The position numbers were made by a program, and so were the translations under genes. From a virus, in IMG/VR virus record IMGVR_UViG_3300009448_000012, positions 1 to 64,000 of that record: a stretch of DNA of 64,000 bases; one strand, given 5' to 3'. Of the stretch, positions 1-64,000 are shown piece by piece. Below the pieces are notes generated by a model. That model saw only the letters and a list, made by a program, of their open reading frames with translations, made no database searches and was not told the DNA's origin. How positions within the stretch are numbered: the stretch's first letter is position 1; every line of letters starts with the position of its first letter.

Positions 1-54
1 CACAAAAACTCAACGCTGCAATTTCACTGAACCTGGAGGTTGAATGTTTCCGTC

Positions 55-438
55 ATGACGAAAGGATCACCGAAGCCGTTGCATCTTGCGGTCGTCGATG
101 GATCGGCGTCGATTAATCCTGGACGATATGCGTCGAAGAACGAACGGATCAACGATGATTTGAAGATCGGTCCGCCCGCACCGTGGATCGTAATTAATGA
201 ACGATACCTTCGTTTGTGGATGTGGATGGTTGGGATCGGCACATGGTTGACCGAAGCTGATCGTCTGTCCATGGAACTTGGTTGCAGGATGACCATCGAA
301 TCCGAGGATTATCCCGCCGACACTAAGCTGGCCATGACACAAATGCGCATTCTAAAGGAATTGGGAATGACGCCCCTGTCGCGCGGCCGCACGTCGTCAG
401 GAAAGACGATGTCCAAGCCCGGCGGGTGGAAGCCGTGA
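55..438 (+). CDS. terS: Terminase small subunit (P27-like)
   Basis: N-terminal PKPLHL..DG...NPGR, a PP.W.I..W segment and C-terminal ELGMTPLSR match the P27-type TerS pattern. Lies upstream of TerL. Start could be 40 (TTG) or 55 (ATG). Confidence 0.75.
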   Translation: MTKGSPKPLHLAVVDGSASINPGRYASKNERINDDLKIGPPAPWIVINERYLRLWMWMVGIGTWLTEADRLSMELGCRMTIESEDYPADTKLAMTQMRILKELGMTPLSRGRTSSGKTMSKPGGWKP

Positions 439-584
439 CCATCCGGACCGCCTGTCGCATCGCGATGTTCATCGTTGCGTCGTGGATAGCCGGTCAGATT
501 TTACTAGTCGCCTACGATGCCGGATTTCGATCGATCGGTATCGTTCCCGCCATCGTTCGATCGATAATGGAAACCCGCCAATGA
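435..584 (+). CDS. Small membrane protein (49 aa)
   Basis: GTG overlaps the terS stop and its stop overlaps the next ATG. Hydrophobic stretch MFIVASWIAGQILLVAY. Confidence 0.55.
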   Translation: MTIRTACRIAMFIVASWIAGQILLVAYDAGFRSIGIVPAIVRSIMETRQ

Positions 585-868
585 TTGGTTATCTCGACGT
601 TACCTTGGATTATATGATGACCGTCGACATCCGCGACGTTCTTCCGCGCAAATGGAAGGTGATCGGCAGTTTGCCGACAGCCTCGAACCATCTTCGCTTG
701 GTCATCACCGACACCGACAACGAACGTCACAATGGTTTCGCCTTTCATTTGAAGCGTATGAAAATGACCGTGGTCGACGACGGCGACACGCGGACGGTCA
801 AGGTCGAGGTCGACGACACGCCCGGTCTGTATGCCCGACCCAAGTCAGCCGGCGAGGTGGCGTCATGA
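581..868 (+). CDS. Hypothetical protein, paralog of 865..1098
   Basis: ATGA-coupled; begins MIGYLDVT..LPRKWKVIGS..LRLVI. Confidence 0.7.
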   Translation: MIGYLDVTLDYMMTVDIRDVLPRKWKVIGSLPTASNHLRLVITDTDNERHNGFAFHLKRMKMTVVDDGDTRTVKVEVDDTPGLYARPKSAGEVAS

Positions 869-1098
869 TTGGCTTGCTCGACGTCTCGGCGGAAAAGCTC
901 CGCGACCTTCCGGTCATCCTGCCGACGAACTGGCGCGTGATCGGGTCCGCCCGGTGCGAGCGCTACGGCGACGTCCGGCTGATCGTGTCGAACAATGTCA
1001 GCGACCAGATCCCGGCCGGGCACGCGGTGATCCCGCTGCTGACCCTCACCGCCCGCGACGCCCGCGACGTCCGTACGTTCACCCTGGAAATCGCATGA
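865..1098 (+). CDS. Hypothetical protein, paralog of 581..868
   Basis: ATGA-coupled with GAGG RBS; begins MIGLLDVS..LPTNWRVIGS..VRLIV. Confidence 0.7.
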   Translation: MIGLLDVSAEKLRDLPVILPTNWRVIGSARCERYGDVRLIVSNNVSDQIPAGHAVIPLLTLTARDARDVRTFTLEIA

Positions 1099-1451
1099 CC
1101 GACCGGCGAGGCGAGGCGATGACCGAGATCGTCACCAGCTACCGCGAGTTGCGGAAGGCATGCAGTCGGCTGGAGAAGCTTTTGCAGCGGATCACCGACG
1201 CCGATGACCGCGCGCTGACCGACAAGGACCTGAAGCGCCTCGACAAGGCGGTCACGGTGATGAAGGTCGGCTTCAAGATCGTGAAGAAGGTTAGCGGCGC
1301 AACCAAACGCGACCCGGCGCCGCAGTGTGACGTGTGCCGGACGCCGTTGGGCGTCGGCTGGTGCTCGGCATGTTCCGCCGAGGAAGACGCCCGCGACGAC
1401 GCAAGCCGCCCTGTGACCATCCTGGGGGCTTCTGGAGGCATGCCCGAATGA
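1095..1451 (+). CDS. Hypothetical protein with CxxC..CxxC zinc ribbon
   Basis: CDVC...CSAC; ATGA overlaps at both ends. Confidence 0.65.
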   Translation: MTDRRGEAMTEIVTSYRELRKACSRLEKLLQRITDADDRALTDKDLKRLDKAVTVMKVGFKIVKKVSGATKRDPAPQCDVCRTPLGVGWCSACSAEEDARDDASRPVTILGASGGMPE

Positions 1452-1684
1452 CGAACGGACACCGCATCGACGTCGGGACGATCTGGCGAGAGGTCCAGGC
1501 GAACACCGCCCGGCTGATCGCCTGTCCGCGTCACCGGTTCCCGGACCGCACGGAATTCGGCCAGCGGTGGACCTGCGCGGCGTGTGGCGGCCTGCTCGAC
1601 GCCGGCGACGTCCTCGCCTACTGTCGAGGCTTCAAAGCCGCCGGCGGCGATCCTCGGGTCATCTGGGCACCGTTCGAGACATGA
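1448..1684 (+). CDS. Small Cys/His zinc-binding protein
   Basis: CPRH...CAAC; GGAGG RBS; stop overlaps the TerL ATG. Confidence 0.65.
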   Translation: MTNGHRIDVGTIWREVQANTARLIACPRHRFPDRTEFGQRWTCAACGGLLDAGDVLAYCRGFKAAGGDPRVIWAPFET

Positions 1685-3708
1685 ACATGCACGCGCCATT
1701 GATCCAGGAACCGGCGACGGTGTCGGAATTCCTCGGCGCGGGCGCGCCGCTCGACCCGGTGACGCTTTATGCGATCCTGGTGCTGACCGGCGCCGAGGTG
1801 GCGGGTCCGTATGTCCGCATGGCGTGCCAACGCCATCTGAACGACCTGAAGTACGGCGGCGGGCGCGGGTTGTGGTTCGACCAGGAAGCGGCCGCCCTGG
1901 TCTATGAGTTTTTCGAGAGCCGGCTTCGGCTTGCGGAAGGTCAGTTCGATGGCCAGCCGTTCCGGCTCCACATCTCGCAATCGTTCATCATCGGGTCGAT
2001 CTATGGGTGGAAGCGGAAGAACGACCAAGGGAAGGTCGTCCGCCGGTTTCAGCGCGCATACATCGAGATGGGGAAGGGCAACGGCAAGTCGCCGATGGTC
2101 GGCGGCATGGGCCTTTACGGCATGCTATGGGACCGCGAGCCGGGCGCGCAGATCTATTCCGCCGGCGCGACCTATGATCAAGCGTCCATCCTGTTCAACG
2201 ATGCCGTGAAGATGGCGCGCGCGGTCCCGGAATGGAACGACGAAGACGACCCGCTGATCCAGTACGCCGGGAACCAGAAGGTCTACAACATGGCGGTGAT
2301 CCCCCCGCCGCAAAGCCTGTCGTTTTTCCGGCCGATCAGTCGGGAAAAGTCGCGATCCGGATCGGGTCCGCGCCCGCACATGGCCTTGTGCGATGAGCTT
2401 CACGAACATCCGGACGGCGGCGTGATCGAGATGCTGGAGCGCGGATTTAAATTCCGCCAGCAACCGTTGCTGATCATGATCACGAACAGCGGGTCCGACC
2501 GTAAGTCCGTGTGCTGGGCCGAACATGAACACGCGGTCGCGGTGTGCGAAGGCAACGTCGAGGACGACAAAACCTTCGCCTATGTCTGTTCGCTCGATGA
2601 AGGTGACAAGCCGCTCGACCAGCCGGAAACGTGGAAGAAGGCGAACCCGCTGCTCGACGTCACGATCACCGAAGAATACCTTCGCGGCGTCGTGAAGCAG
2701 GCCAAGGACATCGCCGGCAAGCAAAACAACATTTTGCGGCTTCATTTTTGCGTTTGGACCGACTCGGCGACCGCCTGGATCAGCCGGAAGAAATGGGAAA
2801 GTTGCGAAGACCGGACGCTGAAGATCGAGGACATGCGCGGGCGCAAGGCGTGGGGCGGGCTCGACCTGTCGCAAACCAAGGACTTGACCGCGACCGCCTG
2901 GGTTTTCGAGGATGGTCACAAGCTGGTCGAGAACCGGAAGACGCCCGGTCAGTTCATCACGAAGCCGTGTTACATCCTGTTCGTTCGGAGCTACACGCCG
3001 GAAGAAACCATGCTGGAGCGCGCCAAGCTCGACCGAGCGCCTTATGACCAATGGGTCGAGAAAAAGCACATGGTCGGGACGCCGGGGCCGGTGATCCGCC
3101 TGGACATCGTCGCCGACGACCTCGCCGAGGACGTGAAAATGTTCGACGTCCAGGGCGTCGCGTATGATCAATATCTGATCCGTGATTTCGAAAAGGATTG
3201 GAACGACCTCAACCCGCCGGCGTGCAAATTCCACGACCATCCGCAAGGCGTGAGCTATCGCCGCGACAGCGACCTGTTCATGCCGCGATCGGTCGACAAG
3301 TTCGAAACGCTGTTGCTAGAGGGTCGTTTGCGGGTCCATGTGAATTTCCCGCTCCGGACGGCCGTCGCCGGCGCCGTGTTCTGGACCTCGCCGGCCGGGC
3401 TCAAACGCTTCATGAAGGACAAGGCGACCAGCCGCATCGACCCGGCGGTCGCGGCCGCCATGGCTGTAGGACTGGCGACCTTGAACGAACCCGACGACGA
3501 CAGCGTGTATAACAAGATCGGCGCGGCGAACGCGGCCGCCCAAGCCGCCGCGCAGGCGGAAGCGGAAAGAACCGGCGCCGTCGCCGCCGCGCTGGCGCCG
3601 GGTGGAGAAATCGACTACAAAATTCTGAACGACCCGACGCATCCGCTTTACGACGCCATGGTGCTCCGGTTCCGCAAATGGGAAGAAGATCAGGACGATG
3701 ACGACTGA
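1681..3708 (+). CDS. terL: Terminase large subunit (HK97/lambda-like)
   Basis: Walker A MGKNGKS-type motif (MGKGNGKS), Walker B ALCDELHEH, coupling motif ITNSG, WKKANP, nuclease GLDLS and RIDPAVA. Confidence 0.97.
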   Translation: MNMHAPLIQEPATVSEFLGAGAPLDPVTLYAILVLTGAEVAGPYVRMACQRHLNDLKYGGGRGLWFDQEAAALVYEFFESRLRLAEGQFDGQPFRLHISQSFIIGSIYGWKRKNDQGKVVRRFQRAYIEMGKGNGKSPMVGGMGLYGMLWDREPGAQIYSAGATYDQASILFNDAVKMARAVPEWNDEDDPLIQYAGNQKVYNMAVIPPPQSLSFFRPISREKSRSGSGPRPHMALCDELHEHPDGGVIEMLERGFKFRQQPLLIMITNSGSDRKSVCWAEHEHAVAVCEGNVEDDKTFAYVCSLDEGDKPLDQPETWKKANPLLDVTITEEYLRGVVKQAKDIAGKQNNILRLHFCVWTDSATAWISRKKWESCEDRTLKIEDMRGRKAWGGLDLSQTKDLTATAWVFEDGHKLVENRKTPGQFITKPCYILFVRSYTPEETMLERAKLDRAPYDQWVEKKHMVGTPGPVIRLDIVADDLAEDVKMFDVQGVAYDQYLIRDFEKDWNDLNPPACKFHDHPQGVSYRRDSDLFMPRSVDKFETLLLEGRLRVHVNFPLRTAVAGAVFWTSPAGLKRFMKDKATSRIDPAVAAAMAVGLATLNEPDDDSVYNKIGAANAAAQAAAQAEAERTGAVAAALAPGGEIDYKILNDPTHPLYDAMVLRFRKWEEDQDDDD

Positions 3709-3729
3709 CCGCATGAAGGCGCCGCGCTG

Positions 3730-4173
3730 ATGGCGCGCTTTCGCCCGACACACCTTCACGTCCGGTCGGGCAAGCTGTACCAGTTCGCCGCATACGGTCG
3801 CGCGGAAGCTGACCTGATGCCGATGGCGGCTTATTTCGACGACGCCGGCGAATGGTGGTTCCGCGCTCGCAAGCTGTTCGACCAGCCGGAGCGCTTCGCA
3901 CCAGTCGCGACATGCGAGACGCCGGCGGGCATGATCCATGCCTGGGTGATCGAGTGCGGCGGCTCGAAGCCCGACCGCCCGCTGTATATGTCGGGCGTCG
4001 ACGGGCTCGGTCGGTTCAAATGGGCATACGACGCCGCCGACGCCGTCCGCTTCTCGCGCCGGGTGGACGCGGAAGCGGTCGCGGCCGGCGACACCTTGAC
4101 CACCAAACACAGGATTTGCGAACATGGCTGGATTGAAGCAAGCCCGGCGCCGGCTGGCGCGGGCGCGGGCTGA
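3730..4173 (+). CDS. Hypothetical protein (DUF1653-like N-terminus)
   Basis: H.RSGKLY....GR.EADL.PM.AY...WWFR...F...RF pattern; lies between TerL and portal. Confidence 0.55.
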   Translation: MARFRPTHLHVRSGKLYQFAAYGRAEADLMPMAAYFDDAGEWWFRARKLFDQPERFAPVATCETPAGMIHAWVIECGGSKPDRPLYMSGVDGLGRFKWAYDAADAVRFSRRVDAEAVAAGDTLTTKHRICEHGWIEASPAPAGAGAG

Positions 4174-5542
4174 AGCGCCGGTCGCACGGGTCACGCGCGA
4201 CGATCAGTACCATTCCGCGACGTCGCGGATCTTCTTCGCCGGCAAGACGCGGGCGGGCGTGCGCATCACCGGCGACAACGCGCTGACGATCTCGGCGGTT
4301 TGGGCGTGCATCCGGTTCTTGTCGCAGTCGATCGCGGCCTTGCCGTGGAATATCATCGACGACGTGACGAAGCTTCCGGTCAGCCTGTCGGTCAATGCGC
4401 AACGGGTCATCAAACGCCCGTCGCCCGAATATTCATCGTTTCAGTTTCGCGAAACGATGATGCATTGGGCGTTGCGCCACGGCAATGCCTACGCCGAGAT
4501 CGATCGCGATGTGCTGAACCGCCCGGTCGGCATGTTCCCGATTCATCCCGAACGCGTTTGTGTGATGCGCGACCCCGATACCCTGGAGCTTTTCTATACC
4601 GTGGACAACGGGACCGCACCGCCGACCGTCCTCGATGCGGCGTTCATGTTCCATTTGCGCGGCATGGGCGAAGGTCCTGTCGGCATGAACGTCATGGCCT
4701 ATGCGGCTGAAAGCCTGGGCTGGGTGAAAGCCGTCCAGCTATTCGGCGCCGGGTTCTTCGGCAACGGCGCGACGCCGGCCGGCATTGTGACCATGAAGAA
4801 GCCTTTGACGCCTGAAGGGCTCGCCGAGATCGAGAAGAAATTCCGGACGATGTACGGCGGGACGAAGAACGCCAACAAGACGGCCGTTCTCGATGCCGAC
4901 ATGGAATACAAGGCGCTGACCGTCGATCCGGACAAGGGTCAGTTCATCGAGACGAACCAATTCCTGATCGATGAGGTCTGTCGATGGTTCGGCGTCCCGC
5001 CGCATAAAATTTACAAGCTGCTGAATGCGACGTTCTCGAACATCGAACATCAATCCATCGAAGTCGTGATGGATTCACTGGTCCCGTGGGTCCGCCGGTT
5101 CGAGGACGAAGCCGAATACAAATTGCTTGGTCAGAACCGCGCCGGGCTCGTCAACAAGATGAACCTAAACGCCGTGCTGCGCGGCGATACGAAAACCCGC
5201 CTGGAGTATTTCCGGGGCTTGCGCGAGATCGGTGTCTTCCACGCCGACGATATTCTGGCGCTCGAAGATCTGCCGCTGATCGGCAAGTCGGGCGGCGGTG
5301 AAAAGCGCGTGATGCAAGGCCAGTACACGACGCTCGAAAAGATCGGCGAGGACCCGCCGAAGCCTGTCGCGCCGGCGGCGCCCGCACCAGGGCAACCGGA
5401 CCCGGCTGAACCGGACGAAGACGAAGCCGAGGACCCGCCGGCTGATCCCGAACGGGAGCAGACCGAGAGCGCCGAGACGACCGACGAATATCATCGCGCC
5501 CTTTTCACGCTCGACCGCATGGTGGAACATCATGGCCATTAA
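4124..5542 (+). CDS. Portal protein, HK97 family
   Basis: AVWACI..LSQSIAALP, GNAYAEI, FFGNGATPAG, FGVPPH, FSNIEHQ. Confidence 0.97.
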   Translation: MAGLKQARRRLARARAEAPVARVTRDDQYHSATSRIFFAGKTRAGVRITGDNALTISAVWACIRFLSQSIAALPWNIIDDVTKLPVSLSVNAQRVIKRPSPEYSSFQFRETMMHWALRHGNAYAEIDRDVLNRPVGMFPIHPERVCVMRDPDTLELFYTVDNGTAPPTVLDAAFMFHLRGMGEGPVGMNVMAYAAESLGWVKAVQLFGAGFFGNGATPAGIVTMKKPLTPEGLAEIEKKFRTMYGGTKNANKTAVLDADMEYKALTVDPDKGQFIETNQFLIDEVCRWFGVPPHKIYKLLNATFSNIEHQSIEVVMDSLVPWVRRFEDEAEYKLLGQNRAGLVNKMNLNAVLRGDTKTRLEYFRGLREIGVFHADDILALEDLPLIGKSGGGEKRVMQGQYTTLEKIGEDPPKPVAPAAPAPGQPDPAEPDEDEAEDPPADPEREQTESAETTDEYHRALFTLDRMVEHHGH

Positions 5543-7283
5543 GAAAATCGCCGTCGCGCCGGTGCATCCCTCGGCGGTTGGTCTGGAGCCGATCGCGGCG
5601 CCGATGATCCCGACGAACTGGCAAGGGGCGTTCGCCCGGCTGGTGGACAGCGTCACGATCGTCGTCACCGCGCAGGCGAAGAAGGTCGCGGACCTGACCC
5701 AAGCGCTCGCCGACGCGAACGGGCTGATCGCCGCGCTGACCAAGAAACAGGCGGATGATTACGCGCTGCTGGCGAAAGGGCTGGTTGGTCAGAACATCGC
5801 CGGCATTCGCGACGAAGCGAGCGAGATCCGCGCGGACCTGACCGACATCGCCGGCAAGGTCGAAGCGCTGATCAAGGGTCGCGCCGAGATCGTCGACAAC
5901 GTCCGCGCGACCGACAAGCGGATCGACGCCTTGCCGTCCGTGCATGAGACGGTCGCGAAGGTCGGCGAGATGGTCGCGGCCGGATACGAACATTCGATCA
6001 AGCTGATCACCGACATGACCGTCGAGAAGGTCACAGCGCTGGAGGCGGCCGCCGGCGCCGCGCGGGATATCGCCGAGGCGGTCCGCGACGAAGTCCGGAC
6101 GGTGGCGACCGGTCTCGGCGACCTGACCGAGACGCACACCGCGACGCGGCGCCAGCTCGACGCCCTTGCGTCCGACGTGAACGATATCGGCGAGGACCTT
6201 GGCGGCAAGGTGTCCGCGCTGACCAAGGGGCATTCCGACCTCACCGCGGCGAACTCGGAAAACGCCGCGGCGAATTCGAAGCTCGCCGCGGTCGTGACCG
6301 AGCACGTCGACCGGCTCGGCGCCAATCTCGGCACGCTCGAAGAACGGGTCGAGGACGCGGCGGCGAAGTTCGGCGACAAGGTGTCCGAACTGAAGGATCT
6401 GGTCGAGGACTACGCTTCGACGGCGAGCAGCGAAGACGCCGGGCTTGCGGACCAGCTCGGGAAGCTCGACGGTCATGTGACGGCCGCGCGTGAGGTCGCC
6501 GACGCCGCCCGCACGCGCGCGGCCGAAGCGATGAGCCATTGCAACGATCTTTCCGGCACGGTGAGCGCGATCATCAAGGCGCGGGCGGATGAGGCTGATC
6601 AATTCGCCGAGACGGTCGAGACGGTTGGGAACCAGGTTAAAACCATGGTCGACGACCTCGCCGCGCAATTCGGCGAAATGAGTCAGATGTCGGTCGACGA
6701 CGCCAAGCGGATCGAGCAGGTCGAGGAAACGGCGCGGACGATCGGCGCCGAGGTCCAGGGGCTCGCGAAGGTGATCGAAGCATGCCGCGACGCCGGCGCC
6801 GAGATCGCGACCGATGTGACGGACATGCTTCGCCGTGTGACCATCTCGCTTGGTCAAATGCCTTCCGGGTTCATGATCGACCAGGACGGCGAGCTTGTGC
6901 GGGTTGCGCAGTCGGGCGAGGTGACGAAGATCGGCAAGGTGGTGTCGCACGGCCGCGACGCACCGGAAATCGTTTCCGTGAAGATGGAAGGCGAGCGGTT
7001 GATTTTCGCTCGATCGGATCGGACTGAGATCGGATGCACGGTCGTTCGCGCGACCGTCGAGCCGGCGCCGGCGATCACCGGACCCGACGCGGTCGATCCG
7101 CTGACGATCGGCGCCCTGTCGAAGGACCCGGCATTGCTGGCGCGGCAGGTCGAACACATGGCCGAAATGCGGGCGGGTGGTAAAAAATATAAGGAAATAT
7201 CGGAGAAATTTGGTACTTCTGAAAAAACGGTCGCCAAGCTGATCAGGGGTTATCAGAATGCCCAAACTAAAAAAGACGCCTAA
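5532..7283 (+). CDS. Long coiled-coil head-module protein with C-terminal HTH-like motif
   Basis: Heptad Ala/Leu/Asp-rich body, IDQDGELV..GKVV motif, C-terminal KKYKEISEKFGTSEKTVAKLI. Confidence 0.8.
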   Translation: MAIKKIAVAPVHPSAVGLEPIAAPMIPTNWQGAFARLVDSVTIVVTAQAKKVADLTQALADANGLIAALTKKQADDYALLAKGLVGQNIAGIRDEASEIRADLTDIAGKVEALIKGRAEIVDNVRATDKRIDALPSVHETVAKVGEMVAAGYEHSIKLITDMTVEKVTALEAAAGAARDIAEAVRDEVRTVATGLGDLTETHTATRRQLDALASDVNDIGEDLGGKVSALTKGHSDLTAANSENAAANSKLAAVVTEHVDRLGANLGTLEERVEDAAAKFGDKVSELKDLVEDYASTASSEDAGLADQLGKLDGHVTAAREVADAARTRAAEAMSHCNDLSGTVSAIIKARADEADQFAETVETVGNQVKTMVDDLAAQFGEMSQMSVDDAKRIEQVEETARTIGAEVQGLAKVIEACRDAGAEIATDVTDMLRRVTISLGQMPSGFMIDQDGELVRVAQSGEVTKIGKVVSHGRDAPEIVSVKMEGERLIFARSDRTEIGCTVVRATVEPAPAITGPDAVDPLTIGALSKDPALLARQVEHMAEMRAGGKKYKEISEKFGTSEKTVAKLIRGYQNAQTKKDA

Positions 7284-8010
7284 CCAGCTCCGCGCCGAAT
7301 ACGGGGATATGTGGACCTACAATCTCACGCCGCCCGAACTGGAGAAACCCGGAACCGTGACCGCGCGCATCACCGACGCGAAAACCAAGCGCGGCGAAAT
7401 CATGATTTACGGCGCGATCGGGATGGACTGGTTCGGCGACGGCATCACCGCCAACTCGTTCGCGAAGGAATTAAAGTCCCTCGGCAAGGTCGACGTGATC
7501 GACCTGCGAATTAACAGCGAAGGCGGCGCCGTGCATGACGCGCGGGCCATTTATACGCTGTTGGTCCAGCACGGCGCGAAGATCGAAGTCCACATCGACG
7601 CGCTTGCGGCGTCCGCCGCGACCTTCATCGCGATGGCGGGCGACAAGATCACGATCGCCGAAAGCGGGATGTTCATGATCCACAATGCGCAGATGATCGC
7701 GCGCGGTGGAGCCGAGGACTTCGACGCGGCGGCCGTGTTTTTGCGGACGATTAATCGCACCATCCTGGACACCTACACGGCGCGCACCGGCGCGAAAGCC
7801 GAGCAGATCAAGAAATGGATGGACGCTGAAACGTGGTTCACCGGCGACGAAGCGCTTGACGCCGGGTTCGTGACGGACATAGTCAGGAACAAGACCAAGG
7901 ATGAAGCGAAAGCGAAAGCTGTCGTTTCGCCCGTTTGGAATTATACTAGCGTACCCGTGAACTTGCGGCCGAACCGCCAAAAGGTCATGGCATTGATGGG
8001 CAAAGGCTAA
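7258..8010 (+). CDS. ClpP-like prohead protease
   Basis: INSEGG.V, ALAASAATFIAMAGD, FMIHNA, MDAETWFT..EA...GF. Confidence 0.95.
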   Translation: MPKLKKTPNQLRAEYGDMWTYNLTPPELEKPGTVTARITDAKTKRGEIMIYGAIGMDWFGDGITANSFAKELKSLGKVDVIDLRINSEGGAVHDARAIYTLLVQHGAKIEVHIDALAASAATFIAMAGDKITIAESGMFMIHNAQMIARGGAEDFDAAAVFLRTINRTILDTYTARTGAKAEQIKKWMDAETWFTGDEALDAGFVTDIVRNKTKDEAKAKAVVSPVWNYTSVPVNLRPNRQKVMALMGKG

Positions 8011-8027
8011 CCAGAGGACTGCAACAC

Positions 8028-9479
8028 ATGGCCAAACGGCTTCATGTCATGCCTGACTTTCCGGAAATCCCGGCGGGCCTGATCGTTTACGGGATCACGA
8101 ACGACGCGCAAGATCGTCTTGTCGCGCTTCGCGAGGAACAGGCGGACGCGCAGGCGGAAGCCGAAGCCATCGTCGCGGCCGCCGATGACGATAACCGCGA
8201 CCTGACCGACGACGAAGCGAAGACGGTCGCGGAACTCAAGAGCCAGATTGACCGGCTCGAAACGCAGATCACCGCCCGCGCGGCCGTGGTTCGCGCGCCG
8301 TCGCCCGGCCGCCAGACCCGGCCGGAGCCGGAGACCAATCGCGGCGCCCGTGGCAACCAGACGCCCGCACCGCGTCGCGGCAACACCGTGCCGGCCTCGC
8401 CGAAGAACCGCAACGATGAAGCCACCTTCGGCTTCGGCTCGTTCGGCCTGTTTGCGCAGACCGTCCGCGTCGCGCAGGTCGGCAAGGGTGCCGATGGGTC
8501 CGACGCTCGCGAGCGTCTGCACAATGCCACGACGACGTTCGGCAACGAAGGCACCGGCGGCGACGGCGGCTTCCTGGTCCCGCCCGATTTCCGGAACCAG
8601 ATCTGGACGAAGGTGCTCGGCGAAGAGTCCCTAGTGTCCCGCACCGAACAGCTCGTGACGTCCGGCAACGGCCTGACGATCCCGGCTGACGAGACGGCGC
8701 CTTGGGATACGTCCAGCGCCGGCGGCATCCAGGCTTATTGGGAAAGCGAAGGCGGCGTCAAGACCCCGTCCAAGCCCGCTTTCGAGGCCAAGAACGCCCG
8801 TCTGAACAAGCTGATCTGTCTGGTTCCCGTCACCGACGAACTGTTGGAAGACGCGCCCGGCCTGGAAAGCTGGCTTCGTGCGAAGGCGCCGGTCAAGATG
8901 ACCAGCAAGCTGAACACGGCGCTCATTCGCGGGACCGGCGTCGGTCAGCCGCTCGGCGTCCTGACCGCCGGTTCGCTGGTGACGATCTCGAAGGAGACGT
9001 CGCAGAACGCCGACAGCATCGTCGCGATGAACATCTCGAAGATGTGGAACCGGCTCTATGCGCCGTTGCGCCGCAACGCCGTGTGGCTGATCAACCAGGA
9101 CATCGAGTCTCAGCTCGACTTCCTCGCCTTCCCCGATGCGGCCGGCGGTCATCCCGTCCCGCTGTACATGCCGGCCGGCGGCCTGTCCGCATCGCCGTAC
9201 AGCACGCTGAAGGGTCGTCCGGTGATCCCGGTCGAGGCAACCAGCACGCTCGGCGACAAGGGTGACATCATCCTTACCGACCTGTCGCAGTACATGACCC
9301 TGACCAAGGGCCGCGACATCAAGACCGACGTCTCGATCCATCTCTATTTCGATCAGGACATCACCGCGTTCCGCTTTGTTCTCCGCATCACCGGTCAGCC
9401 GATGTGGAACAACGTCATCACGCCGCAGTTCGGTTCGATGACCCGTTCTTGGGCGGTCACGCTCGAAGATCGCACCTAG
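8028..9479 (+). CDS. Major capsid protein, HK97 fold with N-terminal delta domain
   Basis: DGGFLVPPDF, W..EG, VTDELLED, G.G.GQPLG, TLKGRPV; GAGGA RBS. Confidence 0.97.
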   Translation: MAKRLHVMPDFPEIPAGLIVYGITNDAQDRLVALREEQADAQAEAEAIVAAADDDNRDLTDDEAKTVAELKSQIDRLETQITARAAVVRAPSPGRQTRPEPETNRGARGNQTPAPRRGNTVPASPKNRNDEATFGFGSFGLFAQTVRVAQVGKGADGSDARERLHNATTTFGNEGTGGDGGFLVPPDFRNQIWTKVLGEESLVSRTEQLVTSGNGLTIPADETAPWDTSSAGGIQAYWESEGGVKTPSKPAFEAKNARLNKLICLVPVTDELLEDAPGLESWLRAKAPVKMTSKLNTALIRGTGVGQPLGVLTAGSLVTISKETSQNADSIVAMNISKMWNRLYAPLRRNAVWLINQDIESQLDFLAFPDAAGGHPVPLYMPAGGLSASPYSTLKGRPVIPVEATSTLGDKGDIILTDLSQYMTLTKGRDIKTDVSIHLYFDQDITAFRFVLRITGQPMWNNVITPQFGSMTRSWAVTLEDRT

Positions 9480-9490
9480 TCTCTGATGAC

Positions 9491-9514
9491 GGCGGCCGGC
9501 TAATCCCGGTCGCC
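9491..9514 (+). terminator. Stem-loop after the capsid gene
   Basis: GGCGGCCGG-ctaatc-CCGGTCGCC; no U-tract follows. Confidence 0.4.
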
Positions 9515-9555
9515 TAAATCGGCCCTGTGATCATCATTTAAAGAGGACTGCCCCC

Positions 9556-10062
9556 ATGGGCGTAAAGAACGAACACTTCCTGGAGTCGAACGACATTGTC
9601 TTCGGCTTCGGTGCTGCTGCACCGTCTAGCTCGACTGTTCAGCGCTTCAGCATGAAGAATTTCCAGCGCGCCAGCGTGCTGATTTTTCAGAACAAGGGCG
9701 CCGCGAACGGTTCGGCCATCGCGCTGAAGCAGGCGAAGGAAGTCGACGATAACCCGTCCGTCGAAAAGGTCCTGGAATTCACCAAGGCTTACCGCTCGCT
9801 TGCCGTTGGCTCGCAAGCGGCGCCCGTGAATAACTGGGCTGAATTCACTGTGGCGGCGAACACCTTCACGACCGACGCCACGAACGGCACGCGCGATGCC
9901 TACATGATCGACATCAAGGCCGAAGACCTCGATATCGATGGCGGCTTCGACGTGGTCGAGGTCGAAATCGGCAACGCCGCGTCGAACGTGCTCGCGGTCG
10001 TGATCCTGCTCCACGAAGCGCGCAACGCAGGCTTCCCGGTCGACAGCGGCATCGCCGACTAA
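9556..10062 (+). CDS. Putative head decoration/cement protein
   Basis: Directly follows the capsid gene, beta-rich, strong GAGGA RBS. Function inferred from position. Confidence 0.65.
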   Translation: MGVKNEHFLESNDIVFGFGAAAPSSSTVQRFSMKNFQRASVLIFQNKGAANGSAIALKQAKEVDDNPSVEKVLEFTKAYRSLAVGSQAAPVNNWAEFTVAANTFTTDATNGTRDAYMIDIKAEDLDIDGGFDVVEVEIGNAASNVLAVVILLHEARNAGFPVDSGIAD

Positions 10063-10131
10063 CCGTCGATCGCCTTTCCGAACGACCCCGGCGGTGGAGA
10101 TCCATCGTCGGGACGGTTTTCCCAATACTTA

Positions 10132-10159
10132 CCGGCTGGCGATCGTGCCGGCCTTTTCT
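10132..10159 (+). terminator. Putative intrinsic terminator
   Basis: CCGGC..GCCGG followed by CCTTTTCT. Confidence 0.4.
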
Positions 10160-10172
10160 GGTGGGTCATATC

Positions 10173-10565
10173 ATGCCGAAAATTAGGTTCATTGAGCCGG
10201 CGACGATCGAACATCACGATCGTCGGGAGACGATCAAGGTCGGGACGGTCATGGACGTGACCGAGGCCAGCGCCACGCGTTGGGAACGCCGTGGTAAGGT
10301 CGAGCGGATCGACGAGTATGTCGCGCCGCAGATGCCGTTCACGCCGCCGGCGCCCGCATCGGTCCAGCCGCCCGCGCCAGTCGCACCACCAGCACCACCA
10401 GCACCGCCCGCGCCGCCGGCTCCGGAGCCTGAAGCCGACACGGCCGCGACGCCGGCGCCCGTCGCACCACCAGCACCGCCCGCGCCGCCGGCGCCCGCAC
10501 CGAAGCCGCGCGGCCGCCCGTCCAACAAGCCGGCCGCCGAGGGCTCGGACCCTTTGGCCCAATAG
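10173..10565 (+). CDS. Small head-module protein with Pro/Ala-rich tail
   Basis: ~50 aa globular N-terminus followed by duplicated PAPVAPPAPPAPPAP repeats. Confidence 0.85.
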   Translation: MPKIRFIEPATIEHHDRRETIKVGTVMDVTEASATRWERRGKVERIDEYVAPQMPFTPPAPASVQPPAPVAPPAPPAPPAPPAPEPEADTAATPAPVAPPAPPAPPAPAPKPRGRPSNKPAAEGSDPLAQ

Positions 10566-11197
10566 GCAGCACCTTCCCGGACTGGCGAGGCGAAACGGTC
10601 GCGGTCGTCGCGGCCGGGCAATCTGCCGAAAGCATCATGACCGCGATCACGCCGGGCTCGTTCCGGGTGATCGCGGTCAATCGGTCTTACCAGCTAGTCC
10701 CATGGGCCGAATGCCTGTACGCGGCCGATGCCGGATTTTGGAAGCACTACAAGGCGACCGGCTTCAAGGGCTGGCGCTTCTGTGCTGACGAGACGATCAG
10801 ATACATCGACGCGAGCGTTCACGCGGTCAAGATTGCCCGCGATCCCAAAGATCGCAGGCTGACGGAAATGGTCGCCGGACCGATCGGGACGGTCGGGTTC
10901 GGTGGTAACAGCGGATATCAGGCCGTTAATCTCGCCGCGCAGTTTGGAGCGCGACGGATCTTGCTTGTCGGTTTCGATTATTGCGGGGCGCATTGGCACC
11001 CTGACCACCCGAAGACTTTGCGCAATCCCACGGGCGCGGAATTCAGGCGATGGGCGATGGACCTCGACCGGGCGGCGGGAACGCTGAAGTCATGGGGGAT
11101 CGAGGTCCTGAATCTGTCGCCGGTCAGTAAATTAAGGGCTTTTCCATATGCCGACAGCCGTCTGTTTGATTCGGGACAACGTCCATTATCGGCATGA
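10550..11197 (+). CDS. Maf/DUF115-like glycosyltransferase-like domain; first in-frame ATG is at 10637
   Basis: WRGETVAVVAAGQS, VIAVN, LYAAD..FW, GGNSGYQAVNLA..FGARRILLVGFD. The conserved first strand lies upstream of any start codon (see findings). Confidence 0.7.
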   Translation, partial: PFGPIGSTFPDWRGETVAVVAAGQSAESIMTAITPGSFRVIAVNRSYQLVPWAECLYAADAGFWKHYKATGFKGWRFCADETIRYIDASVHAVKIARDPKDRRLTEMVAGPIGTVGFGGNSGYQAVNLAAQFGARRILLVGFDYCGAHWHPDHPKTLRNPTGAEFRRWAMDLDRAAGTLKSWGIEVLNLSPVSKLRAFPYADSRLFDSGQRPLSA

Positions 11198-11936
11198 TGC
11201 CTTTATTCGCGGCCTTGCCGCGCTCGGGTACACCGTGCGGACGAAGCCGCTCCAGCGCATAGCCGCCGACGACGTCCTGGTGATCTGGAATCGGGGCGCG
11301 CAATTCCAGTTCGAGGCGACCCGCCACACCAAAGCCGGGTCGCCGATCATCGTCGCGGAAAACGGGTACACCGACGCCGTCGACGACCATGGGCATCAGT
11401 GGTTTTCGCTCGCGCTCGACCATCATAACGGCGTCGGGCGCTGGTGGATCGAGGACCAGCCGCGCTTCCCGTCCATGGGCCAAGCCGTGGCGCCGTGGCG
11501 GGCTGAAGGGTCCTTCATCCTGGTGTTGCCGCAACGCGGCATTGGGGCGCCCGGCGTGGCCATGCCGCAGTCTTGGCCGCGCCTGATCGCGCAACGGCTC
11601 GCCAAGGTCACGGCGCGGCCGGTGCGCATCCGCGCGCATCCTGGTCTCAAGTCCTTGGCTAAGCCGCTGGCGCCCGCGCTGGAGGGCTGTCACGCCGTCG
11701 TGACTTGGGGATCAGGCGCGGCGCTGAAAGCGATCATGCTCGGCGTTCCCGCCTTCCACGAACTTCCCGGATGGATCGGCGCGCCGGCCGCGCGCTTCGG
11801 CATCGACCAGGGCGTCGAAAACCCCTTCCTCGGCGATCGCGGTCCGATGCTCGAACGAATGGCATGGTCACAATGGCCGATCGCCGACATCGCCGCCGGG
11901 ACCGCCTTTCGCACCCTTCTGAAATGCAATCACTGA
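11148..11936 (+). CDS. Capsule-synthesis (KpsS/KpsC-like) GT-B glycosyltransferase, paralog 1
   Basis: ENGY, VRIRAHP, VVTWGSGAALKAIMLGVP, C-terminal AWSQW...I..G. Confidence 0.7.
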   Translation: MPTAVCLIRDNVHYRHDAFIRGLAALGYTVRTKPLQRIAADDVLVIWNRGAQFQFEATRHTKAGSPIIVAENGYTDAVDDHGHQWFSLALDHHNGVGRWWIEDQPRFPSMGQAVAPWRAEGSFILVLPQRGIGAPGVAMPQSWPRLIAQRLAKVTARPVRIRAHPGLKSLAKPLAPALEGCHAVVTWGSGAALKAIMLGVPAFHELPGWIGAPAARFGIDQGVENPFLGDRGPMLERMAWSQWPIADIAAGTAFRTLLKCNH

Positions 11937-11982
11937 TATTCGCCGCCGAACCCGTCCACAACCTACAATTGGGGCCCGAACT

Positions 11983-12819
11983 GTGAAAGTTCATTTATTC
12001 GCCGTATCCCGCCACGGCCGCGCCGGACACATCGCCGAGGCGATGCAAACCGGGCTGAAGCGCCACGGCATCGCCGCCGAGATCATCACCGACCAGCGAA
12101 CCGGGCGCGCCGTGCTCGGCGACGTCGCGATCGCGTATGGTTGGGTGCATGAACCCGTCTTCACCGCGTACCGGCACGCCGGCGCCCACTATGCTTATTT
12201 CGATATGGGCTATTTCAACCGGAAGCCGTCGAAGGACAAGGGCGGGTCCCGCGACGGTCATCACCGGCTCGCCGTGAACAGTTGGGACACCGCCGACACA
12301 ATGCGGACCCTGTGTCCATCCGACCGATGGGACGCGCTCGGGATCGAGGTCGCGCCCAATCGCGAGCAGCACGCCGGCGCGGTCCTGGTGTGCGGCATGT
12401 CCGAGAAGGCGGCCGGGACGCATGGGTTCCGGCCGGGTCAATGGGAAGCCGAGACCGTCGCGACCTTGCGCGCGGCGTTCCCGACGACCGAGATCGTCGA
12501 CCGACCTAAGCCCGCGAACCTGGACGCCGGCGAGCCGATCGCCGAGGTCCTGAAGCGGACGGCGATCGTCGTCAGCCACCATTCGAACGTCGCGGTCGAC
12601 GCCCTGGTCGCCGGCGTGCCGACCTATGCGCGAAAGGGCGTCGGCAAGCTGGTGTCGTGCTCGAACCCGGTGGACGCGGTCCGCATGATGGGGCCGATCG
12701 TCGCCGAGCCGATGCGCCGCCAGATCCTCGCCGACGTCGCATACGCGCAATGGTCGCCGCCGGAGATGCGCACCGGAGCGGCGTGGTCTCACATTCGGAG
12801 CCTGATCGATGCACAATGA
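11983..12819 (+). CDS. KpsS/KpsC-like glycosyltransferase, paralog 2
   Basis: DMGYF, DRPKP, VVSHHSNVAVDALVAGVP, AYAQWS..EM..G. Confidence 0.7.
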   Translation: MKVHLFAVSRHGRAGHIAEAMQTGLKRHGIAAEIITDQRTGRAVLGDVAIAYGWVHEPVFTAYRHAGAHYAYFDMGYFNRKPSKDKGGSRDGHHRLAVNSWDTADTMRTLCPSDRWDALGIEVAPNREQHAGAVLVCGMSEKAAGTHGFRPGQWEAETVATLRAAFPTTEIVDRPKPANLDAGEPIAEVLKRTAIVVSHHSNVAVDALVAGVPTYARKGVGKLVSCSNPVDAVRMMGPIVAEPMRRQILADVAYAQWSPPEMRTGAAWSHIRSLIDAQ

Positions 12820-13135
12820 CAATCCAGCGCCGCCGGCGGCCGGAGCGCCCGCGCGCGGGTACGCGATGGCCTTCACGCCCACGCGGCTCCAGCGGTTCTT
12901 GCGCGCCCTTGGGTTCGATCGCGGCGCGGTCCCGGACTTGCCGGTCGACGTAACCGACCGGTTACCGTGTTGGGCGACAACCGAGACGCATATCCGGTTC
13001 GACTTCCTCGACCGGGTTCGCCTGCTCGTGACCGGCCGGCTGTTCGTGAAGGCGCTCCACGCGATGGAGCACGATCCCGGCGAGGTGGTCACGCGGTCGG
13101 CGGTTTCCGTGAGGTGGACCGATGCTCGTCCATAA
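12809..13135 (+). CDS. Hypothetical protein
   Basis: Overlaps both neighbours within the operon. Confidence 0.5.
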   Translation: MHNDNPAPPAAGAPARGYAMAFTPTRLQRFLRALGFDRGAVPDLPVDVTDRLPCWATTETHIRFDFLDRVRLLVTGRLFVKALHAMEHDPGEVVTRSAVSVRWTDARP

Positions 13136-13358
13136 TCGGTCGCGCTCGCCGGCGCGGGTCCAGCTCGACCGCGACTTCATCGACGGCAAGTTCGACGACG
13201 ACTTGTCGCGCTACACCAGCCTGTCGCGCGACCTGGACGCGCTCGAAGGCGCGAAGGACTTCATCGACGCCCGTCGTGACCGCCGGCGCGGTTATTGGGC
13301 GATCGGCGGGCTTGCCGTCTGCATTCTAATCGCTCTCAAGATTTTGGTGACGCTATGA
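13122..13358 (+). CDS. Small protein with C-terminal transmembrane helix
   Basis: YWAIGGLAVCILIALKILVTL; stop overlaps the next ATG. Confidence 0.6.
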   Translation: MLVHNRSRSPARVQLDRDFIDGKFDDDLSRYTSLSRDLDALEGAKDFIDARRDRRRGYWAIGGLAVCILIALKILVTL

Positions 13359-14221
13359 AATTCGCCTTCTATGTCTCGACCGGCAAAAGCCGGGAAGCGC
13401 CGCTTCGCGACGCCTGGACCGCCGGCGCGGCCGCGCTCGGCGACGAACTGGTGGTGACGTCGAACGATGTCGCGGCGCCGATCGACGCCGACGTCGCGGT
13501 GATGGTCGGACTCAAGTCCATCGACCTGCGCGAAGCGTGCAAGGCGGCGGGTCAGCGCGTGCTGATCTTCGACAAGGGGTATGACCGGAAAGAGGATTGG
13601 TGGCGCGTCTCGATCGATGCGCACCAGCCGACCGACTATCTGACCAAGCTGGTCCGCCCGCGCGCGCGCATGGACAAATGCGGGTGGAACCCGAAACCGT
13701 GGCGCGCGCCGACGCCTGACGGGCATGTGATCATCGCCGGCGGCGGCCGCAAATACTATGACGCCCACGATCTTCCGGACCCGGCGGACTACATCGCCGG
13801 CGTCGTGGCGGACCTGCGCGCGGCCGGCTGCTCGCGCCGGATCTGGTATCGCCCCAAGCCGTCGATGGCGGACGTTGCGCCGGTTGCCGACACGACGCTG
13901 TCGCGGCACAAGTCGATTTATGATCTGCTGAAGGGGGCTCACGTCCTGGTCACGTTCGGCTCGAACGCGTGCTTCGAAGCGGTGCTGGCCGGAATACCGT
14001 CGATCGTCACCGGCGACGCGGTGATGCGCCCGATCTCGTCCACACGGCTTGACGAGATCGAGGCGCCTCACTTAGCAGACGACGGGGGGCGTCTTTCGCT
14101 GCTGTCGAGCTTAGCATACTGCCAATTCCGGTTAAGCGAAATCTCGCAAGGTTGGGGCGTTCATGAAATTAAAGCGCAATTACAAGAAATTGTACGAAAC
14201 GCACCACACGAACAACCCTAA
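13355..14221 (+). CDS. KpsS/KpsC-like glycosyltransferase, paralog 3
   Basis: DKGY, WYRPKP, LVTFGSNACFEAVLAGIP, LAYCQF..EI..G. Confidence 0.7.
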   Translation: MKFAFYVSTGKSREAPLRDAWTAGAAALGDELVVTSNDVAAPIDADVAVMVGLKSIDLREACKAAGQRVLIFDKGYDRKEDWWRVSIDAHQPTDYLTKLVRPRARMDKCGWNPKPWRAPTPDGHVIIAGGGRKYYDAHDLPDPADYIAGVVADLRAAGCSRRIWYRPKPSMADVAPVADTTLSRHKSIYDLLKGAHVLVTFGSNACFEAVLAGIPSIVTGDAVMRPISSTRLDEIEAPHLADDGGRLSLLSSLAYCQFRLSEISQGWGVHEIKAQLQEIVRNAPHEQP

Positions 14222-14690
14222 ACACTTCTCCGGAAACATTGGCGAGCTTCAGGTTCTCGAAATAAAGAGCCTTGTCGATTGGGCTCAACCTGACCGTTTG
14301 TTAGATTACGGGTCGGGAAAGGGTTTCCAATACCTGAAGCAACGTCGGCATGAACAATGGGGCGGCCTGCTGCCCCATTGCTACGACCCCGGCGTGATCC
14401 AGATCAGCACCAAGCCGCCGGGCGTTTTCGGCGGCGTCATTTGCACGGACGTTCTAGAGCACATCGACGCCGACGACCTCGACATGATCCTTGCTGACAT
14501 CATGTCGTCGATTGCCAAGACCGGGCGCGCCTTCGCCTATTTCCACATCAGCACGCGCCCGGCCGGGAAGACGTTCGAGGACGGCGAGAACGTCCATCTG
14601 ACCGTCGAGCCGCCGGCATGGTGGGAACAGAAGCTTCAGCGGTTCGTCACGCGGTCAGATTTCAGGATAAGAGCGACCTATGGGGATTAG
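14163..14690 (+). CDS. Class I SAM-dependent methyltransferase
   Basis: LLDYGSGKG, YDP, ICTDVLEHI, HLTV...WW. Confidence 0.85.
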   Translation: MKLKRNYKKLYETHHTNNPKHFSGNIGELQVLEIKSLVDWAQPDRLLDYGSGKGFQYLKQRRHEQWGGLLPHCYDPGVIQISTKPPGVFGGVICTDVLEHIDADDLDMILADIMSSIAKTGRAFAYFHISTRPAGKTFEDGENVHLTVEPPAWWEQKLQRFVTRSDFRIRATYGD

Positions 14691-15492
14691 ACTGGTCATG
14701 ACCTGTCACGCCGAGGGCTGGCGCGACTATGGTCGGAAGATGGTTCAGACCTTCGTCGAGCACTGGCCGGCGGCCGCGACGCTCAACGTTTACGCGGAAG
14801 GCTTTTCGGTTGACGTCCAGGCGCCGAACGTTTTCGAACGCCGGCTTCCCGCTTGGCATGACGCCTGGAAAGCGCGACACGCCGAGAACCCGGACGCACA
14901 CGGGACCGACCCGCGCCGGTTCGGCGCGACCGATAAGCGCAAGGGCAAGGGATACAGCTACAGGCGCGATTGCGTGCGGTTCTCGCACAAGGTCGCGGCG
15001 CTGACCGACACCGCGCTGGAGTGCCGCGCGGCCGCGCCCGGCCTGCTGATCATGGTCGACGCCGACGTCATCACGCACGCCGGCGTGACGCTCGAATGGT
15101 TGAACCAGATCTTCCCGGACCCGGCGAGCTATCTGGCATGGCTCGACCGCGCGTCGTGGTATCCGGAATGCGGGTTCGTGATCTTCCGCGAAACGCATCC
15201 GGGTCACGACTGGTTCATGCGCGCGTTCCGATCCACCTATGAGACCGACGCCGTCTTCACCCTGTCCGAGACGCACGACAGCTTTGTTCTTCAGCAACTC
15301 GTCACCGACGCGGTCCGGTGCGGCAAGATCCCGGCGCCGTTCGGCCTGTCGAGCAAGGTCGGCAAGCGGTCGTCTCACCCCTTCGTCTATTCCCGCCTTG
15401 CCGAACGCCTTGACCACGCCAAGGGCAAGTTCAAGGTGGAGGGGCGGACGCCGAAAGGATACGTCCGCCGCACCGAGGCGCATTGGCTTTAG
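14680..15492 (+). CDS. GT-A fold glycosyltransferase
   Basis: RFSHKV, DxD motif (MVDAD), ECGF, HDSFV, DHAKG. Confidence 0.75.
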   Translation: MGIRLVMTCHAEGWRDYGRKMVQTFVEHWPAAATLNVYAEGFSVDVQAPNVFERRLPAWHDAWKARHAENPDAHGTDPRRFGATDKRKGKGYSYRRDCVRFSHKVAALTDTALECRAAAPGLLIMVDADVITHAGVTLEWLNQIFPDPASYLAWLDRASWYPECGFVIFRETHPGHDWFMRAFRSTYETDAVFTLSETHDSFVLQQLVTDAVRCGKIPAPFGLSSKVGKRSSHPFVYSRLAERLDHAKGKFKVEGRTPKGYVRRTEAHWL

Positions 15493-16022
15493 ATCTTGAC
15501 GAAGACGTGTTTCCGCCGGTTTCCGGACTTGCCTAATCGGTCGACCAGTCGGAAACCGGCGTCGACGAAGTCCTTCGCCTGGATCTCGTTAAACGGTTCG
15601 TCGTCGGGTCGGAAATCGGTGATGATTAATCCGCCCGATCTCAGCGATCGTTGCGCAAGGGGGATGTATTCCGACACCGGGTAATGCGTCCCCCAAGACT
15701 TGAACGACGTGATCAGGTCGACCGGTATGGTCAGGTCAGGGTTCTGAACGAACGCTTCGACAGGACAGTCGAGATGGATGTCAGCAAATGCTTTCGCGTC
15801 GGCGACGTTGTTCCATGCCAAGGCGCCTTCGCGATAGTCGTGAAAGATTTCACCGGAGCCGTCGCCGTCCATGAGAGCAAGATATTTGACCCGGCAATAT
15901 CGCGCGATGACAACGCTATGCACGCCGGATGCGCAACCGATGTCGAGCATCGAACCCGGTTTGTATTCGTCCAGGATCGGGCGGATGTGCTCCAGTAGCT
16001 TTTCGGAAAGTCTGGTGTTCAT
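15489..16022 (-). CDS. SAM-dependent methyltransferase, antisense to the late operon
   Basis: MLDIGCASG, LMDGD, DLITSFKSWGTHYP; GAGGA RBS before ATG 16022. Confidence 0.8.
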   Translation of the reverse strand: MNTRLSEKLLEHIRPILDEYKPGSMLDIGCASGVHSVVIARYCRVKYLALMDGDGSGEIFHDYREGALAWNNVADAKAFADIHLDCPVEAFVQNPDLTIPVDLITSFKSWGTHYPVSEYIPLAQRSLRSGGLIITDFRPDDEPFNEIQAKDFVDAGFRLVDRLGKSGNRRKHVFVKI

Positions 16023-16058
16023 GTGTCCTCGGTTTATGTGAAAGGGCAGGGTCGCAAA

Positions 16059-16670
16059 ATGAAATACCCCAAGACGGACGGCAAGGCGAAGCGGATCATC
16101 CGGAGCGGTGTCCCTTACCAGGGCGACCGGCTGGCGGCCGCCCTGCCCTTCCTGCGCGGGCGAAGGCGCGCGCTGGACATCGGGGCGCATATCGGCCTTT
16201 GGGCCGTCCAGCTCGCGCCGGTGTTCGCTAAGGTGGCATGCTTCGAGCCGCACCGCGCGAGCGCGGCCGCGCTGTGCGAGAACGTCGCGGACCTGGAGAA
16301 CGTCGAGACTTGGGAAGCGGCGGTGGGCGACGTCCTCGGCGTGCGCGGGCTGGTGCAAGACGGGCTCGCCGCGCATCTCGACGACGACGGTCCGATGAAA
16401 GTCTCGGTCGTGCGGCTCGACGACATTTGCGAGCGGTACGGTTGGGACGACGTCGACTTCATCAAGATGGACGTCGAAGGGTTCGAATATTTCGTGCTGC
16501 TCGGCGGCGAAAAGATGATCCGCGCGCAACGGCCGGTGATCGTGCTGGAGCAAAAGCACGACGGCCGGTATGGTGTGGACAAGCTCGCCGCGATATCGCT
16601 GCTTCAGCGATGGGGCGCAACCCTGGAATGGCGAATGAAACACGACTATTGCTTGAGGTGGAAGCGATGA
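16059..16670 (+). CDS. FkbM-family methyltransferase
   Basis: ALDIGAHIGLW, CFEP, RLDD, DFIKMDVEGFE, RPVIVLE. Confidence 0.9.
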   Translation: MKYPKTDGKAKRIIRSGVPYQGDRLAAALPFLRGRRRALDIGAHIGLWAVQLAPVFAKVACFEPHRASAAALCENVADLENVETWEAAVGDVLGVRGLVQDGLAAHLDDDGPMKVSVVRLDDICERYGWDDVDFIKMDVEGFEYFVLLGGEKMIRAQRPVIVLEQKHDGRYGVDKLAAISLLQRWGATLEWRMKHDYCLRWKR

Positions 16671-16927
16671 AGCATGCGCGCGCGGATTATGACCGCATCC
16701 AAGATCCCGCCGGTCTGATCCCTGATGACGAACCGGTTTTCCTGATCCGTGGTCAGGACCTCGCCGCGCCCGACACCCTTCGCGCCTACGCGATGAACGC
16801 TCACGTCGCCGGCGCGGCGAACGACATCGTGATGGCGACGCTCGATCAGGCGCGCGCCATGGAACAGTGGCAACGCGAGCGCGCGCAAGACGCCGGACCT
16901 CGCCGTCGAAAGCGGGACCCTGTGACC
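16667..16927 (+). CDS. Small phage domain (DEPVFLIRGQD), read in frame into the downstream FkbM gene
   Basis: ATGA start; no in-frame stop before the ATG at 16928. Confidence 0.6.
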
Positions 16928-17620
16928 ATGACCGGACAAACCATCATTGCCGGAATCTCGGTCCCGCTCGGCGACACGCACTTCGGCGACCATCTCGCGC
17001 AAAGCCCGCTGTTCGCCGGCAAGGGGACTTACCAGTTCGCCAAGATCGAGAAGGCGCTGGCGGTCTCACCACACCGGCGCGGTGTCGCGCTCGATGTCGG
17101 CGGGCACATCGGCCTATGGTCGCGCGTGCTCGCACATCACTTCAAGACGGTGATCGCGCTGGAGCCGCTTCCCGCGCTGATCCCGCATTTCCGGTTCAAC
17201 ACCGACGACTGTCCGAACGTCCGCCTCTATGAGGTCGCGGCCGGCGCCGAGAACGACGACATCATGATCGTCACGGTCGCCAGTAATTCCGGGAACGGGC
17301 ACGTCGCGCCGCCGGGCGCGGTCGCCGATGTCAATGTTCACCGCACGCAATCGGTCCGCCTGGATTCGCTCAACCTTCATAACGTCGACCTGATCAAGAT
17401 CGACGTCGAAGGTTGGGAATTGCGGGTCGTCGAAGGCGCGGTGAAGACCATCATGCGGGACAAACCCGTCATGGTGGTCGAGCAGAAACCGAACAACGCC
17501 GAGCGGTACGGCGTGAAGCAGCGCGCGGCCGTCGACCTGCTCGCGTCGTGGGGATATGTCGTCGCGTGGGAAAAGGCGGGCGACGTGTGCATGACGCATC
17601 CGGGCGCGGTGGCGGCGTAA
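16928..17620 (+). CDS. FkbM-family methyltransferase
   Basis: ALDVGGHIGLW, LEP, RLDSL, DLIKIDVEGWE, KPVMVVE. Confidence 0.9.
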   Translation: MTGQTIIAGISVPLGDTHFGDHLAQSPLFAGKGTYQFAKIEKALAVSPHRRGVALDVGGHIGLWSRVLAHHFKTVIALEPLPALIPHFRFNTDDCPNVRLYEVAAGAENDDIMIVTVASNSGNGHVAPPGAVADVNVHRTQSVRLDSLNLHNVDLIKIDVEGWELRVVEGAVKTIMRDKPVMVVEQKPNNAERYGVKQRAAVDLLASWGYVVAWEKAGDVCMTHPGAVAA

Positions 17621-18360
17621 TGCGCGAGTCGATCTTCATCGGGTTCGATCGCCGGCATGCCGTCGCCTTGGCGGTGTGCCGGCACAGCATCGAACGGCGC
17701 CTGTCGCGCAAGATTCCGATCAGGGGGATCGCGCTCGACGAAGTCCGCGCCATGGGCCTTTACAGGCGACCGACCGAGACGCGCCCGACCGAAGACGGCG
17801 AGCATGTCCAGCTATGGGACACGATCAGCGAATTCGGCATGTCGACGGAATTCGCGATCAGCCGGTTCCTGACCCCGCATCTCGCCGGCGGCGGGCTCGC
17901 GCTGTTCATGGATTGCGACATGGCGGCCAGAGTGGACCTTGCGCGGCTGTTCGACCTGTACGACCCGCGATATGCAGTCATGTGCGTGAAGCACCGCCAC
18001 GAGCCGCCGGAAGGCGTCAAGATGGACGGGCAAGCGCAAGTCCGGTACACGCGGAAAAACTGGTCGTCGGTCATGCTGTTCAACTGCGATCATCCCGCGA
18101 ACGCCGGGCTGACCGTGGGGCTGATCAACAGCGTCGCCGGCCGCGACCTTCACCGGTTTTGCTGGTTGCCTGACGACCTGATCGGCGAACTGCATCCGCG
18201 TTGGAACCATCTGGTCGGGCATACCGTGTTGCACGAACCGCCTTCCGACACGAACCCGGCGGTGATCCATTGGACGGACGGTTATCCGCTGCTGAAGGGG
18301 TACGAAAGCGCCGATTTCGCCGATGTCTTTCACGCCGAACTGACGAGTTGGGCGAAATAG
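17620..18360 (+). CDS. GT8/CDI-like nucleotide-diphospho-sugar transferase
   Basis: IFIGFD, STEFAISRFL.P, FMDCD (DxD), RKNWSSVMLFNC.HP, WNHLVG, IHWTDG.P. Confidence 0.85.
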   Translation: MRESIFIGFDRRHAVALAVCRHSIERRLSRKIPIRGIALDEVRAMGLYRRPTETRPTEDGEHVQLWDTISEFGMSTEFAISRFLTPHLAGGGLALFMDCDMAARVDLARLFDLYDPRYAVMCVKHRHEPPEGVKMDGQAQVRYTRKNWSSVMLFNCDHPANAGLTVGLINSVAGRDLHRFCWLPDDLIGELHPRWNHLVGHTVLHEPPSDTNPAVIHWTDGYPLLKGYESADFADVFHAELTSWAK

Positions 18361-18494
18361 TAAAAACGCATTCGCTTTCGGGAACGGGCGAAATCGACTA
18401 AGATGGTGCCGCGATCGGCGGCGCTCGATATACAGCGCCCGACGCCCTGTGTTATACATTTCGCAGAAAGCGATTTTCTGCGAGGTGCTGTGCT

Positions 18495-19175
18495 GTGCTC
18501 GAAGTGATTGATCCGCCGGCTGATCGGATTGTCAGCCTCGCCGAGATGAAGCAGCATTTGCGCGTCGATCACACCGACGACGATCAGGTGATCGACGCCT
18601 ATATGCTCGCCGCCGAGGGTCGGATTGACGGGCCTTGGGGGATCACCGGCCGGGCGTTCCGGCCGCAAACCTACCGCTATTCGATCCCGAACTTTCTCAG
18701 CTCGATTCCGCTTCCGTTCCCGCCGCTGATCGAGGTCGTCAGCCTCGACTATCTCGACGACCAGGGCAATCCGCAAAACTTTGCCGAGGCGGGTCAGTGG
18801 CGCGCGATCGGCGTCGGCAATGAGCAGGGCGGCGCGATCGTCCCGCTGTCCGGCGTGACATGGCCTTCCGTGCTGGCCACCAGCGACCCCGATAAGGTCC
18901 GTGTGACCTTCACGGCCGGATACTATCGCGCGGGCTCACCGGAGAACGACGCGGTCCCGCCGACGATCAAGGCGGCGGTCAAGCTGATGGTCGGTGACTG
19001 GTATGAGCACCGCACGTCGTCGGTAATCGGCACGGTCGCGGGACCGACGCCGCACGGCGTCGAAATGCTGATCGCGCCCTTCAAGATTTACGGCGCATAC
19101 TTCGCCTATGATCCGGCGGCCGCCGGCGCGGTCTATTCCGAGGCATGGGAAGGCTTCGGTTGTTCAGCCTGCTAG
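18495..19175 (+). CDS. Head-tail connector (gp6/phiE125 gp8-like)
   Basis: VSLAEMKQHLRVD..DDD, FTAGY, VPPTIKAAVKLMVGDWYEHR. Confidence 0.92.
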   Translation: MLEVIDPPADRIVSLAEMKQHLRVDHTDDDQVIDAYMLAAEGRIDGPWGITGRAFRPQTYRYSIPNFLSSIPLPFPPLIEVVSLDYLDDQGNPQNFAEAGQWRAIGVGNEQGGAIVPLSGVTWPSVLATSDPDKVRVTFTAGYYRAGSPENDAVPPTIKAAVKLMVGDWYEHRTSSVIGTVAGPTPHGVEMLIAPFKIYGAYFAYDPAAAGAVYSEAWEGFGCSAC

Positions 19176-19184
19176 GGGGACGTC

Positions 19185-19541
19185 ATGCCAGCACAGCTTC
19201 AAGCCGGCGATCTCGATCGGCGGATCACCATCGAGCGAAACACGCAAGTCGTCGCCGGCGACTTCAATGAGGTCCAGGACGCGTGGGCGGCGATCGCGAC
19301 CGTTTGGGCGAAGCGGCACGACGCCAGCGCCGGCGAGGCGGTCCGCGCACAGGAAGTCGGCGGACAGATCACGACCCGGTTCACGATCCGATATTCGATC
19401 CTCGCCGCGACGATCGACGTGAAGGACCGCATTCAGTTCGGTGACAGGTCGTTCAACATCACGGCCGTTCGCGAACCGACCGGGACCCGAAACCAGTGGA
19501 TCGAAATCGACGCGGTCGCGCGCTCGGACAAGGTGTCCTGA
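19185..19541 (+). CDS. Head closure protein (SPP1 gp16-like)
   Basis: AGDLDRRITI, ATVWA, RFTIRY, FNITAV. Confidence 0.92.
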   Translation: MPAQLQAGDLDRRITIERNTQVVAGDFNEVQDAWAAIATVWAKRHDASAGEAVRAQEVGGQITTRFTIRYSILAATIDVKDRIQFGDRSFNITAVREPTGTRNQWIEIDAVARSDKVS

Positions 19542-20002
19542 TGGCACTCCAGAATTTTTTCAATCCGATCGAGGTCGAGGGGCTGGCCGAACTTCAGGTC
19601 GCCTTGCGCGAGCTTCCCGACGCGACCGCGCGGAACGTGCTTCGCCGGGTCGCGAAATCGGTGCTCCAGCCGATCGCGCAGCGGGCGCAATCGCTCGCGC
19701 CGGTCGAGGTCGGTCGGTTGCGCCGGTCGATCGTCGTCAGCGACAAGCTGACTCGTCGGCAGAAATCGCAGTTTCAGCGCGACGACCCGAACGACGTCAT
19801 CATGTTCGTCGGCGCCGGCGCGCTCGCACAGGCGCACATGATGGAATTCGGCACGACGGACATCAGCCCGCGCCCGTTCTTGCGGCCGGCGTGGGACGGC
19901 GGAAAAGACAAGGTGCTACAGTCGATTAAAGACCAACTGTGGATCGAGATTCAGAAGGCGGCGGCACGGCTGGCGCGCAAAGCGGCGAAGGGTACGGGAT
20001 AA
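19541..20002 (+). CDS. HK97 gp10-family tail completion protein
   Basis: GLAEL, AP..VGRLRRSI, EFGT....PRPFLRPAW. Confidence 0.9.
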   Translation: MALQNFFNPIEVEGLAELQVALRELPDATARNVLRRVAKSVLQPIAQRAQSLAPVEVGRLRRSIVVSDKLTRRQKSQFQRDDPNDVIMFVGAGALAQAHMMEFGTTDISPRPFLRPAWDGGKDKVLQSIKDQLWIEIQKAAARLARKAAKGTG

Positions 20003-20006
20003 TCAC

Positions 20007-20411
20007 ATGGCGATCATGGAAGGCGAGTTGATCGATTTGCTGCTGACCCACGCGCCGATCGCCGCCATCGTGGGTACGCGGGTATACCCGGCGCGGCGCG
20101 CGCAGGGCTCGGCGTTCCCTGCCATCGTCGTGACCAGGGTCAGCGGTCAGCCGCTCTATGCGGACGACGGCGAGGTCGGTTTGCAGGATGCGCGCGTTCA
20201 GATCGACAGCGTCGCCATGACCTATACCGAGGCGAAGAATCTCGCGCAGGCGGTGCGCGCGCGGCTGACGGCTTTTAGTGGTGTACACGGCGACGTAAAC
20301 TTCAGCTATATCATGTTGGATGAAGAACGTGACTTGCCGGAAAGTGGAGCGAACGCGGCGGAATATACGACGCGCGTCGCGATGGATTTCATCGTCTGGA
20401 CCAGGGGTTAA
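20007..20411 (+). CDS. Tail terminator (DUF3168-like)
   Basis: VGTRVYP, RVQID, A...A.AVR..L; expected gene order. Confidence 0.85.
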   Translation: MAIMEGELIDLLLTHAPIAAIVGTRVYPARRAQGSAFPAIVVTRVSGQPLYADDGEVGLQDARVQIDSVAMTYTEAKNLAQAVRARLTAFSGVHGDVNFSYIMLDEERDLPESGANAAEYTTRVAMDFIVWTRG

Positions 20412-20413
20412 AA

Positions 20414-20815
20414 ATGGACGGTTTTCTAGGGCGTGACATCGTATTCCAGTGGGGCGGTAATTCGCCCGGCGATACGATCGCGGGCATCCGCGAAAAGGGT
20501 ATCGAATGCAGCGGCGAAGCCGTCGACGTCACGTCGGATGAAAACGACGGTTGGCGCGTCGTGCTGACCGAGGCGGGTCAGAACGAAGTCACCGTGTCGA
20601 TCAGCGGCGTGACCAAGGATGACCGGCTTGCGGCCGCGTGGTTCAGCCTGGAGCGGACGCAGCCCGTTTTTCTGACCTATCCGGACGGCCGGATCGTCAG
20701 CGGGACGTTCTATCTCCAGTCGTACACCGACACCGGACCTTACAATGACGCCACGACCTTCGAGGCGGAATTGATCAGCACCGGCGTAATCAGCTACACA
20801 CCGGCGACGGTGTAG
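20414..20815 (+). CDS. Major tail tube protein (TP901-1 type)
   Basis: EAVDVTS.E.DGWR, VSISGV, G.YND..TFE..L.STG. Confidence 0.9.
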   Translation: MDGFLGRDIVFQWGGNSPGDTIAGIREKGIECSGEAVDVTSDENDGWRVVLTEAGQNEVTVSISGVTKDDRLAAAWFSLERTQPVFLTYPDGRIVSGTFYLQSYTDTGPYNDATTFEAELISTGVISYTPATV

Positions 20816-20816
20816 C

Positions 20817-21263
20817 ATGGGCGCTTTCGATGACGTGACCTTTCAGTGGGCAGGGGTCAGCTATACCATCCCTGCCAACAAAATGATGGGTGCGATCGCC
20901 CGCATCGAGGACCATGTGACCATGCCGGAGCTTCAGCGTTTCGGCGAGCGGGGGGCCGTTCCGCTGTCCCGCCTCGCCGGCGCCTTCGCTTCCGTCCTTC
21001 GATATGCCGGCGCCAATGTGGTGCATGAAGACGTTTACGCGGCGATGTTTGCCGGCGCGGAAAAACAAATGGAAGTCGCCGAAGCCGTCTCGCTCTTAAT
21101 GGCCATGATGGTTCCGGCGGGGTCCCGCGACAAGATCCTGAAGGTCGCCGAGGAAGCCAAAGCCGCCGGAGCAGTGCCGCCGGGAAACCCCGTCCCGGCC
21201 GCGACCGCTTCGTCGAAGAAGCTTACAAAATCGCGGTCGGGCAAGCGTGGGTCTCGCCTGTAG
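20817..21263 (+). CDS. Tail assembly chaperone (G)
   Basis: Lies between tail tube and tape measure; carries slippery G GGA AAC at 21182-21188. Confidence 0.85.
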   Translation: MGAFDDVTFQWAGVSYTIPANKMMGAIARIEDHVTMPELQRFGERGAVPLSRLAGAFASVLRYAGANVVHEDVYAAMFAGAEKQMEVAEAVSLLMAMMVPAGSRDKILKVAEEAKAAGAVPPGNPVPAATASSKKLTKSRSGKRGSRL

Positions 21264-21415
21264 AATTCTGGCAAATGACGCCTCAAGAATTTCACTGGCT
21301 GTGCGAGGCGAAAATGCCGAAGAAGGTCTTCAAGGGCAAAAAGCGCTCGATGACCGAAGACGAAGCCGACGCAATTTACCGCAAAGCCTACGGACCACCA
21401 CCAGGGGAAGATTGA
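21182..21415 (+). CDS. Tail assembly chaperone -1 frameshift extension (GT)
   Basis: The -1 frame from GGGAAAC is open to TGA 21413-21415 and encodes ...SPVEFWQMTPQEF..., a typical GT motif. Confidence 0.85.
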   Translation, partial: GKPRPGRDRFVEEAYKIAVGQAWVSPVEFWQMTPQEFHWLCEAKMPKKVFKGKKRSMTEDEADAIYRKAYGPPPGED

Positions 21416-21419
21416 TCAA

Positions 21420-23693
21420 ATGGCAACGGCAGAAATCGGGGCTTTGCGCGTTCTGCTGTCCATCAACGCTGGTGAGTTCGCGCGCGGGATACAGCGCGCG
21501 AGCAAGGACGCGGACGGCTTCGGCGCGAGCATGTCCAAGCTTTCCGACAAAATGGAAGCGGCGAGCTACGAATTCAATTCCGGCGTCATGGCGGCACAGC
21601 GCTTTGCGTCGGTCGTGACCAGCATCATCGGCGTAAGCCGAGAATTCGGGTCCGGCATGTCGGCGGTGTCGACCCTGGTCGACACCAACACCGAAAGCAT
21701 GAAGCAGATGTCGGAAGCCGTCCTGAAGATCGGACGGAATACGCCTGTCGCCCTGTCCGACCTGACGACCGGTCTCTATGACCTGCGATCCGCCGGCACG
21801 TCGGCGGAAGACGCTATGGACCGCCTGGAGCGGTCCGCGCAACTCGGCGTTGCGGGCCTGGGCTCCACGAAGGAAGCCGTCGATCTGGTCACGTCCTCGA
21901 TCAACGCTTTCGGCCTGAAGGGGCGGGAAGCCGACGACGTCTATAACAACATCTTCAAGACGATCCAGGCGGGCAAGACCACGATCAGCGGGCTTGCGCA
22001 GGGCTTCGGCGCCGTCGCCTCGACCGTGTCGGCGGCGGGCGTGAGCCTGAAGGAATATCTCGCCTCGATCGCGGCGCTGACCGTCACCGGCTTGCCGGCG
22101 GCCGTGGCACATACGCAGATCCGCGCGGCGATCGCCGGCATGACGCGCGAGAGCGAGCTTGCGACGAAGGTGCTCGACGCGATGGGCGTCAAGACCTTCA
22201 AAGAACTGATCGACAAGTCGGGCGGCATGGTCAACGCCTTCAAGAACATCACGACCGCGCTCGGCGGGAACGACGCCGCCATGATCAAGCTGTTCGGCTC
22301 GGTCGAGGCTTACAACGCCGTGTTGTCGCTGACCGGGAAGCAGAACGACGCCTTCACGCAGAACATGGCCAAGATGAACGACGGCCTCGACGCGGTGACG
22401 GAAGGCTTCGATAAGCGCAACGAAGGCATGGGCGCCGCGATCGACAAGATGCGCAATGCGGTCCAGGAATTAGGGATCGCGCTCGGCGACGCGCTGGCGC
22501 CGACGATCAAAGCCGTCTCGGCGTTCGTGATCGACCTGACGACCGCGTTCAAGTCGCTCGACCCTGAAGTCCAGGCCATGATCACGCGGGTCGCACTGAT
22601 CGCGGCCGTGATCGCGCCGGCGGTGACGGCGATCGCCTTCTTCGTGAACGCGCTCGGCTCGATCGTCGGCGTCGTGGCCACGGTCAGCGCGGCGCTATGG
22701 GGGCTGGTCATGGTGGGCGGGCCGATCGCGCTGTTCGTCGTCACGGCGAGCGCGGCCGTGACGGCTTGGCAGATTTTCCAAACCGAGATCATCGCGATTT
22801 TCGACGCGGTCGCGAGCGCGATCGGGCGCAAGGTGACTGAGATGGTCGAATGGATGACCAAGCTCGGGACCTATGTGAGCGAGGTCTTTTCCAAGATTTG
22901 GAACGGCGAATTCGAGGAAGCCATGACCCGCATGGGTGAAGGCATCGCCGGCGGGATGATCGTCGCCAGTGACGCGACGGACCAGCTCGGGACGTCGATC
23001 AAGAACGTCGACCTGCTCGCGCAGGAACAGGCGAAGAAGGCGTTCGAGTACAAGGGGCCGGTGATCGCCGCGACCGACGCCGAGGCGAACGCGGTGCGCA
23101 ATCGGAACAGCGCCTATCGGGAAGGGCTCGCGCTGTTCAACGAGACGCTGGACCCGATGGAAAAGCTCATTTTCAAGCAGATGCAGATTCACGCGCTGAT
23201 GACACAGGGCGCGATCGACGCCACCACCTACGGCCGCGCCATGGCGGCCGCGTCGGTCTACAGCGCCAAGAACATGGACGCGCTCGCGTCGTCGGTCGGC
23301 TCGAACTTGGCGACCATCTTCGGCGACAGTAAAGCGGTCGCGATCGCGACCGCCCTGATCAACACCTATCAGGGCATCACGAAAGCGCTCGCGTCCTACC
23401 CGCCTCCGATTTCAACCGCGATGGCGGCGATCCAGGCGACCGCCGGCTTCGCGCAGGTGGCCAAGATCCGGTCGCAGACGTCCAAGGGCGGCGGGGGCGG
23501 TGGTGGGGGCGGTGGCGGCGGCGAGGCGGCTGCAGCGGCTGCTGTGCCTGCTGCAAGCGTCAATCAAACGCTGATGGTCCAGGGCGTGAACCCCGGACAG
23601 ATGTTCAGCGGCGAGAGCATGCGCGGGCTCGCCGAACAAATGCTGGAATACCAGCGCAACGGCGGCAAGGTCATACTCGATCGGGCGGGTTAA
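21420..23693 (+). CDS. Tape measure protein (TP901-family core)
   Basis: AEIGALRV N-terminus, GLYDLRSAG, TMP core, hydrophobic middle region. Confidence 0.93.
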   Translation: MATAEIGALRVLLSINAGEFARGIQRASKDADGFGASMSKLSDKMEAASYEFNSGVMAAQRFASVVTSIIGVSREFGSGMSAVSTLVDTNTESMKQMSEAVLKIGRNTPVALSDLTTGLYDLRSAGTSAEDAMDRLERSAQLGVAGLGSTKEAVDLVTSSINAFGLKGREADDVYNNIFKTIQAGKTTISGLAQGFGAVASTVSAAGVSLKEYLASIAALTVTGLPAAVAHTQIRAAIAGMTRESELATKVLDAMGVKTFKELIDKSGGMVNAFKNITTALGGNDAAMIKLFGSVEAYNAVLSLTGKQNDAFTQNMAKMNDGLDAVTEGFDKRNEGMGAAIDKMRNAVQELGIALGDALAPTIKAVSAFVIDLTTAFKSLDPEVQAMITRVALIAAVIAPAVTAIAFFVNALGSIVGVVATVSAALWGLVMVGGPIALFVVTASAAVTAWQIFQTEIIAIFDAVASAIGRKVTEMVEWMTKLGTYVSEVFSKIWNGEFEEAMTRMGEGIAGGMIVASDATDQLGTSIKNVDLLAQEQAKKAFEYKGPVIAATDAEANAVRNRNSAYREGLALFNETLDPMEKLIFKQMQIHALMTQGAIDATTYGRAMAAASVYSAKNMDALASSVGSNLATIFGDSKAVAIATALINTYQGITKALASYPPPISTAMAAIQATAGFAQVAKIRSQTSKGGGGGGGGGGGGEAAAAAAVPAASVNQTLMVQGVNPGQMFSGESMRGLAEQMLEYQRNGGKVILDRAG

Positions 23694-23723
23694 GCCCGTG
23701 CGCATCTTTCTGGAGCGGTCCAT

Positions 23724-24569
23724 ATGAGCGTCGTCATCTCGTCTTCGCTGGTCCTGTCGCGCGCCCTGGTGGGCGACGCCGTCAACGGCAATAGCCCAAT
23801 CATCGGTTATGAAAACCGGGTCACGGTCGACAACATCGAGACGACCAGCGAAGACCCGAACTTTCCCGCGACCAATCTCGCGAACGTGGCGACCCACGAA
23901 CTATGGAAGGGCATCAGCGGGTCGCCGGCGGCCGGCGACGAGTACATCACGATCACGACCGCGACCAGCGAAGAAATCGACTATGTCGGCATCGCGAATC
24001 ACAACCTTGGGTCCGGCCTGTTCCCGGTGTCGGTCGAGGTCCAGGCCGGCGAATTCGACTCGTTCGTGGAGGTCATCTCCGATCGGTTCCTGGTCGACGA
24101 CAAGCCGGTCATCTTCCGGTTCACGCCCCAAGCCGCGACGGCCGTGCGGGTGAAAATCCAGGCGTCGCAAGCGGCCGTGCCGGTCGTGCCGGAAGCGGCC
24201 GTCGTCTATGTCGGCAAGTTGCTCGTGCTCCAGCGCCGGATCTATGTCGGGCACACGCCCATTCCCTACGGCCGCAACACGCAAGTGATCAACGGCAAAA
24301 GCGAGAGCGGGAATTTCCTCGGTCGGATCATCGTCGGCGAGACGCGCTCGACCGGCATCAGCATGTCGAACATGACGCCGGCGTGGTATCGGACTTACAT
24401 GGACCCGTTCGTCGTGTCGGCGCAAAGCAAGCCGTTCTTTTTCAACTGGCGCCCGCTCGACTACCCGGAAGAAAGCGGCTTTTGCTGGGTCACTGACGAG
24501 CCGCGTCCTTCAAATCAGCGTCCTAACGGCATGATGCAAATCGCCTTTCAGATGAACGGGATCGTCTAA
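23724..24569 (+). CDS. Distal tail protein-like
   Basis: Follows the TMP; IDYVGIANHNL, SESGNFLGR, PFFFNWRP. Confidence 0.7.
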   Translation: MSVVISSSLVLSRALVGDAVNGNSPIIGYENRVTVDNIETTSEDPNFPATNLANVATHELWKGISGSPAAGDEYITITTATSEEIDYVGIANHNLGSGLFPVSVEVQAGEFDSFVEVISDRFLVDDKPVIFRFTPQAATAVRVKIQASQAAVPVVPEAAVVYVGKLLVLQRRIYVGHTPIPYGRNTQVINGKSESGNFLGRIIVGETRSTGISMSNMTPAWYRTYMDPFVVSAQSKPFFFNWRPLDYPEESGFCWVTDEPRPSNQRPNGMMQIAFQMNGIV

Positions 24570-27520
24570 TGTCCGGTGAACGCGCCCTGGTGTATGTCGA
24601 AGTCGATGTCGATTACTGCTCGCTAAGGTACGGCGAGGGCGCTTGTCCGGCAATCCTCGGCGTCGACAGCGCTGACAAATGCTTCAACTCGCTCAAGACC
24701 TGCGCGGTGCGGACCGCGTTCACGAACGACCCTGTGACCATCCGGTTCGCACAGGACAATGTATATTTGCCCAAGGATATCCCGGCGATCCCGTCGATCA
24801 CGGGCGTCCAATTCTCGCCGGCGACGATCTCGCTCGGGAAGGACCTCGGTCAGCGCGCGACCCTGACGGTCGGTTTCCGCGATCATAAGCACAGCGACAC
24901 CGGCGAGGGCTTCGACAAATACCACGCCGAGCGCTCTTATAACCCGTTCGATCAAGGATCGTTTTGGGGGAAATTCCGCGCGCGCCAGCCCTATCTCAAG
25001 GGGCGGTCGATCCGGCTGATCCGTGGCTATCTTGGTCAAACGCTCGCCGAGATGGACACGCGGCATTACATCATCGAATCGTTCAACGGTCCGACGCCAC
25101 AGGGCTCTTACACTCTGATCGCGAAAGACGTCCTGAAGCTGGCCGATGGCGACCGCGCGCAAGCGCCGATGGTGTCCAACGGGTTCCTGGTCTCGGCGAT
25201 CGACGAAGTCGCGACGACCTTGAACCTGTCACCCAACGGGATCGGCGATTTCGAATATCCGAATTTCGGCTGGATCGCGATCGGCGGCGAAGAAATCATG
25301 GAATTCACCCGAACGGGTGGCATCGATGACAACACGCTGCTGATGCTTCACGGCGACGGCGCCGACAACGGGACGACCTTCACCGATTCGAGCGCGTCGA
25401 ACCGGACCGCGACGCGCGTCGGCACGCCTGTGACCGACACCGGGCTGGTCGTGCATGGGACGGCGTCGCTCCAGTTTCCAGGGTCCGACGACTTCCTGAC
25501 CTTTCCCGACGATGACGCCTGGAGCTTTCCCGGCGACTTCACGATCGATTGTTGGGTCTATGTCACCGACCTGTCCATAAACCGGGTTATGGTCTCGCAC
25601 TCGGACAACACCGCCGACAATCATTGGCGTTTTCAGGTGGGCACGAGCGGCGCGCTCGGGTTCATCGTCTTCGTCGGCGGCGTGCTGTCCTTTTCGATCC
25701 AGTCGCCGGCGAGCAGTATCACGATCAACAGTTGGACCCATGTCGCGGTCGTGCGAGAGGGAACGACGTGGCGGATGTACGTCAACGGCTTCGAGGCGTC
25801 GGAAGAAGTGAACGCCACGGCAATCACCAATTATTCGGGCCTGCTCCGCGTCGGCGTGAGCGGCGACGGGACCAGCTTCGACTTTTTCAGCAATATCGAC
25901 GAGTTGCGAATTTCCAAGGTTGCGCGCAGCGAATCCGAACTGATCGCGGGCCTGCTCAACCAGTATAACGACGGCGACATTCTCCAGATCGTTCGCGGGC
26001 AACTCGGCACGACGGCCGCCGAGCATGACGTTCAAGACCGCGTGCAATTGGTCGTGCGATATGACGGCGCGGACCCGGCTGACATCCTATACGACCTGTT
26101 CACGAATTACGCGCAGATCCCGGCCGAATATATCAGTCTCGGCGACTGGCAAACCGAGACCGGCTCATTCCTTCAGCGCCTTTACGGCGCGACGATCGCC
26201 GACCCGACCGACGTCACCAAGCTGGTGAGCGAGTTGGTCGAGCAAGCCGCGCTGGCGATCTGGTGGGACGACGTGAACCAGCTCATCCGCCTTAAGGTGT
26301 TGCGCTCGATCCTGACCGACACCGCGCTGTTCGACGACGACAATATCATGGCCGGGTCGCTCACCGTCCAGGAACAGCCCAATTTACGCGCGTCGCAGAT
26401 CTGGACCTACTACGGTCAGCGGAACCCGCTTCGTCCGATCGACGAACCCGACAATTTCCGCTCGACGCTGGCCACGGTCAATTTGCAAGCCGAGAGCGAC
26501 GAAGGTCAGCCGGCGATCATGAAGATTTTCGCCCGCTGGATTCCCGCGTTCGGGCGGGACACCGCCGAGCGGCTGAACGACATCCAGTTGGGCCGGTACC
26601 AAACGCCGCCGCGCCGCGTCACATTCGACGTCTTCCGGGGCTCGGTCGACGATCCCGTGTTGGGTTCCGGGTATCAGGTGGGTGCATACTCGATCCAGGA
26701 CGAATTCGGCGCCCCTGTGACCATGCCGATCCAGCTCACGCGCCTTAATCCGATGTCTGATCGCTTCAGCGTCGAAGGCGAGGAAATGCTTTTCGAAGCG
26801 CTCGACCCGGCGGACCTGCTCGACCGGACGATCGTGATCGATAGCGACATCCTGGACGTCAATCTTCGCGACCTTCACGACTCGATCTATCCGGAGCCGG
26901 TCGCGTTCGAAAGCCCGTCGATCACCGTGACGTGCATCGTCGAAAGCGACGTCCTGGTCGGCGCGAGCGGCGCCGATATCCCCGCGTTCGACGTCGGTGA
27001 CTGGCCGGGCGGCGTCACGATCACGGTCATCAATAACGGGCGCATTCAGGGCGCCGGCGGCGACGGCGGTGACGGCGGCAACTTCTCCGGAAGCAATTTT
27101 AAGGACGGCGAGGCGGGCGGCACGGCCGTTTATACGCGGTACCCGATCATGTTCGAGGACGCGGCCGGACAGACCTATGGCGGCGGCGGCGGTGGCGGCG
27201 GTGGCTACTTCAGGGGCGGCGGTGGCGGTGGCGGTGCTGGTCAGGTGCCGGGTGAAGGCGGACCCTTCACAACCGACCAGAACAGCCCCAAGTCGGGCGC
27301 GCCCGGCACGCTGGACGCGGGCGGCATCGGCGGCGACGGCGGCGGTGAATGGGACGACGACGGCGGTAACGGCGGCACGCCGGGCGTCGCGGGCGGCGTC
27401 GGCGAACCGGGTCCGCCGACAGCCGGCGCCGGCGGCGCGGCCGGGCACGCGATTGACGGACTGTCGTTCATAACGCAGGTTGGGGCGGAAGGTGATCGCC
27501 TTGGAGGGGAAGTGAACTAA
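24569..27520 (+). CDS. Tail tip/hub protein with inserted LamG lectin domain and Gly-rich C-terminus
   Basis: N-terminal Cys motif; DFTIDCWV, WTHVAVVR, IDELRIS (LamG); C-terminal GG repeats. Confidence 0.85.
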   Translation: MSGERALVYVEVDVDYCSLRYGEGACPAILGVDSADKCFNSLKTCAVRTAFTNDPVTIRFAQDNVYLPKDIPAIPSITGVQFSPATISLGKDLGQRATLTVGFRDHKHSDTGEGFDKYHAERSYNPFDQGSFWGKFRARQPYLKGRSIRLIRGYLGQTLAEMDTRHYIIESFNGPTPQGSYTLIAKDVLKLADGDRAQAPMVSNGFLVSAIDEVATTLNLSPNGIGDFEYPNFGWIAIGGEEIMEFTRTGGIDDNTLLMLHGDGADNGTTFTDSSASNRTATRVGTPVTDTGLVVHGTASLQFPGSDDFLTFPDDDAWSFPGDFTIDCWVYVTDLSINRVMVSHSDNTADNHWRFQVGTSGALGFIVFVGGVLSFSIQSPASSITINSWTHVAVVREGTTWRMYVNGFEASEEVNATAITNYSGLLRVGVSGDGTSFDFFSNIDELRISKVARSESELIAGLLNQYNDGDILQIVRGQLGTTAAEHDVQDRVQLVVRYDGADPADILYDLFTNYAQIPAEYISLGDWQTETGSFLQRLYGATIADPTDVTKLVSELVEQAALAIWWDDVNQLIRLKVLRSILTDTALFDDDNIMAGSLTVQEQPNLRASQIWTYYGQRNPLRPIDEPDNFRSTLATVNLQAESDEGQPAIMKIFARWIPAFGRDTAERLNDIQLGRYQTPPRRVTFDVFRGSVDDPVLGSGYQVGAYSIQDEFGAPVTMPIQLTRLNPMSDRFSVEGEEMLFEALDPADLLDRTIVIDSDILDVNLRDLHDSIYPEPVAFESPSITVTCIVESDVLVGASGADIPAFDVGDWPGGVTITVINNGRIQGAGGDGGDGGNFSGSNFKDGEAGGTAVYTRYPIMFEDAAGQTYGGGGGGGGGYFRGGGGGGGAGQVPGEGGPFTTDQNSPKSGAPGTLDAGGIGGDGGGEWDDDGGNGGTPGVAGGVGEPGPPTAGAGGAAGHAIDGLSFITQVGAEGDRLGGEVN

Positions 27521-28710
27521 TGGTTCTCGCACGTTGGCAAGCGACCGTCGTCGACGACGAAGGCAACATTCTGACCGCCGCGAACGTCGAGGTCCGGCGC
27601 GAGATCGCCGGCGCGCCGATCGCCGTGATCTATAGCGACCGCGACGGGCTCACCCCCAAGGCGAACCCCTTCGCGGTGGAGCCGGACGGCTTCGCGGCCT
27701 TCCACGCGCTCGGCGGCGCCTATCGGATCACCGCGACGTCGGGCACGTTCTCGCGAACGTGGCGCTATGTCCCGATCGGCCTCGGCGCCGAGACGGACGG
27801 GCGCGGCGTCGGCATCGAATTCTCATTCAACACCGACACGACCGACGCGGACCCCGGTTCCGGATTTCTGAAATTCAACAATGCCACGTTGGCGAGCGTG
27901 ACGAAGCTGTTCATCAGTGACGACGCTCTGAACGATTCGGACATTTCGCCATGGATCGACAGTTGGGACGATGGCGGGTCGAGCGCGGATCGCGGGACCG
28001 TCATGATCCAATCGATCGAGGGCGTCAATTTCCTACTGGCGCGCGTGACGGGCTCGGTCGTCAACGATTCCGGATATCGCGATGTGACGGTTTCGCCGAT
28101 CGCCAGCAACGGGACGTTCGCGGCCGATCAATCCGTGTACGTGACGTTCAGCGTCAACGGTGCGGACGGCGAGGACGGCGCGGACGGTGACGTCGCGGGA
28201 CCCGGCGCGACCGTGGTCGACGGTCAAGTCACCCTGTTCGCGAGCGGCACGGGCTCGACGATCAAGGGGCTGTTCAGCAGTGACAGCCCGCTCGAACCGA
28301 TCTTGGGCAACGAACTGTTGCGCGCGGCCGAAGCGACCGACGCCGAGGTCCAGGCGGCGACGCCCGGCCGCAAAGCGCTGATGGCCGATCATCTCGAAAC
28401 GGCCGCGCTCGCGGAAGCGCTGGTCGACGCGGCGACGGTGGCGGTGGACTGGAAAGGCGCGATCAACTTCACCCTGACCGTCACGGCGAGCCGGATCATC
28501 GGCAATCCGACCGGCGGTATTCCCGGCACTCACCGGACCATCATGGTCCAGGGCAATGACGCGACCGACCGCGCGATCACGTTCGGAAACCAATTCCTCG
28601 GCGAAGTCCCGGTCATCACTGATTGCGACAGTGCACGGTGGTATCTGATCAGCATCTATTGTCACACCGCGTCGCACTTCATCGCCAGCGCTAAGAGGGC
28701 ATTCGGGTGA
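27520..28710 (+). CDS. Tail fibre protein
   Basis: NPF..DG anchor, DADPGSG.LKFNNA domain, GxDG linker, C-terminal VAVDW..NFTLT..NPT. Confidence 0.75.
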   Translation: MVLARWQATVVDDEGNILTAANVEVRREIAGAPIAVIYSDRDGLTPKANPFAVEPDGFAAFHALGGAYRITATSGTFSRTWRYVPIGLGAETDGRGVGIEFSFNTDTTDADPGSGFLKFNNATLASVTKLFISDDALNDSDISPWIDSWDDGGSSADRGTVMIQSIEGVNFLLARVTGSVVNDSGYRDVTVSPIASNGTFAADQSVYVTFSVNGADGEDGADGDVAGPGATVVDGQVTLFASGTGSTIKGLFSSDSPLEPILGNELLRAAEATDAEVQAATPGRKALMADHLETAALAEALVDAATVAVDWKGAINFTLTVTASRIIGNPTGGIPGTHRTIMVQGNDATDRAITFGNQFLGEVPVITDCDSARWYLISIYCHTASHFIASAKRAFG

Positions 28711-29342
28711 ACATGCTTCCCGGCTGGAATCCCGGTTTCATCGTTCCTCGACTGCTCCGCAGTCTCGCGCAACAGGCGACCACGTCCGCCGGCGCGACGT
28801 CGCTGACGTGTCCCACGGTGGCCAAAGGCGATCTGATCGTCGTGCTTTCCTACGCCACGGGATCGGCGGCGTTCGTCACACCGACCGGGTTCACGCCTTT
28901 GGTGCAAAGCGTTCTTGGAGCGGTGAGACAAGCGCTTAGTGCCAAGGTCGCGGACGGTACCGAGAGCGGGACCACAATCAACGGCATGACCGGAAGCGGT
29001 TTCGGTATGGTGTTGGTCACGCTTCGACCAGACACGCCGCTCGTGTCGTTTGTCTTGGCAAGTCCTCAAGGTGAATTGACGGACGGTAATCCGGTTGCGC
29101 AAAACGTGACGTCCGGTGCGGGACCTGCCCCGCTCATTGTTATCGGTGCTTACGGTTCGTTGGGCGTCGTCAATCCACGCACTTTCTCACCAGCGAAAGA
29201 CGGTGAAGTCCTGTTGGGTACCGGGACCATGTACATCGCTTGGAAGAATTATTTTAATTCACAAGTCGACGTGAGCATCGACATGGACGACGAAGGCAAC
29301 GGGAACGCGTTGCAATCGTGCTATCTCCGTTTGCAGGTGTGA
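28707..29342 (+). CDS. Tail fibre-associated beta protein
   Basis: GDLIVV, TPTGFT, KVADGTESG; visibly lower GC than neighbours. Confidence 0.6.
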   Translation: MNMLPGWNPGFIVPRLLRSLAQQATTSAGATSLTCPTVAKGDLIVVLSYATGSAAFVTPTGFTPLVQSVLGAVRQALSAKVADGTESGTTINGMTGSGFGMVLVTLRPDTPLVSFVLASPQGELTDGNPVAQNVTSGAGPAPLIVIGAYGSLGVVNPRTFSPAKDGEVLLGTGTMYIAWKNYFNSQVDVSIDMDDEGNGNALQSCYLRLQV

Positions 29343-29417
29343 CGCTGTAACTTTTTGACTTTGGTCGCGTTTACGTATTGGGCAAGACCGATTACCGTCC
29401 GGGGAAATGGTAAGATA

Positions 29418-29822
29418 ATGACCGAAGCGACCAGCAATTTCGAACACCGGCTGGATAGCCTGGAACAACAAGGCGTGGATAATCGGAACCGGCTGGTTCA
29501 TGTCGAACGGCAGGTCGCGGACGTCGCGCGCAATGTCGATTCACTAGGGACCAAACTCGACACGGTTGTCAGCGCCGTGACGACCGTCACCGCTCAGCCA
29601 AAATTCGACATTTACAAGGTCGTTCCGCTGATCGTTTCGATCGTCATCCTGGTCGGCGCCGCCTCGACGGCCGTGACGTATATCGCGTCGAACATCAACG
29701 CGCCGGCGATCGCCGAGGCCAAGGCGGAAATCAAGTTTCTGGGTCAGCGGCTCGACAACGGTTGGTTCAAGGCGTCCAATATGAGCATTCGAGCACCAGG
29801 GGGATCGGTATCGCCGCAATGA
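29418..29822 (+). CDS. Coiled-coil plus single-TM protein, possibly lysis-associated
   Basis: Heptads, then VVPLIVSIVILVGAA; lies upstream of the endolysin. Confidence 0.6.
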   Translation: MTEATSNFEHRLDSLEQQGVDNRNRLVHVERQVADVARNVDSLGTKLDTVVSAVTTVTAQPKFDIYKVVPLIVSIVILVGAASTAVTYIASNINAPAIAEAKAEIKFLGQRLDNGWFKASNMSIRAPGGSVSPQ

Positions 29823-30007
29823 TCACAACACGACGCGCCGCGCTGATCGAGCGCAAGGACGCACTCGCCGCCAGCCTGCGCGCTGATGTCGAGGCCATGC
29901 CGAACGAGGTCGACCGCAAGGGGTTCTCGCAAGCCGTCGAGCTTGGGAACCTGCTCGCCGACATCTTGATCGACATCGCGCATCCCGTGACGGACGCCCC
30001 AAGCTAG
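29819..30007 (+). CDS. Hypothetical protein
   Basis: ATGA-coupled short ORF. Confidence 0.5.
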   Translation: MITTRRAALIERKDALAASLRADVEAMPNEVDRKGFSQAVELGNLLADILIDIAHPVTDAPS

Positions 30008-30019
30008 GACCCTGTGACC

Positions 30020-30766
30020 ATGACGAACAGGCGATTGTCTAAGGCCGGTGCTGGCGCCGGTGCAGCGCATGAGGCTTGCTATTTGTTCGCCTATCCCGAT
30101 CCGGGAACCGGCGGCGATCCCTGGACGATCGGCGTCGGGCACACCGGCCGCGCCGGCTTGCCGAACGTGCGGCGCGGCGACCGGATCAGCTTCACCAGGG
30201 CGTTCGAGATTTACGCGGTCGACATGGGCAAGGTCGAGACCGACGTGAACCGGGCGATCACGGTGGACCTGGAGCAACATGAATTCGACGCGGCGTGCAT
30301 TTTCCATCTCAACACCGGCGCGATCCGCGCGGGCTCGGTCGACGACAAGCTGAACCGGGGCGACCGCGCGGGCGCGTTCAAGACGTGGGGCGCCTACATC
30401 AACGCCGGCGGCAAGCCGATGAAGGGGCTCATCACGCGCCGCGCCGAGGAAATCGAGATCTTCAAGACCGGGCGTTATCCGACGCGCCGGATCTTGGTCA
30501 AGGACACGCAAACGGGATCAGGGCGTTACGTCGCGCCGTCCTCGATTCCGTGGCGTGGGGACGTGCCGGCCGGCGGAATTGACCCGACGCCGGTCGCACG
30601 TCCCGCGATCGTCGCCGAAATACCGGCGCCCAAAATCGTGACCTCGCCGGTGAAGGTCGCCACGCCCGCGCGGCCGATCGGCAAGCCGGCGTCGGCGCCG
30701 TGGTATTCTCGATTTTGGGAATGGATCAGCACGGGCAATGACGGCGCAATCGCCGGCTTAGGATAG
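30020..30766 (+). CDS. Endolysin, GH24 lysozyme
   Basis: HE....AYPDPGTG..PWTIGVGHT, QHEFDA, FHLNTG, GLITRRAEE. Confidence 0.92.
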   Translation: MTNRRLSKAGAGAGAAHEACYLFAYPDPGTGGDPWTIGVGHTGRAGLPNVRRGDRISFTRAFEIYAVDMGKVETDVNRAITVDLEQHEFDAACIFHLNTGAIRAGSVDDKLNRGDRAGAFKTWGAYINAGGKPMKGLITRRAEEIEIFKTGRYPTRRILVKDTQTGSGRYVAPSSIPWRGDVPAGGIDPTPVARPAIVAEIPAPKIVTSPVKVATPARPIGKPASAPWYSRFWEWISTGNDGAIAGLG

Positions 30767-30779
30767 AAGGAACCATCGC

Positions 30780-31427
30780 ATGTACAATCGCTCCAAACTG
30801 GTCGCCCTGGTGGCGATCGCCGTCATGATCACAGCGGCGCCATCGCTGGCGCAAACCGTCGACTTGCGGACGCCGGCCGGCGAGGTCGTCACTTACCTGT
30901 TCGGCATGCTCGCGACGGCGCTGACCGCGCTCGCTAGCGTCGCGATCCGGCTGGTCATGGTCAAGGTCGGGATGCAGAACAGCGCGCTCGAACAGAACCT
31001 AAATGACCGGCTGAATGACATCATCTTCAAGGGGATGGACTTCGCGCAGGCGACTGCCGAAAACGAGATCCTGAAAAAGGGTTCGGGCCTGGAGGCGGTC
31101 AAGTTCGACAATTACTTCATTTCGCTGGCGGCGAGCTATGTCGCCGAGCGCGCGCCCGACATCCTGAAGAAGTTCACGGTCACGCAGGAAAAGCTTGTCG
31201 AAATGATCTGGGCTCGCATCCCCGCTTACGCGCAGACCGTGCCGGTCATGGGCGGCGCCTCGACGCCGGCGACCGGCAAGGCTGTCGCGGCCGTGACGGG
31301 CGGTCCCTCGATCCCTGCGCGCGCGCAGCCGGCGCCGGTGATCGAGCAGCCGAAGACCGAAACGCCATTGCCAGCCGACAAGGTGTCCGCTAGCATGTTC
31401 GACGAGGCGCCCCAAACAGGCGCTTAA
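30780..31427 (+). CDS. Membrane protein, putative holin
   Basis: Signal-like N-terminus plus a TM helix; follows the endolysin. Confidence 0.55.
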   Translation: MYNRSKLVALVAIAVMITAAPSLAQTVDLRTPAGEVVTYLFGMLATALTALASVAIRLVMVKVGMQNSALEQNLNDRLNDIIFKGMDFAQATAENEILKKGSGLEAVKFDNYFISLAASYVAERAPDILKKFTVTQEKLVEMIWARIPAYAQTVPVMGGASTPATGKAVAAVTGGPSIPARAQPAPVIEQPKTETPLPADKVSASMFDEAPQTGA

Positions 31428-31592
31428 ACGACCCGTGGGCGCGGGTACGGCGATGGCGCTGGTCGGTCGGTCCCTGGCGGGTTCCCGGTTCGACCAGCGC
31501 TTCACCCCGCTCCACCAAGCCCGATAACCTGCCCTGTCGTCTCCAGCATGCCGCAAGCTCGCACGGTCCGCCCGCGCGGGCTTGCGGTCCGT

Positions 31593-32325
31593 TTAGGCGT
31601 CCCGCTGAAGCGGACCGCTGGCAAGCTCCATCTCGATGCCGTCCAGGCGCCCGACGACGCGCCAGCACGGCACGTAGTTGATCAGGCCCTTCTGTAGCTC
31701 GAACACGACGTGGCGGATCGGCGTGAGGCGTGGGGGCAGCACCAGGGCGGCTTCGACGGCCGTGACGAGCCGATGCGGTTCGTCGACCATGACGCGGACG
31801 ACCGGGGTCACATTCGGGTTCCACCCTTCGAGCGACTTGGACGCCCATGCGGCGCGGATCTCGGCGACGGCTTGCGTGGTCATTTCTGTTTGCCCGTCCC
31901 GTCGCATACCGGACAATCGACCGTCTCGACCGGTGTCTGGACGTGCTCGCGATCTTCGGCCGGGAAGATCTTCCCGAACGGCGCCGGCTGAACATCGACC
32001 TTCCCGTCGCCGCCGCATGGCTCGCACGGGTCCCCTTTAGCTGTCATTGGCTGTCGTCCTTTTCTGGTTTGCCGAACAGTGCGATGAACGCGCGGCGCCG
32101 GCGGTGTCGGCGCTGGATAGCCTCGACCCGGCGCATGTGAGCGACGCGGCGATCGAGATCCGGCGTCTTGCTGGAGCTATTCAGGTTGCTCCACATGAAG
32201 ACGATCAGGATCGCGATATGATAGTACGCGAGCAGCCACAGCGCGGCCGTTTGGATACCGGGCGACCCGTATGCGAGCATCACCGCAAAGGTCCCGATCA
32301 GGGTCCCGTAGCTGATCAGCATCAT
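31593..32325 (-). CDS. Three small genes: 31593-31883, 31880-32047 (CxxCxGxG zinc finger), 32044-32325 (two TM helices)
   Basis: ATGA-coupled chain; CEPCGGDG..CPVCDGTG in the middle gene. Confidence 0.6.
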
Positions 32326-32732
32326 TCCGGAATATCCGCGTCCAGCGCTTCGTCGATGTCCGCGATCAGCCGCGCGCGGACGCCGTCGCTCATCGGGTGC
32401 TCGACGTCGACGATCTCGCGGACGCTGGTCAGGGCGTCGCGAAGGTGCTGGACCATCATGCGATCGGTATTCGGCCCTGTGACCATCGGCGCGAGCGACA
32501 GCATCACTAGCCCGTCGCTCAGCGCGCCGAAGTCCGCGATATGGATGACCCGGACGCCGATCGGTTTGGTCGCGTCCTCGGCTAGGTCCTGGTTGCCGCG
32601 CCCCATTTCGAGCAGGTCGCCAGCCTTGACGTTGGCGCGGGTTTTGTCGACCAGGATTGCGCGCATCTCGCCGGCGCGGACGGCGTCCCAATAGTCGGCG
32701 CGGACAACTAGCTTGTGCGTCTTGGCGGTCAT
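32322..32732 (-). CDS. ASCH/DUF3850-like domain protein
   Basis: THKL....YWDAV..GE.RA......VKAGDLL pattern. Confidence 0.6.
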   Translation of the reverse strand: MTAKTHKLVVRADYWDAVRAGEMRAILVDKTRANVKAGDLLEMGRGNQDLAEDATKPIGVRVIHIADFGALSDGLVMLSLAPMVTGPNTDRMMVQHLRDALTSVREIVDVEHPMSDGVRARLIADIDEALDADIPE

Positions 32733-33496
32733 TTGGTTCGGTCCAAGGTTGCGTCGATATAGTCGACCAGGGTTTCGTTGGGGCTGTCGGCTTCGTTGAC
32801 CCAAACGGTGCAACAGATCGACAGGGCGTTGATATCGGCGAAGATCGACCGGCGGATCACGGCCAGCGCTTCGCGGGCCTCGACAAGCCGAGGGTCTTCA
32901 GGCGGCGTGCTGGTGGTCATGTGGCGGGCTCCGATCGTCCGCTAAGGCGCCGACACGCGGCCGGCGCCTGGACTGACGGTCAGTTGTGCGACGGCTTGCC
33001 GGGGTCGCTGGTCGGCGGCGGCTCCGGTGAGTCGGGGCTGTCCCAAAAGTCCGGATTGCGGGGATCGAAATTCGGGAGGTTGGTCGGATACTGAATATCC
33101 GGGTCCGGCTTGGGCGGCGGGTTATCGGCCATGGTTTTCCTTTCGGGCTGGTCGTCCACTAAGCCGCCGGGCTCGCCGGCGGCCGGGAAGGCGACCGTCA
33201 TTTCGACGGCATCCATTCAGATCGCGCGCGCGGCTGATGTGTCCAGCGGACCCAAGTCCACCAGATCAGTTCGAGCCGCACGAAGCGGGCGTAAAGCCGG
33301 ATGCGTCGCGGCGCCTGATCGACCAGTTCGAACAGGCAAGCGAGGAACATCAGGCTGTGACCTAAAGCGTTTCGAAACATCAGTGGTAAACCCCTGTTAG
33401 CAACCAGCCCATGAAGCGGTCGTCGCGGCATGCGATGACGAACATGACCAGCGTCATCAGCACGACGGTCATGACGGTGATCTGGTTCGTGGTCAT
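32729..33496 (-). CDS. Small genes: 32729-32920, 32980-33132 (Pro/Asp-rich 50 aa), 33380-33496 (38 aa TM peptide)
   Basis: Each has an RBS-like sequence (GGAG or AAAGGA) before its ATG. Confidence 0.55.
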
Positions 33497-33515
33497 GTTC
33501 GAGTCTCCAGATGTG

Positions 33516-33549
33516 AAAAAGGGACGGTCGCGATACACGGCCGCCCCTT
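33516..33549 (-). terminator. Intrinsic terminator after the OMP gene
   Basis: On the - strand: GGGGCGGCCG-loop-CGACCGTCCC then TTTTT. Confidence 0.7.
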
Positions 33550-33597
33550 CACTTCGGTCCGCCGCTTCGGCTTATGCCTGGGCTGACGGTCGCGACG

Positions 33598-34380
33598 TTA
33601 GAAGTTGTAGTTCAGACCGACCCGGACAACGTCCAGGTTCGCGTCGCCGTCGTGCGTGAAGGCGAAGCAGTCGACGCCCTTGGAACCGCCGAAGCTGTTC
33701 AAGTCGAATCGCTGCCATTCGCCGAACGCGGACAGGTGCTCGGTCAGCTTGACGTCGACGCCGCCACCAAAGGTGAACGCGGTGACGGTGTCGCTATAGC
33801 CCATGACGCTCACGGTCTCGCCGCCGAGCACGGGGCCGCCGATCGAGCCGTCGACCGAAATGTCGACCATGCCGACACCGACGAAGCCGTACACGCCGAC
33901 GCGCTCGATGACCTCGACGCCGCCCTTCAGCACGGCCGCCGCACGCCAATCGGAACCGACCGACAGCTTCCCGGTCGCATAGGTTTCGTCGACCTGACTG
34001 AAGTCGACCATCAGCACGGGGCCGCCATAGATGCGGCCGGCTTGGAACATATAGCCGCCGCGCAGACCACCGCCGATGCCCTTGTCACTGATGTCCGGCA
34101 GATTGCCGGCGATGCCGCCCTTCGTGCCGAAGTACTCGTTCAACGGCTTCTGGACCGAGCAGTTCGGGCAATCTTCCCAATTCATCGAGCCTTCGTGCTC
34201 GACGTCCAGGCGGTCCCAATTCACCGAAGCGCCGACGAAGAACCCGCCGAAGCTCGACTTCGAAACCTGATAGATCGCGGGCGCGTCGGCGCCGACGTCC
34301 TTGGTCGATCCGCGCAGGTCAGCAGCGCCGACCGACGTTGCGCCGGCGACGATCGCCAGCAAGGCATAGATAATTCGCAT
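33598..34380 (-). CDS. Outer-membrane beta-barrel protein, Omp25/RopB-like
   Basis: Signal peptide ending AADL, FGGFFVG, GGGLRGGYMFQ, TFGGGVD, C-terminal VVRVGLNYNF. Confidence 0.88.
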   Translation of the reverse strand: MRIIYALLAIVAGATSVGAADLRGSTKDVGADAPAIYQVSKSSFGGFFVGASVNWDRLDVEHEGSMNWEDCPNCSVQKPLNEYFGTKGGIAGNLPDISDKGIGGGLRGGYMFQAGRIYGGPVLMVDFSQVDETYATGKLSVGSDWRAAAVLKGGVEVIERVGVYGFVGVGMVDISVDGSIGGPVLGGETVSVMGYSDTVTAFTFGGGVDVKLTEHLSAFGEWQRFDLNSFGGSKGVDCFAFTHDGDANLDVVRVGLNYNF

Positions 34381-34441
34381 GCTTGTCTTTCCCCGTTTGA
34401 GCCACAGGACACAATGCCCCGTGATCATCCTTACGCACACT

Positions 34442-35783
34442 CTAACCCTTGTTGCGGTCCCCGTAAGCTTCGTCGGCGCGGTCGAGGTCGCTGGCGGCGC
34501 GCAGGTGTTGCGCGGCTTCACCATCGAGCCGATCGGCCTTCGCGGCGTCGCCCTGGTCGCGGGCGGTTTCCGCCTGCTTCTGGAGGTCGACCGCGTCGTT
34601 CACAAGCGCTTTGCTCGCCTGTCCTACGGGATGCGCATATTCGTCTGACATCGGTGTTCGTCCTAGTGAAGAAAAATCCCGGCCGGGAGATGCAAGCAGG
34701 GCGTGACCGGCCGGGTCGGGCTTTGGAGAATGCCCACGCCCGCTTGTTCTATGAGTCGTCGGTGCAGATCTCGACGATCGGTCCTTCGACCACGTCTTCG
34801 CCTCCGTTGTCGGCGGTCAGATACCGCCCGGCCGGCGAGAATAGGAAGCCGCTCACGGCCGCCAGTCGCCCGGCGTCGGCGTCATAAGCTACGACGGTTG
34901 CGTCCGGCGGATACTGCTTCAGCTTCTCGATCAGGTTGGCGACCGTGGTCATCATTCGGCGTCCGGTTTCGGCATCACGTTGTCGACGACGTGCCGGACT
35001 TCGTCAACGGCCTGTTCCGCATGCGCGATCGCGATCGCCGCGCTGTCCGGCTTGTCGTTCGCCGTGTCGCGAAGCGCTTGGCTCGTGTGGTCGGCGAGGT
35101 CGGATAAGGCGTCGTCCAGGCGTTCTTTGTTCATGTCGGTTTTCCGGGTGAAGGGGACGGCGCCGACCGTTGCTAGCGGTCGACGCCTGGGGGGACAACC
35201 TTAAAAAAGGGACAGTTGCAATTGCACCGGCCGCGTCGAGCGCTCGGCGATGTAGGCTTTCGCGATCTCGATCCGACGCGCTCGTTCTTCGGCGCGGTAC
35301 ACGATCAGATCATTTTCAATCTTGGTCCATTTGGCGTGGTCAGCTTCGGCTTTCGACTTCGTCCGAAAGGTCATGCAGTAGTATTCGTTTGCGATCTTCT
35401 TCGGATGCGTCGTGATTTTTCCGCTCACGAACCAGTAGCTACCACGTTTTTCGATTTGCATGTCTCATTCTCCAGTAGTTCGCAACGCCCTAGTTGGTGG
35501 ACTTGGGTCTGGGGACCCAAGTCCTAGTCGGTTACAGCTTGCAGTCGGGTGCGGGCTGATCCGGCTTTTGTTGTTCAGCTTTAAGCTTTTCTTCGAGGCG
35601 CTTTTTCATGAACTCACCGTAAACGGCGAGGACTTTTAATCCGACGTAACTGATAACGAAGCCAATCATTATCGTTCCGAGGACATCGCCTTTCGTGCAA
35701 CTCGCCGGCGACTTCGTTTCGGCTTGCGCCGGGACGACAATCAATTGCGCGGCGATGATTGCTGCGAAGATTTTCTTAAGCAT
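34442..35783 (-). CDS. Five small genes: 34442-34651, 34749-34955, 34952-35134, 35201-35461, 35532-35783
   Basis: Co-oriented with plausible RBSs; the last has a signal peptide and a TM helix. Confidence 0.6.
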
Positions 35784-35942
35784 CACACATTCTCCATTTT
35801 GCGTTCCGGGGAACCCCGGACCGGATGGAACCAAGTCCACCAAGTAAGGCGTTGCTTGTTTCTTTGGCAGCTTTCCGTTCCAACGTTTGTTAGACTGCGC
35901 TTGGAACGGTAAAGGATCAGTGGGGCCTGTCTTCTGATTACT

Positions 35943-35971
35943 AATGTATGCTCACTTGTGCTCACCGTCAA
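35943..35971 (-). promoter_or_regulatory. Sigma70-type early promoter with spacer motif
   Basis: TTGACG-17 nt (GTGAGCACAAGTGAGCA)-TACATT. Confidence 0.75.
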
Positions 35972-36128
35972 TAGAAAAACGAACGATTTTTCATTAAATC
36001 GACGATTATTGTTCCGACGATGAACGTCCAGATGATCACAGCGGCGGCGATGCTTGATCGAACGTGTCTAGGCATTGATTAACCTTGGAAAATGGTCGTG
36101 CCGACCGATCATCGACACGACCCTGTGA

Positions 36129-39100
36129 TTATTCCCCGCGTTTCGCGGCTTCGAGGTTTTCCAGCGCGGCCGTGATCTGATCACGGACATCGTTGAGCAG
36201 TTTGTAAGGATCGACGCCCACGCCGGCGGCGTCGATGTTGGTCTTGATCAGCTTCAGGTCAGCTTCGACGCCGCGCATCAGCTCGCGCCATTGCTTGATC
36301 ACGACGGTCTTAAGCGACGGCGCGGCCGCCGGCTTGGGACGGTTCTCCGGATCGAGCGACCGCGCCTTGACGACGCCTTCAGCCGTGCGGTGCGTGACGC
36401 CGCCGGCGATCTTCTTCCACGCCTTGCCCGTCCAGGTGTAAACGTCGGTCAGGTTGTTTCCGATGTCGCGGATCTCGCATGCGCCGACCTCGGTCCCGGC
36501 GTCGATCGGCACGGCGCCGGGATGAATGACCGCTTCGACTTCCTTCCACGTCAGGTCGTCGACCAGCCGATCGACGACGCCGGTGTTTTTCCATTCATCG
36601 ACCGCGTAAAGCCCGTCACCGGTCGAGACGGTGAACTTCACGCTGAACGTGCTGGTCGGTGACGGCTCGACCTCATCAGGCATGTCGACGTCGACCGCGT
36701 CGCCGGCGCGCGGCGGCGCGGTCAGGACGAACCCCTTAGCGGCCCAACGCTCGATCTGTTCTTCCGTGGGTGCGGCGAGCCGGGACACGTCGCCCATTCG
36801 TTGCGCCGCCTGTGCGACCAGCTCGACCGCGTCCCAATAGGTCGCCGAGACCGGGAAATTCTCGCCGCGCATGGTCAGCCATTGCCCCTTGGTCGCGCTC
36901 CAGCGTTGGACGCTCCAGCCGCCGGCGGGCTCGATCAGGTTCGGCATGATCCGAAACGTGCCTTCGTGCTCGGGAACGTTGGTCCCGACCGGCATGGTCA
37001 CGGTTTCGATGCGAACCGGCGGCTGTTGCGCGACGCTGGCGGCGTAAATCTGGTCGAAGGTCTCGGTCGGCGGGACATGCGCCGCGACGTTTGCGTGTGG
37101 CGGTTGTTCGGGCTGGTCAGCCTGCATCGTGCAATCCAGTGCGTGTTGACGGCGCCGGGCTTCCGAAAGCTGTTCAGCGACGTCGGCGAAGTGTTGGGGG
37201 TGTCGTTTCAGGTAGTGGATCGCGTCCGCCCGGTGGGCACTGTTCCCTTGCTGCTCGCCGCCGTTGGGTCCCTCGCCGGTGTGGCGAAGGTGATGATCGA
37301 GCGCTTCGAGACACGACAGGGCGGTCGCGATCGCGTGGCGGCCGTCCTGAAACCGGTTGGGCTTCGGCACGTCGCCGATCGGCGTCGTCCGCGTGGCGAT
37401 CGCCAGCGCTTCGTCGATCAGCTCGATCGCGCTCGGGACATATCGCGATATCATGCTGTCACCGCGCAGGCGGCGAAGGACCTCGGCGACCGCATCGAGG
37501 CGCGTGTTATTCGCCTCGATCATGCCGTCGCGAGCATCGACCGGTTCATCGTTGATCACGCTCACGGTTTGGTCGCTGATGATTTCGTCGATCAGCACCA
37601 TCGCCGAGCCGATCGCCGGGTCGTCGCTCCGGACACTATTCAGGATCTCGATCACGCGGGTCAGCCGGCGGACCGTCAGACCATCAGGTTCGTCGGCGAA
37701 TGGTTGCAAGCCTTGCAAGCCGCGATAGATCGTGTTTTCCGACCAGCCGGCCGCGACCAGCCTGGAGACGATCGTGTTCAGCGCGGCCGTTGCGTGGCTG
37801 TCGCGTCTCCATCCGAGGACCGCGCGGCACTGCTCGGCGAACGCGGTCAGTTCGGGACTATCCATTTTCCAGATCAAGCCGGTGTCCTGACCGTTCGGGT
37901 CGAGGATGCGGCGCGGCAGATCGTAACCAGGCGAAGCGCTGGCGATCTCGTTTTCACCGCGAACGATCGTGATCGCCTGACCGACCCTGTGACCATATTT
38001 CACGATCTCGCCTTCGGCCTCGGCGACGGTGTCGAACTGGCGCCATGGCCACAGCTCCGGCTCGCATTCCGATATCACCGCCGACCAATGTCCGCCGACC
38101 GGTGTCGCGCGCCAGCGCTCGATCTCGAACATGCCGTTCGTCGACGACTGGCGGACATGAAACGCACCGTCCATGATCCCGGCGACGGTCTCGGCGTCCT
38201 CGCCGGTGAGCAGTGCCGGCACATCGTCGGCGCTGATCAGCTCGACCGCGTAAGGGGCTTGTTCGCTGGACCAGTCGCCGAACGCTTGGATCGCCGAGGC
38301 GCGCGTATCGAACGACCTCGACAGCACGCGGTACATGACCGGGAAGCCGGTTTTCTTGTGAATGGCGGACCAGCCTTCGACGTCGTCGTGGATGAAGAAG
38401 AACCACAATCCGTTGTAGGGCGATTGCTGGATCTGAAACATCACCGGCGTCGGCTCGACCGCGATGTCGAAGTCGGGACCATTGGCGCCACGGAACGCGC
38501 TGATCGCGCGAAGCGCCTGTTCGCGGCTGACGAAGGTCGTCGGGCGAAGCGACGGTTCATCCGAGATACGCACGACCCGCTTGTCATAGCCGTCGTAAGG
38601 CGCGCCGATCCAAACGTATCCGCCTTGGTCGAGCCGCTGAATCAACCAGGACCCGGCGGCGTTCAGCACGATCCGCGCGGTCACGGTCGGGCGGGCGGGC
38701 ACATCGCGCGGCGAGGCGGGCGGCGTCGGTGTCATAGGCGGTTCGCCGGCGGGCTGGTTGTCGGCGATCCATTTTTCCGGCAAGCCGCTGATCCCCACGG
38801 TCAGCGGCACGTCGAGCATGAAGCGGTCTTTCATGCCGATCCGCGCGGCGTATCCGTGGATCGCCTTTTCGGTCGCTTCGTAGTTCGACCGAACCAGCAA
38901 GCCGTCGACCATGATGGTCCACCAGTTGCCGGCAAGGTCCTGTTGCTGGATCGCGCAGTCGGTGTTGATCATGCTTTTATCGCCGGCGCGCGAGAACCGC
39001 ACGATCCGGAACAGCTTGTCGGGACCCTGGACGATCGGCGCGTGATCGCCGGGAAGGAAGACCATCACGCCGGTTTTCGCCTTCGTCGCGGCGCGGTGTT

Positions 39101-39269
39101 TCTCGATCGCGGCGAGCGCGGCCGGGCTATCGGGGAAGGTTCCCGACAGCACGCTGTCGCTGTGCGGCGGGACCCAAACGCCGGCGGCGTTCCGTTGCTC
39201 GATCGCGATGGCGTAAGTCACCGGATCGCCGATCGGCTTGATCCGATATTCCTCGGTGTGCTGTGTCAT
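36129..39269 (-). CDS. 1046 aa multidomain protein built from repeated small modules
   Basis: Long ORF with GAGGA RBS; recurring F.I...W.I.RW...W...F.T...A modules. Confidence 0.85.
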   Translation of the reverse strand: MTQHTEEYRIKPIGDPVTYAIAIEQRNAAGVWVPPHSDSVLSGTFPDSPAALAAIEKHRAATKAKTGVMVFLPGDHAPIVQGPDKLFRIVRFSRAGDKSMINTDCAIQQQDLAGNWWTIMVDGLLVRSNYEATEKAIHGYAARIGMKDRFMLDVPLTVGISGLPEKWIADNQPAGEPPMTPTPPASPRDVPARPTVTARIVLNAAGSWLIQRLDQGGYVWIGAPYDGYDKRVVRISDEPSLRPTTFVSREQALRAISAFRGANGPDFDIAVEPTPVMFQIQQSPYNGLWFFFIHDDVEGWSAIHKKTGFPVMYRVLSRSFDTRASAIQAFGDWSSEQAPYAVELISADDVPALLTGEDAETVAGIMDGAFHVRQSSTNGMFEIERWRATPVGGHWSAVISECEPELWPWRQFDTVAEAEGEIVKYGHRVGQAITIVRGENEIASASPGYDLPRRILDPNGQDTGLIWKMDSPELTAFAEQCRAVLGWRRDSHATAALNTIVSRLVAAGWSENTIYRGLQGLQPFADEPDGLTVRRLTRVIEILNSVRSDDPAIGSAMVLIDEIISDQTVSVINDEPVDARDGMIEANNTRLDAVAEVLRRLRGDSMISRYVPSAIELIDEALAIATRTTPIGDVPKPNRFQDGRHAIATALSCLEALDHHLRHTGEGPNGGEQQGNSAHRADAIHYLKRHPQHFADVAEQLSEARRRQHALDCTMQADQPEQPPHANVAAHVPPTETFDQIYAASVAQQPPVRIETVTMPVGTNVPEHEGTFRIMPNLIEPAGGWSVQRWSATKGQWLTMRGENFPVSATYWDAVELVAQAAQRMGDVSRLAAPTEEQIERWAAKGFVLTAPPRAGDAVDVDMPDEVEPSPTSTFSVKFTVSTGDGLYAVDEWKNTGVVDRLVDDLTWKEVEAVIHPGAVPIDAGTEVGACEIRDIGNNLTDVYTWTGKAWKKIAGGVTHRTAEGVVKARSLDPENRPKPAAAPSLKTVVIKQWRELMRGVEADLKLIKTNIDAAGVGVDPYKLLNDVRDQITAALENLEAAKRGE

Positions 39270-39622
39270 AGGTCCTCATTGGGCAGGGTATCGCGAAAGT
39301 CTTCGTGCTGTTCGCCGTCCAGGCGGATGTGACGGGCGTTCTCGCACGTCATCATCTGGATTCGCAGGGGGATGTTATTCCCCTGGTTGATCTGGTTCAT
39401 CAGCCAACCGACGCAATGAACCTGTTCCTCGGTGTCGTGCTGGTGGCATCCCATGGCGACGATGATGCCGCCGGGCGTGTGCGAGGCGCCGGGCTCGGCG
39501 ATCGTGCATAACAACGCCCGGTGAAGGTCCTCGGAATAGCCGTCCGGGATCTCGCGCGGATCGGTCGTGACCTTCCACGGGCACTTGTCGCACTGGTGGA
39601 GCCGCTTCAGTTTCCAGGTCAT
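39266..39622 (-). CDS. Cys/His-rich protein (DUF6283-like)
   Basis: CDKCPW, MGCH, HCVGWL. Confidence 0.6.
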   Translation of the reverse strand: MTWKLKRLHQCDKCPWKVTTDPREIPDGYSEDLHRALLCTIAEPGASHTPGGIIVAMGCHQHDTEEQVHCVGWLMNQINQGNNIPLRIQMMTCENARHIRLDGEQHEDFRDTLPNEDL

Positions 39623-42600
39623 CAGAACACCAGCATGCCGACCGTGAAGGACACGACTGCCGTGATCACGAACCACGCGGCCGGATGGATCGCGCGCAGC
39701 ACGGCGCCGACGATCGACCAGTCGTCATGATCGAACACGCTCGACCGGAACGCGGCCGCGCGCGGCGAGCGGTTCAACCGGTTCAGAAACCGCGCGACGT
39801 TGCGCGCGTCGCGGGCGGCCGCCTCGCTCACGGCCGCGCCGAATTCGCGCAAGGCGTCGGCGAGGACCCGCATTTCGTCGGCGGTCGAGCGGCTGACCGG
39901 CTTCAGCCCTTGGCATTCAGGCGGCACAGGCTGACCCTGTGACCATCCTTGCTCGATCGCGCATCCATAGGACGCGGGACAGCCTTCAGCCGGGCACATG
40001 TGCCCTTCACGGCGCGTGCAATGCCAGCCTGGAAAGTTCATGGGCGGGTTCTCCGTAAGCTTTGAATGATCGACGCCGCGTCCGCCATGATGCCGGCGAC
40101 GACGTTCGGCGCGTAAGGGATGTCGTCGACCACGGTGTCGAGCAGTTCGGTCAGGACGTGGTCGACCGTCTTTCGGCTGATCCGCATGGGACCGCGTTCC
40201 GCCTGCTTTTGCCTGACCGTGGTCATGCGGGTCGCTCCGGCAAGGCTTGAGCGCGCGCCCATTGGTCCCGCCAATAGCTGATCTCGTTGCGAAGGAAGGC
40301 TTCGTCGGTCAGCATGCGCGGGTCGGCTCGACGCCGGGTTATTTCCGCTCGACCGGCGTCGGTCATCTTCTCGCGAAACTGCTCGATCAGCGCGTCGAAG
40401 TCCTCGATCGTGACGGACGCCGGCTTACCGGGCTCCACCTTCACGAACGCCCGCACGGCGCGATAACCGAACTTCGTCGCATAGTTCGTCGTCACCGGGC
40501 GCTTACCGCGCAGCACGTCCGAGACGTCGCCGGCGTGCATGCGGTTGTCGACCGCCCATTTCGTCATTGACTTGCCGCTGGCCGCGATGCCGGCGCGGAT
40601 GATCTGCCGCATCTCGTCTTCGCTGATCATGTTGGTCGTCCTATGCGGGCGACCAAGTCGTCGAGTGCAACCCCAATGTTGTTCGGGCGCGCGGTCGCCG
40701 ACCATGTGTCGTCAGTGTTGGTCGGCATGGACAGGAACAGGTCCCAAGCCGTCGAGCGATCGCCGAACACGGTTTCTTCAAGCTGAATCATCAGGTCGAC
40801 CCGTGACATGACCTGCGCGGTATCGCGGAAGAACGCCGCGAGATTGCCGATTGTCTCGGCGTCGGTCTCACCCTTGGTTTCTAGGAACCGTCCGATCAGC
40901 GCTGCGCGGACACTGTCCAGACCGGCGCCGAATTCCTCGGCGGGTCGCTGGAGCAGGTCGACCACGCCGGCGACGCCGATCTTGTCGACCTTGTCGATCG
41001 TCCGGAGAACTTGCGCCGTCATGCCGCGTTCCGATACTTTTCGGCCAGCACGCGGTCGACCAAGTCGCCCAAGGCGACGGCGACCGGCAGGGGGACCGCG
41101 TCGAACGCCCTGACGGCCGGATGCAGCTTCGGGAAGGCGATCGGGGCGGTCCAGGCTTCCGGGGCCTGTGCGGGCGCCTGTGCGGCTCTCACGGCAACCG
41201 GCTTAGCGGCGGCCGCCATCGGGAGACCGAGCATCGGCGCCCATAGCTCGACGCCTATGACGGTCAGGTAGGCGAGGGCGACGCCGGCGGCCGCGCCGAT
41301 CAGGGCGCCGGCCGCGACGTACAAGATCAGCTTGGTCGGGATCGTGATTGAGATCGTGTGATGTGACTTCACTGCATATGCTCCAAACGGACCGCCAGCG
41401 GCTTGAAGCCGGCGAAGGCGGTGGTTAGGTCGGGACCGGCGGCCGCCGCGATTGCGAGCAGCACCAGACCGACCAGGATGAACACAGGGCCGCTTCGGTC
41501 ATTCATCGGCGCGCCGCATCATACAGCGCGCTTGCGGCGGGTGGCGAGGCGGGCGCGGTCGCGTACAGCCCGGCGAGGGCGACGGCGACCAGGGCGATCC
41601 ATTGCACGGCGACGGTGTCCTTCAGGTTTGGGGACGCGAGCGCTTGGCGGCGCGCCGGCGCGTCCCCTGGTGAGTGGCTATGCCGGGACTTCGTTCAGCT
41701 CCGGCAACGTGGATTCGGCCAGCCCGCGAAGGCGGCGGATCAGTTGGTGTGTCCGCGATCCCTTGCCGGCGCCCTGCTCGAACTGATGATCCAGTTCGGC
41801 CAGCTCGCGCGTGTTCTGGCTGATCAGGTCGAGCGCGGCCGTCGCGGCCTTGTCGGTCGGGCTGGTCTTGCTGGAGCCGCCCGACCGCATCAGGTCGACC
41901 AGGGCGTCCGAATATTCGGCGATGTCATTGACGACGATCTTTTCGTCCTGCTGGTCGGGCGTGTTGGCGGCCTTCAGCGCGGCGCTAAGACGGGTCGACA
42001 GAAGGGCGCGGATTAGTGCGATGCTTGACGATTTCATTTTTGGTTAGGACCTTTGTTTTTTCAGGGCTCAAGTAAGCGACGCCCCAAGGCGTCATTATCT
42101 GGTCAGGGTCAAGGACTTCGATCTTGGCTTCGTGCAACATCCATTTGGTACGCTTCGACAATCCCTTGTCGATGCCGTATCGGATGCGCCAATAGCGCGC
42201 GCGATAGTACCATTTGCCGTTGCAAGCCTTCGTGAAATGTCGGACGGCCTCCTTCGTTCTGATAATGTATTGTTCGCCGGGCATTAGTCGAGCCTGTCCC
42301 AATCGTCCGCGTACACGTCGGCGCGCTCCAGTGGTCCAGGCAATCCCGCCCGATGATCTTCGCACATGACGACAGTCCAGAAATGCACATGCGTCCGTCG
42401 GTCGATGAAATGCAGCGGATCGCCTGCGCGATAGGTCCATGCCGCGTAAGCTGGCCACGCCTTGCGATACAGGCGCTTCCCGGCTTTGATGTCGTCGCGT
42501 AGCTCGATCAACAGCATCAAATCGGCCTTGTGACTATGTCGCCTGCCATGCGGTCGACGTGCCAATGACCGCGTTGCGGGCCATGAATCTGAACGTTGTT

Positions 42601-45026
42601 CGTCGCACCGTTCGGCACGACACCGCGATCGGTCGCGATGGTGACGGCGTCGCGAACGGCGAGGTTGAACGTGTGGCTGAAACCGGTCGCGATCATGCGA
42701 TCGTCGACACCGACGATCGACCAGCGATACCAGCCGTGGAGCACGAAAATCCCGTGGCTCATTTCAGCTCACCGACATCGATCGAGACGACGCGCATACA
42801 CTCCAGCGCCTCGGCGTTGGCGCCCTTGGCTTGGAGCGCTTCGACCGTGGCGGCACATTCGGCCGCCGAGTGCATCCGCTCGAAGATGGGTCCGAAGCCG
42901 GCGATCTGACCGACCAGGAACCAGGATACCGTCAGGACGTGCATGGGCTAGGCTCCTTCATCGTTCAGCCGCTTGGCGACCGAGACCGCCGCGCTTTCGA
43001 ATTCATACCGGATGATCCGCTTCGTCCGACTGCTCAGATGCTTTTCATCGGTGAAGCGATTGACGACGTACCAGCGCCGCCCCTTCGACTTGCTCCGGTC
43101 GTATGCCGGGACCCATTTCACGCTGTTCGCGAAGGCGTCGTCGATCGCCGCCTTGTAGCTTTCGAGCATCTGACCGTGGCTGATCGTGTCCAGGCAATCG
43201 GCCTTGATGAACACAATGTCGAGTCGGTGTTTGAGGGTGCGAGCGTCGATCATTTGGCGGACACCTTCAGGGCGAATCGGATGTGGCGGGCATAGACCGC
43301 GACGGCTTTCCAGTAGGCGGCCATCGGCGCTTTATGCCTGACCCAACTGTGTTCGGCGGCCGCGCGGGCGTCCTGTGACAGCTCATATAGAAGCTGTTCT
43401 AGGGCGACGCGGGCTTCCGGCGGAAGCTCCGCGATCTTCTGTGCGGCCGGCAAGCGCAAGATCGGATTGCGCGTTTCGGGCTTCGTGCTGCGCGCGGTCA
43501 TTTCTTCCTCGCATTCAACTGGTCAGCGAAGCGCGCGGCGCCTTCCTCGGTCTTGTAGAGCACGGGCATCGCTCCACCGTCGCGGCGCGTCGTGCGGTTC
43601 CACGACCGGCCGTCAAGGTGCCGGATAGTCCATCGCTGGTTGTCCGGATTGAACACCGGGCGCCACGGCGTGAGCACGTCGAGCGCGGCCGGGATCTCGA
43701 CTTGCAATTCCTCGACCGTGTTCAAGCCGAAGTGAATCGCTAAATCATCCTCACCGGTCATCTTGTCGATCGCTTCGTATTTGGCGGTCAGCACGGCCGC
43801 GATCAGCGCGCGGACCTTCTCGATCTCGACCTTCATTTGGCTGTTCCTCTGGTCTCGGCGTGCCGTTCGCTGTTCAGTTCGTAGGCGCGGCGCTCGGCGG
43901 CTTCGTGCTTGCCGAACGTGATCGCCCTGGTCGACCCGCCCTTGGCCAAGCAGCCATAGAGCGCGCCGGTCGCGTGGTCGCGGATACCGAACCGGCCGCC
44001 GACCGTCTCGACTTTGAAGTCCTCGATCATGGTGAACTCGGCGCGGATCGCGTCGCCGATCTGATCGGCGATCCAGGCGTGATCGTCGACCATCGCCCGG
44101 AACAGATCCGGCGTTTCTTCGAGTTTTTCCATCGTGCGGTCGATCGCGGCGAGCGCGCGGGCAATGACGTCCTGTTCTTTCAGCATGGGATCACCGCCAG
44201 TAAGTCACGCCGTCGTCGCACAACCATCCGGTTTTGCCGGAGATCACGACCACGGACACAGGGTTCGTTCCGGACGGTGCGGACGGGTTCACCGTGACGC
44301 CGGTCGACCTGCTGGTCTTGCCGACGACGCGGCACGCGTGCTCGACCTTGAAGGCTTCCCATGTCTCGGTTTCTCGCGAGGACATGACGACAGCGACGAC
44401 GACGAACAGGACGACCGTCACGGAAAGGGCGACCAGCAAAGGCAACGTGTGATCTCTATTCGACATCGGACATCGCCTTTCTGATCGCTTCGTTCAGCGC
44501 GAACGCGCGGCGCTCGGCGGCCGCCTGGGTCTTGTAGTAAATCGGGTACCGCCGGCCGCCACGGCCGCGCGTCTGTTCGAGCACGGTCCCGTCGAGGTGT
44601 TCGACGACATACCGGCCGCCGTGGCTGTGCTTCGCGGTCCACAGGGCGCCGCGCTTGAATTCCTGGTTGACCTCGATCACCGCGCGTTCGCGCACCATCG
44701 CGGCGCCGGCGAGGATGCCGGCGATCGTCAGTTCGTTGTCCGGCGTTTCCTCGATCGTGGCTGCGTACTTTTCGACGAATTCCAGCGCGCGCAGCAACGC
44801 GGCGGTGACACGGTCGATCGTGTTCTGTTCGGTCATTGGGGAACCCCTAAGAGATGATTGCCAAGGTGATGATTAAGCCGGTCAGGATAATGGTCACGAA
44901 GATGATCGGACCCGCCCGGCGCTGGAGGTTGTAAGTCGCCTTGTACCGGCGCCACGGGTCCGAGAGGACGAACAGGGCGGCGCCGGCGAGGACCAACAAG
45001 GCGAGGGTTAGCGGTGTGATGGTCAC
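39622..45026 (-). other. Dense cluster of about 17 short, translationally coupled early genes
   Basis: Examples: 39622-40041, 40627-41022, 41019-41372, 41678-42037, 42948-43253, 43250-43501, 43498-43836, 43833-44186, 44191-44466, 44456-44836, 44847-45026. Confidence 0.65.
40223..40630 (-). CDS. Cro/XRE-like HTH protein
   Basis: SMTKWA.......VSDVLRGKRP......FGY. Confidence 0.7.
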   Translation of the reverse strand: MISEDEMRQIIRAGIAASGKSMTKWAVDNRMHAGDVSDVLRGKRPVTTNYATKFGYRAVRAFVKVEPGKPASVTIEDFDALIEQFREKMTDAGRAEITRRRADPRMLTDEAFLRNEISYWRDQWARAQALPERPA

Positions 45027-45030
45027 AGGT

Positions 45031-45636
45031 TCATTCCCCGCGCAGCCATTGACGGATCAAGTCCAGGTCGTCGAAGTCCTGGTCGTTCATCATGCAAATG
45101 ACGTCGAGCATGAACCGGACGTTCTCGCGCGACACCGGCTTGCCGGACGCAAAAAGAAAGCGGGACATGATCGCGGTCGCCTTGTCGAAAGTGCGAACCT
45201 TGGTTTCTTCGGTCACGGCCTCGGCGACCAGGGCTGACGACGCCTTCAGCGCGTCGACGACCGGCGCGGTCGGGCGCTGCTCGACCAGCTCGTGACGGTG
45301 GGCGACGTAATCCAGCATTTCTTGCTGGTACGCGCGCAGCTTGGGCGCGCGCGGCGTCGCCAGCGCGGCCGCTTCCTCGGCGGTGAGCTTCTTCCCGCTG
45401 ACGACCGCGTGTTCGGTCTTGTCGGCGTACAGAACGGGCGACATGCTGTACCGACCTTGCGGGTCGATTGCCTCGACGCCGTCGATCACGCGGATCGTGC
45501 GGCGGACTTCCTCGCCGCGAACCTTGATCCACACGCATTTGTCGGTGCGGCGGATGATCTCGAAAGCGAAGATGGTGTCATAGTCGGCGCTGGAGCGGGC
45601 GGCGTAGGACTGGCCGGGAACGAATTTGATGGTCAT
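45031..45636 (-). CDS. Hypothetical protein led by a repeat cassette
   Basis: ATG immediately follows AAGGGGTTCCCC. Confidence 0.7.
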   Translation of the reverse strand: MTIKFVPGQSYAARSSADYDTIFAFEIIRRTDKCVWIKVRGEEVRRTIRVIDGVEAIDPQGRYSMSPVLYADKTEHAVVSGKKLTAEEAAALATPRAPKLRAYQQEMLDYVAHRHELVEQRPTAPVVDALKASSALVAEAVTEETKVRTFDKATAIMSRFLFASGKPVSRENVRFMLDVICMMNDQDFDDLDLIRQWLRGE

Positions 45637-45915
45637 GACGGGGAACCCCTTGAGAGTGGCGGGCGCCGCGCGGGCGCCCTGGTTGGTGGTCAGTTCTTGC
45701 GGAAGCTGCGAACGATCTCGCGACGAAAACCGGGCGAAAGCTGGTGCCACTGATCCTCGGTCCCCGCGAACGCGCCAAGCGCGACGGCTTCGGCGTGGGT
45801 CGGCGTCGGGCTGGCAGGCTTCCATGCGTGATATCTGGCCATCTTGGGGAACCCCTTGAGAGAACCGGGCGACACCGCGCCGCCCGTGCTTTCGTTTCTA
45901 TAGGCTCACTCGTGC

Positions 45916-47334
45916 TCAGTCAAGCGGTATGTCACTAAATCGTTCCAGGGTGAGCGGGTCGACGTGCAAGTGATGTTGCGCCCTGGTGATCGCGACATAG
46001 AACAGCCGGCGTTCTTCCAAGCTGATGTTGGCGTCGTCGTCCTCGGCGTCGCCGCGCATGAAGTCGTCATTGATCGCCACGGAAGGCCATTCCAGCCCCT
46101 TGGCCTTGTGACCCGTGGCGAGCGTGACGCAACCTGTCACCGGCTTGTCGCGGATCTGCTCCAGGACCCGCCGGAGCTTGCTACAGCCGTATTTGCCGAC
46201 CAGATTGACGAAGACCTTCAGGGACGCCCCTTCGTCCGTGGCGGCGTATTCCTGGACCTTGCTCCAGGTCTCGAAACCAAGCAGCTCGCCGGCCTTGGGC
46301 AACCGGCCGTTCTGAAGCCCGTCCGCGTCGTCGACCAGCGCGCGCAGCTCGCCGGCGCCCTTGGGCGTGTAGACGATCCGGCCGGCGTCCAGATACCGGA
46401 AGGCGTTTTCGATCAGCCCGGTGTTCGTGCGGACCAGGACCGCGTCGACGCCGGCGGGACGACCGCCGCTGACGGTGTCACGAATGACGCTGTGACCATG
46501 AAGCGGGTACTTTTCGCCCATGGCGGTCAGCACGCCGTTCGCGGCGGCCGCGATCTGGTCGCCGAAGCGGAAGGACTTCGTCAGCCGGCATTCATGACCC
46601 GGCAAGATGGTCAGGGCGTCTTTGGCGCCGCGCCATGCATAGATCTGCTGATGACTGTCGCCGACCGCGATGATCTGGGCTTCCTGGTTCCGGATCACGC
46701 CGAGGACGACGCCGTTCGTGTCCTGGGCTTCGTCGACCAGGATGAAGTCGAACCGCAAGCGCGGATTGCTCAGCGCCCAAAGCTTCACGTATCCGTCGCC
46801 GCCCAAGGGCATGTCGTCCGCCGGGTCGGTCATGTGCGACCAGACGTCGGCGGCCGCGACCGGCGCCCATTTATAGAAGAATTCCTGGACCTCGGTCGTC
46901 ATGCCGGGCACGCGCGGAACAAAGAATTCCGTGATCGAGCGCGAATCGGACTGACAGAAACGGGTCAGCACGCTGGCGACGATCGACTTGAAGATGTCCG
47001 GGTTTACCGGAAGCTTGTCCTTGACGCATGAAATGTCGAAGCTCCAGGACTTCGGCGACTTGCGAAGCTTGCGTTCCGGGTCGAACCCGCGATCGGCGAC
47101 CGCGCGAAAGGCGAGGCTGTGCGTCGTGCGGCACTCGACGTTGTAGGGGAATTTCAGGCGGGCGTCGGTCGCAACCGACGTGTTGAACGCCATGTAAAGC
47201 CCGCGATAGGTCTTCATCTGGATCGCGAAATTCACAAGGGTCGAGGTCTTGCCGGCGCCGGCGAAGGCGATGAACTTCGTCGGGAGCCGCTTCATCGCAT
47301 AGTCGATCGCGTAACATTGTTCGGGCGTGAGCAT
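45916..47334 (-). CDS. UvrD/Rep-family SF1 helicase
   Basis: AFAGAGKT, DEAQD, GDSHQQIY.WRG, SFRFG, HKAKGLEW, EERRLFYVAITRA. Confidence 0.95.
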   Translation of the reverse strand: MLTPEQCYAIDYAMKRLPTKFIAFAGAGKTSTLVNFAIQMKTYRGLYMAFNTSVATDARLKFPYNVECRTTHSLAFRAVADRGFDPERKLRKSPKSWSFDISCVKDKLPVNPDIFKSIVASVLTRFCQSDSRSITEFFVPRVPGMTTEVQEFFYKWAPVAAADVWSHMTDPADDMPLGGDGYVKLWALSNPRLRFDFILVDEAQDTNGVVLGVIRNQEAQIIAVGDSHQQIYAWRGAKDALTILPGHECRLTKSFRFGDQIAAAANGVLTAMGEKYPLHGHSVIRDTVSGGRPAGVDAVLVRTNTGLIENAFRYLDAGRIVYTPKGAGELRALVDDADGLQNGRLPKAGELLGFETWSKVQEYAATDEGASLKVFVNLVGKYGCSKLRRVLEQIRDKPVTGCVTLATGHKAKGLEWPSVAINDDFMRGDAEDDDANISLEERRLFYVAITRAQHHLHVDPLTLERFSDIPLD

Positions 47335-47338
47335 GGCG

Positions 47339-50300
47339 CTAGACCTTCAGGAATTGAACGGGAAGCTCGGGATCATATGCAAGGATCTCGGTCACTTCCT
47401 TCGCGGTCAAAGGCTTGCCGTCCGTCTTGCCGTTCACCGCGACATATCCGCCGGCGATCTTGCTGGTCAACGTGCTGACATGGATCACGACGCTGATCGG
47501 ATAGGTCACGACGGGAAGGTTCGCGCGATAGACGACTTCGACCTTCAGTTCAGCTTTGTCGCGAAGCCCGGCGACATAGGTCTTGCATGCGACGAGCGTG
47601 GGGAATTTCGTGAACAGCTCGCGGGCGGCGTCTTCGCGCGTGTCATGCGCGGTGGAGCACACCGGACCGTCGCCGCGTATGATGGCTGAAGCAGTGAACA
47701 TGATGGGGAACCCCTTGAGAGTGGCGGGCGCCGCGCGGGCGCCCTGGTTGGTGGTCAGCGGGCGAAATGGGTCCAGTGTGCGTTCAGACGGTCGCGATCG
47801 GTTGCGCCGGCATAAAGGGAGTGGACACCGGTCGGACCGTACATCCGAAATTCGTTGTCACTTTTGCAGTAAATCAGCTTGCAAGTCCGGTCGGCGCTCA
47901 TGACGAAAGCACCGGACTTATTGAGAAGCTTCGCGAACTGTTGGGTCGTGATATTCATTTGGGGAACCCCTTGAGAGTGGCGGGCGGCTCGCGGCCGCCC
48001 TGGTTGGTGAATTATTTCCGAGGCGCTTTGATAGTGGCTTCAAGGGCGGCGATACGGCGGACCATTTCTTTTCTTGTTATCATGCCGTCCCGGTGGTGTT
48101 GCTTGGCGTCTTCGATGTACAGCTTGACTTCATCGTTCGTCATCTGGGGAACCCCTTGAGAGAACCGGGCGACACCGCGCCGCCCGTGCAACAAGTCATA
48201 AAGGCTCACTTGTGCTCAGTCAAGATTAAAAATCTTTTTAATTTTTCCAGGCGTTGAGCGCCGCGCGTGCGGCTGCTTCCCTGGTGGCGAAGCGGCGGAA
48301 ACCGCCGGAAATGGTCACAAGGTCCTGATAACTCGCACCGTCGAACTTCCACGCGGACCAGCGCTTGTTGCTTTTGACGCCGCTCGACCCGGCCGTCGAG
48401 ACGGTGACGGTGATGACCTTGTCGCCGTGACCCTTGATCACCGTCTTCCATTGCCGGGCGCTTGAACCTTGCAAGAACGTCTGACCGCCGATCTCGAAGC
48501 TTTCCAGCTTGGCGGCGCGGGTCGCTTCGTCGCGGGCGTCCGCTTGGGCGATGCGATGGTCGAGGTCGGTTTTGCCGGTGCTGTCGATCGGCAGGGCGCG
48601 CAGCTCGGCGGCGACGTTGCTGCCCAACGCAACACCGCGATGAACCGTCGCCTCGATCCGCATGTCGCCGACGCGGGCGAAGGCTTGCGTATACCGGATG
48701 ACGACGGGATGACGCTCCAGGCGGACCAGGATGTCGTCGAGGCATTCGCCCATGTTCAGCGCGAGCGCGAACACGCGATTGACGAAGCGGGTTTCGCGGG
48801 TCTCGCCGGCGTCGATCGCGTCGGCAAGTTCGGCGTTGGTCATGGTCTTGATCGGTTTGGTCATAGCGGGGAACCCCTTGAGAGTGGCGGGCGCCGGCGA
48901 TGCCGGGCGCCCTGGTTGGTGATCAGCGGCAGGACAGGACGAAGGCGAGAGCGGTCCTCGGCGACTTGGCTTGAACCCAGCCATTGTTACAGCGAAGGAC
49001 GCGGCGATCGTCGTCGTCGTAGCACAGATATAGGCCGTGCTCGTTGCAGGTCTTGAGCGCTTCGACGACCATGTTCCAAGATGTGGAGCGGCGGCGGAAT
49101 GTCATAACGGGGAACCCCTTGAGAGTGGTGGGCGCCGCGCGGGCGCCCTGGTTGGTGATTAGATCAGGCGAGATTCGACCCAATGGATTTCACCGAATGC
49201 GTCTTCGAAACGCCAAGCCATTTTAGAGGCTTCTGTTTCTGAAACGAAAGTCATGGGCGTGCGGTCTTGGTTGCAAACCAGCATGAATTTGTCGTTTTGC
49301 ATGAAACGGATGACGAAGATCATATCGGGGAACCCCTTGAGAGAACCGGGCGACACCGCGCCGCCCGTGCAACAAGTCATAAAGGCTCACTTGTGCTCAG
49401 TCAAGATTAAAAATCTTTTTAATTCACGACCCGGTATTCGAGGCGCGTCAACCATCCCGACATATCGGGAAATCCGTCCGGGTCGGTGTATCCGTCCAGC
49501 CCGATGAACCGGCTTTCGCCGGTGTGCTCGCCGGTCAGTTGGGTGATGTAAACGATCAAGCCTTCCTGGATCAGCATGAAGCCGACACCGTCTTTCGCGA
49601 GCACCGCCCTTGTGATCATGATGCTGAACCCTTTGGTTGAATGTTACCGGCGAACCGGCTTGCGTTTGGGAAGGTCCTCGACGATCTCGCGTTGCTCGCC
49701 GGGCAAGCCCGACCGGTTGTCGCTGTAGGCTTGCGCAAGCTCGCGCGTCTCGAAGCGCATGTGCGCGCCGCGATTGGCGATGAACCATTTCCACACGACC
49801 CGCCCTTCGAACCGGTACCGGATGCGGAAGCGGCGCGGACCGTCGTCGACCTTCTTCACCAGCCGACTGACGACCTCGAACAGCTCGGACAGGCGCGGGC
49901 ACATCGTCGGGCCGATCGGAAGCGCGACGATCTCGGCGAGCAGTTCGCGGGCTTCCTGCGCGGTCATGTCGACCTGGATTGCGTCGGTCATGACTGCTCC
50001 GCCTTCAGCTCGATGATCTCGAAATGGACGTCGGTGATCAGTTCTTGCATGTGATGGCGGATGCGCAGTTCGGCTGATGCGCGGGACGCGGCGAACTGCG
50101 CATAATGGCGGGTGACGCCTTGGGCGGTTTCGCCGACGATCAGCCACGCGAACGGGCGGATGCGGGCGGTTTCCTGATTCGGAATATTCAGGACGTGACC
50201 GGTCGTGAAGATGACTTGCTTCATGGGGGAACCCCTTGAGAGTGGCGGGCGCCGGCCGGAGCCGGGCGCCTTGGTTGCGGCCTAGTCGAGGATGAAGGTT

Positions 50301-51527
50301 TTCAGCCAAGCGGGGCCGTGCGAGTTGCGCAGGGCGTACACGACGGCTTCGGCGTCGGTGGTGGTGACGGCGCGTTCCCAAAGCTTGCGGATGTCGCGTT
50401 TCCAGTTGCGCGAGTCGCGAATGATGAAGGTCGTCAGGGCGGCTTTTTGCTCGGCGGTCAGCGGGGCGTGAGCCGCCTTGCGGCCCTTTCGGGCCGGTTT
50501 GGCGGGCTTGGCGGCCGGCGTGTCGTCGACGACCTCATAGGTCGTTCCGTCGCGGCTGGCGGCGACATAGGTCGCCATGCTGGCTTCAGCGCCGGCGCGG
50601 GTTTCGAAACGCGCATCCTGGTTGCTGCTACCGTTGCCGATGTGGAACGACCGGCCGTCCTTATAGGTGTACTTGATCCGGAAGGGCTGGCGGGCGGTCA
50701 GCTCGGCTTTCCACGCCTTGGCGTCGTGCTCGACGGTCGGGACGATCTCGATCGCGCCGTCCGTGGTCTTGCGAGCGGACTGCCATGCTGCGGCGGCTTT
50801 CTGTGCGAGGTCGTGACGGCTGCTGAAGCCGGTTTCAACCGCGTTGCCGTACTTGGGATGGTTGCTGACGGCTTTCCAGGCGAAGGCGAGCTTCATGGTC
50901 GTCGAGCGATGGACGAAGGAACCGTCCTTGAAGGTGGCGACCAGGGTGATTTTTTTGGCGGGCATTGGGGGAACCCCTTGAGAGAACCGGGCGACACCGC
51001 GCCGCCCGTGCAACAAGTCATAAAGGCTCACTTGTGCTCAGTCAACATTAAAAATCTTTTTAATTTTCGGGATCGCCGCGACGCTGGTTTCAGGGTGGAT
51101 CTTACGGAACTTGACCGCCGGCTTACGGACGTTGCGACCGTACTGGTCGACGATGGTCACGCCGGCGCGACCGCGCGATGCGTCGCGGATCTCGGTCAGG
51201 CTGGCGAACGCCTTGGGCTCGATCTCGCCGGTGCTGGTGTTCTTGACGCGGTATGTCATGGGGAACCCCTTGAGAGGGCGACCGTCAGGTCGCTGTGAGA
51301 GTGGTGGGCGCCCGGCACGGACCGTTTAGGCCGTGGTGCGAGCGCCCTGGTGACTAGCTGACTGCTTCGACCGAATAGATCACGTCCTTGTCGAGGTTGG
51401 CCATCTCGCACCGGACTGAGTAATTCTCGGCGGTGTGCCTCGTCAGCGGCTCGCCGCGCATGTTGGTCGTGGCGACGATCTCGACTTCGTTCGTGACCTT
51501 GTTCGTCTTAATGACTTGGTAGTTCAT
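47339..51527 (-). other. Cassette-borne small genes
   Basis: 47339-47704, 47755-47958, 48012-48143, 48238-48864, 48923-49105, 49159-49323, 49419-49619, 49644-49991, 49988-50224, 50282-50965, 51038-51259, 51354-51527. Confidence 0.75.
48146..48241 (-). promoter_or_regulatory. Promoter cassette; near-identical copies at 49327-49422 and 50968-51063, variant at 45846-45923
   Basis: TTAAAAAGATTTTTAA inverted repeat, TTGACT-17-TATGAC, hairpin, RBS. Confidence 0.8.
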
Positions 51528-51562
51528 GGCGCTTTCTCCAAAGCTTCGTTGCCGATGAACTG

Positions 51563-51591
51563 AACATAAGGCTCACTCGTGCTCACCGCAA
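51563..51591 (-). promoter_or_regulatory. Early promoter with spacer motif
   Basis: TTGCGG-17 nt (TGAGCACGAGTGAGCCT)-TATGTT. Confidence 0.7.
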
Positions 51592-51594
51592 GAC

Positions 51595-53655
51595 CTAAAA
51601 CAATAATTTATTGGTCTCGGCGATATAATGGTCGTAATCGATATCGGGAATGTGCTCGCCGTCATAAACGTCTTGTACCTTCACCTTGCGGGTATGGTGG
51701 AATTCGGCGTGTTCTTCGAATTCATATTTGTATTTGAAGCGCGGACCATGTTCGCCGCATTGCGAGCACCGAAAGTCGCCCTTGGGTCCGTAGCAGGTCG
51801 CCAGCAACTCGGCGAACAGCGCGAACCGGCGCCATTCGTCCGGCTTTTTCGCGGTGGGCGGCATCAGTTTGAAGATCGGCTGACCGGCCGGGCTCACGTA
51901 ATAGCGGGTTGTTTGCTGGCATTCGGTCCCGTCGCCGAGGATCAGCCGCGATTGCCCTGTGACCTTGGCGCGTGCGAGGAAGTCCCATTGGTCCGGGTGG
52001 CGGTGGATGAAGTCGGTCGGGTCATGATCATCACAAAGCGCCGCATCGGCCGCACGCGGGATCACCAACATCGAATGGTCCTTGTGCCACGCCTTTTGCT
52101 TGCCGACCTTCAGTTCGAAATCATAGGCGCCTTTGCGTTTCCGCTTGCCGGCTTCGTCCTTGTTGATCGCGTCCATGTTGTATTCGCCGATGTAGCTGTT
52201 CACATCGCGGATGAACATGCGCCCGTAATGCAGCTTCTCCAGCTTCATTTGCGTGACCGATTGCCACCAGTCGCACACCGCGTCGAACTGCGCGCGCATC
52301 ACGCGCGGAAACTTCAACGTCATGCCGTCCGTGTTGACCTGAAGGATCTCCAGGCTGGGCACGGCCGCCAGAAACCGTTCGGCCAGCATGACCAGCATGA
52401 GTTGCCCGTTCACCGTGATCGCCATGGTGTATTGCGGGTCGTAAAACGGTCCGTGCATGTTGTTCGAATCGCCGTAAACGCCGTTGTTCGCGAGCTTCAG
52501 CGCGTCGGACTTGACCATGTCCTTGATCGCCTTCGCCGCGACGCGTTGGGCTTTCAGCTCGCGATAGACCTCGACGAACAGCGGTCCGAGGTGGGCAGGG
52601 TACAAGCCCCATTCGATGGCGATCGAGGGATAGAAGGCTTCGACGTCGACGTCGACGATCTCGTAAATCGCGTCGGCGACGACCGCGCGCCGCGTCACCG
52701 ACCCGTGCAAGCCGCCCGTGCCGAACACCATCGTGAAGCCGTCGACGCTGGCCTTCAGGTTCTTGAAGACGCCCTTCGTCTCGACCTTGGCGGATTTCAG
52801 CTCGCCGGCTTCGATCTCCAGCGGGTTCAGCACCTTCGCCTTGAGCGTTTCGAGCACCGCGTTCGGTTCCGGATTGTCGAACCTGATCCACGGGAAGATC
52901 ACATCGGCAAGGGCGACGCTGTTCCGCCACGTCTGGCGCGGCTGGCGCCGGCCGTTGACCTTATCAAAGCAGATGCCGGGCGATCGTTCTTCGAGCGCTT
53001 TGGTGAAGAAGGATTTCCCGATTTTGGTGTCGTTATCGTTCAGATGACGTTCGCCGAGTTGTTCGCGAAACCCGATCATCTCCATCGTTTCCCAAGCGAA
53101 TTTCTTGGTACTGAACAGGTCGTTCCGGTTGTAGTCTAGACCGATATCCATTTCCGCATGCGTCAAGACCTTCGTATGATGGAAGGGCATTTCCTGGACG
53201 CGGCGGGCGCGCATGTTCATCTGAAGCGTCTTCAGGCTGGTCATGCGGTTCTTGTTGTCGAAATGGTGGATCAGCCGTAAGTCGACCTGCTTCACCAGTT
53301 CATCGCGATAGTGGACCCGGTGAATCCAGGACGGACCGCCTCGCTTGCCGTTCTCGATGATCTCGGTCGCGAACAGCTTCAGGTTCGCGCAGATCTGGAG
53401 CGCCGGCGTCCCGGCGTCGATCAGCTCGACCGCGCGGTGGATGATCGGATAGTCGAAACTGAGATTATTGAAGCCGTACATCCGGCGGAAATATCCGGAG
53501 CGCAGCACCGACACCATAAGAGGACCGTCGTTCCGGCGATCGCTGATTTCATAGATCCAGGTTGTATCGTCACCCTTGGTCAACGGGGTGAACCCTAGAC
53601 AGAACCAGTTCGGAAGGGTCTCGACGTCGCCGATGGTGTCGATCCATGCGTTCAT
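51595..53655 (-). CDS. DNA polymerase, family B
   Basis: Exo DVET and GFNN..FD; motif A DVEAFYPS; motif B KLANNGVYG; motif C NTDG. Confidence 0.93.
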   Translation of the reverse strand: MNAWIDTIGDVETLPNWFCLGFTPLTKGDDTTWIYEISDRRNDGPLMVSVLRSGYFRRMYGFNNLSFDYPIIHRAVELIDAGTPALQICANLKLFATEIIENGKRGGPSWIHRVHYRDELVKQVDLRLIHHFDNKNRMTSLKTLQMNMRARRVQEMPFHHTKVLTHAEMDIGLDYNRNDLFSTKKFAWETMEMIGFREQLGERHLNDNDTKIGKSFFTKALEERSPGICFDKVNGRRQPRQTWRNSVALADVIFPWIRFDNPEPNAVLETLKAKVLNPLEIEAGELKSAKVETKGVFKNLKASVDGFTMVFGTGGLHGSVTRRAVVADAIYEIVDVDVEAFYPSIAIEWGLYPAHLGPLFVEVYRELKAQRVAAKAIKDMVKSDALKLANNGVYGDSNNMHGPFYDPQYTMAITVNGQLMLVMLAERFLAAVPSLEILQVNTDGMTLKFPRVMRAQFDAVCDWWQSVTQMKLEKLHYGRMFIRDVNSYIGEYNMDAINKDEAGKRKRKGAYDFELKVGKQKAWHKDHSMLVIPRAADAALCDDHDPTDFIHRHPDQWDFLARAKVTGQSRLILGDGTECQQTTRYYVSPAGQPIFKLMPPTAKKPDEWRRFALFAELLATCYGPKGDFRCSQCGEHGPRFKYKYEFEEHAEFHHTRKVKVQDVYDGEHIPDIDYDHYIAETNKLLF

Positions 53656-53999
53656 ATGCGGGTCCTGGTCCTGGTTCGCGGGATGGTGCAGCGCATGCGC
53701 ATATACAGGGCGTCGAGCGCCGCTTGCGGGTCGGTGGGTAGCTCGCCGGTGATGTCCCGGATCATGCGCATCGCCGAGCACTGGCGCAAGGTGATCTCGA
53801 CGGCGCCGTGTGCGATCGCGGCCGCGCGCTTGGTCATGGCGACGTCGTAGTGATCGCCCTGGTACCAGTGCCGCGCCACGCCGATCGCGGCCGCCATGGC
53901 GTGCAATTCACCCTCGGTCGTCGCGATCATGTGCGACATGCGCATGCCGCGAAAGCGACCCATATCCGACCGGTGCATGTCGTCGACGAAGACCGTCAC
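53652..53999 (-). CDS. DUF4031-family protein
   Basis: VFVDD, MSHMIA..E.ELHAMA..IG...WYQGDHYD. Confidence 0.85.
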   Translation of the reverse strand: MTVFVDDMHRSDMGRFRGMRMSHMIATTEGELHAMAAAIGVARHWYQGDHYDVAMTKRAAAIAHGAVEITLRQCSAMRMIRDITGELPTDPQAALDALYMRMRCTIPRTRTRTRI

Positions 54000-54190
54000 C
54001 GCTGGCGCCACCACCAGACCAGGACGTCGCGCCAGCGCCAGCGGCCGGAGCCGGCGCACTGGTCGCAACGTTCCTCACGAACGTTCCCATATCCGCCGTA
54101 AACGGCTTCGATGCCGGAGCCGCCGCACATCCGACAGTCGCCCACGGCGCGCCAGCGCCAATAGAGGCGCCACTTCAGCCCTGTGATCAT
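53996..54190 (-). CDS. DnaJ-type zinc-finger protein
   Basis: CRMCGGSG..CDQCAGSG. Confidence 0.6.
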   Translation of the reverse strand: MITGLKWRLYWRWRAVGDCRMCGGSGIEAVYGGYGNVREERCDQCAGSGRWRWRDVLVWWWRQR

Positions 54191-54405
54191 TTCGCCCGTC
54201 CCTTCTTCGCCCGGCATCGTCGCATGCGTTCGGCGGCCGTCATGGGCTCGGCGCCGATGCGCGGACGGCCGGCGGGTCCCTTCATGATGACGGCGACCGC
54301 TTTCTTCAGCGCCTCGGCGTCGGTCTCGGCGAGCTTGACCGCGTCGATCGCCGCCATGATCCGCCGCTTCATGTTGTATTTGCGTTTGCGCTCGGTCGGC
54401 GTCAT
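54187..54405 (-). CDS. Small basic, putatively DNA-binding protein
   Basis: MTPTERKRKY..GRPRIG..PMTAAERMRR. Confidence 0.6.
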   Translation of the reverse strand: MTPTERKRKYNMKRRIMAAIDAVKLAETDAEALKKAVAVIMKGPAGRPRIGAEPMTAAERMRRCRAKKGRAK

Positions 54406-55103
54406 AGCGCGATGTGCCGGCGCATGCCCGCATCCGACATCGAGTGGTATCCGTAAGGCTTCTTCTTTTTGAACCATCCGTCCTCGATCCCGTGGATCAT
54501 CGCCCAAGCCTCGCCGACCGGGTCCCGCCGGCTGAACAGGTTGATCGCATAGTGACCCTTGCCTGTTTTCTTGCCGTTCATGGTGCCGTCGTCGATGAAC
54601 GACGGGTGGAGCATGCCGCCGGCGAACGACAGATTGAACGCCGAGCGGTCGGGTGTCTCGACGGCGCCGATGGTGTCCAGGATCTCGCGCGCGTTGGCGG
54701 TCGACAGCCGCGCGCCTTGGGCGCCGATCGTGACCCCGCGCAGGATCGCCCGATCGGTCGTGAAGATCCTGGTCGCGAGCAGGTCCCGGAAGCAGTCGTC
54801 ATAAGCGAGGTCGACAGCATGGTGATAGGTCCCGTGGCAACCGCGCGGTTCCGGGTCGATCGCGACGACCTCGCCGAGGCGGGTCGCGACGTCCATGACG
54901 AACGGTTCCATCATCATGAACGTCGACGTCACCGTCAGCCGGTCTTCATCCTGGTCGTAGCTGATCGGAAACTTGAACAGCCGCGATCGCGGGTATCGTG
55001 GCGCCGGGTCCTCGATGCAGCGATTCAGGTCGAGGTGATATTCGTTCGCGACCAGCCCGGCGTCGATGATCTTGGCGGCGAGCGGTGTCGTGATCGGGAT
55101 CAT
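54402..55103 (-). CDS. Hypothetical protein (233 aa)
   Basis: ATGA-coupled ORF. Confidence 0.7.
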   Translation of the reverse strand: MIPITTPLAAKIIDAGLVANEYHLDLNRCIEDPAPRYPRSRLFKFPISYDQDEDRLTVTSTFMMMEPFVMDVATRLGEVVAIDPEPRGCHGTYHHAVDLAYDDCFRDLLATRIFTTDRAILRGVTIGAQGARLSTANAREILDTIGAVETPDRSAFNLSFAGGMLHPSFIDDGTMNGKKTGKGHYAINLFSRRDPVGEAWAMIHGIEDGWFKKKKPYGYHSMSDAGMRRHIAL

Positions 55104-57360
55104 CGGACAAGCCAATTGCTCACGGGCTCGGACATGCGCGCTTCGTCCGCGATGATCACAGCGGGGTCGGCGCGGCGGATCGAGGTCGGCCAGAACCAGT
55201 TCAGAAACTCGCGTTCGCGACCCGTCCAGTCGCTCGCCGCGATGAAGCCGCTCGGCGCCGGCGCGCCCCATGCGCGCGGGAAGAACCGCCAGTAAATGAT
55301 CGGGTACCAGCGGAAGAAGATGTCGATCGGCGCGATCCAGCCGCGCAAGTCGGTCGTCAGCTTGAAGTGATAGAGGCGATCGGTCGAGCGTCTGATTCTC
55401 ATTTGGCGGGTTTCCTGTGGCTGATGACGACACCTTTCCGGAAGACGCGGCCGGTGCCGCACGGGCATTCGTGCTCTAGGTCCTCGGACCAGTGCGCGGC
55501 CGCGTAGGGGCCGAACCTGTGCTGGCGGTCGCAGTGACAGCGCCACAGGCTTCCGGGGCTGTACGCGGCGCCCTTGACCGCTAGGGGAATGGCGGGTTCG
55601 ACCTCGGTCATGTCACACCGTCCCAAAGTCGTCGATGTGACGACCCTGGTCGTCATAGACGTGCATCTTCGTCATGGTCCCCGCATTGTCGGCGGCGACC
55701 TTCAGCGCCTCGACCAGGGTGTCGAAGTCGCCCTGGACCCAATCGCTTCCGTCGCGGTCGAAGGTGTCCACACCGACGACGCGGAATTTCCCCACGGGGG
55801 CTTGCAAGGTAGTGCGGACGAAGCTCATTGGATGCATTTTCCTACGGTTTGCAGGGCGGTGATCAGATCGGCGAACAGCGTGAACGCCCGCACGATCGCA
55901 AGTAGGTTGACGACCAGGGTCGCGCTTACGATCACGACCAGCACGCTAAGCCACGGGAACGGGCGTCCCGTGGGGAACAGCTTCAGGATGCGTCGCGAAC
56001 AGCGTTCGGCGGCCGTCCGGTGCATGGGGACCTCGCCGTGTATCAGCTCGTGAACGATCTGCTCAAGGCGTGAATCGTTGGTCATGTCGTCGCCTTTGTT
56101 TTCGGATGCGGCGCGGCCGGGAAGCCGGCGCCGTGCATCGCGTAAATCCACACGGTATTGTCGGGCACGCCGGCGTCGATCGCCACCATCATCACCGCGC
56201 GCGCCAGCTCGATGCGGTGATGCGCCTCGAACGATTTCAGCGGCGGCCGGGCGTGCTCCAGGTAGTCGGCGAGCAGCACGGCGACCCGGTTCCATTCCAC
56301 GCGCAGGCGATCAGCCCGCGCGGGCTTGCGCTTCAGCATCGTCCGGACGCGCTCCAGGGCGGCTTGCTGGTCCGTCTTCATGCCGGCGACGACCTTCCTA
56401 GATTGTCGATCAGCGTCTTGACGTAATTGCATGCGATCTCGGTCGCGTCGGTCCATTCGCCGCACACCGCGCGGTGATGAAGCAGGCTTTCAAGACCCTG
56501 CTTTTCTAACCAGGTCATGACCCCTGGATCGAGCTTGCGCCCTGACAGGTTGACGCGGATGAACATCCCGACGCGCGTCACGCTCAGCCGATAAAAATTG
56601 ATGTATCCGGTCATCCGATCGGCCGTTTCTTGCCGTTGTCCATCAACCATTTCATGAACCCGGCCGGCATCGGCGAGCAACGGCACGTTTCGGGCGTGCA
56701 TTGCTTGCGATCGATGGGACAGCGCGCGGTCGGTGGCTTGGGTGTTTCGGTCATGGCAGATCCAAATAGCGAACGATCTCGGCGTCGGTCATGCCGCCGG
56801 CGCGCAAGCGCTCGACGACCTGATGGGCGACCAGTTGCGCGACCGGATAGGTGATCGCGTTCAGCGACCGGCGAAGCTCGGTCCATAGGGCATGGGCCAG
56901 CCGCTCGGCGGGCGCGTTCTCGAACCCCGCTTCAATCTCGATGTCAATCATAGGGGATCGGCATTTCGAACGGCGTCCGCCCGTGGACGCCGTAACTTGA
57001 ATGTGCCGACATGCGGAAGATTCGCATCTCCATCCGCAGTTCATGGGCGCGGTCAAGATCGTTGCGAAGTTTCGCCTCGGCGATGTCGCGACTGAAGCGG
57101 TCGAAAATGGTGAAATAGTCGACCGGCGACATGCGGCGCCGGCGCCCATAGTTCGCGCGCAGGTATTCCGCCCGATGCGTGAGCGGATCGCGCTGGCCGG
57201 TCATGCCTGTGATGATCCGAGCGCGCCAATACTCCTCGGACCGGCTGGTGTGCCATCGGTCGCGTAAGTGAGTGCCGTCGTCGACGACGACGTGCCACAG
57301 GTTGGCGGCGCAATGGGCGCGGCCGGACGCATAGACGATTCTGCCTTTTGGGTCGCTCAT
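55100..57360 (-). other. Nine coupled small hypothetical genes
   Basis: 55100-55402, 55399-55611, 55613-55828, 55825-56085, 56082-56381, 56378-56614, 56611-56754, 56751-56951, 56944-57360. Confidence 0.6.
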
Positions 57361-57599
57361 CCGTTGCACCTTCTGTCGTTCCATTTGTACGCGGCCAGCT
57401 CGATCGCGGCCTTCAGGGGCTCGCGAATGCTGGCGGTGTTGTGCGGCGTCTCGACGATCGGACCGTCCGCCCGACAGACGCCGCAACGCACGTTCGTCCG
57501 GTCGGGTGTCGGATAAGGCTCGCCGTTGCCAAACGCGGTCCCGATCTCCAGATCAGACGACGCGCAAAACGGGCACGCTCTCAAGTCGTGTTCGCTCAT
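57357..57599 (-). CDS. Lar-family (restriction alleviation-like) zinc-ribbon protein
   Basis: LRACPFCA..VRCGVCRADGP..AAYKWNDR. Confidence 0.75.
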   Translation of the reverse strand: MSEHDLRACPFCASSDLEIGTAFGNGEPYPTPDRTNVRCGVCRADGPIVETPHNTASIREPLKAAIELAAYKWNDRRCNG

Positions 57600-58766
57600 A
57601 GCGTCAAGATCCACAGGACAACCACGACGGCCGCAATACCGCCAAACAATGCACCGACCAGGGCGCCGAGCAGGGCGACCAGCACACGGCCGCGCTGGCG
57701 CCGCGCCGGCGGCGTTGGCCAGTCGTCGATCGCCCGGTGGGTGCTCGGCGTATCGAGGACCGACCGATAGAGGATGAACCCCGGCACGCTGTCGCGGGCG
57801 CGGCCGATCGGGCTGTGACCACGGTTCTCCGGCGGCGCCGGCGGCCGTCCGCTGGAGCCGCCACGGGGCGGCGTGGCGGGCGCGGGCACGTCCGGCGCGC
57901 GATAGCCGCCGCGCGACGATTGCGGGGCTGGTGGCGGCGGTGGCGGTCCCTTGGGGCGGTTGTTCGGTTCTCGGATCATCAGCGGCGTTTCCTCACTAGC
58001 GCGACGCGTTCGTCGTCGGCGGCTTTGCGCTCCAGCTCGGCGGCGCGTTGATTGAGCGCGGCCGCCGTCTCGGACTGTTTGGTTTCGCGAGCGGCCTTGG
58101 CCAGCCGGCGAAGGTGGAGCGCTCGGCGTTTCATCCCGTGGATTTCAGCGTTCATCGATCGCGATCCTGATCAGCTTCAGATCGGCGGGCGTGATCTGGT
58201 GGAGCATGCGGCGCACAGCCGCCCTGTGATATTCCCGCGCGTGATGGTTTGGCCAAAGCTTCGCGCCGCATGCCGCCAGCGCGAGACGTTCGACCATCTC
58301 AGCAAATGCAACCGTCGTGTCCGCGACGGATTGCTTGTTCGTCCCCCTAGTCATAATCACACGGTCAGGCGCGATGCAGTGCGTGCGGGCGCCTGAAGAA
58401 TACGGGCGGATTGCGGCGCGACCAGCCGGCGGACATGCCGACAGCTCGCCAGTAAGGTTTCGGGAACGCGACCGGGCGGCCGTCCGGCTGGACCGTGTCC
58501 GGGTCCCAATAGACGACGTTGAGCGCGGGACCCTTTTCGTTCTCGCCTTGGCAAAGCGCGACAAGGCGCGGTCCCCAAAGCTTGCCGGCCGGCGGCGTGC
58601 GCAAGCCGAATTCCTCGGCGCGGCTGATCGGATGCCAGCCGAACGCGTCGATCAGGTCAGCTTCAAGGTGTTGGGTTTCTTCTTCGAAATTCGTCGAGGA
58701 CATTTTCTCGACGTGGTCGCTGTAGCGTTCGATCGCTGCGCGGATGGTCTCGTGAACTGTCTGCAT
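57596..58766 (-). other. Small genes including a Pro-rich TM-anchored protein (57596-57979) and 58365-58766
   Basis: ORF track; 58766 is preceded by AAGGGGTTCCCC. Confidence 0.55.
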
Positions 58767-58846
58767 AGGGGAACCCCTTTAGGGCGCTAGGGCCAGAGAT
58801 GGCGGGACGGTCGCGGCGACCGCCCGCTGTTGCATGCGAGGCGAGA

Positions 58847-59008
58847 TTACTCGGCGATCTGTTCCGGATGACAGGCGGGCTTGTCCTCGAAGCCGGTGTC
58901 GGCGTTCTGTGCGGGGACGTCCTTGGTCTCGGTCTCGGTCTCGACCTCGGTTTCGGCCGGCGTCACGGTCTCGGTCTCGGTCGTGGGTACGGTGTCGGCG
59001 TCCTGCAT
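58847..59008 (-). CDS. Highly acidic 53 aa protein
   Basis: AAAGGA RBS; MQDADTVPTTETETVTPAETEVETETETKD... Confidence 0.7.
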   Translation of the reverse strand: MQDADTVPTTETETVTPAETEVETETETKDVPAQNADTGFEDKPACHPEQIAE

Positions 59009-59050
59009 TGTCGTTCCTTTGGTTGCGGTTCAAAAAGCTCAGTACGGTTC

Positions 59051-59079
59051 ATATAGGCTCGGATGCGTTACGCTTGCAA
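59051..59079 (-). promoter_or_regulatory. Rhizobial-type sigma70 promoter
   Basis: (C)TTGCAA-17 nt-CTATAT. Confidence 0.7.
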
Positions 59080-59082
59080 GCG

Positions 59083-59776
59083 CTAATTTCGTTTCAGAAA
59101 CAGCGGTTCAAGTTCGTCCCATAAGTGACGGATCGGCAAGCATAAAACCGGCGTGCAATCCTTCTGCTCAAGGTAACGCTGGAGCAGGGCGCCGAGGTCC
59201 TTGTGATCGCACAACCCGCGAAAATGATCGGTCCGCATGAACCAGCCGGGCATTGGGTCGACGCTGGTCTTGTGGCGGACCAGCGGCCGGATCTCGTTCA
59301 GCACGACCAGGACGCTTTCGGCGTCGGTCTCGGCGAGGTGGAGCGTCACGGCGAGGTGATACAGAAAGGCATGCCAGCGCATCCACGACGTCGGGCGTGT
59401 GTCGGACGATGCGTCCCACGGCCGGATCGTTCCCTTCTGGTACAGGCGGGCGATCACGTCGGCGACGTCCATACTGTCGCCGTGCCGCTCGACCAGGAAC
59501 GCGCGCAGGTCTTGAAAGCCGATCTCGGACAGCATGGCGGACTCACTTTTTCAGGAAGACGGTCGGACGATAGGCGCCGTTCGACACCGCCCAAACGACG
59601 CTTTCGACCTTGAAGGTCGTCCCGACATATCGCCCGGTTCCGCCGGCGGGCGGAAGCTGAATTCGCACGCCGTCACCGACGCGCGGCACGGTGGACATGA
59701 TGGCGCCAACGTCATGGAATTCGGGCACACCGTCGCGGGCGCCGTCGCCGATGTACACCAGTTCGACAGTAATCAT
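59083..59776 (-). CDS. Two hypothetical genes (59083-59535, 59543-59776)
   Basis: ORF track; AAGGA RBS before 59776. Confidence 0.6.
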
Positions 59777-59789
59777 TTGGCGGGTTCCT

Positions 59790-60425
59790 TCGATTTGAAC
59801 TATTGGAGATGGGTCCGAATAGTTTTATGAACGAATTGTGGCGAAACCGAAAAGTTTGGACGTGCTCCGAACTTTGGTTTTAACTATTGGTCGGTTGTAG
59901 GAAAAGTTCGGTGCTACCGAAAACTATCGTTTGAACTTTTCCGACCTGCTCCGAATAGTTCGATTGACGGCAACTTACTGTCACGAACTTTTCGGTCGAC
60001 CTCCGAACTTTTCCGTTTCGCCACAATTCGTTCATAAAACTATTTGGTCGACCTCGGAAAAGTTCGGACTGCATTCAAATAGTTTTATGAACGAATTGTG
60101 GCAACTCCAAACTTTTCGGACCTGCTCCAAACTTTGGAAATCCGTTCATGTAGATGAACGGAAGTTTTCGTCGGTTGTAGGAAAAGTTCGGTGCTACCGA
60201 AAACTATCGTTTGAACTATTGGCGACGGCTCCGAACTTTTCGGTTTCGCCACAATTCGTTCATAAAACTATTCGGATGCGCTCCAAACTTTTCGGACCTG
60301 CTCCAAACTATTGCCCGAACTTTTCGTCGGTTGTAGGAAAAGTTCGGTGCTACCGAAAACTGTTCGATTAGCGGCAACTTGCTGTCACGAATTGTTCGGA
60401 GCAGGTCCGAACTTATTTTGAACAC
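59790..60425. repeat. AT-rich direct/inverted repeat region, putative replication origin
   Basis: 25-mer at 59818(+), 60020(-), 60078(+), 60248(-); 36-mer at 59890, 60170, 60326; many CCGAACTTTT-like units. Confidence 0.7.
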
Positions 60426-60500
60426 AATTGACCCGCCCGCGCGGCGCTGCTTCCACGCGGGCGGACCCTGGTCGCCATAATCGGCCGGCGACCAGAACCG

Positions 60501-61736
60501 TTAGACGACCGGGTCAGCTTCCCATGCGGTCCGCGTCGCGTTCGGCCGGAAGCCGGGCGTCGCTGGCCAGCCGGCGGCCGCCGCGAGTACGGCGCTTTCG
60601 GCCTGGATCTGCGCGGCCGTGCGAGGCGCCGGCGGCGTCAAGAACCCCGGATGCGGGCTCACCGGCGGCGGGGGCGGATTACCAGGGGACGCAGTCGTCG
60701 AGCCAAGCGGATCTGTAGAAGGGGCAGGGACCGGCGACGCGCCGGCCGGGACACCCTGGACGCCCGCACCGGCTAAAGGGTCAGAAGGGTAAGCAGTGGT
60801 CGCACCACCAGCGGGCGGCGTGGTATGGGTCGGCGCCGATGTAGCCAAAGGAACCGGGGACGCGAGCGAACCGGGCGGTGTCGGTAATGCAGCCGCAAGC
60901 GGGGCAGTGACCGTCTGTTCCAAAGGGTCCGGGTCATAGCCGCTCCGATCGGCCTTCAGCCGGTGTCCGGGATAGTGCTGAACCCCGGCATCGGCCGCGA
61001 TCTTGGCGCTGATCTGTTCCTGGGTCATCACCGGCGCGACAGGCGCCACGGGAGCGGGCGGCGGCGGTGCTGGTGGTGCGGGCGGCGTGGGGCTCGGCAC
61101 GGCCGGAGCGCCGCCGGGCGTGGTATTGCCGGCGACTGGCAGGGCGCTGGCGCCGGGCGGCAACGTCGCCTGATGCTGCGCGAACAGTTGCGCCGCTGTC
61201 GGGCCTTGCTGGATCACCGGACCATAGCCGAGCAGGCGGACGCAGTTGGGATTGAGATAGATCCCCGCGTTCTTGTCGGTCAGCATGTTGCAGGCCATCG
61301 CGCCGGCGACGTCGACGTAAAATCCGCACTCGATCAGCGCCGGGTCGATCGGCTGGTCCTGCGCGTTGGCGCATTTGATCGGGAACAGCGACGTCGAGAA
61401 CCGGAAGATCCAGCAACCTGCGAAGCCTTCGCGGTTCCGGTTCTTTTCGCTGTCGCCGTCCTCAATCTTCCAGGCGAAGTTCGGCGCGCCGAGGCCCTGG
61501 TTGATCTGTGCCATGATACCGGCGTTCTGCTGATAGCCGCTGACCGCAACCTGTTTGGCCAACTGGATCACCGGCATCACGCGGGCGTCGGTCTTGGGCA
61601 CGGCGACGCCGAAGAAGGCGGTCGGCTTCTCACGCTCGCGACCCTGCTGATCGGTCGTCTGAACGGTATGAGGGTCGCCCATGACGATCCGGCCGGGCGG
61701 CAAATAAAAGGGCGTGTTCTGTGTCTTAGGCGCCAT
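60501..61736 (-). CDS. ssDNA-binding protein (DUF2815/Enc34-like) with long Pro-rich tail
   Basis: GRIV, KIEDGD, GF.GCW, IECGFYV, NAGIYLN; adjacent to a DUF2800-like gene. Confidence 0.75.
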   Translation of the reverse strand: MAPKTQNTPFYLPPGRIVMGDPHTVQTTDQQGREREKPTAFFGVAVPKTDARVMPVIQLAKQVAVSGYQQNAGIMAQINQGLGAPNFAWKIEDGDSEKNRNREGFAGCWIFRFSTSLFPIKCANAQDQPIDPALIECGFYVDVAGAMACNMLTDKNAGIYLNPNCVRLLGYGPVIQQGPTAAQLFAQHQATLPPGASALPVAGNTTPGGAPAVPSPTPPAPPAPPPPAPVAPVAPVMTQEQISAKIAADAGVQHYPGHRLKADRSGYDPDPLEQTVTAPLAAALPTPPGSLASPVPLATSAPTHTTPPAGGATTAYPSDPLAGAGVQGVPAGASPVPAPSTDPLGSTTASPGNPPPPPVSPHPGFLTPPAPRTAAQIQAESAVLAAAAGWPATPGFRPNATRTAWEADPVV

Positions 61737-61740
61737 GTGA

Positions 61741-62874
61741 TTATGATCCTGACTTCATTGCAGCTTTGAACAGTTTCGCGATTGCGGATTGTGTCGCGGG
61801 AACCAGCTTCCGCCCTGCTGGGTCCCGTTTTACGACCATAGGGTCATTCGTAATTCGGACGTCGGCACCTTCCCTTTCCATTTCCGCCGGCGTCTTGGGG
61901 ACTTGCTTATAAGGGTCGACACCGGTCAGCATGCCGACGATATCCATCGGAAGCGCGAATTCGCGGTCCTTGGTCCGCTGCTCGAACATCCATCCGGGAA
62001 TAAACTCGCCGCGCAGCATGCGCCCTTCGACCTCGGCGGCGACGCCGGACTTGCGCGCCTTGATCAGGGCGCCGGCGATCTCCAGGAACGAGGCTTCGGC
62101 GCCGAGCGCGGCCGCGCTCATTGCTTCCATGCGGCCGCCGCGTATGCCTTCGAAGATGGTGTAAATCGAGGTCGTCAGCGCCTCGCACCGCGCGCGGCCG
62201 CCGCACTGTGTACACCAGGGACCGACTCGACCTTGGGGATCGCCGGCGAGCGCGGCAAAGGCTTTGCTCGCAAGCCAATTATACCACGTCGTCAGCTCCG
62301 GTTCATCGACCCGCCAGTCGCGAATCTTCCCGTCCGGATGGTGCGGGCGCGGCTGATAGATCGTCATGATCACATCGTCGTGCTTTTCCGGGTCGAAGGT
62401 CGCGAGCGCTTCGCAGATCAGTTGCGGATTGCCCGTGACCTCGATCGGCAACCAGCCGTATTTCAGTTCGACGATATGCAGGGTGGACGAATTCGCGATC
62501 ACCATGCTGTCCAGTCGTCCATTGATGGACAAATGCGGAATGCTTACCTTGACTTGCGTGTGGACTACCTCGCCGAGCGACTGGCAGTAATCGACATATC
62601 CCTGGACGTGCTGGACCATGTCGGCGGTCACGATCCAGCCGTTCGGCGCGGTCTCGCCGAAGAACTCGCCGGCGCTGACCGCGTCACCGCGCAGCACGCC
62701 GTTCGCGACCCAATCGGCCGCCTGACCTTCTCGCCGGGCGTCGGTGTCGTTCGGGTCGTCGTCGATCGGCGGCGGCAAACCGTCGAGCGCGCCGGCGGGT
62801 CCTCGGCGGGACAGTTGCGCGGTCAGCGCGCAGTTCGTCCATAAATGGGCGGTCGAAGGTGTCAACATTTCCAA
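61741..62874 (-). CDS. Cas4-like PD-(D/E)XK nuclease (DUF2800-like)
   Basis: PS.AHLW.NC, G.LD, ELKYG, NPQL, IYQPR, WCTQC.....C. Confidence 0.85.
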   Translation of the reverse strand: MEMLTPSTAHLWTNCALTAQLSRRGPAGALDGLPPPIDDDPNDTDARREGQAADWVANGVLRGDAVSAGEFFGETAPNGWIVTADMVQHVQGYVDYCQSLGEVVHTQVKVSIPHLSINGRLDSMVIANSSTLHIVELKYGWLPIEVTGNPQLICEALATFDPEKHDDVIMTIYQPRPHHPDGKIRDWRVDEPELTTWYNWLASKAFAALAGDPQGRVGPWCTQCGGRARCEALTTSIYTIFEGIRGGRMEAMSAAALGAEASFLEIAGALIKARKSGVAAEVEGRMLRGEFIPGWMFEQRTKDREFALPMDIVGMLTGVDPYKQVPKTPAEMEREGADVRITNDPMVVKRDPAGRKLVPATQSAIAKLFKAAMKSGS

Positions 62875-63968
62875 AATCCCCGCGCGTCGTTCGGCATGCC
62901 GTGGCGTAACAGCGCCTCGACGTCGTCCAGGGCGGCGCGATAGCCGCCGTCATATCCTTCACCCGCCAGCCCGCGCCCATAGACGCCTTGGGACTGCTCG
63001 GCGATCCGCTGGTCGATCTTGCGGCGCGCCGAGACCAGTCGCTTCAGGAATTGGGCGCGGGTCAGGGCCGGCATGTCAGACCGGCCGGCGCGGCTTGGTC
63101 GCCCAATTCCGGCGAACGTACATATCGACCGTTTCCAGGGCGACGCCGCCGACCTGATCGAGTAGGGACCCGACGCTGACCTTGTGATTATCCGGATTTT
63201 TCATCAGGCTTGTCATGATCAGCGCGCGAAGACCGATCCAGAATTCCGCGTCCGCCTCGAACCGCATGTCGGGCGCCGGCGGCGGCGGGGCGAAGGGTGC
63301 GGTCGGCGGCTTCGGCAGGGGTGGCGGGGTGATGGGCTTCGGACCCTGTGACCGGGCGTCAAGCGCTCGCTCGGCGCCGGGCGGCATGGGCACAGGGAAC
63401 AGCTTTTCGGTACCGAGATACGTCTTGCCCTTGTGCTGCTCGACCATCAGGCGGGAATGCTGACCGCATCCTTCGCACTCATAGACCACGCTGACCGCGT
63501 CGCGGCGCGTTGACGGGTTCTCATGGATGCGCGGGTTCGGGAAGGTCAGGCGCGGTCGATCATAGGCGCGGTGACTGTAGGTCGGACTGTCCTCGCCGGC
63601 GGGGCGGGCGTGGATGTCGACGGCCGTGTGATGCACGAACGTGTTGCGGCAATGGGCGCAAATCAGCGCATGCGAGGCGTCGCCGTCGTGGTCGATGATA
63701 ATGCTCATTTGATCCAGCCTCGTTCGCGAAGACCTTCGACGATCTCGATCGTGATGTTTTCGCAGTGTTTTGACATCTTGACGGTGTCTAGCGTGTCAAG
63801 AGTCCCGGCTTTCTCGCGTGCTTTCAAGATTGCTTGCGAGAACGTATGAGGCATGTTGCGCCGGATCATTTCAATGTCCGCAACCATTTCTTGCGGTACG
63901 GTGCGAGCCGCCTTCAAGCGCGCGATTGCTTCACGTTGTTCTTTCGAATGCGGTGCAGGTTTGTTCAT
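62862..63968 (-). CDS. Three hypothetical genes (62862-63074, 63076-63708 with zinc ribbon, 63705-63968)
   Basis: CAHC..CEGC in 63076-63708; tightly packed. Confidence 0.6.
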
Positions 63969-64000
63969 GCTTCCGTTTTCGATAGCAATCGCAGCAAGGG

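Follow-up and report, generated by a model that had tools for sequence, protein, structure and literature searches.

A strand-polarised DNA word in an uncultured groundwater phage and its possible relation to phage nick sites

Site-specific nicks in phage DNA were first found in T5 in the 1960s, and both their function and the enzyme responsible have since gone unexplained. To our knowledge the phages that carry them are few, mostly Pseudomonas phages and coliphages. Pseudomonas phage tf has 14 nicks at 5′-TACT/RTGMC-3′, all in the top strand of a two-arm genome (PMC3517423). Several of the tf sites lie at gene junctions; CACTGTGAC is not nicked in tf, and C at position 1 abolishes nicking. 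In phage Rembedalsseter one strand bears 13 copies of WACTRTGAC, a motif kept in 61 phages of little nucleotide identity. According to citations in PMC3517423 and 10.1101/619015, T5/BF23 and phiKMV-like phages also have site-specific interruptions in one strand, at words conserved within each group; the phiKMV-like nick word is 5′-CGACNNNNNCCTA/CTCCGG-3′.

Here we describe a word with the consensus CCCTGTGAYCAT in the genome of an uncultured phage from groundwater (record length 74,557 bp). The window comprises positions 1–64,000 of this record. Within the word we distinguish the exact 12-mer CCCTGTGACCAT, the core CCCTGTGA and the 3′ nine-mer TGTGAYCAT. Among known words it looks most like nick sites such as those of tf/LUZ24: in both, a genome whose arms are transcribed in opposite directions has ∼9–16 copies of a short asymmetric word, all on a single strand, the sites fall both within genes and at junctions, and the word is kept among relatives of little nucleotide identity although its positions are only partly conserved. 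TACTRTGMC, which the original prediction had given as the tf nick consensus, is correct (5′-TACT/RTGMC-3′, PMC3517423), and the core CTGTGAC is identical in the two phages; a k-mer scan of tf recovers TACTGTGAC at 11:0. The fit to TACTRTGMC and WACTRTGAC nevertheless extends to 7 of 9 positions (CTGTGAC), with positions 1–2 being TA in tf and CC here, and because C at position 1 abolishes nicking in tf the word would not be a site for the tf enzyme. It is, moreover, extended at its 3′ end by YCAT, and its nine-mer is enriched on the opposite strand too, a feature unreported for tf, where near-sites are rare. The phage itself is siphovirus-like and unrelated, with probable alphaproteobacterial hosts: a tblastn search of its 97 ORFs against tf gave no meaningful match, and by this measure it does not belong with the LUZ24-like phages. 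Finally, what is described in tf is nicks, and here it is the word alone. The interruptions of T5/BF23 and phiKMV-like phages are likewise confined to one strand, but they are fewer (4–5 major nicks), belong to other phage groups and have consensus sequences unrelated to the word described here.

Copies of the word, their strand and their gene context

The sites are as follows (G006 is a relative of the phage, described below).

1409..1420, + strand: exact CCCTGTGACCAT, ∼150 bp 5′ of the large terminase ORF
4783..4794, + strand: CATTGTGACCAT, nine-mer with a prefix other than CCC, in the portal gene
6833..6844, + strand: CCGTGTGACCAT, nine-mer with a prefix other than CCC
9523..9534, + strand: CCCTGTGATCAT, in the gap between the major head gene and its next gene
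12308..12319, + strand: CCCTGTGTCCAT, one mismatch
13723..13734, + strand: GCATGTGATCAT; the same place in G006 has the full CCCTGTGATCAT
16918..16929, + strand: exact 12-mer, in a glycosyltransferase/methyltransferase region
20912..20923, + strand: CCATGTGACCAT, nine-mer with a prefix other than CCC
24730..24741, + strand: exact 12-mer, in the tail fibre gene, read DPVTI; letter-perfect at the same place in G006
26713..26724, + strand: exact 12-mer, in the tail fibre gene, read APVTM; no counterpart in G006
30010..30021, + strand: exact 12-mer, at the start of an endolysin-like gene; CCCTGTGATCAT there in G006
32475..32486, + strand: exact 12-mer, within a − strand gene, read MVTG
36121..36132, + strand: CCCTGTGATTAT, at the stop codon of the − strand gene for a 1046-aa orphan protein
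37985..37996, + strand: exact 12-mer, within the − strand 1046-aa gene; letter-perfect in G006
39935..39946, + strand: exact 12-mer, within a − strand gene; letter-perfect in G006
46488..46499, + strand: CGCTGTGACCAT, one mismatch, within a − strand UvrD-like helicase gene
49608..49619, + strand: CCTTGTGATCAT, nine-mer with a prefix other than CCC
51955..51966, + strand: CCCTGTGACCTT, within the − strand DNA polymerase gene
54179..54190, + strand: CCCTGTGATCAT, within a − strand gene, read MITG
58222..58233, + strand: CCCTGTGATATT, core followed by degenerate 3′ letters, in a gap flanked by − strand genes
63344..63355, + strand: CCCTGTGACCGG, core with a degenerate 3′ part, within a − strand gene
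68111 and 74162, + strand: core CCCTGTGA, beyond the window in the whole record
2912..2923, − strand: GCTTGTGACCAT, nine-mer without CCC
11864..11875, − strand: CATTGTGACCAT; identical at the same place in G006
29819..29830, − strand: TGTTGTGATCAT
30825..30836, − strand: CGCTGTGATCAT
36032..36043, − strand: CGCTGTGATCAT
45019..45030, − strand: ACCTGTGACCAT, a form found on both strands of phage HMSP1-Susan
48311..48322, − strand: CCTTGTGACCAT
55152..55163, − strand: CGCTGTGATCAT
62366..62377, − strand: CGATGTGATCAT
63386, − strand: a further copy

The window has eight copies of the exact 12-mer, all on the + strand, against an expectation of 0.00 (100 shuffles); the whole 74.6-kb genome has nine. 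For the core the counts are 14 on + and 0 on − in the window (1.04 expected) and 16 and 0 in the whole record (∼1 expected). Both words exceed a dinucleotide null and a codon-preserving null: where codons and amino acids were held constant (500 shuffles), 2.5 copies of the 12-mer were expected and 9 found, 7.7 copies of the core were expected and 16 found, and no shuffle was as high as the observed counts. The residual counts in these shuffles arise because some copies fall outside the crude gene calls. The original prediction had placed the eight exact 12-mers, the further core copies (9523, 36121, 51955, 54179, 58222 and 63344) and the one-mismatch copies (12308 and 46488) just where they are found, and the enrichment survives the per-strand comparison with a codon-preserving null by which it had proposed to judge the word. 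As with the known nick motifs, this is a short asymmetric consensus present in many copies, far above chance. The + strand sites, at a density of ∼1 per 4.6 kb, are also more evenly spaced than chance would have them (CV 0.52, P = 0.0003), every gap being at least 1.7 kb.

Genes are read from the + strand at 1–31.4 kb, from the − strand at 31.6–65.2 kb and from the + strand again to the end of the record. The core does not turn with them: its 6, 8 and 2 copies in the three arms are all on the + strand, in agreement with the constant orientation first reported for the + and − transcribed arms. In the + arm the word is read as PVT(I/M) and in the − arm in all three frames, and it imposes rare codons: CCT (8.5% of Pro), ACA (5.1% of Thr), AGG (2.8% of Arg) and TCA (4.1% of Ser). 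Varied frames and forced codons had been the original grounds for placing selection at the level of DNA, and the codon frequencies support that selection acts on DNA rather than on protein. The data likewise support the view that the full word is oriented by the chromosome and not by transcription. The stoperators of cluster A mycobacteriophages are comparable in being many asymmetric sites of 13–14 letters spread genome-wide, also within genes; however, stoperators follow transcription, whereas the word here is unflipped between arms and its nine-mer stands 14:14 sense to antisense. They were rightly judged to fit less well, and because of this unflipped orientation we set them aside.

The strict polarity belongs to the CCC-prefixed form. 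Genome-wide, TGTGAYCAT has 21 copies on + and 11 on − (∼0.25 expected per strand by a rough composition estimate), and those on the − strand have prefixes that include CGC (three times), CCA, CCT, ACC and CAT, never CCC. The CCC prefix is strand-exclusive both here (Fisher P = 0.0016) and in G006 (P = 0.001). The earlier description of all copies as lying on the + strand thus stands for the CCC-prefixed form and falls for the nine-mer; similarly, the two − strand near matches it gave (∼45019 and ∼48311) are both present, but they are not the only ones, the further − copy at 63386 having been overlooked. One-mismatch copies on the + strand at 6833 and 20912 had been overlooked as well.

A separate candidate, GGGGAACCCCTTGAGAG, was rejected as part of the finding: it is a hairpin-RBS cassette that is read on the − strand and follows transcription.

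Relatives that carry the word

One relative, G006, is syntenic along 34.7 kb with 35–78% amino-acid identity. In both genomes, and in both arms, the core keeps to a single strand whatever the gene direction, at 16:0 here and 13:0 in matching orientation in G006, with the caveat that TGTGAYCAT without CCC has 9 copies on + and 11 on − here. Three sites are letter-perfect in G006 within flanks that are 68–81% identical, and one more differs at the Y position alone; other sites have turned over, having no counterpart in either direction. Even spacing is lost in G006, where pairs of sites lie 0.5–0.7 kb apart. Number and polarity of sites have been kept in this diverged relative while positions turned over. 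Four terminase fragments (TerL ∼72% identical) also contain the word, exact or with one mismatch, on the TerL strand, so that, as for the known nick motifs, the word is kept in relatives despite low nucleotide identity.

Enrichment of TGTGAYCAT, without polarity, extends to phages of greater distance, among them one in culture, Sinorhizobium phage HMSP1-Susan (MG214783); the nine-mer is enriched on both strands here, in G006, in G009 and in HMSP1-Susan. Scans of viral contigs with two 14-letter forms of the word returned mostly single chance matches, and from them G006, G007, G008 and G009 were gained. The first 20 kb had no megablast match in the phage collection, and the 1046-aa orphan and the DNA polymerase, each searched singly in viral contigs, gave no related loci. 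The polar word of Edwardsiella phage MSW-3 was rejected, being a single tandem coding repeat.

A possible nick site or another polar signal

As the best of the readings considered, we tentatively propose that CCCTGTGAYCAT marks strand-specific nick sites of the T5/tf type. A single-strand-specific enzyme, probably one that the phage lineage encodes, would then recognise the word, and packaged genomes would have programmed single-strand interruptions at these sites in their + strand, a state described for T5, phiKMV and tf/LUZ24. If the cut is placed as in tf (TACT/GTGAC), it would separate T from G (CCCT/GTGAYCAT). The two forms of the word could be accommodated if one protein were to bind the nine-mer in either orientation and to cut only after CCC; nine-mers on the − strand may equally be disarmed sites. 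Should the proposal of nicking be wrong, the word remains a directional mark in the DNA that is under strong selection, and one for which no reader has been described.

Other readers of a directional signal can be imagined, and two of them would be phage proteins that do not cut. A protein bound at a polar site might orient some process along the chromosome, for instance as a one-way signal to replication forks or a translocase, or as a checkpoint in packaging or ejection. In that case the nine-mer would provide for binding either way and the CCC-extended form for the directional effect. Strict polarity independent of transcription agrees with this, as does the two-tier word with its nine-mer on both strands and its 12-mer on one. 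Cumulative GC skew climbs steadily over the window, and the polarity of G-rich words (GGCGG, GGTGG) has one direction here and in G006; together these suggest a difference in the treatment of the two strands along the whole length. We regard such a site as unlikely all the same: no system of this kind is known in tailed phages, the word-carrying genomes compared have no candidate DNA-binding protein in common, and polarity does not switch near 60 kb. The same steady skew is compatible with the word being a template signal for the phage's own primase-polymerase of NrS-1 type, which would read GTGA on single-stranded DNA, start opposite the T just 5′ and copy CCCT into a purine-rich primer; full sites would be confined to the strand that one-way (rolling-circle) replication displaces, with nine-mers on both strands serving an early two-way phase. 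Recognition sites are 5′-GTGA/GTGG-3′ and TTTGGTTA for the NrS-1 enzyme, which begins synthesis at the base immediately upstream, and GTG for pRN1 ORF904 (PMC8718748). An enzyme of this type is encoded here, a 788-aa primase with the NrS-1 polymerase helix-bundle domain, DUF5906 and a VapE-like domain; all variants of the word have an unchanging T+GTGA at their centre, the T being a pyrimidine start base directly 5′ of GTGA; and G009, G007 and HMSP1-Susan, in which the nine-mer is enriched, all have the enzyme at 37–41% identity. But Agrobacterium phages 7-7-1 and OLIVR4 have the full-length enzyme (38–39% identity) and the whole replication module with 1 and 0 copies of the nine-mer, so the word does not track the enzyme, and the nine-mer numbers 2 copies in MSW-3 and 4 in Klebsiella phage SBP. 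Known primase sites are also 3–8 letters long, against 12 here, and any of the 96 TGTGA in the genome could serve; we know of no genome-wide priming code for AEP primase-polymerases. A priming signal is accordingly quite doubtful in our estimation. A combination of these ideas seems to us improbable: a two-tier code in which the nine-mer is read either way by a replication factor common to several alphaproteobacterial phage genera and the CCC form, on one strand only, marks the displaced strand, on which the primase-polymerase would begin DNA-primed synthesis in one-way replication; such starts could, if left unsealed, give "programmed nicks".

A reader on the side of the host is very improbable. 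The original prediction had allowed for a Chi- or KOPS-like signal, which would be read by AddAB/RecBCD or FtsK and kept in one orientation by the phage to protect or orient its concatemers; polarity and a density of ∼1 site per 4.6 kb do resemble Chi of E. coli, and G-rich words are polar too. Yet in four ∼5-Mb Hyphomicrobiales genomes that carry related prophage terminases and were taken as proxies for the host, CCCTGTGA occurs 34–71 times and TGTGAYCAT 23–46 times, on both strands, or ∼1 per 70–200 kb. These densities are 30–60 times below that of the phage and favour a reader that the phage itself carries; there are 0–1 copies in other phages of Sinorhizobium and Agrobacterium, and 12 letters is longer than any Chi or KOPS that we know of. 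We give just as little credence to polarity having arisen incidentally, through evasion of restriction enzymes whose action depends on a head-to-head pair of sites. Phage T7 escapes EcoP15I in this way, all its CAGCAG sites being in one orientation, and several hexamers here are alike: CAGCTC (40:0), GGGCTC (42:0) and CAGCAG (2 on +, 22 on −) have one orientation depleted and the other near expectation, GGCGGGC stands at 49:1, the missing orientation of such short words is far below the codon-preserving null, and palindromic sites are strongly avoided. Evasion, however, removes one orientation and does not multiply the other. The bias in T7 is the loss of one orientation of a short word of ordinary frequency (type III sites have 5–6 letters), whereas the 12-mer exceeds expectation by orders of magnitude and is kept letter-perfect at homologous places in G006. 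Contradicted by this enrichment, evasion could account only for the lack of − strand copies. Full polarity is also common among unrelated short words of this genome.

If the word does define nick sites, the phenomenon would extend to siphovirus-like phages of probable alphaproteobacterial hosts. That the core is found in tf as well, although the two phages have no proteins in common, is a hint that they share a reader or that one chemical constraint applies at CT/GTGA in both, and the two-tier layout separates the need for polarity (the CCC prefix) from the part kept on both strands. The two-tier code, if true, would be without natural precedent as a genome-wide code for priming by an AEP primase-polymerase, and would provide a mechanism for phage nicks. 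With a related word in the cultured phage HMSP1-Susan, the question is accessible at the bench.

Candidate readers and metagenome contigs

Pfam and PHROG scans of ∼60 proteins found no candidate nickase (HNH, GIY-YIG, HUH or other), and comparison of gene content found no gene confined to the word-carrying genomes. A conserved 154-aa nuclease has a predicted fold like that of RecU/Hjc/VRR-NUC Holliday-junction resolvases (pLDDT 87); as a specific reader it was rejected, since phages that lack the word have it too. Searches of Pfam, PHROG, PDB and Atlas gave no match to the 1046-aa orphan protein, whose relatives number only 19 among 1.8 billion representatives.

The sequencing data examined were assembled Logan contigs from two 2017 groundwater metagenome runs. 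In the low-depth run, 2 of the 16 listed contig ends lie 5–10 bases from 36121 and 39935 (rough P ∼0.04, not counted as evidence).

Counts, placement and conservation of the word

The 12-mer formed by a CCC prefix and the nine-mer TGTGAYCAT is a real, selected and directional DNA word at the level of the phage family. All eight exact + strand copies listed in the original prediction were found, and the whole record holds a ninth at 68111. The core of the word, CCCTGTGA, keeps to one strand in both transcribed arms, as predicted: over the whole genome it occurs 16 times on the + strand and never on the - strand, with 6, 8 and 2 copies across the three arms. The observed counts were reached in none of 500 shuffles that kept codons and amino acids, the kind of null the prediction had proposed. 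Its remarks on coding context also stand: translation of the sites gives PVT(I/M) in the + arm, the - arm uses all three frames, and the codons they impose serve 3–9% of their amino acid. Several sites are located at gene junctions, and those on the + strand are spaced more evenly than chance (CV 0.52, P = 0.0003).

The one-strand claim holds for the full 12-mer but not for its 3′ nine-mer. Both strands are enriched in TGTGAYCAT, with 21 copies on + and 11 on -, against an expectation of roughly 0.25 per strand. The CCC prefix is present on 12 of the 21 + strand nine-mers and on 0 of the 11 on the - strand (P = 0.0016), where the prefix is often one letter off (CGC three times, CCA, CCT, ACC). 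The polar unit is therefore the full 12-mer, and not its 3′ part.

The word is also the most enriched k-mer of G006 (IMGVR_UViG_3300031184_000007; 34.7 kb, GC 0.56), a relative syntenic with 10.6–47.3 kb of the window at 35–78% amino-acid identity. With G006 oriented as our genome, CCCTGTGA is found 13:0 (+:-), spanning both arms. Of the 13 nine-mers on one of its strands, 10 have the CCC prefix, compared with 0 of the 8 on the opposite strand (P = 0.001). Individual sites compare as follows.

Word sites of the window and their state in G006
24730, 37985, 39935: letter-perfect in G006, with flanks 68–81% identical
30010: G006 counterpart differs at Y alone
13723: degenerate in our genome, full word in G006
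26713, 46488: no counterpart in G006

Several G006 sites likewise lack a counterpart in our genome. Because number and polarity are conserved despite this turnover of positions, selection is on the word itself. Copies of it, exact or with one mismatch, also lie on the terminase strand of four terminase fragments (TerL ~72% identical).

The phage, its host and its replication module

The source IMG/VR virus record, detected in two groundwater metagenomes from 2017, is linear and 74,557 bp long (estimated completeness 91%); the window covers its bases 1–64000. It belongs to a tailed phage that has a tape measure.

Principal genes
1–31.4 kb, + strand: large terminase, portal, head protease, major head protein, tape measure, tail fibre, endolysin
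31.6–65.2 kb, - strand: DNA polymerase, UvrD-like helicase, gp2.5-like single-strand binding protein, PD-(D/E)XK exonuclease, many orphan genes
36129–39269 of the window, - strand: 1046-aa orphan, the largest gene
65.2–74.5 kb, + strand (second + arm): SF2 helicase, small nuclease, NrS-1-type primase-polymerase

The host is probably an alphaproteobacterium of the order Hyphomicrobiales, since Paracoccus and Rhizobium phages supply the top terminase matches, and related prophage terminases occur in Microvirga, Ancylobacter and one Rhizobiaceae genome. The 1046-aa orphan has no match in Pfam, PHROG, PDB or Atlas and just 19 relatives in 1.8 billion representative proteins; their alignment reveals repeated Trp-rich modules of ~100 residues each, and conservation in G006 is partial.

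The replication module (genome 51595–73642) comprises DNA polymerase, gp2.5-like protein, DUF2800 exonuclease, SF2 helicase, resolvase and NrS-1-type primase-polymerase. Whole or in part, it recurs at 24–50% identity in Schmittlotzvirus (Agrobacterium phages 7-7-1 and OLIVR4), Rigallicvirus (P106B), HMSP1-Susan, Jedunavirus (Klebsiella) and Yokohamavirus (Edwardsiella), phages whose virion genes are unrelated to ours. Four genomes that share it at 28–48% identity also carry the nine-mer: it is enriched without a fixed prefix in the viral contigs G009 (10:7 in 45 kb) and G007 (2:4), on both strands, and G008 (3:0), and Sinorhizobium phage HMSP1-Susan has it 7:5, mainly as ACCTGTGACCAT. The reversed pattern, used as a control, has 0 copies in these four. 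Phages 7-7-1 and OLIVR4 possess the same module, including a full-length primase-polymerase, and have 1 and 0 nine-mers; for Rhizobium phages P106B and RHph_X2_24 the alignment covers only the C-terminal half of that enzyme, and the counts are again 1 and 0; no copy occurs in RHph_X2_26 or in Paracoccus phage Shpa. In every genome examined the nine-mer is split evenly between sense and antisense strands. P106B (NC_023566) does not carry our word and has a dispersed eight-mer of its own, CGTCCAGG, with 14 copies on + and 12 on - against ~2 expected.

Possible functions and readers

The best-supported mechanism, which we put forward tentatively, is that the word marks putative nick sites. The consensus that the original prediction had cited is borne out by the literature: tf, a LUZ24-like Pseudomonas phage, has 14 nicks at 5′-TACT/RTGMC-3′, all on the top strand of a two-arm genome, which are ligase-sealable and found in >90% of molecules; a sequence with one substitution, at position 1, 3 or 4, is not nicked (PMC3517423). 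Rembedalsseter carries the one-strand motif WACTRTGAC at 13 sites, and the motif is retained in 61 phages (PMC11780129). Our word shares CTGTGAC with both but differs at positions 1–2. Several nick sites in the tf record lie exactly at start or stop codons, as do some sites of our word. By analogy, the word appears to act like the tf class of nick site; we do not file it in the tf family, because of the difference at positions 1–2 and because our phage and tf have no protein in common at BLAST level. Two of the Logan contig ends listed for the second, low-depth groundwater run lie 5–10 bases from word sites (window 36111 and 39951), too few to serve as evidence.

A polar binding site that is not cut ranks second to nick sites, and we consider it unlikely. 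Somewhat less probable still, and third in rank, is a priming signal for the primase-polymerase: the NrS-1 enzyme is reported to recognise GTGA and to start at the first base upstream (PMC8718748), a rule that the anatomy CCCT|GTGA fits, but the co-occurrence of word and enzyme across phages fails. The Chi- or KOPS-like option of the original prediction is weakened by comparison with four proxy genomes of the host order; core or nine-mer is found there only once per 70–200 kb and on both strands, so that a host signal is unlikely and a Chi-like one very improbable. Restriction evasion is an equally poor candidate for the source of the word, being unable to produce the 12-mer enrichment. Some of the probability falls to none of these readings.

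As to what would read the word, gene-content comparison found no gene confined to word-carrying genomes, and no nickase-type domain was found in the scanned phage proteins. One nuclease was considered:

70391–70855 of the genome (L117:6391-6855), + strand: 154-aa nuclease, no Pfam family

It has the invariant residues D90...E104-x-K106, and its model (pLDDT 87) resembles the RecU, Hjc and VRR-NUC Holliday-junction resolvases. The protein is kept in every phage carrying the replication module, and we rejected it as a specific reader since it is also present in phages that lack the word. To our knowledge, the reader has been identified in none of the published nicked phages.

Other one-strand words and site avoidance

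One-strand words are frequent throughout the genome (1–74557), in both arms: +:- counts are 40:0 for CAGCTC, 42:0 for GGGCTC, 23:0 for GGTGGG, 49:1 for GGCGGGC, 28:0 for GGCGGCGG, 26:1 for CTGGG and 2:22 for CAGCAG. For CAGCTC, GGGCTC, GGTGGG, GGCGGGC and GGCGGCGG, the words given the codon-preserving shuffle, the absent orientation lies far under the null. The G-rich words and GGGCTC share our polarity in G006; CAGCTC does not. Cumulative GC skew climbs steadily. In the window CCGCGG is seen 3 times versus 85 expected, CTCGAG, CAGCTG, GGATCC, GAGCTC and GGTNACC are absent, CCCGGG occurs once, and GANTC, the CcrM site, numbers 68 versus roughly 250 expected by base composition. One-strand words and palindrome avoidance fit a genome that evades restriction, also by enzymes requiring head-to-head sites, for which T7 and EcoP15I offer the comparison case. 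By that analogy, the short one-strand words look like evasion of head-to-head-site enzymes combined with general strand asymmetry.

A further repeat, GGGGAACCCCTTGAGAG, has 12–14 copies on the + strand (window 44839–51280 and 58769). Read on the - strand it is a GC hairpin plus ribosome-binding cassette, immediately 5′ of the ATG in a series of successive early genes; its orientation tracks transcription and bears no relation to the 12-mer.

Follow-up and report, generated by a model that had tools for sequence, protein, structure and literature searches.

An 8.2-kb island of predicted glycan-assembly genes (positions 10173-18360) interrupts the otherwise standard late operon of a siphovirus, raising the question of which molecule would receive the glycan. 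The window analysed comprises 64,000 nucleotides of the IMG/VR record IMGVR_UViG_3300009448_000012. The record has a length of 74,557 bp, is about 91% complete and derives from an uncultured groundwater phage. According to Pfam and PHROGs, the operon is ordered TerL-portal-protease-capsid, then the island, then Ad1-Hc1-neck-terminator-tail. All gene types placed by the initial annotation between the capsid genes and the head-tail connector were recovered at their positions (Pfam, PHROGs, third-position GC), and third-position GC backs the frame of each island gene. The listing was amended in three respects: gene I lies on the minus strand, two ORFs between D and F had been missed, and B has no canonical start codon. 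The features are as follows.

8028..9479, plus strand: HK97-type major capsid protein with an N-terminal scaffold-like region (Pfam Phage_capsid, E 6e-39)
9556..10062, plus strand: post-capsid 168-aa ORF, possibly a head accessory protein (counterpart in the related locus L003 62% identical)
10134..10163, plus strand: terminator-like GC hairpin and T-run directly 5′ of gene A (consensus scan)
10173..10565, plus strand: A, small Pro-rich protein, zero-frame gene of the recoding site (sequence)
10550..10556, plus strand: in-phase slippery heptamer C_CCT_TTG, proposed -1 frameshift site from A to B (sequence)
~10550..11197, plus strand: B, DUF115/MptE-like putative ulosonic-acid transferase (phrog_4603, E 2e-34)
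11148..11936, plus strand: C, KpsC-like reduced GT-B paralogue, H-P motif kept (paralogy, motif columns)
11983..12819, plus strand: D, KpsC-like GT-B paralogue (paralogy, family profile, motif columns)
12809..13135, plus strand: 108-aa ORF specific to this phage (high third-position GC)
13122..13358, plus strand: 78-aa ORF specific to this phage, C-terminal hydrophobic helix after basic residues
13355..14221, plus strand: F, KpsC-like GT-B paralogue (structure model)
14163..14690, plus strand: G, class I SAM methyltransferase (phrog_24759, E 4e-25)
14680..15492, plus strand: H, GT8/GT6-like GT-A glycosyltransferase (model, Foldseek)
15489..16022, minus strand: I, class I SAM methyltransferase, antisense (Pfam Methyltransf_23, E 3e-4)
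16059..16670, plus strand: J, FkbM-family methyltransferase (Pfam Methyltransf_21, 64.4 bits)
16667..17620, plus strand: K, FkbM-family methyltransferase with an N-terminal domain of about 85 aa (Pfam Methyltransf_21, 57.9 bits)
17620..18360, plus strand: L, predicted GT-A-like nucleotide-diphospho-sugar transferase with a DCD motif (phrog_28018, E 1e-48)
18495..19175, plus strand: Ad1 head-tail adaptor (Pfam Phage_connect_1, PHROGs)

The capsid gene and the 168-aa ORF border the island on one side, Ad1 on the other. Genes for head closure, neck, tail terminator, major tail, tape measure and fibre follow 3′ of Ad1. The closest named relatives of the major capsid protein belong to Ralstonia and Bradyrhizobium phages. 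The identical gene order, minus the island, occurs in a Bradyrhizobium prophage whose capsid protein is related, which identifies the island as an insertion at this site. Pfam and PHROG searches with the 168-aa ORF gave no match. The hairpin 5′ of A has a stem of 8 pairs, 6 of them GC, followed by TTTTCTGG; transcription may proceed past it at a lower level.

Protein A starts with a domain of about 50 aa, continues in a linker rich in Pro and Ala and carries an RGRP motif. The N-domain aligns with a family of small ORFs preceding frameshifted B genes; matches to DUF7210 and DUF7302 were weak and confined to relatives. The initial designation of B as a Maf/DUF115-like transferase agrees with the PHROG match and with its structural neighbours in the Atlas, which are DUF115 (PF01973), MptE-like and WaaZ_KDO_III clusters; the Pfam MptE-like match is weak (16.8 bits, under the cut-off). 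B shares the DUF115 core with Maf flagellin glycosyltransferases, WaaZ and the DUF115/MptE-like superfamily, but comprises only about 210 aa and lacks the flanking domains of Maf.

B sits in the -1 frame relative to A, 3′ of the in-phase CCCTTTG. No ATG, GTG or TTG occurs 5′ of its conserved N-terminus (TFPDWRGETV..AGQSA), and its sole ATG, at 10637, lies downstream of this motif, a few residues ahead of which the homologues start. A start codon is absent within 30 codons in 38 of 85 distinct B N-termini. An in-phase C_CCN slip site is present in most of these 38 genes; at least 21 have an in-phase XXXYYYZ heptamer and a further 10 an in-phase C_CCT_AC/AT site, compared with a heptamer in 1 of the 47 homologues with their own start. 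The identical in-phase CCCTTTG was found in 9 distinct loci, related XXXYYYZ heptamers in at least 12 more. The ORFs upstream of B genes represent a single small-protein family, A included. Judged from the sequences, B, the first enzyme of the island, seems to be made only via ribosomal frameshifting from A. Programmed -1 frameshifts are known from the T7 capsid gene (10A/10B) and the lambda tail gene (G/GT). As proposed for A/B, an in-phase XXXYYYZ close to the 3′ end of a gene in the structural module yields a minor C-terminally extended product. In contrast, the extension in the island would be an enzyme domain rather than a structural one, CCC-UUU-N is the site seen most often, and a structure 3′ of it is not apparent.

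C, D and F are mutually paralogous (24-26% identity, E 4e-5 to 4e-13). The β-Kdo transferases KpsC (with KpsS in GT107), WbbB (GT99) and KrkA are retaining enzymes. Structurally, the F model (pLDDT 95.8) matches them best, near full length, with Z-scores of 13.2-13.8, 13.0-13.6 and 11.1-11.4, respectively; other GT-B enzymes reached 10 or less. A profile of the C/D/F family ranked KpsC first in the PDB (E 6e-4). As in KpsC/KpsS, an Arg, a Ser and, at the HP position, a motif with a proline are conserved in the family. The His of this motif is replaced by Lys in 42 of the 62 family members, and the column aligned to the KpsC nucleophile D160 is variable; in D, K-P replaces H-P and a Glu occupies that column. 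The counterpart of C in the related locus L001 is 76% identical. Compared with KpsC, WbbB and KrkA, the family members are shorter (260-290 aa), single-module and only 12-16% identical. The designation as KpsS/KpsC-like GT-B paralogues is borne out by fold and paralogy. The evidence does not place C, D and F in the KpsC/KpsS family itself: none matches Pfam Capsule_synth, and the nucleophile position is unconserved. The latter leaves Kdo transfer by these enzymes not assured.

Both GT-A enzymes named initially were recovered, L as a predicted one. The model of H (pLDDT 96.6) matched LARGE1, XXYLT1, glycogenin and α-3-GalT in Foldseek (E 4e-8 to 1e-6), and conserved-column analysis revealed an invariant D127-x-D129. 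At least 579 IMG/VR loci contain members of its family. Enzyme L aligns at 34-38% identity with proteins annotated as nucleotide-diphospho-sugar transferases in Caulobacter, Pelagibacter, Synechococcus and Stenotrophomonas phages; its Pfam GT8 match is weak (E 0.056). The fold assignment proposed in the initial annotation yielded GT-B for F and GT-A for H.

In total, the island holds six transferase-like and four to five methyltransferase genes; the itemised ones, G, I, J and K, correspond to the two FkbM and two other SAM methyltransferases described before. The Methyltransf_21 cut-off for J and K is 22.7 bits. Homologue alignments of J begin at Met13, and a GTG is present upstream at 16023. 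The N-terminal domain of K forms a separate ORF in L001, where the gene occupies two frames. G matched Methyltransf_23 with E 3e-4, under the cut-off. The stops of I and H overlap, and I shares 51% identity with L001 10275-10739, a gene on the plus strand. Neither the 108-aa nor the 78-aa ORF has a counterpart in L001 and L002. Family searches with the former were empty; the latter looks tail-anchored from its sequence.

The absence of sugar-nucleotide, export and base-hydroxymethylase genes, first claimed for the window, extends to the whole 74.6 kb record. No KdsA, KdsB, CMP-sugar synthetase, thymidylate-synthase-like gene or C5 DNA methylase was found there. The hydroxymethylase absence refers to the latter two only; in a Tet_JBP search of the record, the control matched nowhere. 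No ORF of the genome reaches four hydrophobic segments, as a polytopic membrane protein would, and none of the island enzymes has a transmembrane segment. A late, cytoplasmic, exporter-free pathway on host donors, as supposed originally, fits the late operon and these absences.

By sequence comparison, the island families form a conserved phage module. Relatives at 60-75% identity carry the island at the same site; in more distant phages (L008, L017, L024, L026, L050, L142) the module lies on either side of the adaptor. An HK97 capsid gene is located 0.1-1.3 kb 5′ of B in 24 of 25 records tested. Among 80 B-family viral loci, the adaptor is adjacent in 35, and B is the sole glycosyltransferase or methyltransferase within 3 kb in 37. 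An unrelated podovirus has an FkbM gene and an L-like glycosyltransferase right after the capsid gene. KdsB and KdsA genes occur immediately 5′ of the KpsC-like genes in L011 and adjoin an L-like glycosyltransferase in phage S-SCSM2R. A SAM synthetase and a sugar cytidylyltransferase adjoin the module in L077.

There is about an even chance that the island encodes a soluble cytoplasmic pathway, expressed late, that assembles glycans for capsid-linked glycosylation of the virion, most likely of the head, with host CMP-Kdo. This reading draws on the position in the head operon, the capsid link, the recoding, the KpsC/WbbB-like and GT8-like folds, the Kds linkage, and the lack of membrane segments in the enzymes and of polytopic membrane proteins in the genome. 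The enzyme assignments of the initial interpretation stand, and its virion target is strengthened, since the conserved frameshift ties B to the capsid gene and a small post-capsid protein. The antisense orientation of I and the unconserved KpsC nucleophile column in C, D and F count against this reading. "Capsule-like", "glycan shield" and "host-surface mimic", labels used at the outset, are speculation.

For the pathway we infer acceptor, donors, step order and the docking of A on the capsid. Reduced transcription through the hairpin 3′ of the capsid genes would come first. Ribosomes on A would slip by -1 at C_CCU_UUG, giving an A-linker-B fusion, the sole route by which B could gain its Rossmann N-terminus. 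The A domain would carry the DUF115 transferase to the target, where B may initiate the glycan. C, D and F would extend it with ulosonic acid, probably Kdo taken from host CMP-Kdo, and H and L with hexose-type sugars. The product would finally be O-methylated by the island methyltransferases.

Chlorovirus PBCV-1 (A064R and others) places methylated glycans on its major capsid protein by a virus-encoded cytoplasmic multi-enzyme pathway. Like the island, it combines glycosyltransferase and methyltransferase activities; unlike the island, it belongs to a eukaryotic giant virus with unrelated sequences and N-linked glycans, and its pathway is shown experimentally. In mycobacteriophages, virion glycosylation by glycosyltransferases encoded beside capsid genes is reported as established (Freeman et al., 2023, as cited in PMC12619734). 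The systems of Che8, Corndog and Myrna resemble the island in lying in the structural operon beside the capsid gene and in being cytoplasmic, exporter-free and dependent on host donors (PMC12619734, PMC12801897). Compared with these systems, the island has diderm hosts, uses DUF115, KpsC-like GT-B, GT8-like GT-A and FkbM families, forms a much larger set and obtains its first enzyme via a proposed frameshift.

The main rival, remodelling of the host envelope, is rather unlikely overall, with the lipopolysaccharide core as acceptor a serious alternative because all island enzyme families include LPS-core members, a point that also counts against a virion target. On the cytoplasmic side of a Gram-negative host's inner membrane, the enzymes would modify lipid A-core or some other lipid-linked acceptor, adding Kdo, hexoses and methyl groups for export by host machinery; the altered surface would exclude other phages or prevent progeny from adhering to debris. 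Glycolipids are the substrates of the nearest relatives that have been characterised, lyso-PG-linked Kdo for KpsC and O-antigen termini for WbbB, and WaaZ Kdo-III transferase-family clusters and GT8 LPS-core enzymes are also among the relatives. Nearly all homologues belong to diderm bacteria or to the phages of such hosts. B, C, D and H carry a basic net charge, as would befit proteins touching membranes or lipids. In the large aquatic phages L077, pelagiphage Mosig and S-SCSM2R, the module lies among replication and metabolic genes away from head genes, which favours an envelope target over the virion. Published work interprets glycosyltransferase clusters of cyanophages and jumbo phages as LPS or capsule modification, and for cyanophages this view speaks for an envelope target (PMC7824862, PMC12801897). 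The same L-like, H-like and KpsC-like families are found there together with FkbM methyltransferases, sugar-nucleotide genes and KdsA/KdsB. These clusters are located outside the structural module, have their own donor-synthesis genes and, like the island, a putative function. Envelope remodelling leaves the tie of B to the capsid gene and its frameshift fusion to a post-capsid small protein unexplained; late-operon timing allows little time for export, no enzyme has a membrane anchor, and no lysogeny-type independent promoter was found in the island.

It is improbable that the frameshift is not real and that B starts by termination-reinitiation at an ATA or is decaying, the island being cargo without a head link. 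An ATA overlaps the A stop in the window (ATAG) and in L001 and L003 (ATAA, ATAG), and a CTG overlaps TGA in L014. None of 32 longer proteins related to the A domain was an in-frame A-B fusion, no stable RNA structure was detected 3′ of the slip site (z -0.25), and the contig of the only independent sample breaks exactly at 10552. The ATA, the missing fusions and the missing RNA structure count against a virion target reached by frameshifting. On the other hand, in L050 and L142 the zero-frame ORF extends 36 to 80 codons beyond the same in-phase CCCTTTG, which makes a stop-overlap start impossible there; heptamers are strongly enriched in start-less B genes, and TTT, a codon seldom used at such a GC content, recurs at the junction.

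DNA hypermodification, in which the transferases would glycosylate and the methyltransferases modify a hydroxylated base to evade restriction, is highly improbable: neither a thymidylate-synthase-like hydroxymethylase nor a C5 methylase was found in the genome at its completeness of about 91%, F resembles Kdo transferases rather than T4 β-GT, the island lies within the head operon instead of beside replication genes, and we know of no base modification involving six transferases and four to five methyltransferases. In its favour are the AT-hook-like RGRP motif in A and the known phage GT-A and GT-B enzymes that attach various glycans to 5hmC, among them a Kdo-like sugar acid (bioRxiv 10.1101/2023.12.21.572611).

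For virion glycosylation, the layout of the island suggests, without proof, that the virus particle is coated with sugar. Newly seen are a conserved phage module, its linkage to Kds genes in L011, a start-less B in the -1 frame, recurrent slip sites and the link to the capsid gene.

The viral record (IMG/VR) is linear, with 74,557 bp and 63% GC, and is about 91% complete (CheckV); the window covers its first 64 kb. The same DNA is also present in groundwater metagenomes. The glycosyltransferase and methyltransferase island lies in the late operon of the left arm, where the following features matter here:

Left-arm late operon, siphovirus type, plus strand: large terminase, portal, 583-aa coiled-coil protein, ClpP-type protease, capsid protein
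8028-9479, plus strand: HK97-type major capsid protein
3' of the capsid gene: 168-aa ORF without a family
10173-10565: A, small protein whose N-terminal domain (about 50 aa) is followed by a Pro/Ala-rich linker and an RGRP motif
10550-10556: in-phase heptamer C_CCT_TTG in the overlap of A and B, the putative DUF115 transferase
12809-13358: two small ORFs between D and F, two of the three KpsC-like GT-B paralogues
15489-16022, minus strand inside the plus-strand operon: I, SAM methyltransferase
3' of the island: Ad1 adaptor, Hc1 head closure, neck, tail terminator, major tail protein, tape measure, fibre

The closest relatives of the capsid protein come from Ralstonia and Bradyrhizobium phages. 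A Bradyrhizobium prophage shows the identical gene order with the island missing, so the island is an insertion of 8.2 kb that separates the capsid block from the adaptor. All island frames are backed by third-position GC. Megablast found no match to the island in 50,697 phage records, and an NCBIfam search returned nothing useful. The terminator-like hairpin that separates A from the 168-aa gene would fit an expression of the enzymes below that of the capsid protein. Elsewhere in the operon, the 583-aa coiled-coil protein (5532-7283, between portal and prohead protease) ends in a helix-turn-helix (HTH_28, Sigma70_r4_2), a position and domain mix unusual for a head gene. Two overlapping ORFs 5' of the tape measure gene (20817-21618) stand where a tail assembly chaperone pair is usually encoded; such pairs normally use a -1 frameshift of their own.

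The initial annotation overlooked that B lacks a usable start codon. The conserved N-terminus of B (TFPDWRGETV..AGQSA, the first strand and glycine loop) is encoded upstream of its only ATG, in the -1 frame relative to A and 10 codons 3' of the heptamer. The 50 open codons 5' of the conserved Trp contain no ATG, GTG or TTG. A heptamer of the X_XXY_YYZ type, in phase with A, and a downstream frame without a start coincide here, as expected of a frameshift site. Of the 85 distinct B N-termini in viral loci, 38 lack an ATG, GTG or TTG in the 30 codons upstream. An in-phase XXXYYYZ heptamer occurs in at least 21 of these 38. CCCTTTG was seen nine times, besides CCCTTTC, CCCTTTA, CCCAAAG/A, GGGAAAC and AAAAAAG; an in-phase C_CCT_AC/AT site is present in 10 further start-less genes. 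In the 47 B genes with a start of their own, a heptamer was found once, as a false positive inside an adaptor gene. The signal is conserved in diverged homologues, a second mark of frameshifting. A few start-less B genes are without the C_CCN site (L164, L200, L222 and L014); the junction has an in-phase T_TTT in L164 and a CTG overlapping the upstream TGA in L014. Other routes of recoding or initiation may occur within the B family.

Reinitiation at an ATA codon is the alternative to a frameshift, and an ATA overlaps the stop of A in the window and in the viral loci L001 and L003. In L050 and in the prophage L142, the zero-frame ORF runs on for 36 to 80 codons beyond the heptamer, and a start overlapping a stop cannot account for these two. 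A sequencing error behind the change of frame was considered and rejected, since dozens of independent assemblies show this arrangement too. In a second groundwater sample, the region is present in small contigs that break at 10552, within the slip site. The 84 nt 3' of the slip site fold at -30.8 kcal/mol, which is not significant against shuffled sequences (z -0.25, pseudoknot-free folds). No in-frame A-B fusion protein was found among 32 longer relatives of the A domain.

The small proteins encoded by the A-like upstream ORFs belong to a single family, in which a domain of about 45 aa is combined with a low-complexity tail. In multiple alignments, A lines up with these proteins. The link to the distant members rests on these alignments, as neither jackhmmer from the A N-terminal domain nor BLASTP of the L050 ORF against A detected it. 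Pfam searches of the A-like proteins gave sub-threshold hits to DUF7210 and DUF7302 alone, and a PDB search with the A-domain profile had no match. Behind the Pro-rich linker, A contains an AT-hook-like PRGRP motif (10497-10520), whose GRP is kept in L001 and L003. Several of the distant A-like ORFs have RGR-type motifs in their zero-frame tails as well, perhaps as a constraint imposed by the B frame that overlaps them.

B matched phrog_4603, annotated as alpha-2,3-sialyltransferase (E 2e-34), and weakly Pfam MptE-like (PF01973, 16.8 bits, cut-off 34.6), a domain carried by 7 of 96 B homologues. Its structural neighbours in the Atlas (TM 0.68-0.83) are DUF115, MptE-like and WaaZ_KDO_III clusters, while a PDB sequence search returned nothing meaningful. 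The proposal of a Maf/DUF115-like transferase may hold for a DUF115-type core and fails for the Maf architecture. Maf proteins have N- and C-terminal domains on either side of DUF115 and use flagellin as acceptor, whereas B and its homologues (200-233 aa) consist of the core domain alone. The DUF115 family of B is present in at least 572 viral loci.

C, D and F are mutually paralogous (24-26% identity) and belong to a family of 4,447 cluster representatives at E<=1e-3. The model of F, built with an alignment of 62 sequences, reached a pLDDT of 95.8. Its best solved matches are KpsC, WbbB and KrkA, all retaining beta-Kdo transferases, with a Foldseek E of 2e-9 and Z 13.2-13.8 over about 240 residues for KpsC, Z 13.0-13.6 for WbbB and Z 11.1-11.4 for KrkA. 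Ordinary GT-B enzymes scored lower (Z <=10), and the model shows the reduced GT-B fold of retaining Kdo transferases. In the PDB, a search with the family profile ranked KpsC first (E 6e-4); a profile of C, D and F alone found no sequence. Capsule_synth (PF05159) is absent from C, D and F at E<=1 and was matched by one of 62 family members (E 0.004), and DUF6716 was touched below threshold by 27 of the 62. R105, R166, S203, Q257 and E262 (F numbering) are invariant in the family. The proline of the HP motif is kept in 57 of 62 members; its His is present in C and 19 of 62 members and replaced by Lys in D, F and 42 of 62. By profile alignment, not structural alignment, the column of the KpsC nucleophile D160 holds G, A, E or R (Glu in D, Gly in C, Arg in F). 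The claimed likeness to KpsS/KpsC survived at the level of the predicted fold and found no counterpart in the sequence model of the family. C, D and F are accordingly likened to KpsC by modelled fold, yet not filed in the KpsC/KpsS family (GT107).

The model of H (pLDDT 96.6) has a GT-A fold closest to the GT8 and GT6 retaining enzymes, with Foldseek E-values of 4e-8 to 1e-6 against LARGE1, XXYLT1 and glycogenin. Its DxD motif (D127 and D129) is invariant across 44 sequences, and the combination is that of GT8-type retaining enzymes. A Pfam search with H gave no match, Glyco_transf_8 included. L, the second and putative GT-A enzyme, reached 13.4 bits against Glyco_transf_8, under the cut-off of 24.3. 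It is a member of phrog_28018 and resembles proteins annotated as nucleotide-diphospho-sugar transferases in phages of Caulobacter, Pelagibacter, Synechococcus and Stenotrophomonas. PDB sequence searches with L and with the H profile returned nothing meaningful.

The two FkbM methyltransferases of the initial annotation, J and K, were confirmed with 64.4 and 57.9 bits against PF05050 (cut-off 22.7). An N-terminal domain of about 85 aa (16667-16930), to which no family was assigned, is fused in frame to the FkbM part of K; in L001 (6990-7193), a different frame encodes it as an ORF of its own. G and I, both class I SAM methyltransferases, score under the Pfam cut-offs; motif I backs both, and PHROGs back G. 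The minus-strand placement of I had been missed. Its stop overlaps that of H (TTAG), its start lies 36 nt from the likely start of J, and no promoter was predicted for it. The best relative of I, with 51% identity, is a plus-strand gene 3' of the adaptor in L001, which suggests that methyltransferase cassettes change place and orientation between these phages. The two small ORFs between D and F had also escaped notice and are missing from the nearest relatives. The second (78 aa) has a basic stretch followed by a C-terminal hydrophobic helix, like a tail-anchored membrane protein.

A capsid gene (PF05065) lies 0.1-1.3 kb 5' of the A-like ORF in 24 of 25 records with a start-less B. The Ad1 adaptor is adjacent in 35 of 80 B loci. 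B is the sole transferase or methyltransferase within 3 kb in 37 of these 80 loci and is accompanied by more module genes in 43. From these counts, the minimal conserved unit comprises the capsid gene, the small protein, the putatively frameshifted DUF115 gene and the adaptor, and the phage of the window carries a much expanded version of it. The H family is present in at least 579 IMG/VR loci. In the 80 loci fetched, its neighbours are nearly always KpsC-like, L-like GT-A, FkbM and G-type methyltransferase genes, and often B. Contigs with the module range from genomes of about 40 kb to 330-360 kb and include some proviruses. The module as a whole is found in pelagiphages, in cyanophages, and in phages as well as prophages from Alpha-, Beta- and Gammaproteobacteria. 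L-like genes are present in pelagiphage Mosig, cyanophage S-SCSM2R and Caulobacter giant phages; Mosig also has H-like and KpsC-like genes, of which none was found in S-SCSM2R at E 1e-3. Bacterial genomes carry full modules within prophage-like regions, in Inquilinus, Mesorhizobium and Burkholderiales, and L142 is a prophage of the cultured strain Inquilinus sp. CA228. Lone H homologues (L093-L159, e.g. L123 9986-10834; 30-38% identity) are encoded on chromosomes of Inquilinus, Variovorax, Defluviicoccus and others, in unrelated contexts without the rest of the module. The one in Inquilinus limosus DSM 16000 was rejected as a clue to function; its neighbours, transporters and a xanthine-dehydrogenase-type operon, are unrelated.

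In L011, KdsB and KdsA (2654-4574), the enzymes of CMP-Kdo synthesis, are encoded immediately 5' of the KpsC-like paralogues, which hints at CMP-Kdo as a possible donor of C, D and F. In cyanophage S-SCSM2R, KdsB and KdsA lie two genes from the L-like transferase. In a large aquatic phage (L077, 15320-18996), a cytidylyltransferase/mannose-6-phosphate isomerase fusion, a SAM synthetase and a radical-SAM-like protein follow 3' of the module, which is surrounded by RecA-like and helicase genes. These gene linkages support Kdo-type donors and heavy methylation as probable traits of the pathway. The initial annotation had seen no gene for sugar-nucleotide synthesis, export or base hydroxymethylation. 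This holds throughout the record: KdsA/KdsB and the other supply genes just named, polytopic membrane proteins, the thymidylate-synthase-like PF00303 and the C5-methyltransferase PF00145 were all absent, and the controls for the two Pfam models did give matches. The TET-type PF12851 had no match either, nor did its control. As supply genes are lacking, the island would rely on CMP-Kdo, nucleotide sugars and SAM of the host.

Virion glycosylation, probably of the head, is given an even chance as the function of the island; the donors, the acceptor and the order of reactions are presumed. Actinophages that glycosylate their virions likewise carry glycosyltransferase genes in the structural operon beside the capsid gene. 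A wider scheme is put forward tentatively. A -1 frameshift at CCC-UUU-N would join a capsid-docking small protein, encoded right after the capsid gene, to the DUF115 transferase, and the fusion would bring the enzyme that starts the glycan to the head during its assembly. With host CMP-Kdo as donor, KpsC-like, GT8-like and FkbM enzymes would go on to make an O-methylated glycan coat that contains Kdo. Such a capsid-tethered machine would be widespread in phages of Gram-negative hosts, with the phage of the window among its most elaborate versions. The searchable literature yielded no description of the module, of a DUF115 frameshift or of its link to the capsid gene.

The main rival, regarded as rather unlikely, is a remodelling of the host lipid A-core or another glycolipid. 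Relatives acting on the LPS core exist for all enzyme families of the island, and the module lies outside the structural genes in large aquatic phages. For cyanophage clusters of glycosyltransferases, modification of the host surface is assumed (PMC7824862, PMC12801897). DNA hypermodification is highly improbable, as no base-hydroxymethylating enzyme was found in the record, about 91% complete, and F resembles Kdo transferases, not the T4 beta-glucosyltransferase.

To our knowledge, phage-encoded virion glycosylation has so far been documented in actinophages alone, with few transferases. The island module consists of other enzyme families and is very common. If the frameshift delivers an enzyme as proposed, it would join the known recoding events of phages. 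The prophage in Inquilinus sp. CA228 makes the question of the coat directly testable in a cultured strain. A Kdo-based, methylated virion coat, if real, would affect phage stability, recognition by immune systems and grazers, and host-range assays, as well as the reading of "LPS genes" in marine phages.

Follow-up and report, generated by a model that had tools for sequence, protein, structure and literature searches.

The question raised by this locus is how the first sugar-transferase of the virus comes to be translated. The window analyzed here, a stretch of 64,000 nucleotides, is part of an IMG/VR virus record of 74.5 kb. Within it, a small ORF at 10173–10565 is followed, in the overlapping -1 frame, by an ORF for a glycosyltransferase-like enzyme whose first canonical start codon lies well inside the conserved part of the frame. 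The original prediction, made from the sequence alone, was that a minority of ribosomes shift back by one base near the end of the small ORF and so produce a fusion of the two proteins. Our analysis leads us to a probability of about 0.8 that the small ORF and the transferase ORF are a single gene, recoded by a -1 frameshift at the heptamer C_CCT_TTG; the fusion protein has not been observed. The features referred to in the following are:

8028–9479, + strand: major head protein gene (context), which follows a ClpP-like protease ORF
10132–10172, + strand: terminator-like hairpin and T run, then a GGTGGG Shine–Dalgarno (SD) sequence, before ATG 10173 (read from the sequence)
10173–10565, + strand: zero-frame ORF of 130 aa, comprising the N-domain, a Pro-rich linker, the basic PKPRGRPSNK, the slip site and the TAG stop (translation)
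10173–10337, + strand: conserved small N-domain, predicted as four strands, a helix and a strand (alignment A5; AlphaFold2 pLDDT 85)
10500–10529, + strand: basic, AT-hook-like segment PKPRGRPSNK (translation)
10539–10543, + strand: SD-like GAGGG, 6 nt upstream of the heptamer, a possible 5' stimulator
10550–10556, + strand: putative slip site C_CCT_TTG, including the tetramer C_CCT; in phase, and the sole such heptamer in the overlap
10553–11197, + strand: transferase part in the -1 frame, with its stop at 11195–11197
10562–10564, + strand: ATA overlapping the TAG stop, a rival non-canonical start
10610–10624, + strand: AAGQS loop, equivalent to ASGPS in relatives and upstream of the first ATG (alignment A1)
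10637–10639, + strand: first canonical start in the transferase frame and the gene caller's start, giving 186 aa (P0001)

Reading frames at the junction

The small ORF likely starts at ATG 10173, with GGTGGG ahead of it, and its close homologs open with MPKIEF or MVTIRF at the aligned ATG. Upstream frames suggest that the loci designated L001, L003 and L030 have a layout like that at 10132–10172. At its other end the ORF reads GAC CCT TTG GCC CAA TAG, exactly as had been described, with the TAG stop at 10563–10565. The heptamer contained in these codons is also in the phase claimed for it, CCT and TTG being zero-frame codons and the -1 frame being that of the transferase.

The transferase frame is open from 10433, directly past a TGA at 10430–10432. 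The original prediction held that this frame contains no ATG, GTG or TTG before ATG 10637, and this was borne out for the entire stretch from 10433 to 10636; the only near-cognate codons found there are ATA 10562 and ATC 10634. The arrangement is the one expected of programmed -1 frameshifting, with two overlapping ORFs of which the downstream one is in the -1 frame and without an initiation codon. The frame upstream of ATG 10637 had been called conserved-looking, and homology to stand-alone relatives does reach TFPDWRGETVAVVAAGQS, at 10571–10624. These positions are equivalent to a conserved N-terminal segment in the alignment of homologs, (F/W)PDW.G..V.V.A.G.S, and in alignment A1 residues G62 and S64 are nearly invariant, the G and S being kept in at least 90% of the sequences. 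Because the conserved segment lies upstream of ATG 10637, a product begun at that codon would lack both FPDW.G and the AAGQS loop.

This bears on the possibility that the transferase gene is decaying or truncated, yielding a 186-aa product from ATG 10637 or no product at all. That ATG is the first canonical start, and a 186-aa call does exist in the database, but a start there discards the most strongly kept residues of the N-terminal segment, and no clear ribosome binding site had been found for it when the prediction was made. Decay would also not keep an upstream frame open and conserved in 13 clusters of related loci, as described below. We consider this explanation improbable.

The record is a metagenomic contig, and the frame break might accordingly be an assembly or sequencing indel, in which case the pair would truly be one ORF or the transferase would have an ordinary start. 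A read-level check for an indel had been proposed as a test. A 45.7 kb Logan contig, assembled independently at a depth of 19.5 from the probable source run, matched 10100–11300 with no differences. In a second sample, X2, one low-depth contig ends and another begins at 10552, although the two pieces match the window on both sides of that position. The exact agreement of the Logan contig and the match of both X2 pieces to the flanks make an assembly indel unlikely. Moreover, unrelated samples, as well as the isolates S20 and D3, have this frame break too, and in the same direction, and CCC and TTT are not error-prone homopolymers. An artifact of this kind is, in our judgment, extremely unlikely.

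The extended transferase frame matched phrog_4603 ("alpha-2,3-sialyltransferase") with an E-value of 2.6e-35 over profile positions 1–167 of 178, and the match begins upstream of ATG 10637. The sialyltransferase name is a PHROG annotation, and the activity was not assayed. A match to the Pfam MptE-like family (PF01973) was weak, at 18.7 bits compared to a cut-off of 34.6 and covering only the last 30 profile positions; many more distant homologs have a precomputed PF01973 match. No match was found when the transferase profile was searched against PDB sequences, blastn against phages also gave none, and a scan of genome contigs yielded no relative.

Structural information came from a model of P0049 (pLDDT 87.5), which is an in-frame relative and not the window protein itself. 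The model matched CstII (1ro7, E 1.7e-4), the archaeal MptE 8sd5 (HPPK, E 1.7e-4) and Maf (5mu5, E 1.3e-3), in each case with TM scores of about 0.45–0.5 and sequence identities of about 10–16%. To the extent that the P0049 model can be relied on, the transferase part would resemble in its fold the Maf flagellin glycosyltransferases, CstII (GT42) and MptE. Unlike the transferase proposed here, none of these enzymes is known to be produced by frameshifting.

The database homologs of the transferase (n = 263) are mostly 200–217 aa long. Roughly half of the closest ones are called from internal starts at or after the conserved N-terminal segment, which hints that the contigs of these homologs likewise lack an upstream start. 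Five of the closest (P0002, P0003, P0005, P0007 and P0014) have a called start 3–5 codons before TFPDW. On the basis of these calls, some relatives seem to initiate the transferase independently, and fusion would not be obligatory for the enzyme.

Conservation in related loci and isolates

Retrieval of related loci yielded 28 viral and 80 metagenomic ones, or 89 after dereplication. In about 39 of the 89, the 27 or so codons upstream of the anchor W include no canonical start, and many of these start-less loci also lack ATA, ATT, ATC and CTG in the open transferase frame. Their upstream ORFs, of about 95–160 aa, carry at the N-terminus a domain of about 45 aa, here called the N-domain. An HMM of this domain identified 31 loci at E < 1e-5, and in every one of them a -1 shift is required to pass from the frame of the domain to that of the transferase. 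None of the 31 has a start near the anchor W, and the loci that do have a canonical start near the anchor gave no N-domain HMM match at E < 1e-5. At 50% transferase identity, the 31 loci fall into 13 clusters. The HMM was trained on 24 of these loci, and only L026, L030, L038, L045, L049, S20 and D3 are independent of it.

The overlap windows contain CCCT 27 times in phase, compared to 3 and 12 times in the other phases; for XXXYYYN heptamers, the corresponding counts are 14 in phase versus 2 and 4. Nearly all 31 junctions have one of the motifs C_CCU, C_CCC, U_UUU, A_AAA, C_CCU_UUG/A/U, C_CCA_AAG/A or G_GGA_AAC, the commonest being C_CCU with A or U as the next base, and G_GGA_AAC being found in the closest relatives of the window (L001, L030 and L031). 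Sharma et al. 2014 (PMC4066793) list every motif seen here as either prone to shifting or used by IS elements. The inferred shift is confined to the junction motif in some loci by stops in the transferase frame, which opens one codon ahead of the motif in L108 and L003, three codons ahead of it in L072 and seven in L073. Conservation of the heptamer in homologs had been suggested as a check on the prediction, and what recurs in the 13 diverged clusters is an in-phase motif together with the -1 layout. A comparison of the ungapped identity of both frames around the motif did not discriminate between them, and it is uninformative because the two frames shadow each other. Homologs in phage P1 (pmgO) and Citrobacter phage phiNP were considered as recoded members and rejected; they have ordinary ATG or GTG starts.

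A shift of frame could also take place at the RNA level, by transcriptional slippage and not on the ribosome, and two junctions do contain longer runs, A7 in L006 and A5 in L003. However, most junctions, including that of the window, have three identical bases only, which is far too short a run for transcriptional slippage, and the feature that is conserved is codon phase, which is relevant to ribosomes and not to RNA polymerase. Transcriptional slippage is thus very unlikely as the source of the shift.

The same pair of domains also occurs in other arrangements. In P0049 (264 aa) and in L070, the N-domain and the transferase are in one frame, and in L007 they are separate genes with an ATGA overlap. 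Split, recoded and fused forms of a pair are the expected traces of a real two-domain product. The comparison therefore supports the proposal of a -1 frameshift, by virtue of the 13 clusters, the stops that bound the motif and the natural in-frame fusions. Sequence and comparison together establish how the frames are arranged, that a start is lacking, that a motif lies in phase and that these features are conserved.

The same loci provide evidence on whether the transferase could instead be initiated independently at ATA 10562, which overlaps the TAG stop as ATAG, with translational coupling giving rise to a stand-alone enzyme of 211 aa. ATA is a possible start in NCBI table 11, this particular ATA coincides in the alignment with the M from which P0007 and P0014 are called, and in L001 and L003 an ATA likewise runs into the stop of the upstream ORF. 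L031 (61% identity), however, has GTA at this position, and the open frames of L037, L041, L048, L052, L072, L073 and L108, among others, contain no ATA, ATT, ATC or CTG. The S20 frame is open only from CCC TTT onward, and the stretch from there to the conserved WWPKW contains no near-cognate codon. Furthermore, there is no SD sequence 5–10 nt upstream of ATA 10562, and initiation there would leave both the frame relation in 31 of 31 loci and the in-phase motifs unexplained. The window, L001 and L003 share the overlap of ATA and stop, but L031 and other loci do not; we therefore treat it as a coincidence and regard initiation at ATA 10562 as quite improbable. Most likely, the first sugar-transferase is made only upon a -1 slip at CCCTTTG.

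Two isolates, Tetraselmis viridis virus S20 and Pseudomonas phage D3, appear to have the same system as the window. The gene order of S20 (NC_020840.1) runs from the head protease through the major head protein and the N-domain ORF to the transferase, the last two being TVGG_00050 and TVGG_00049, and the N-domain was recognized by hhalign (91%). The zero frame reads GAT GAT GAT GAC CCT TTG, so that the transferase frame is shut by four TGA codons up to CCC TTT GGG. The stretch from there to WWPKW is devoid of start codons, canonical or not. In the record, the transferase is annotated from a downstream start, past the ASGPS-type loop.

In D3, orf6.5 lies between the major head gene, orf6, and the transferase gene, orf7. 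The N-domain was found in orf6.5 by hhalign (79%, E 1.6e-5), and the tail of orf6.5 is RRRGRPSARTQRSD. Canonical starts are missing from the orf7 frame ahead of ASGPS, and the RefSeq start is an ATC downstream of ASGPS. The codons ATC CCA AAG provide an in-phase C_CCA_AAG (1780–1786 of locus L113; 5837–5843 of the record). The window and both isolates share a major head protein, an N-domain ORF and a start-less transferase in the -1 frame, and the presumptive slip motif of S20 is the same C_CCT_TTG as in the window, whereas that of D3 is C_CCA_AAG. No frameshift is annotated in either record. The two isolates differ from the window in lacking its long Pro-rich linker and in having their basic tail after the slip site.

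The putative slip site and its possible stimulators

Heptamers of the C_CCT_TTG class occur 51 times in the 64-kb window, a frequency that predicts, by chance, 0.035 in-phase occurrences for the 44-codon overlap and 0.004 for its last five codons. CCT accounts for 2 of the 34 Pro codons of the small ORF, and only the one at the junction is preceded by C. The motif with its flanks, GACCCTTTGG, is identical at the junctions of phage S20 and L076.

As an A-site codon, UUG is less than optimal in bacteria. All motifs of this kind were measured in E. coli by Sharma et al. 2014 (PMC4066793), and C_CCT_TTG is on their list of frameshift-prone motifs. Heptamers of the types C_CC.U_UU.N and C_CC.A_AA.R were among those that shifted at more than 0.1% without stimulators, and C_CCU, C_CCC, U_UUU and A_AAA were among six functional tetramers (PMC4066793). 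In the same work, such tetramers were barely shifty in the absence of a stimulator, and G_GGA_AAC was weak, yet it is common in IS elements (PMC4066793). Given the low activity of the tetramers alone and the non-optimal UUG, the efficiency of slippage at C_CCT_TTG may be well under 1%.

The SD-like GAGGG claimed at 10539–10543 is indeed present and might act as a 5' stimulator. In 28 loci, pairing to the anti-SD was on average about 1 kcal/mol stronger for 8-mers ending 7–13 nt upstream of the motif, which is the range where an SD-like element aids -1 shifting in dnaX and IS elements. A G is found at position -14 in 19 of 20 C_CCU loci. SD stimulators of frameshifting are known to exist (PMC5009743). 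The 5' signal seen here is weak and the loci are mutually related, and it must be considered suggestive only.

RNA folding downstream of the site gave a z-score of -0.77 for the window, indicating no significant 3' structure; the only strong downstream hairpin, at 10597–10648, is about 40 nt from the site. RNAalifold analysis of eight relatives produced a weak consensus of -5.3 kcal/mol and no conserved stem-loop or pseudoknot. A GGCGCCC/GGGCGCC stem spotted by eye holds in close relatives only and was discarded.

Predicted products and relation to known systems

The small protein of the window had no direct match in PHROG or Pfam. A search with the A5 profile found 359 representative proteins, nearly all of 47–160 aa and with the domain at the N-terminus. 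Relatives found with this profile match phrog_2616 (unknown function), with E-values down to 2e-9, and two A5 members gave weak matches to DUF7210. In P0246, the N-domain is fused in frame to a sulfotransferase. A fold search with the N-domain returned the GINS B-domain and the L9 N-domain (Z 5.0–5.7), the lambda gpFI C-domain (2lsm, Z 4.4) and the B. subtilis YqbF N-domain (2hjq, Z 4.1). These matches reflect a common small fold only, and no function can therefore be inferred from them.

The original prediction referred to the small protein as a head protein. The label rests solely on the fact that the gene keeps its place in the head module, close to the gene for the major head protein. The ORF directly 5' of the N-domain ORF was a phrog_10 major head protein in eight of ten loci tested, and in the window an ORF of 168 aa lies between the two. 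A predicted complex of the major head protein and the N-domain scored 0.00 and allows no verdict. Homologs in phages PAJU2 (ORF010) and Eowyn are labeled "structural protein" by their depositors, which fits a link to the virion, but the evidence behind these labels is untraced. In most related loci, the zero-frame product ends in a basic tail, either RGRP or rich in K and R. Because this tail (10500–10529) precedes the slip site in the window and its close relatives, both predicted products would carry it.

According to the frameshift model, most ribosomes would remain in the zero frame and stop at TAG 10563, producing the 130-aa protein with its N-domain, Pro-rich linker and RGRP tail. A fraction would slip back by one base at C_CCT_TTG (10550–10556), either through tRNA-Pro alone moving from CCU to CCC or through tRNA-Pro and tRNA-Leu moving jointly. 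These ribosomes would read the -1 frame to 11197 and make a 341-aa fusion of the entire small protein with the CstII/Maf/MptE-like glycosyltransferase. The junction is predicted to read ..GSDP-(F or L)-GPIGSTFPDW.., with ..GSDPF/LGPIGSTFPDWR as the corresponding peptide. As in gag-pol, the head-module protein would be produced in bulk together with a small, fixed share of enzyme, and the transferase might be brought to the assembling head in this way, leading to glycosylation of virion proteins. The slippage itself, its restriction to a minority of ribosomes, its efficiency, its purpose and the tethering to the capsid are all inferred, as is the role of priming transferase that the original prediction gave to the enzyme, in the absence of protein, ribosome-profiling or reporter evidence.

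Judging by sequence alone, the layout is common to dozens of phages, including D3. We suggest tentatively, and at slightly less than even odds, that these phages represent a widespread class of recoding in tailed phages that is unannotated in the records examined. In such a class, a small head-module domain, encoded directly after or near the major capsid gene, would serve as an address tag, and a -1 slip would deliver a small, fixed share of a virion-modifying enzyme to the assembling capsid, as in gag-pol. In many cases the slip would take place at a C_CCU tetramer alone, assisted by an SD-like element on its 5' side. The enzyme would usually be a Maf/CstII-like glycosyltransferase, and D3 would offer a ready model.

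If this is true, tailed phages would have, in addition to the tail chaperone, a second conserved family of programmed frameshifts, and the first in which a head-module protein is joined to an enzyme. The annotation of many genomes would have to be corrected, since transferases including D3 orf7 and S20 TVGG_00049 would have been called in truncated form, with internal or non-canonical starts. There would also be a testable route for the dosing, and perhaps the capsid delivery, of enzymes that glycosylate virions. Freeman et al. are said to have found in 2023 that phage glycosylation alters the immune recognition of therapeutic phages, reportedly only for mycobacteriophages so far. The loci would also supply natural C_CCU tetramer sites for studies of the frameshifting mechanism.

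A literature search, which had most subscription journals outside its reach, found no description of a frameshift between a head-module gene and a transferase. Programmed frameshifts in phage head genes are known from T7 gene 10A/10B and the cps gene of Listeria phage PSA. In those cases, it is the major capsid protein itself that is extended, and by a short tail, and the PSA shift is a +1 shift; in the window, in contrast, a separate small protein would be extended by a whole enzyme domain. The PSA frameshift is cited in PMC5009743.

The original prediction also described the site as a second programmed frameshift beyond that of the tail chaperone, and the window does contain a chaperone G_GGA_AAC, at 21182–21188. 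Like the lambda-like tail assembly chaperones G and GT, the pair studied here would have a -1 slip near the end of a small morphogenetic ORF, a short product and a C-terminally extended fusion at a fixed ratio, and a slip site that is kept in position while its heptamer varies (PMC5009743). The pair does not meet the requirements for membership of the G/GT system, as the site is in the head module and not between the tail tube and tape-measure genes, and the extension is an enzyme and not a T domain. It differs from G/GT in the gene pair and in having an enzyme in place of a domain that binds the tail tube, and many of the head-module members use a bare C_CCU tetramer with no heptamer.

With gag-pol and with orfA–orfB of IS3 and IS911, the window would share an abundant non-enzymatic protein and a low-frequency fusion to an enzyme without its own start, but there is no homology, and the enzyme in the window is glycosyltransferase-like. 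In IS elements, G_GGA_AAC and an SD-like stimulator upstream of the site are both frequent (PMC5009743, PMC4066793). The mechanism proposed here is of a known kind, whereas neither the gene pair nor the frequent use of a C_CCU tetramer alone was described in the literature accessible to the search.

Junction between the N-domain and transferase frames

With readthrough of TAG 10563, the zero frame of the N-domain ORF (10173-10565) would continue to the next stop, TGA 10638-10640, which overlaps the transferase frame's first ATG (10637) as ATGA. This overlap was taken to be coincidental, because the conserved coding frame at this position is the -1 frame. The same ATG is contained in a predicted secondary structure:

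10597-10648, strong local hairpin (GGTCGCGGTCGTC..GATCATGACCGCGATC)

The hairpin was considered as a classic frameshift stimulator and rejected, being too far (≈40 nt) from the slip-site heptamer, C_CCT_TTG (10550-10556); its fold was not significant when compared with shuffled sequences. Sequencing run X2, from a second study of groundwater, gives a pair of Logan assembly contigs at low depth, both identical to the window, one ending and the other beginning within the heptamer, exactly at 10552. The break may reflect a gap in coverage or branching at a variant.

Flanks and partners of the N-domain

The N-domain ORF is separated from the 168-aa ORF upstream by the following element:

10132-10172, terminator-like hairpin (CCGGC..GCCGG, then a run of T)

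The GGTGGG ribosome-binding site of the N-domain ORF is directly 3' of this hairpin, which may attenuate transcription past the abundant head genes and seems to be common to the related loci L001, L003 and L030. At the other end, AT-hook-like basic motifs (RGRP, KRRGRPRK, RKTRRRRK) were found at the ends of the zero-frame proteins in the window (10500-10529) and in related loci L027, L043, L073, L108, L112 (Tetraselmis viridis virus S20) and L113 (Pseudomonas phage D3). Where it overlaps the transferase N-terminus, the basic tail may in part reflect coding in the other frame, with VVVASGPS read as SSSS..; in window-type loci, the tail is present without any such overlap.

The same small N-domain occurs as an in-frame fusion with a sulfotransferase domain (PF13469) in the database protein P0246 (275 aa), and in P0170 it is joined to a second copy-like DUF7210 segment. 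It looks like a portable module carried on different modifying enzymes.

Transferase homologs and the tail-chaperone site

In the public records, D3 orf7 (NC_002484.2) starts at L113:1894, an ATC codon, and S20 TVGG_00049 (NC_020840.1) at L112:2274, both 3' of the conserved ASGPS-type loop in the transferase N-terminus. These starts are probably mis-annotations, made because the transferase start codon is missing. Homologs with ordinary starts, AP009624.1 ORF010 (phage PAJU2, L114:1783-2352) and one from Klebsiella phage vB_KvM-Eowyn (H37), were labeled "structural protein" by their depositors, suggesting, from the labels alone, that the enzyme can be virion-associated.

The window also has the usual -1 site of the tail assembly chaperone:

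21182-21188, G_GGA_AAC, in phase with ORF 20817-21263

Its -1 frame codes for a T-like extension (..WQMTPQEFHW..), which would bring the number of programmed frameshifts in this phage to two.

Follow-up and report, generated by a model that had tools for sequence, protein, structure and literature searches.

A family of hairpin and ribosome-binding-site cassettes heads accessory genes in the replication module of an uncultured groundwater phage

Why should eleven genes of a single phage begin with almost the same leader? The question is raised by an array of short repeats in the genome of an uncultured, siphovirus-like phage from groundwater (a 74.5-kb record, 91% complete), whose first 64,000 nucleotides are here called the window. 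The phage has a tape-measure protein as well as a polymerase, SSB and exonuclease that are T7-like. No close cultured relative was found. Among sequencing runs, the stretch is listed in two only, both of groundwater DNA and neither of RNA. The array lies inside the replication module, between the DNA polymerase and the helicase, and runs on past the helicase. A preliminary description had called its members early genes; as the cassettes sit within the replication module, that label is unproven. We think, on balance, that the repeats are portable expression cassettes, each supplying a standard ribosome-binding site and an mRNA-protecting hairpin, in some cases with a promoter, and that they double as recombination substrates.

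A repeated start-proximal box in two types of cassette

The 17-mer CTCTCAAGGGGTTCCCC is present in 11 exact copies between 45640 and 51276, all on the minus strand, where shuffled sequences give a chance expectation of 0.12 copies; one further copy, with 2 mismatches, lies at 58768. Its 11-nt core, AGGGGTTCCCC, occurs 13 times in the 74,557-bp record, again only on the minus strand, over a span of 44.8-58.8 kb, and in 13/13 cases, among them the partial ones at 44838 and 58768, an ATG follows after 0-3 nt. Each 17-mer copy is found ~10 nt past a GC hairpin and 0-3 nt ahead of the ATG. The claim that eleven genes share a start-proximal sequence, with partial copies at these two positions, therefore holds. 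There are no plus-strand copies of the box in the genome, and so no complementary RNA is encoded elsewhere in it.

The box heads accessory ORFans only, and never the polymerase, helicase, SSB or exonuclease. The spacers ahead of cassette genes measure 57-94 nt, whereas most other genes of the arm overlap by 4 nt, and most of them use ordinary AAGGA or GAGGA ribosome sites. In a profile search for shared domains, the cargo genes were mutually unrelated except for c2 and n_49991, which argues against gene duplication as the source of the repeats. None has a Pfam or PHROG function, and the suggestion that they serve in anti-defence or host takeover is thus unsupported.

The exact 17-mer is absent from a phage database searched by similarity, from IMG/VR and from Rfam. 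Across 185,579 species genomes it gave 23 isolated single matches; three of the 23 fall at a single orthologous site in Phenylobacterium, oppositely oriented and ahead of an EIIA(Man)-like gene, and are unrelated. Among the matches listed for the pattern AGGGGTTCCCC-N0-3-ATG in IMG/VR, there were single chance matches only. Rfam covariance models found nothing at gathering score across the window, and an Rfam search of 44700-51700 found nothing on the cassettes at E values up to 10.

The array is opened by a putative promoter directly past the DNA polymerase stop (51550..51592; this and all features below are on the minus strand). It reads TTGCGG-17-TATGTT, has the spacer box GAGCACAAGTGAGCC that recurs in the cassettes, is without a hairpin, and heads a 57-aa ORF (51527-51354) with an ordinary Shine-Dalgarno, GGAGAAAG. 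The cassettes themselves are of two types, four with a promoter (type A) and seven without (type B), which supports the earlier view of them as a family of cis-regulatory elements.

The type A units have their ribosome-binding boxes at 50968, 49327, 48146 and 45846, and three of the four are near-identical across ~100 nt. Cassette 1 (50968..51067) heads c2 (50965-50282, 227 aa). Its upstream part is an AT-rich palindromic block, and the stop codon of c1 falls inside the unit; there follow, in order, TTGACT, the spacer box GAGCACAAGTGAGCC, TATGAC, 8 nt, an 8-bp hairpin (50988-51008), GTT and the box CTCTCAAGGGGTTCCCC. Cassette 2 (49327..49426), ahead of c4 (49323-49159, 54 aa), and cassette 3 (48146..48245), ahead of c7 (48143-48012, 43 aa), are near-identical to it, cassette 3 sharing 78 identical nt with cassette 1 downstream of one SNP. 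Cassette 4 (45846..45924), right after the helicase stop, heads c10 (45842-45690, 50 aa); it has no AT-rich block and reads TTGACT-17-TAGAAA, 8 nt, then hairpin and box as in the other three. An upstream stop within the AT-rich block is thus a feature of three of the four copies, and a Shine-Dalgarno and start at the 3' end a feature of all. The predicted promoters have the form TTGACT-N17-TATGAC or TAGAAA; TATGAC is without the usual T at position 6 of a -10 element, and a consensus scanner calls none of the type A promoters. The type A stem begins 8-9 nt past the -10 element (a copy in a related phage, below, included), which places the hairpin in the leader of the predicted transcript.

The seven type B units start 0-2 nt past the previous stop codon, and five of them read stop-(0-2 nt)-CACCAACCA-hairpin-(G/A)CCA-box. 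The most upstream is a composite (51260..51353) with two hairpins, heading c1 (51259-51038, 73 aa): CACCA, a long hairpin (51299-51347, -29.8 kcal/mol), ACCA-CTCTCA, a second hairpin (GCGACC/GGTCGC) and the box. The unit at 50226..50281, with an extended bulged hairpin and CGCAACCAA, heads c3 (50224-49988, 78 aa), after which come two genes without a full cassette (49991-49644 and 49619-49419), the latter having a degenerate leader, CAACCAAAGGGTTC, and no hairpin. At 49109..49158, stop-TCACCAACCA, a 7-bp hairpin (GGGCGCC/GGCGCCC), ACCA and the box precede c5 (49105-48923, 60 aa). The units at 48868..48922 (a 10-bp hairpin plus bulge, -20.4 kcal/mol) and 47961..48011 (the compensatory stem GGGCGGC/GCCGCCC) head c6 (48864-48238, 208 aa) and c8 (47958-47755, 67 aa), respectively. 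The remaining two, at 47705..47754 ahead of c9 (47701-47339, 120 aa) and at 45640..45689 ahead of c11 (45636-45031, 201 aa), are identical to each other. The helicase (47334-45916) comes after c9 and has no cassette. Outside this series, a diverged outlier (58768..58830; an 11-bp bulged hairpin, CATCTCT, a 12-nt insert and CTAAAGGGGTTCCCC-T-ATG) heads a 133-aa ORF (58766-58365), and a partial copy (44838..44854) consisting of the box only (TCTCTTAGGGGTTCCCC-A-ATG), with no hairpin, heads a 126-aa ORF (44836-44456). Processing at the A/C-rich stretch, as the preliminary description proposed, is not supported: CACCAACCA contains no U, unlike the A/U-rich sites that RNase E prefers.

Hairpin pairing and a related phage

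Every full copy has a GC hairpin of 6-16 bp that ends 8-11 nt before AGGGG and folds at -10 to -30 kcal/mol (z -1.5 to -4.5); all the stems listed at the outset were found. In an alignment of 7 sequences, one of them from the related phage G001, all 7 pairs were 100% paired, compared with 42-61% in slid controls. Two stem pairs vary on both sides, one from C-G to U-A and the other among C-G, G-C, G-U and A-U. Pairing of the hairpin is kept despite base changes, as had been claimed from the one genome, and it is now seen across two phages. A G-U wobble in the sense RNA is a C-A mismatch in the antisense RNA, which argues that it is the sense transcript that folds. Insertions in the loop lengthen the stem, and the spacing of the half-sites is not kept. 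As a caveat on selection, the copies within a genome could owe their near-identity to recent duplication or to gene conversion.

The one relative examined, G001, has a helicase 59% identical to that of the source phage and a single type-A-like copy, reading TTGACG-17-TATGAA, 9 nt, a 7-bp hairpin, ACTTTCAC, AGGGGTTCCCC, ATC and ATG. The box is 11/11 identical in the two phages, and the stem begins 9 nt past the -10 element in the relative, compared with 8 nt in the source phage. The stem differs by two compensatory pair changes, and the promoter spacer box is entirely different. A covariance model (R1) found no further copies in the source phage, in G001 or in nine more distant loci.

The surroundings of the cassettes also differ. 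In the source phage, the helicase is followed by a type A cassette, c10, a type B cassette and c11; in G001, it is followed by two ORFs, the type-A-like cassette and the c11 homolog, so that c11 is headed by type B in one phage and its homolog by a type-A-like unit in the other. The 50-aa c10 and many other accessory genes of the source phage are missing from G001, in keeping with the earlier idea of variable gene content beside cassettes. The further proposal, that recombination leads to gain, loss and shuffling of cassettes, may account for the difference in gene content between the two phages. Logan contigs break at each cassette, and one contig from the second sample (run X2, depth 3.6) joins 48145 to 50968 inside the 78 shared nt, which at ~3x depth could be a low-coverage assembly artefact.

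Helicases 60-64% identical (P0002-P0012) were found on contigs up to 73 kb, and among relatives these are the likeliest to share the array from polymerase to helicase. IMG/VR scans with the helicase alone and with P0011 gave no matches, and a metagenome scan with the helicase alignment gave, among the matches listed, distant relatives only, at <=38% identity. An alignment of structural proteins recovered only a G001 sibling covering the structural genes, plus distant phages without the box.

Proposed action and relation to known systems

How might these parts work together? In the explanation we favor, the units would be encoded in DNA and act mainly at the mRNA level. Type A would be the complete unit, in which an AT-rich block is followed by a sigma-70-type promoter, TTGACT-17-TATGAC, with an operator-like spacer box. 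Transcription is predicted to start 1-2 nt ahead of the 8-bp GC hairpin, which at the extreme 5' end may protect the transcript from 5'-end-dependent decay. Some 10 nt past the hairpin would come the fixed ribosome-binding region CUCUCAAGGGGUUCCCC, with AAGGGG as the likely Shine-Dalgarno, 6-9 nt before the AUG. Type B would be the same hairpin and ribosome-binding region minus the promoter, abutting the preceding stop codon. Its hairpin would part neighboring cistrons and form an exonuclease barrier, and each downstream gene would obtain its own stand-alone initiation region, with no reliance on translational coupling. Near-identical copies of 50-100 nt are potential substrates for homologous recombination, so single accessory genes could be lost, gained or re-headed.

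Cassettes with some of these properties have been described twice. Promoter-early stem-loop (PeSL) cassettes of T4-type myoviruses (Arbiol et al. 2010, PMC2839356; Comeau et al. 2014, PMC4122927) consist of an upstream stop in an AT-rich region, -35 and -10 elements, a stem-loop, a Shine-Dalgarno and an ATG, and recombination between them has been shown (PMC2839356). Type A units, whose promoter elements are putative, have the same parts and the same order of ends; in both systems many copies cluster around small ORFans, gene content varies between relatives at the cassettes, and the repeats are long enough for homologous recombination. The differences are that the phage studied here is siphovirus-like with a T7-like replication module rather than a T4-like myovirus, that most copies are of the promoter-less type B, that the ribosome-binding region is an invariant 17-mer where PeSLs have only an ordinary Shine-Dalgarno, and that the stem-loop lies past the predicted transcription start and not between or over the promoter hexamers, which makes a terminator role unlikely.

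The second system is the start-associated sequence (SAS) and its ESAS companion in Cluster K mycobacteriophages (2011, PMC3203893; 2025 survey, PMC12699233). The SAS is a 13-bp motif, GGGATAGGAGCCC, with up to 2 mismatches, and 14 years after its description the function of SAS/ESAS is still without an experimental test (PMC3203893; PMC12699233). Like our box, it is a short asymmetric motif that holds the Shine-Dalgarno and has G-run and C-run ends (GGGATAGGAGCCC versus GGGGTTCCCC). Both lie a few nt before a start that is nearly always ATG, number 11-19 per genome, point in one direction, and are confined to the non-structural arm; both conserve positions unable to pair with 16S rRNA. An inverted repeat stands just upstream in a subset of SASs and in all copies here. 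However, the sequences are unrelated (CTCTCAAGGGGTTCCCC versus GGGATAGGAGCCC), and four units of the array include a promoter. The variation among ESASs, imperfect inverted repeats of 17 bp, gives no support to RNA pairing, and they have been read as protein-binding DNA sites, whereas the stems here are 7-11 bp, always paired, with compensatory changes at two pairs.

More general parallels concern the hairpins alone. In T7, RNase III sites of the early region and 5' stem-loops on late mRNAs probably determine where messages end and how stable they are, and the hairpins here may do likewise. Our phage also has a T7-type replication module, and its hairpins, too, are placed between successive genes within a transcription unit and at the predicted 5' ends of promoter-proximal mRNAs. 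RNase III, however, needs a duplex of ~20 bp, and the stems are 6-11 bp, with only the composite hairpin at 51299-51347 reaching ~16 bp; RNase III sites were rejected on this ground. Stabilizing stem-loops are known from the E. coli ompA leader (5'-terminal) and from REP elements and the Rhodobacter puf operon (intercistronic). Type A resembles the former in that its predicted 5' end lies 1-2 nt from a stable hairpin, and type B the latter in having hairpins just past stop codons, but none of those elements, whether a single host locus or a genome-wide repeat, is fused to an invariant ribosome-binding box. Our best reading is that the cassettes function in the manner of the PeSLs of T4 and the start-associated sequences of Cluster K, yet belong to neither family; the choice of these two as analogues had been right. 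The case for a genuine RNA hairpin is stronger here than in PeSL or mycobacteriophage cassettes, and the phage is unrelated.

Alternative explanations and significance

What would read the box besides the ribosome? The pyrimidine-rich TTCCCC spacer is invariant across the two phages, and it cannot pair with the 16S 3' end, the anti-Shine-Dalgarno sequence. Neither pairing of the Shine-Dalgarno nor stability accounts for this invariance, a hint that something else reads the spacer too. The suggestion that GGGG-TT-CCCC self-pairs is not borne out, as only a 3-bp hairpin with a 4-nt loop can form. Predicted accessibility of the initiation region is 0.53 for cassette genes and 0.45 for other genes of the arm, which we count as equal; the calculation thus reveals no special exposure or occlusion of the Shine-Dalgarno, and no insulating effect is apparent in silico.

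The box could be an operator for a trans-acting RNA-binding protein or nuclease, of phage or host, that switches the accessory genes together at translation, with the hairpin as part of the recognition site. T4 offers precedents in RegA, a repressor, and RegB, which cleaves the Shine-Dalgarno sequences of early mRNAs. We regard this as possible, at a low level of confidence, and as compatible with the cassette explanation. In its favor are the unpairable TTCCCC, the restriction of the box to accessory ORFans and the 11/11 identity of AGGGGTTCCCC between phages with 59% helicase identity and entirely different promoter boxes; for GGGATAGGAGCCC, the same idea was raised in the Cluster K work (PMC3203893). 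Against it, no candidate factor was found: a RegA-family search was without a match, its control being silent, RNA-binding domains were absent among the scanned proteins, and the box has no plus-strand copies.

A wider version, which we consider rather doubtful, would combine such a reader with RNA processing in one joint system. The box GGGGUUCCCC would be a private initiation signal, convergent with the GGG...CCC start-associated sequence of Cluster K and read by a phage or host factor, and the type B hairpins would mimic a tRNA acceptor for RNase P. If true, the phage would encode a system in which newly acquired genes find a context for processing, stability and translation already prepared.

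Taken by itself, the RNase P component seems unlikely. It holds that type B hairpins mimic a tRNA acceptor minihelix, with a 7-bp stem, a G1-C72-like closing pair, a purine discriminator and CCA, and that host RNase P cuts at the CCA/GGG boundary (CCA|GGG) to yield monocistronic mRNAs; these would begin with a paired hairpin, as is predicted for type A primary transcripts. Bacterial RNase P does cleave model hairpin substrates, using RCCA-P15 pairing (PMC11143913; PMC12710915). By sequence, a G-C closing pair, RCCA and a single-stranded 5' leader are present in 6/7 type B units, where the stem is followed by G or A and CCA, whereas the promoter-adjacent type A and G001 copies have stem-GGTT or stem-ACTT. 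The basic stem is exactly 7 bp, and two copies of 10-11 bp come near the 12-bp acceptor plus T-stem of model substrates. Yet the type B copies share one ancestor, so that RCCA is a single observation, and it also matches the general C/A richness of the two flanks (CACCAACCA ... CCACTCTCAA). A T-loop is absent from the hairpins, their CCA is internal and not 3'-terminal, RCCA is missing at the 58768 copy and at the second hairpin of the composite, and neither ARAGORN nor Rfam gave a tRNA-like match for the hairpins.

It is very unlikely that the hairpins act on transcription, either as partial terminators or attenuators grading expression or as hairpin-plus-boxA-like antitermination sites. CUCUCAA can be likened to the lambda boxA CGCUCUUAA, and its position after a hairpin resembles the boxB-boxA order of rrn leaders; type A hairpins are followed by GUUCUCUC, with 4 U in 8 nt, and PeSL stem-loops have been shown to terminate (PMC2839356). 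However, the PeSL stem-loop overlaps its promoter and those here lie downstream of the predicted start, no U-tract follows the hairpins, a terminator scan calls none, and a series of eleven sites over 5.7 kb, all placed 0-3 nt ahead of an ATG, suits translation better than antitermination.

Highly improbable, finally, is a role at the DNA level only, as integron-like recombination sites, protein-binding palindromes or neutral leftovers of duplication under gene conversion. The units do carry single genes in one orientation between imperfect palindromes, and their copies are near-identical in the genome; the contig joining 48145 to 50968 would fit as well, though it could be an artefact of assembly. 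But the 91%-complete genome has no tyrosine recombinase (PF00589 had no match, while its control matched in 14/14 genomes), G-T is tolerated in the sense strand only, and the loop insertions extend the stem at the cost of half-site spacing. The fixed 6-9-nt spacing from Shine-Dalgarno to ATG, together with conservation in a diverged phage, speaks against neutrality. Integron attC cassettes in particular were rejected, as there is no IntI and the flanks ACCAAC and GTTCCCC do not match the core RYYYAAC/GTTRRRY; a CRISPR-like array was rejected because the "spacers" are coding genes, and N4-type hairpin promoters because the loops here are 5 nt and sigma-70-type -35 and -10 elements are present.

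Portable expression cassettes thus remain our preferred explanation. Small accessory genes abound in phages and their turnover drives host adaptation, but how such genes come to be expressed on arrival is poorly understood. Two systems of repeated start-linked cassettes have been described so far, PeSLs in T4-like phages and SAS/ESAS in Cluster K. The array is a third, unrelated example, and a cleaner one, with an invariant box, hairpin pairing that is kept despite base changes, promoter-plus and promoter-minus versions, and a second phage that retains the box and geometry but changes the promoter operator. At 50-100 nt, the cassettes are also compact and easily synthesized test pieces for mRNA stabilization, factor recruitment and cutting by RNase P. 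The array also suggests that phages in general resort to start-associated cassettes, which would then be more than a peculiarity of two lineages.

A shared ribosome-binding box and its two kinds of cassette

Eleven genes had been described as sharing a box immediately before their starts, and this holds: the 17-mer CTCTCAAGGGGTTCCCC occurs in 11 exact copies between 45640 and 51276, on the minus strand only, against a chance expectation of 0.12. Its core, AGGGGTTCCCC, is found 13 times across the 74,557-bp record and not once on the other strand, and each copy is followed 0-3 nt downstream by an ATG opening an ORF. The partial copies that the preliminary description listed are likewise genuine, with the core before an ATG both at 44838 (minus strand, without a hairpin) and at 58768 (minus strand, diverged, with a hairpin). 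AAGGGG within the box is plausibly the Shine-Dalgarno sequence, 6-9 nt before the start. Other genes of this arm have sites of the AAGGA or GAGGA type, and most have 4-nt overlaps with adjacent genes; the cassette genes are separated by spacers of 57-94 nt, filled entirely by the cassette.

The division into two cassette types also stands. Type A, with a predicted promoter, occurs at four sites (boxes at 50968, 49327, 48146 and 45846, minus strand) and consists of TTGACT, a 17-nt spacer containing GAGCACAAGTGAGCC, TATGAC, 8 nt, an 8-bp hairpin with arms CGGGCGGC/GTCGCCCG and one G-U pair, GTT, and the box. Three copies are near-identical across ~100 nt, and three start with an AT-rich palindromic block, ATTAAAAAGATTTTTAAT, with the upstream stop codon inside or abutting it. 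Just upstream of the -35 element in three type A promoters lies a perfect AT palindrome, ATTAAAAA-GA-TTTTTAAT (51046-51067, 49405-49426 and 48224-48245, minus strand; upstream stop codon in or next to it), which could be an UP-element-like sequence or the site of a dimeric protein.

Type B begins 0-2 nt past the preceding stop. In its standard form (49109, 47705 and 45640, minus strand, as are all copies that follow), CACCAACCA is followed by a 7-bp hairpin (GGGCGCC/GGCGCCC), (G/A)CCA and the box. The copy at 47961 keeps this layout with a compensatory stem variant, and at 48868 and 50226 the stem is lengthened by loop insertions. A composite unit at 51260-51353 (long hairpin, ACCA-CTCTCA, second hairpin, box) resembles what a rearrangement between two units would leave behind. 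The array is opened, right after the polymerase gene, by a fifth promoter (~51584), which has the common spacer box and an ordinary Shine-Dalgarno sequence, and no hairpin.

Probable pairing of the hairpin in the sense transcript

Every full copy is predicted to fold into a hairpin (-10 to -30 kcal/mol). With z-scores of -1.5 to -4.5 the signal is modest, which is usual in pieces this short and GC-rich. The preliminary description had stems that covary, and an alignment of six window copies with one from a related phage agrees: all 49 cells of the seven stem pairs are standard pairs, compared with 42-61% after the partners have been shifted by 1-3 columns. Two-sided changes occur at two pairs, one going from C-G to U-A and the other appearing as C-G, G-C, G-U and A-U. 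Sense RNA has G-U at the wobbles, where an antisense strand would have C-A, and loop insertions extend the stem without preserving half-site spacing. Together these features make a structure in the sense transcript more likely than a DNA palindrome bound by protein; with five distinct stems in the window and one elsewhere, the evidence is good, not overwhelming. A self-occluded Shine-Dalgarno sequence, also part of the preliminary description, was not supported: predicted accessibility of the initiation region is no different from that of other genes, and we therefore claim neither occlusion nor insulation.

Genome setting, cargo and relatives

The phage is uncultured: its record comes from the assembly of a groundwater metagenome and has a CheckV completeness of 91%; the window is the first 64 kb of the record. 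Genes for terminase, tape measure and tail proteins occupy the plus strand over ~1-35 kb, and a minus-strand arm running from ~65 kb down to 36 kb encodes a T7-like replication set, with a family-A DNA polymerase (51595-53781), a UvrD-like helicase (45916-47334), a gp2.5-like SSB and an exonuclease. The array lies within this replication module, so that its description as 'early' is unproven. No close cultured phage was found, the top helicase match in the phage database being 38% identical. Caulobacterales are a reasonable guess for the host. The reverse complement of the 17-mer occurs at one orthologous site in three Phenylobacterium genomes (L309:5467, L312 and L322), immediately before an EIIA(Man)-like gene (MIGLVIVTHG...), probably by coincidence, since the phage copies have the opposite orientation.

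None of the 11 cassette genes or the partial-copy genes has a Pfam or known-function PHROG match, so the suggested anti-defence role of the cargo is a guess. The only detectable common domain (E = 1e-4) is a small one, with the pattern RF.I.Y...RFETR..A, in c2 (50282-50965, minus; residues 95-156) and the cassette-less gene n_49991 (49644-49991, minus; residues 55-114). In its Atlas model, the N-terminal part of c2 (residues 1-82) is similar to WGR-domain proteins of 85 aa (TM 0.77 by target), which is no more than a lead.

Helicase homologs at 60-64% identity were found on contigs of up to 73 kb. The nearest relative compared, the 34.7-kb IMG/VR contig G001 (helicase 59% identical), starts inside the helicase gene, so that the comparison covers what lies past it and not the polymerase-to-helicase interval. 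There, two small ORFs are followed by TTGACG-17-TATGAA, 9 nt, GGGTGAC-atggt-GTCACCC, ACTTTCAC, AGGGGTTCCCC, ATC and ATG. The box is identical to that of the window, and the -10-to-stem distance is 9 nt versus 8 nt in the window, so that the predicted transcription start falls 1-2 nt ahead of the first base of the stem. The gene headed by this cassette is a homolog of c11 (39% identity across 82 aa). In the window c11 (45636-45031) is headed by type B, and type A with the 50-aa gene c10 (45842-45690) lies between it and the helicase; many other accessory genes of the arm are missing from G001. Cassette-linked gene content thus differs between relatives (A-c10-B-c11 versus A'-c11), as the idea of mobile cassettes in the preliminary description anticipated, and either cassette type can head one gene. 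More distant relatives (helicase ≤46% identical) have no such array, and neither do 185,579 species genomes.

The promoter spacer repeat is phage-specific: TGAGCACAAGTGAGCC in the window versus TATGAACCGCTATGAACC, with a 10-bp period, in G001. Six minus-strand promoters of the window (35949-35963, 45903-45917, 48203-48217, 49384-49398, 51025-51039 and 51570-51584) carry an operator-like box, (T)GAGCACRAGTGAGC, that takes up the -35/-10 spacer, the same promoter place as the G001 repeat; a single inverted copy lies on the plus strand at 65239-65253 of the full record (L284:3240-3254), in the divergent region before a 302-aa ORF. Differing boxes at the same place suggest a phage-specific regulator co-varying with its sites. 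The -10 and initial transcribed sequence TAnATTAGTAATCAGA is common to the promoter at 35963 (35860-35975, minus) and two in G001 (L009:5389-5436 and 5638-5685). The ~800 nt that come after the 35963 promoter hold no convincing ORF and may be a conserved leader or small RNA.

A 12-mer, ATGGTCACAGGG, has 18 window-wide matches at ≤1 mismatch (0.17 expected), 15 of them on the minus strand (for example 1409, 16918, 24730, 26713, 30010, 32475, 37985 and 39935). It sits in genes of both orientations and in G001 (L009:1111, 3444, 2636, 4584, 5110 and 9153) often overlaps ATG starts; as a DNA signal it is polar, and it has no relation to the cassettes.

Probable portable expression cassettes and known systems

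We take the units to be portable expression cassettes. Given its conserved geometry, type A would have the predicted transcript open with a stable hairpin at its very 5' end, followed by a fixed, moderately strong initiation region. A 5'-terminal hairpin, as in ompA-type leaders, shields mRNA from 5'-end-dependent decay. The type B hairpin, right after the stop codon, would separate cistrons, could block 3' exonucleases and would provide the gene after it with a start of its own. At 50 nt (type B) and 78-100 nt (type A), the repeats are amply long for homologous recombination, which would account for the composite unit, for the degenerate leader without a hairpin before 49619 and for the A-c10-B-c11 versus A'-c11 difference. 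One Logan contig from a second groundwater run (X2, ~3x depth) links 48145 to 50968, skipping 2822 bp (c2 to c6), within 78 nt common to two type A cassettes; this may be either a deletion variant or, at such depth, an assembly artefact.

The cassette model leaves one feature unexplained, the invariance of TTCCCC across two diverged phages. TTCCCC is unable to pair with 16S rRNA and makes a less than ideal spacer. It is possible that a trans-acting factor reads the box, and this invariance without rRNA pairing speaks for it; such a reader was also proposed for the start-associated sequences (SAS) of Cluster K mycobacteriophages (PMC3203893). A further reading, rated unlikely, is that RNase P cleaves type B, whose main difference from type A is the four nucleotides after the stem, (G/A)CCA versus GGTT. 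A 7-bp stem closed by a G-C pair and followed by RCCA is the signature of tRNA acceptor ends and of the model substrates of RNase P (PMC11143913), and type B messages cut there would begin, like those of type A, with a paired 5' end, but the resemblance rests on one ancestral sequence and (G/A)CCA fits C/A-rich flanks anyway.

Portable cassettes have precedents. The promoter-early stem-loops (PeSLs) of T4-like phages agree with the array in their list of parts, in their ORFan context and probably in a recombination role, but their stem-loop lies over the promoter, as a terminator (PMC2839356), and they have neither a promoter-less form nor an invariant ribosome-binding box. SAS/ESAS are start-linked, in one orientation, in a non-structural arm, with an ATG-biased motif, G-run/C-run ends and an upstream inverted repeat, like the array; their sequence, however, is unrelated to its box, and ESAS repeats do not support RNA pairing (PMC3203893), whereas the array stems pair. 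No Rfam family matches the cassettes, and no integrase was found in the genome. RNase III sites were ruled out, the stems being too short. The array works like PeSLs and SAS/ESAS and belongs to neither. The concept of start-linked expression cassettes already exists; this cassette family is real, well defined and previously undescribed, and the element is unusually clean, such that short synthetic constructs could test it directly.
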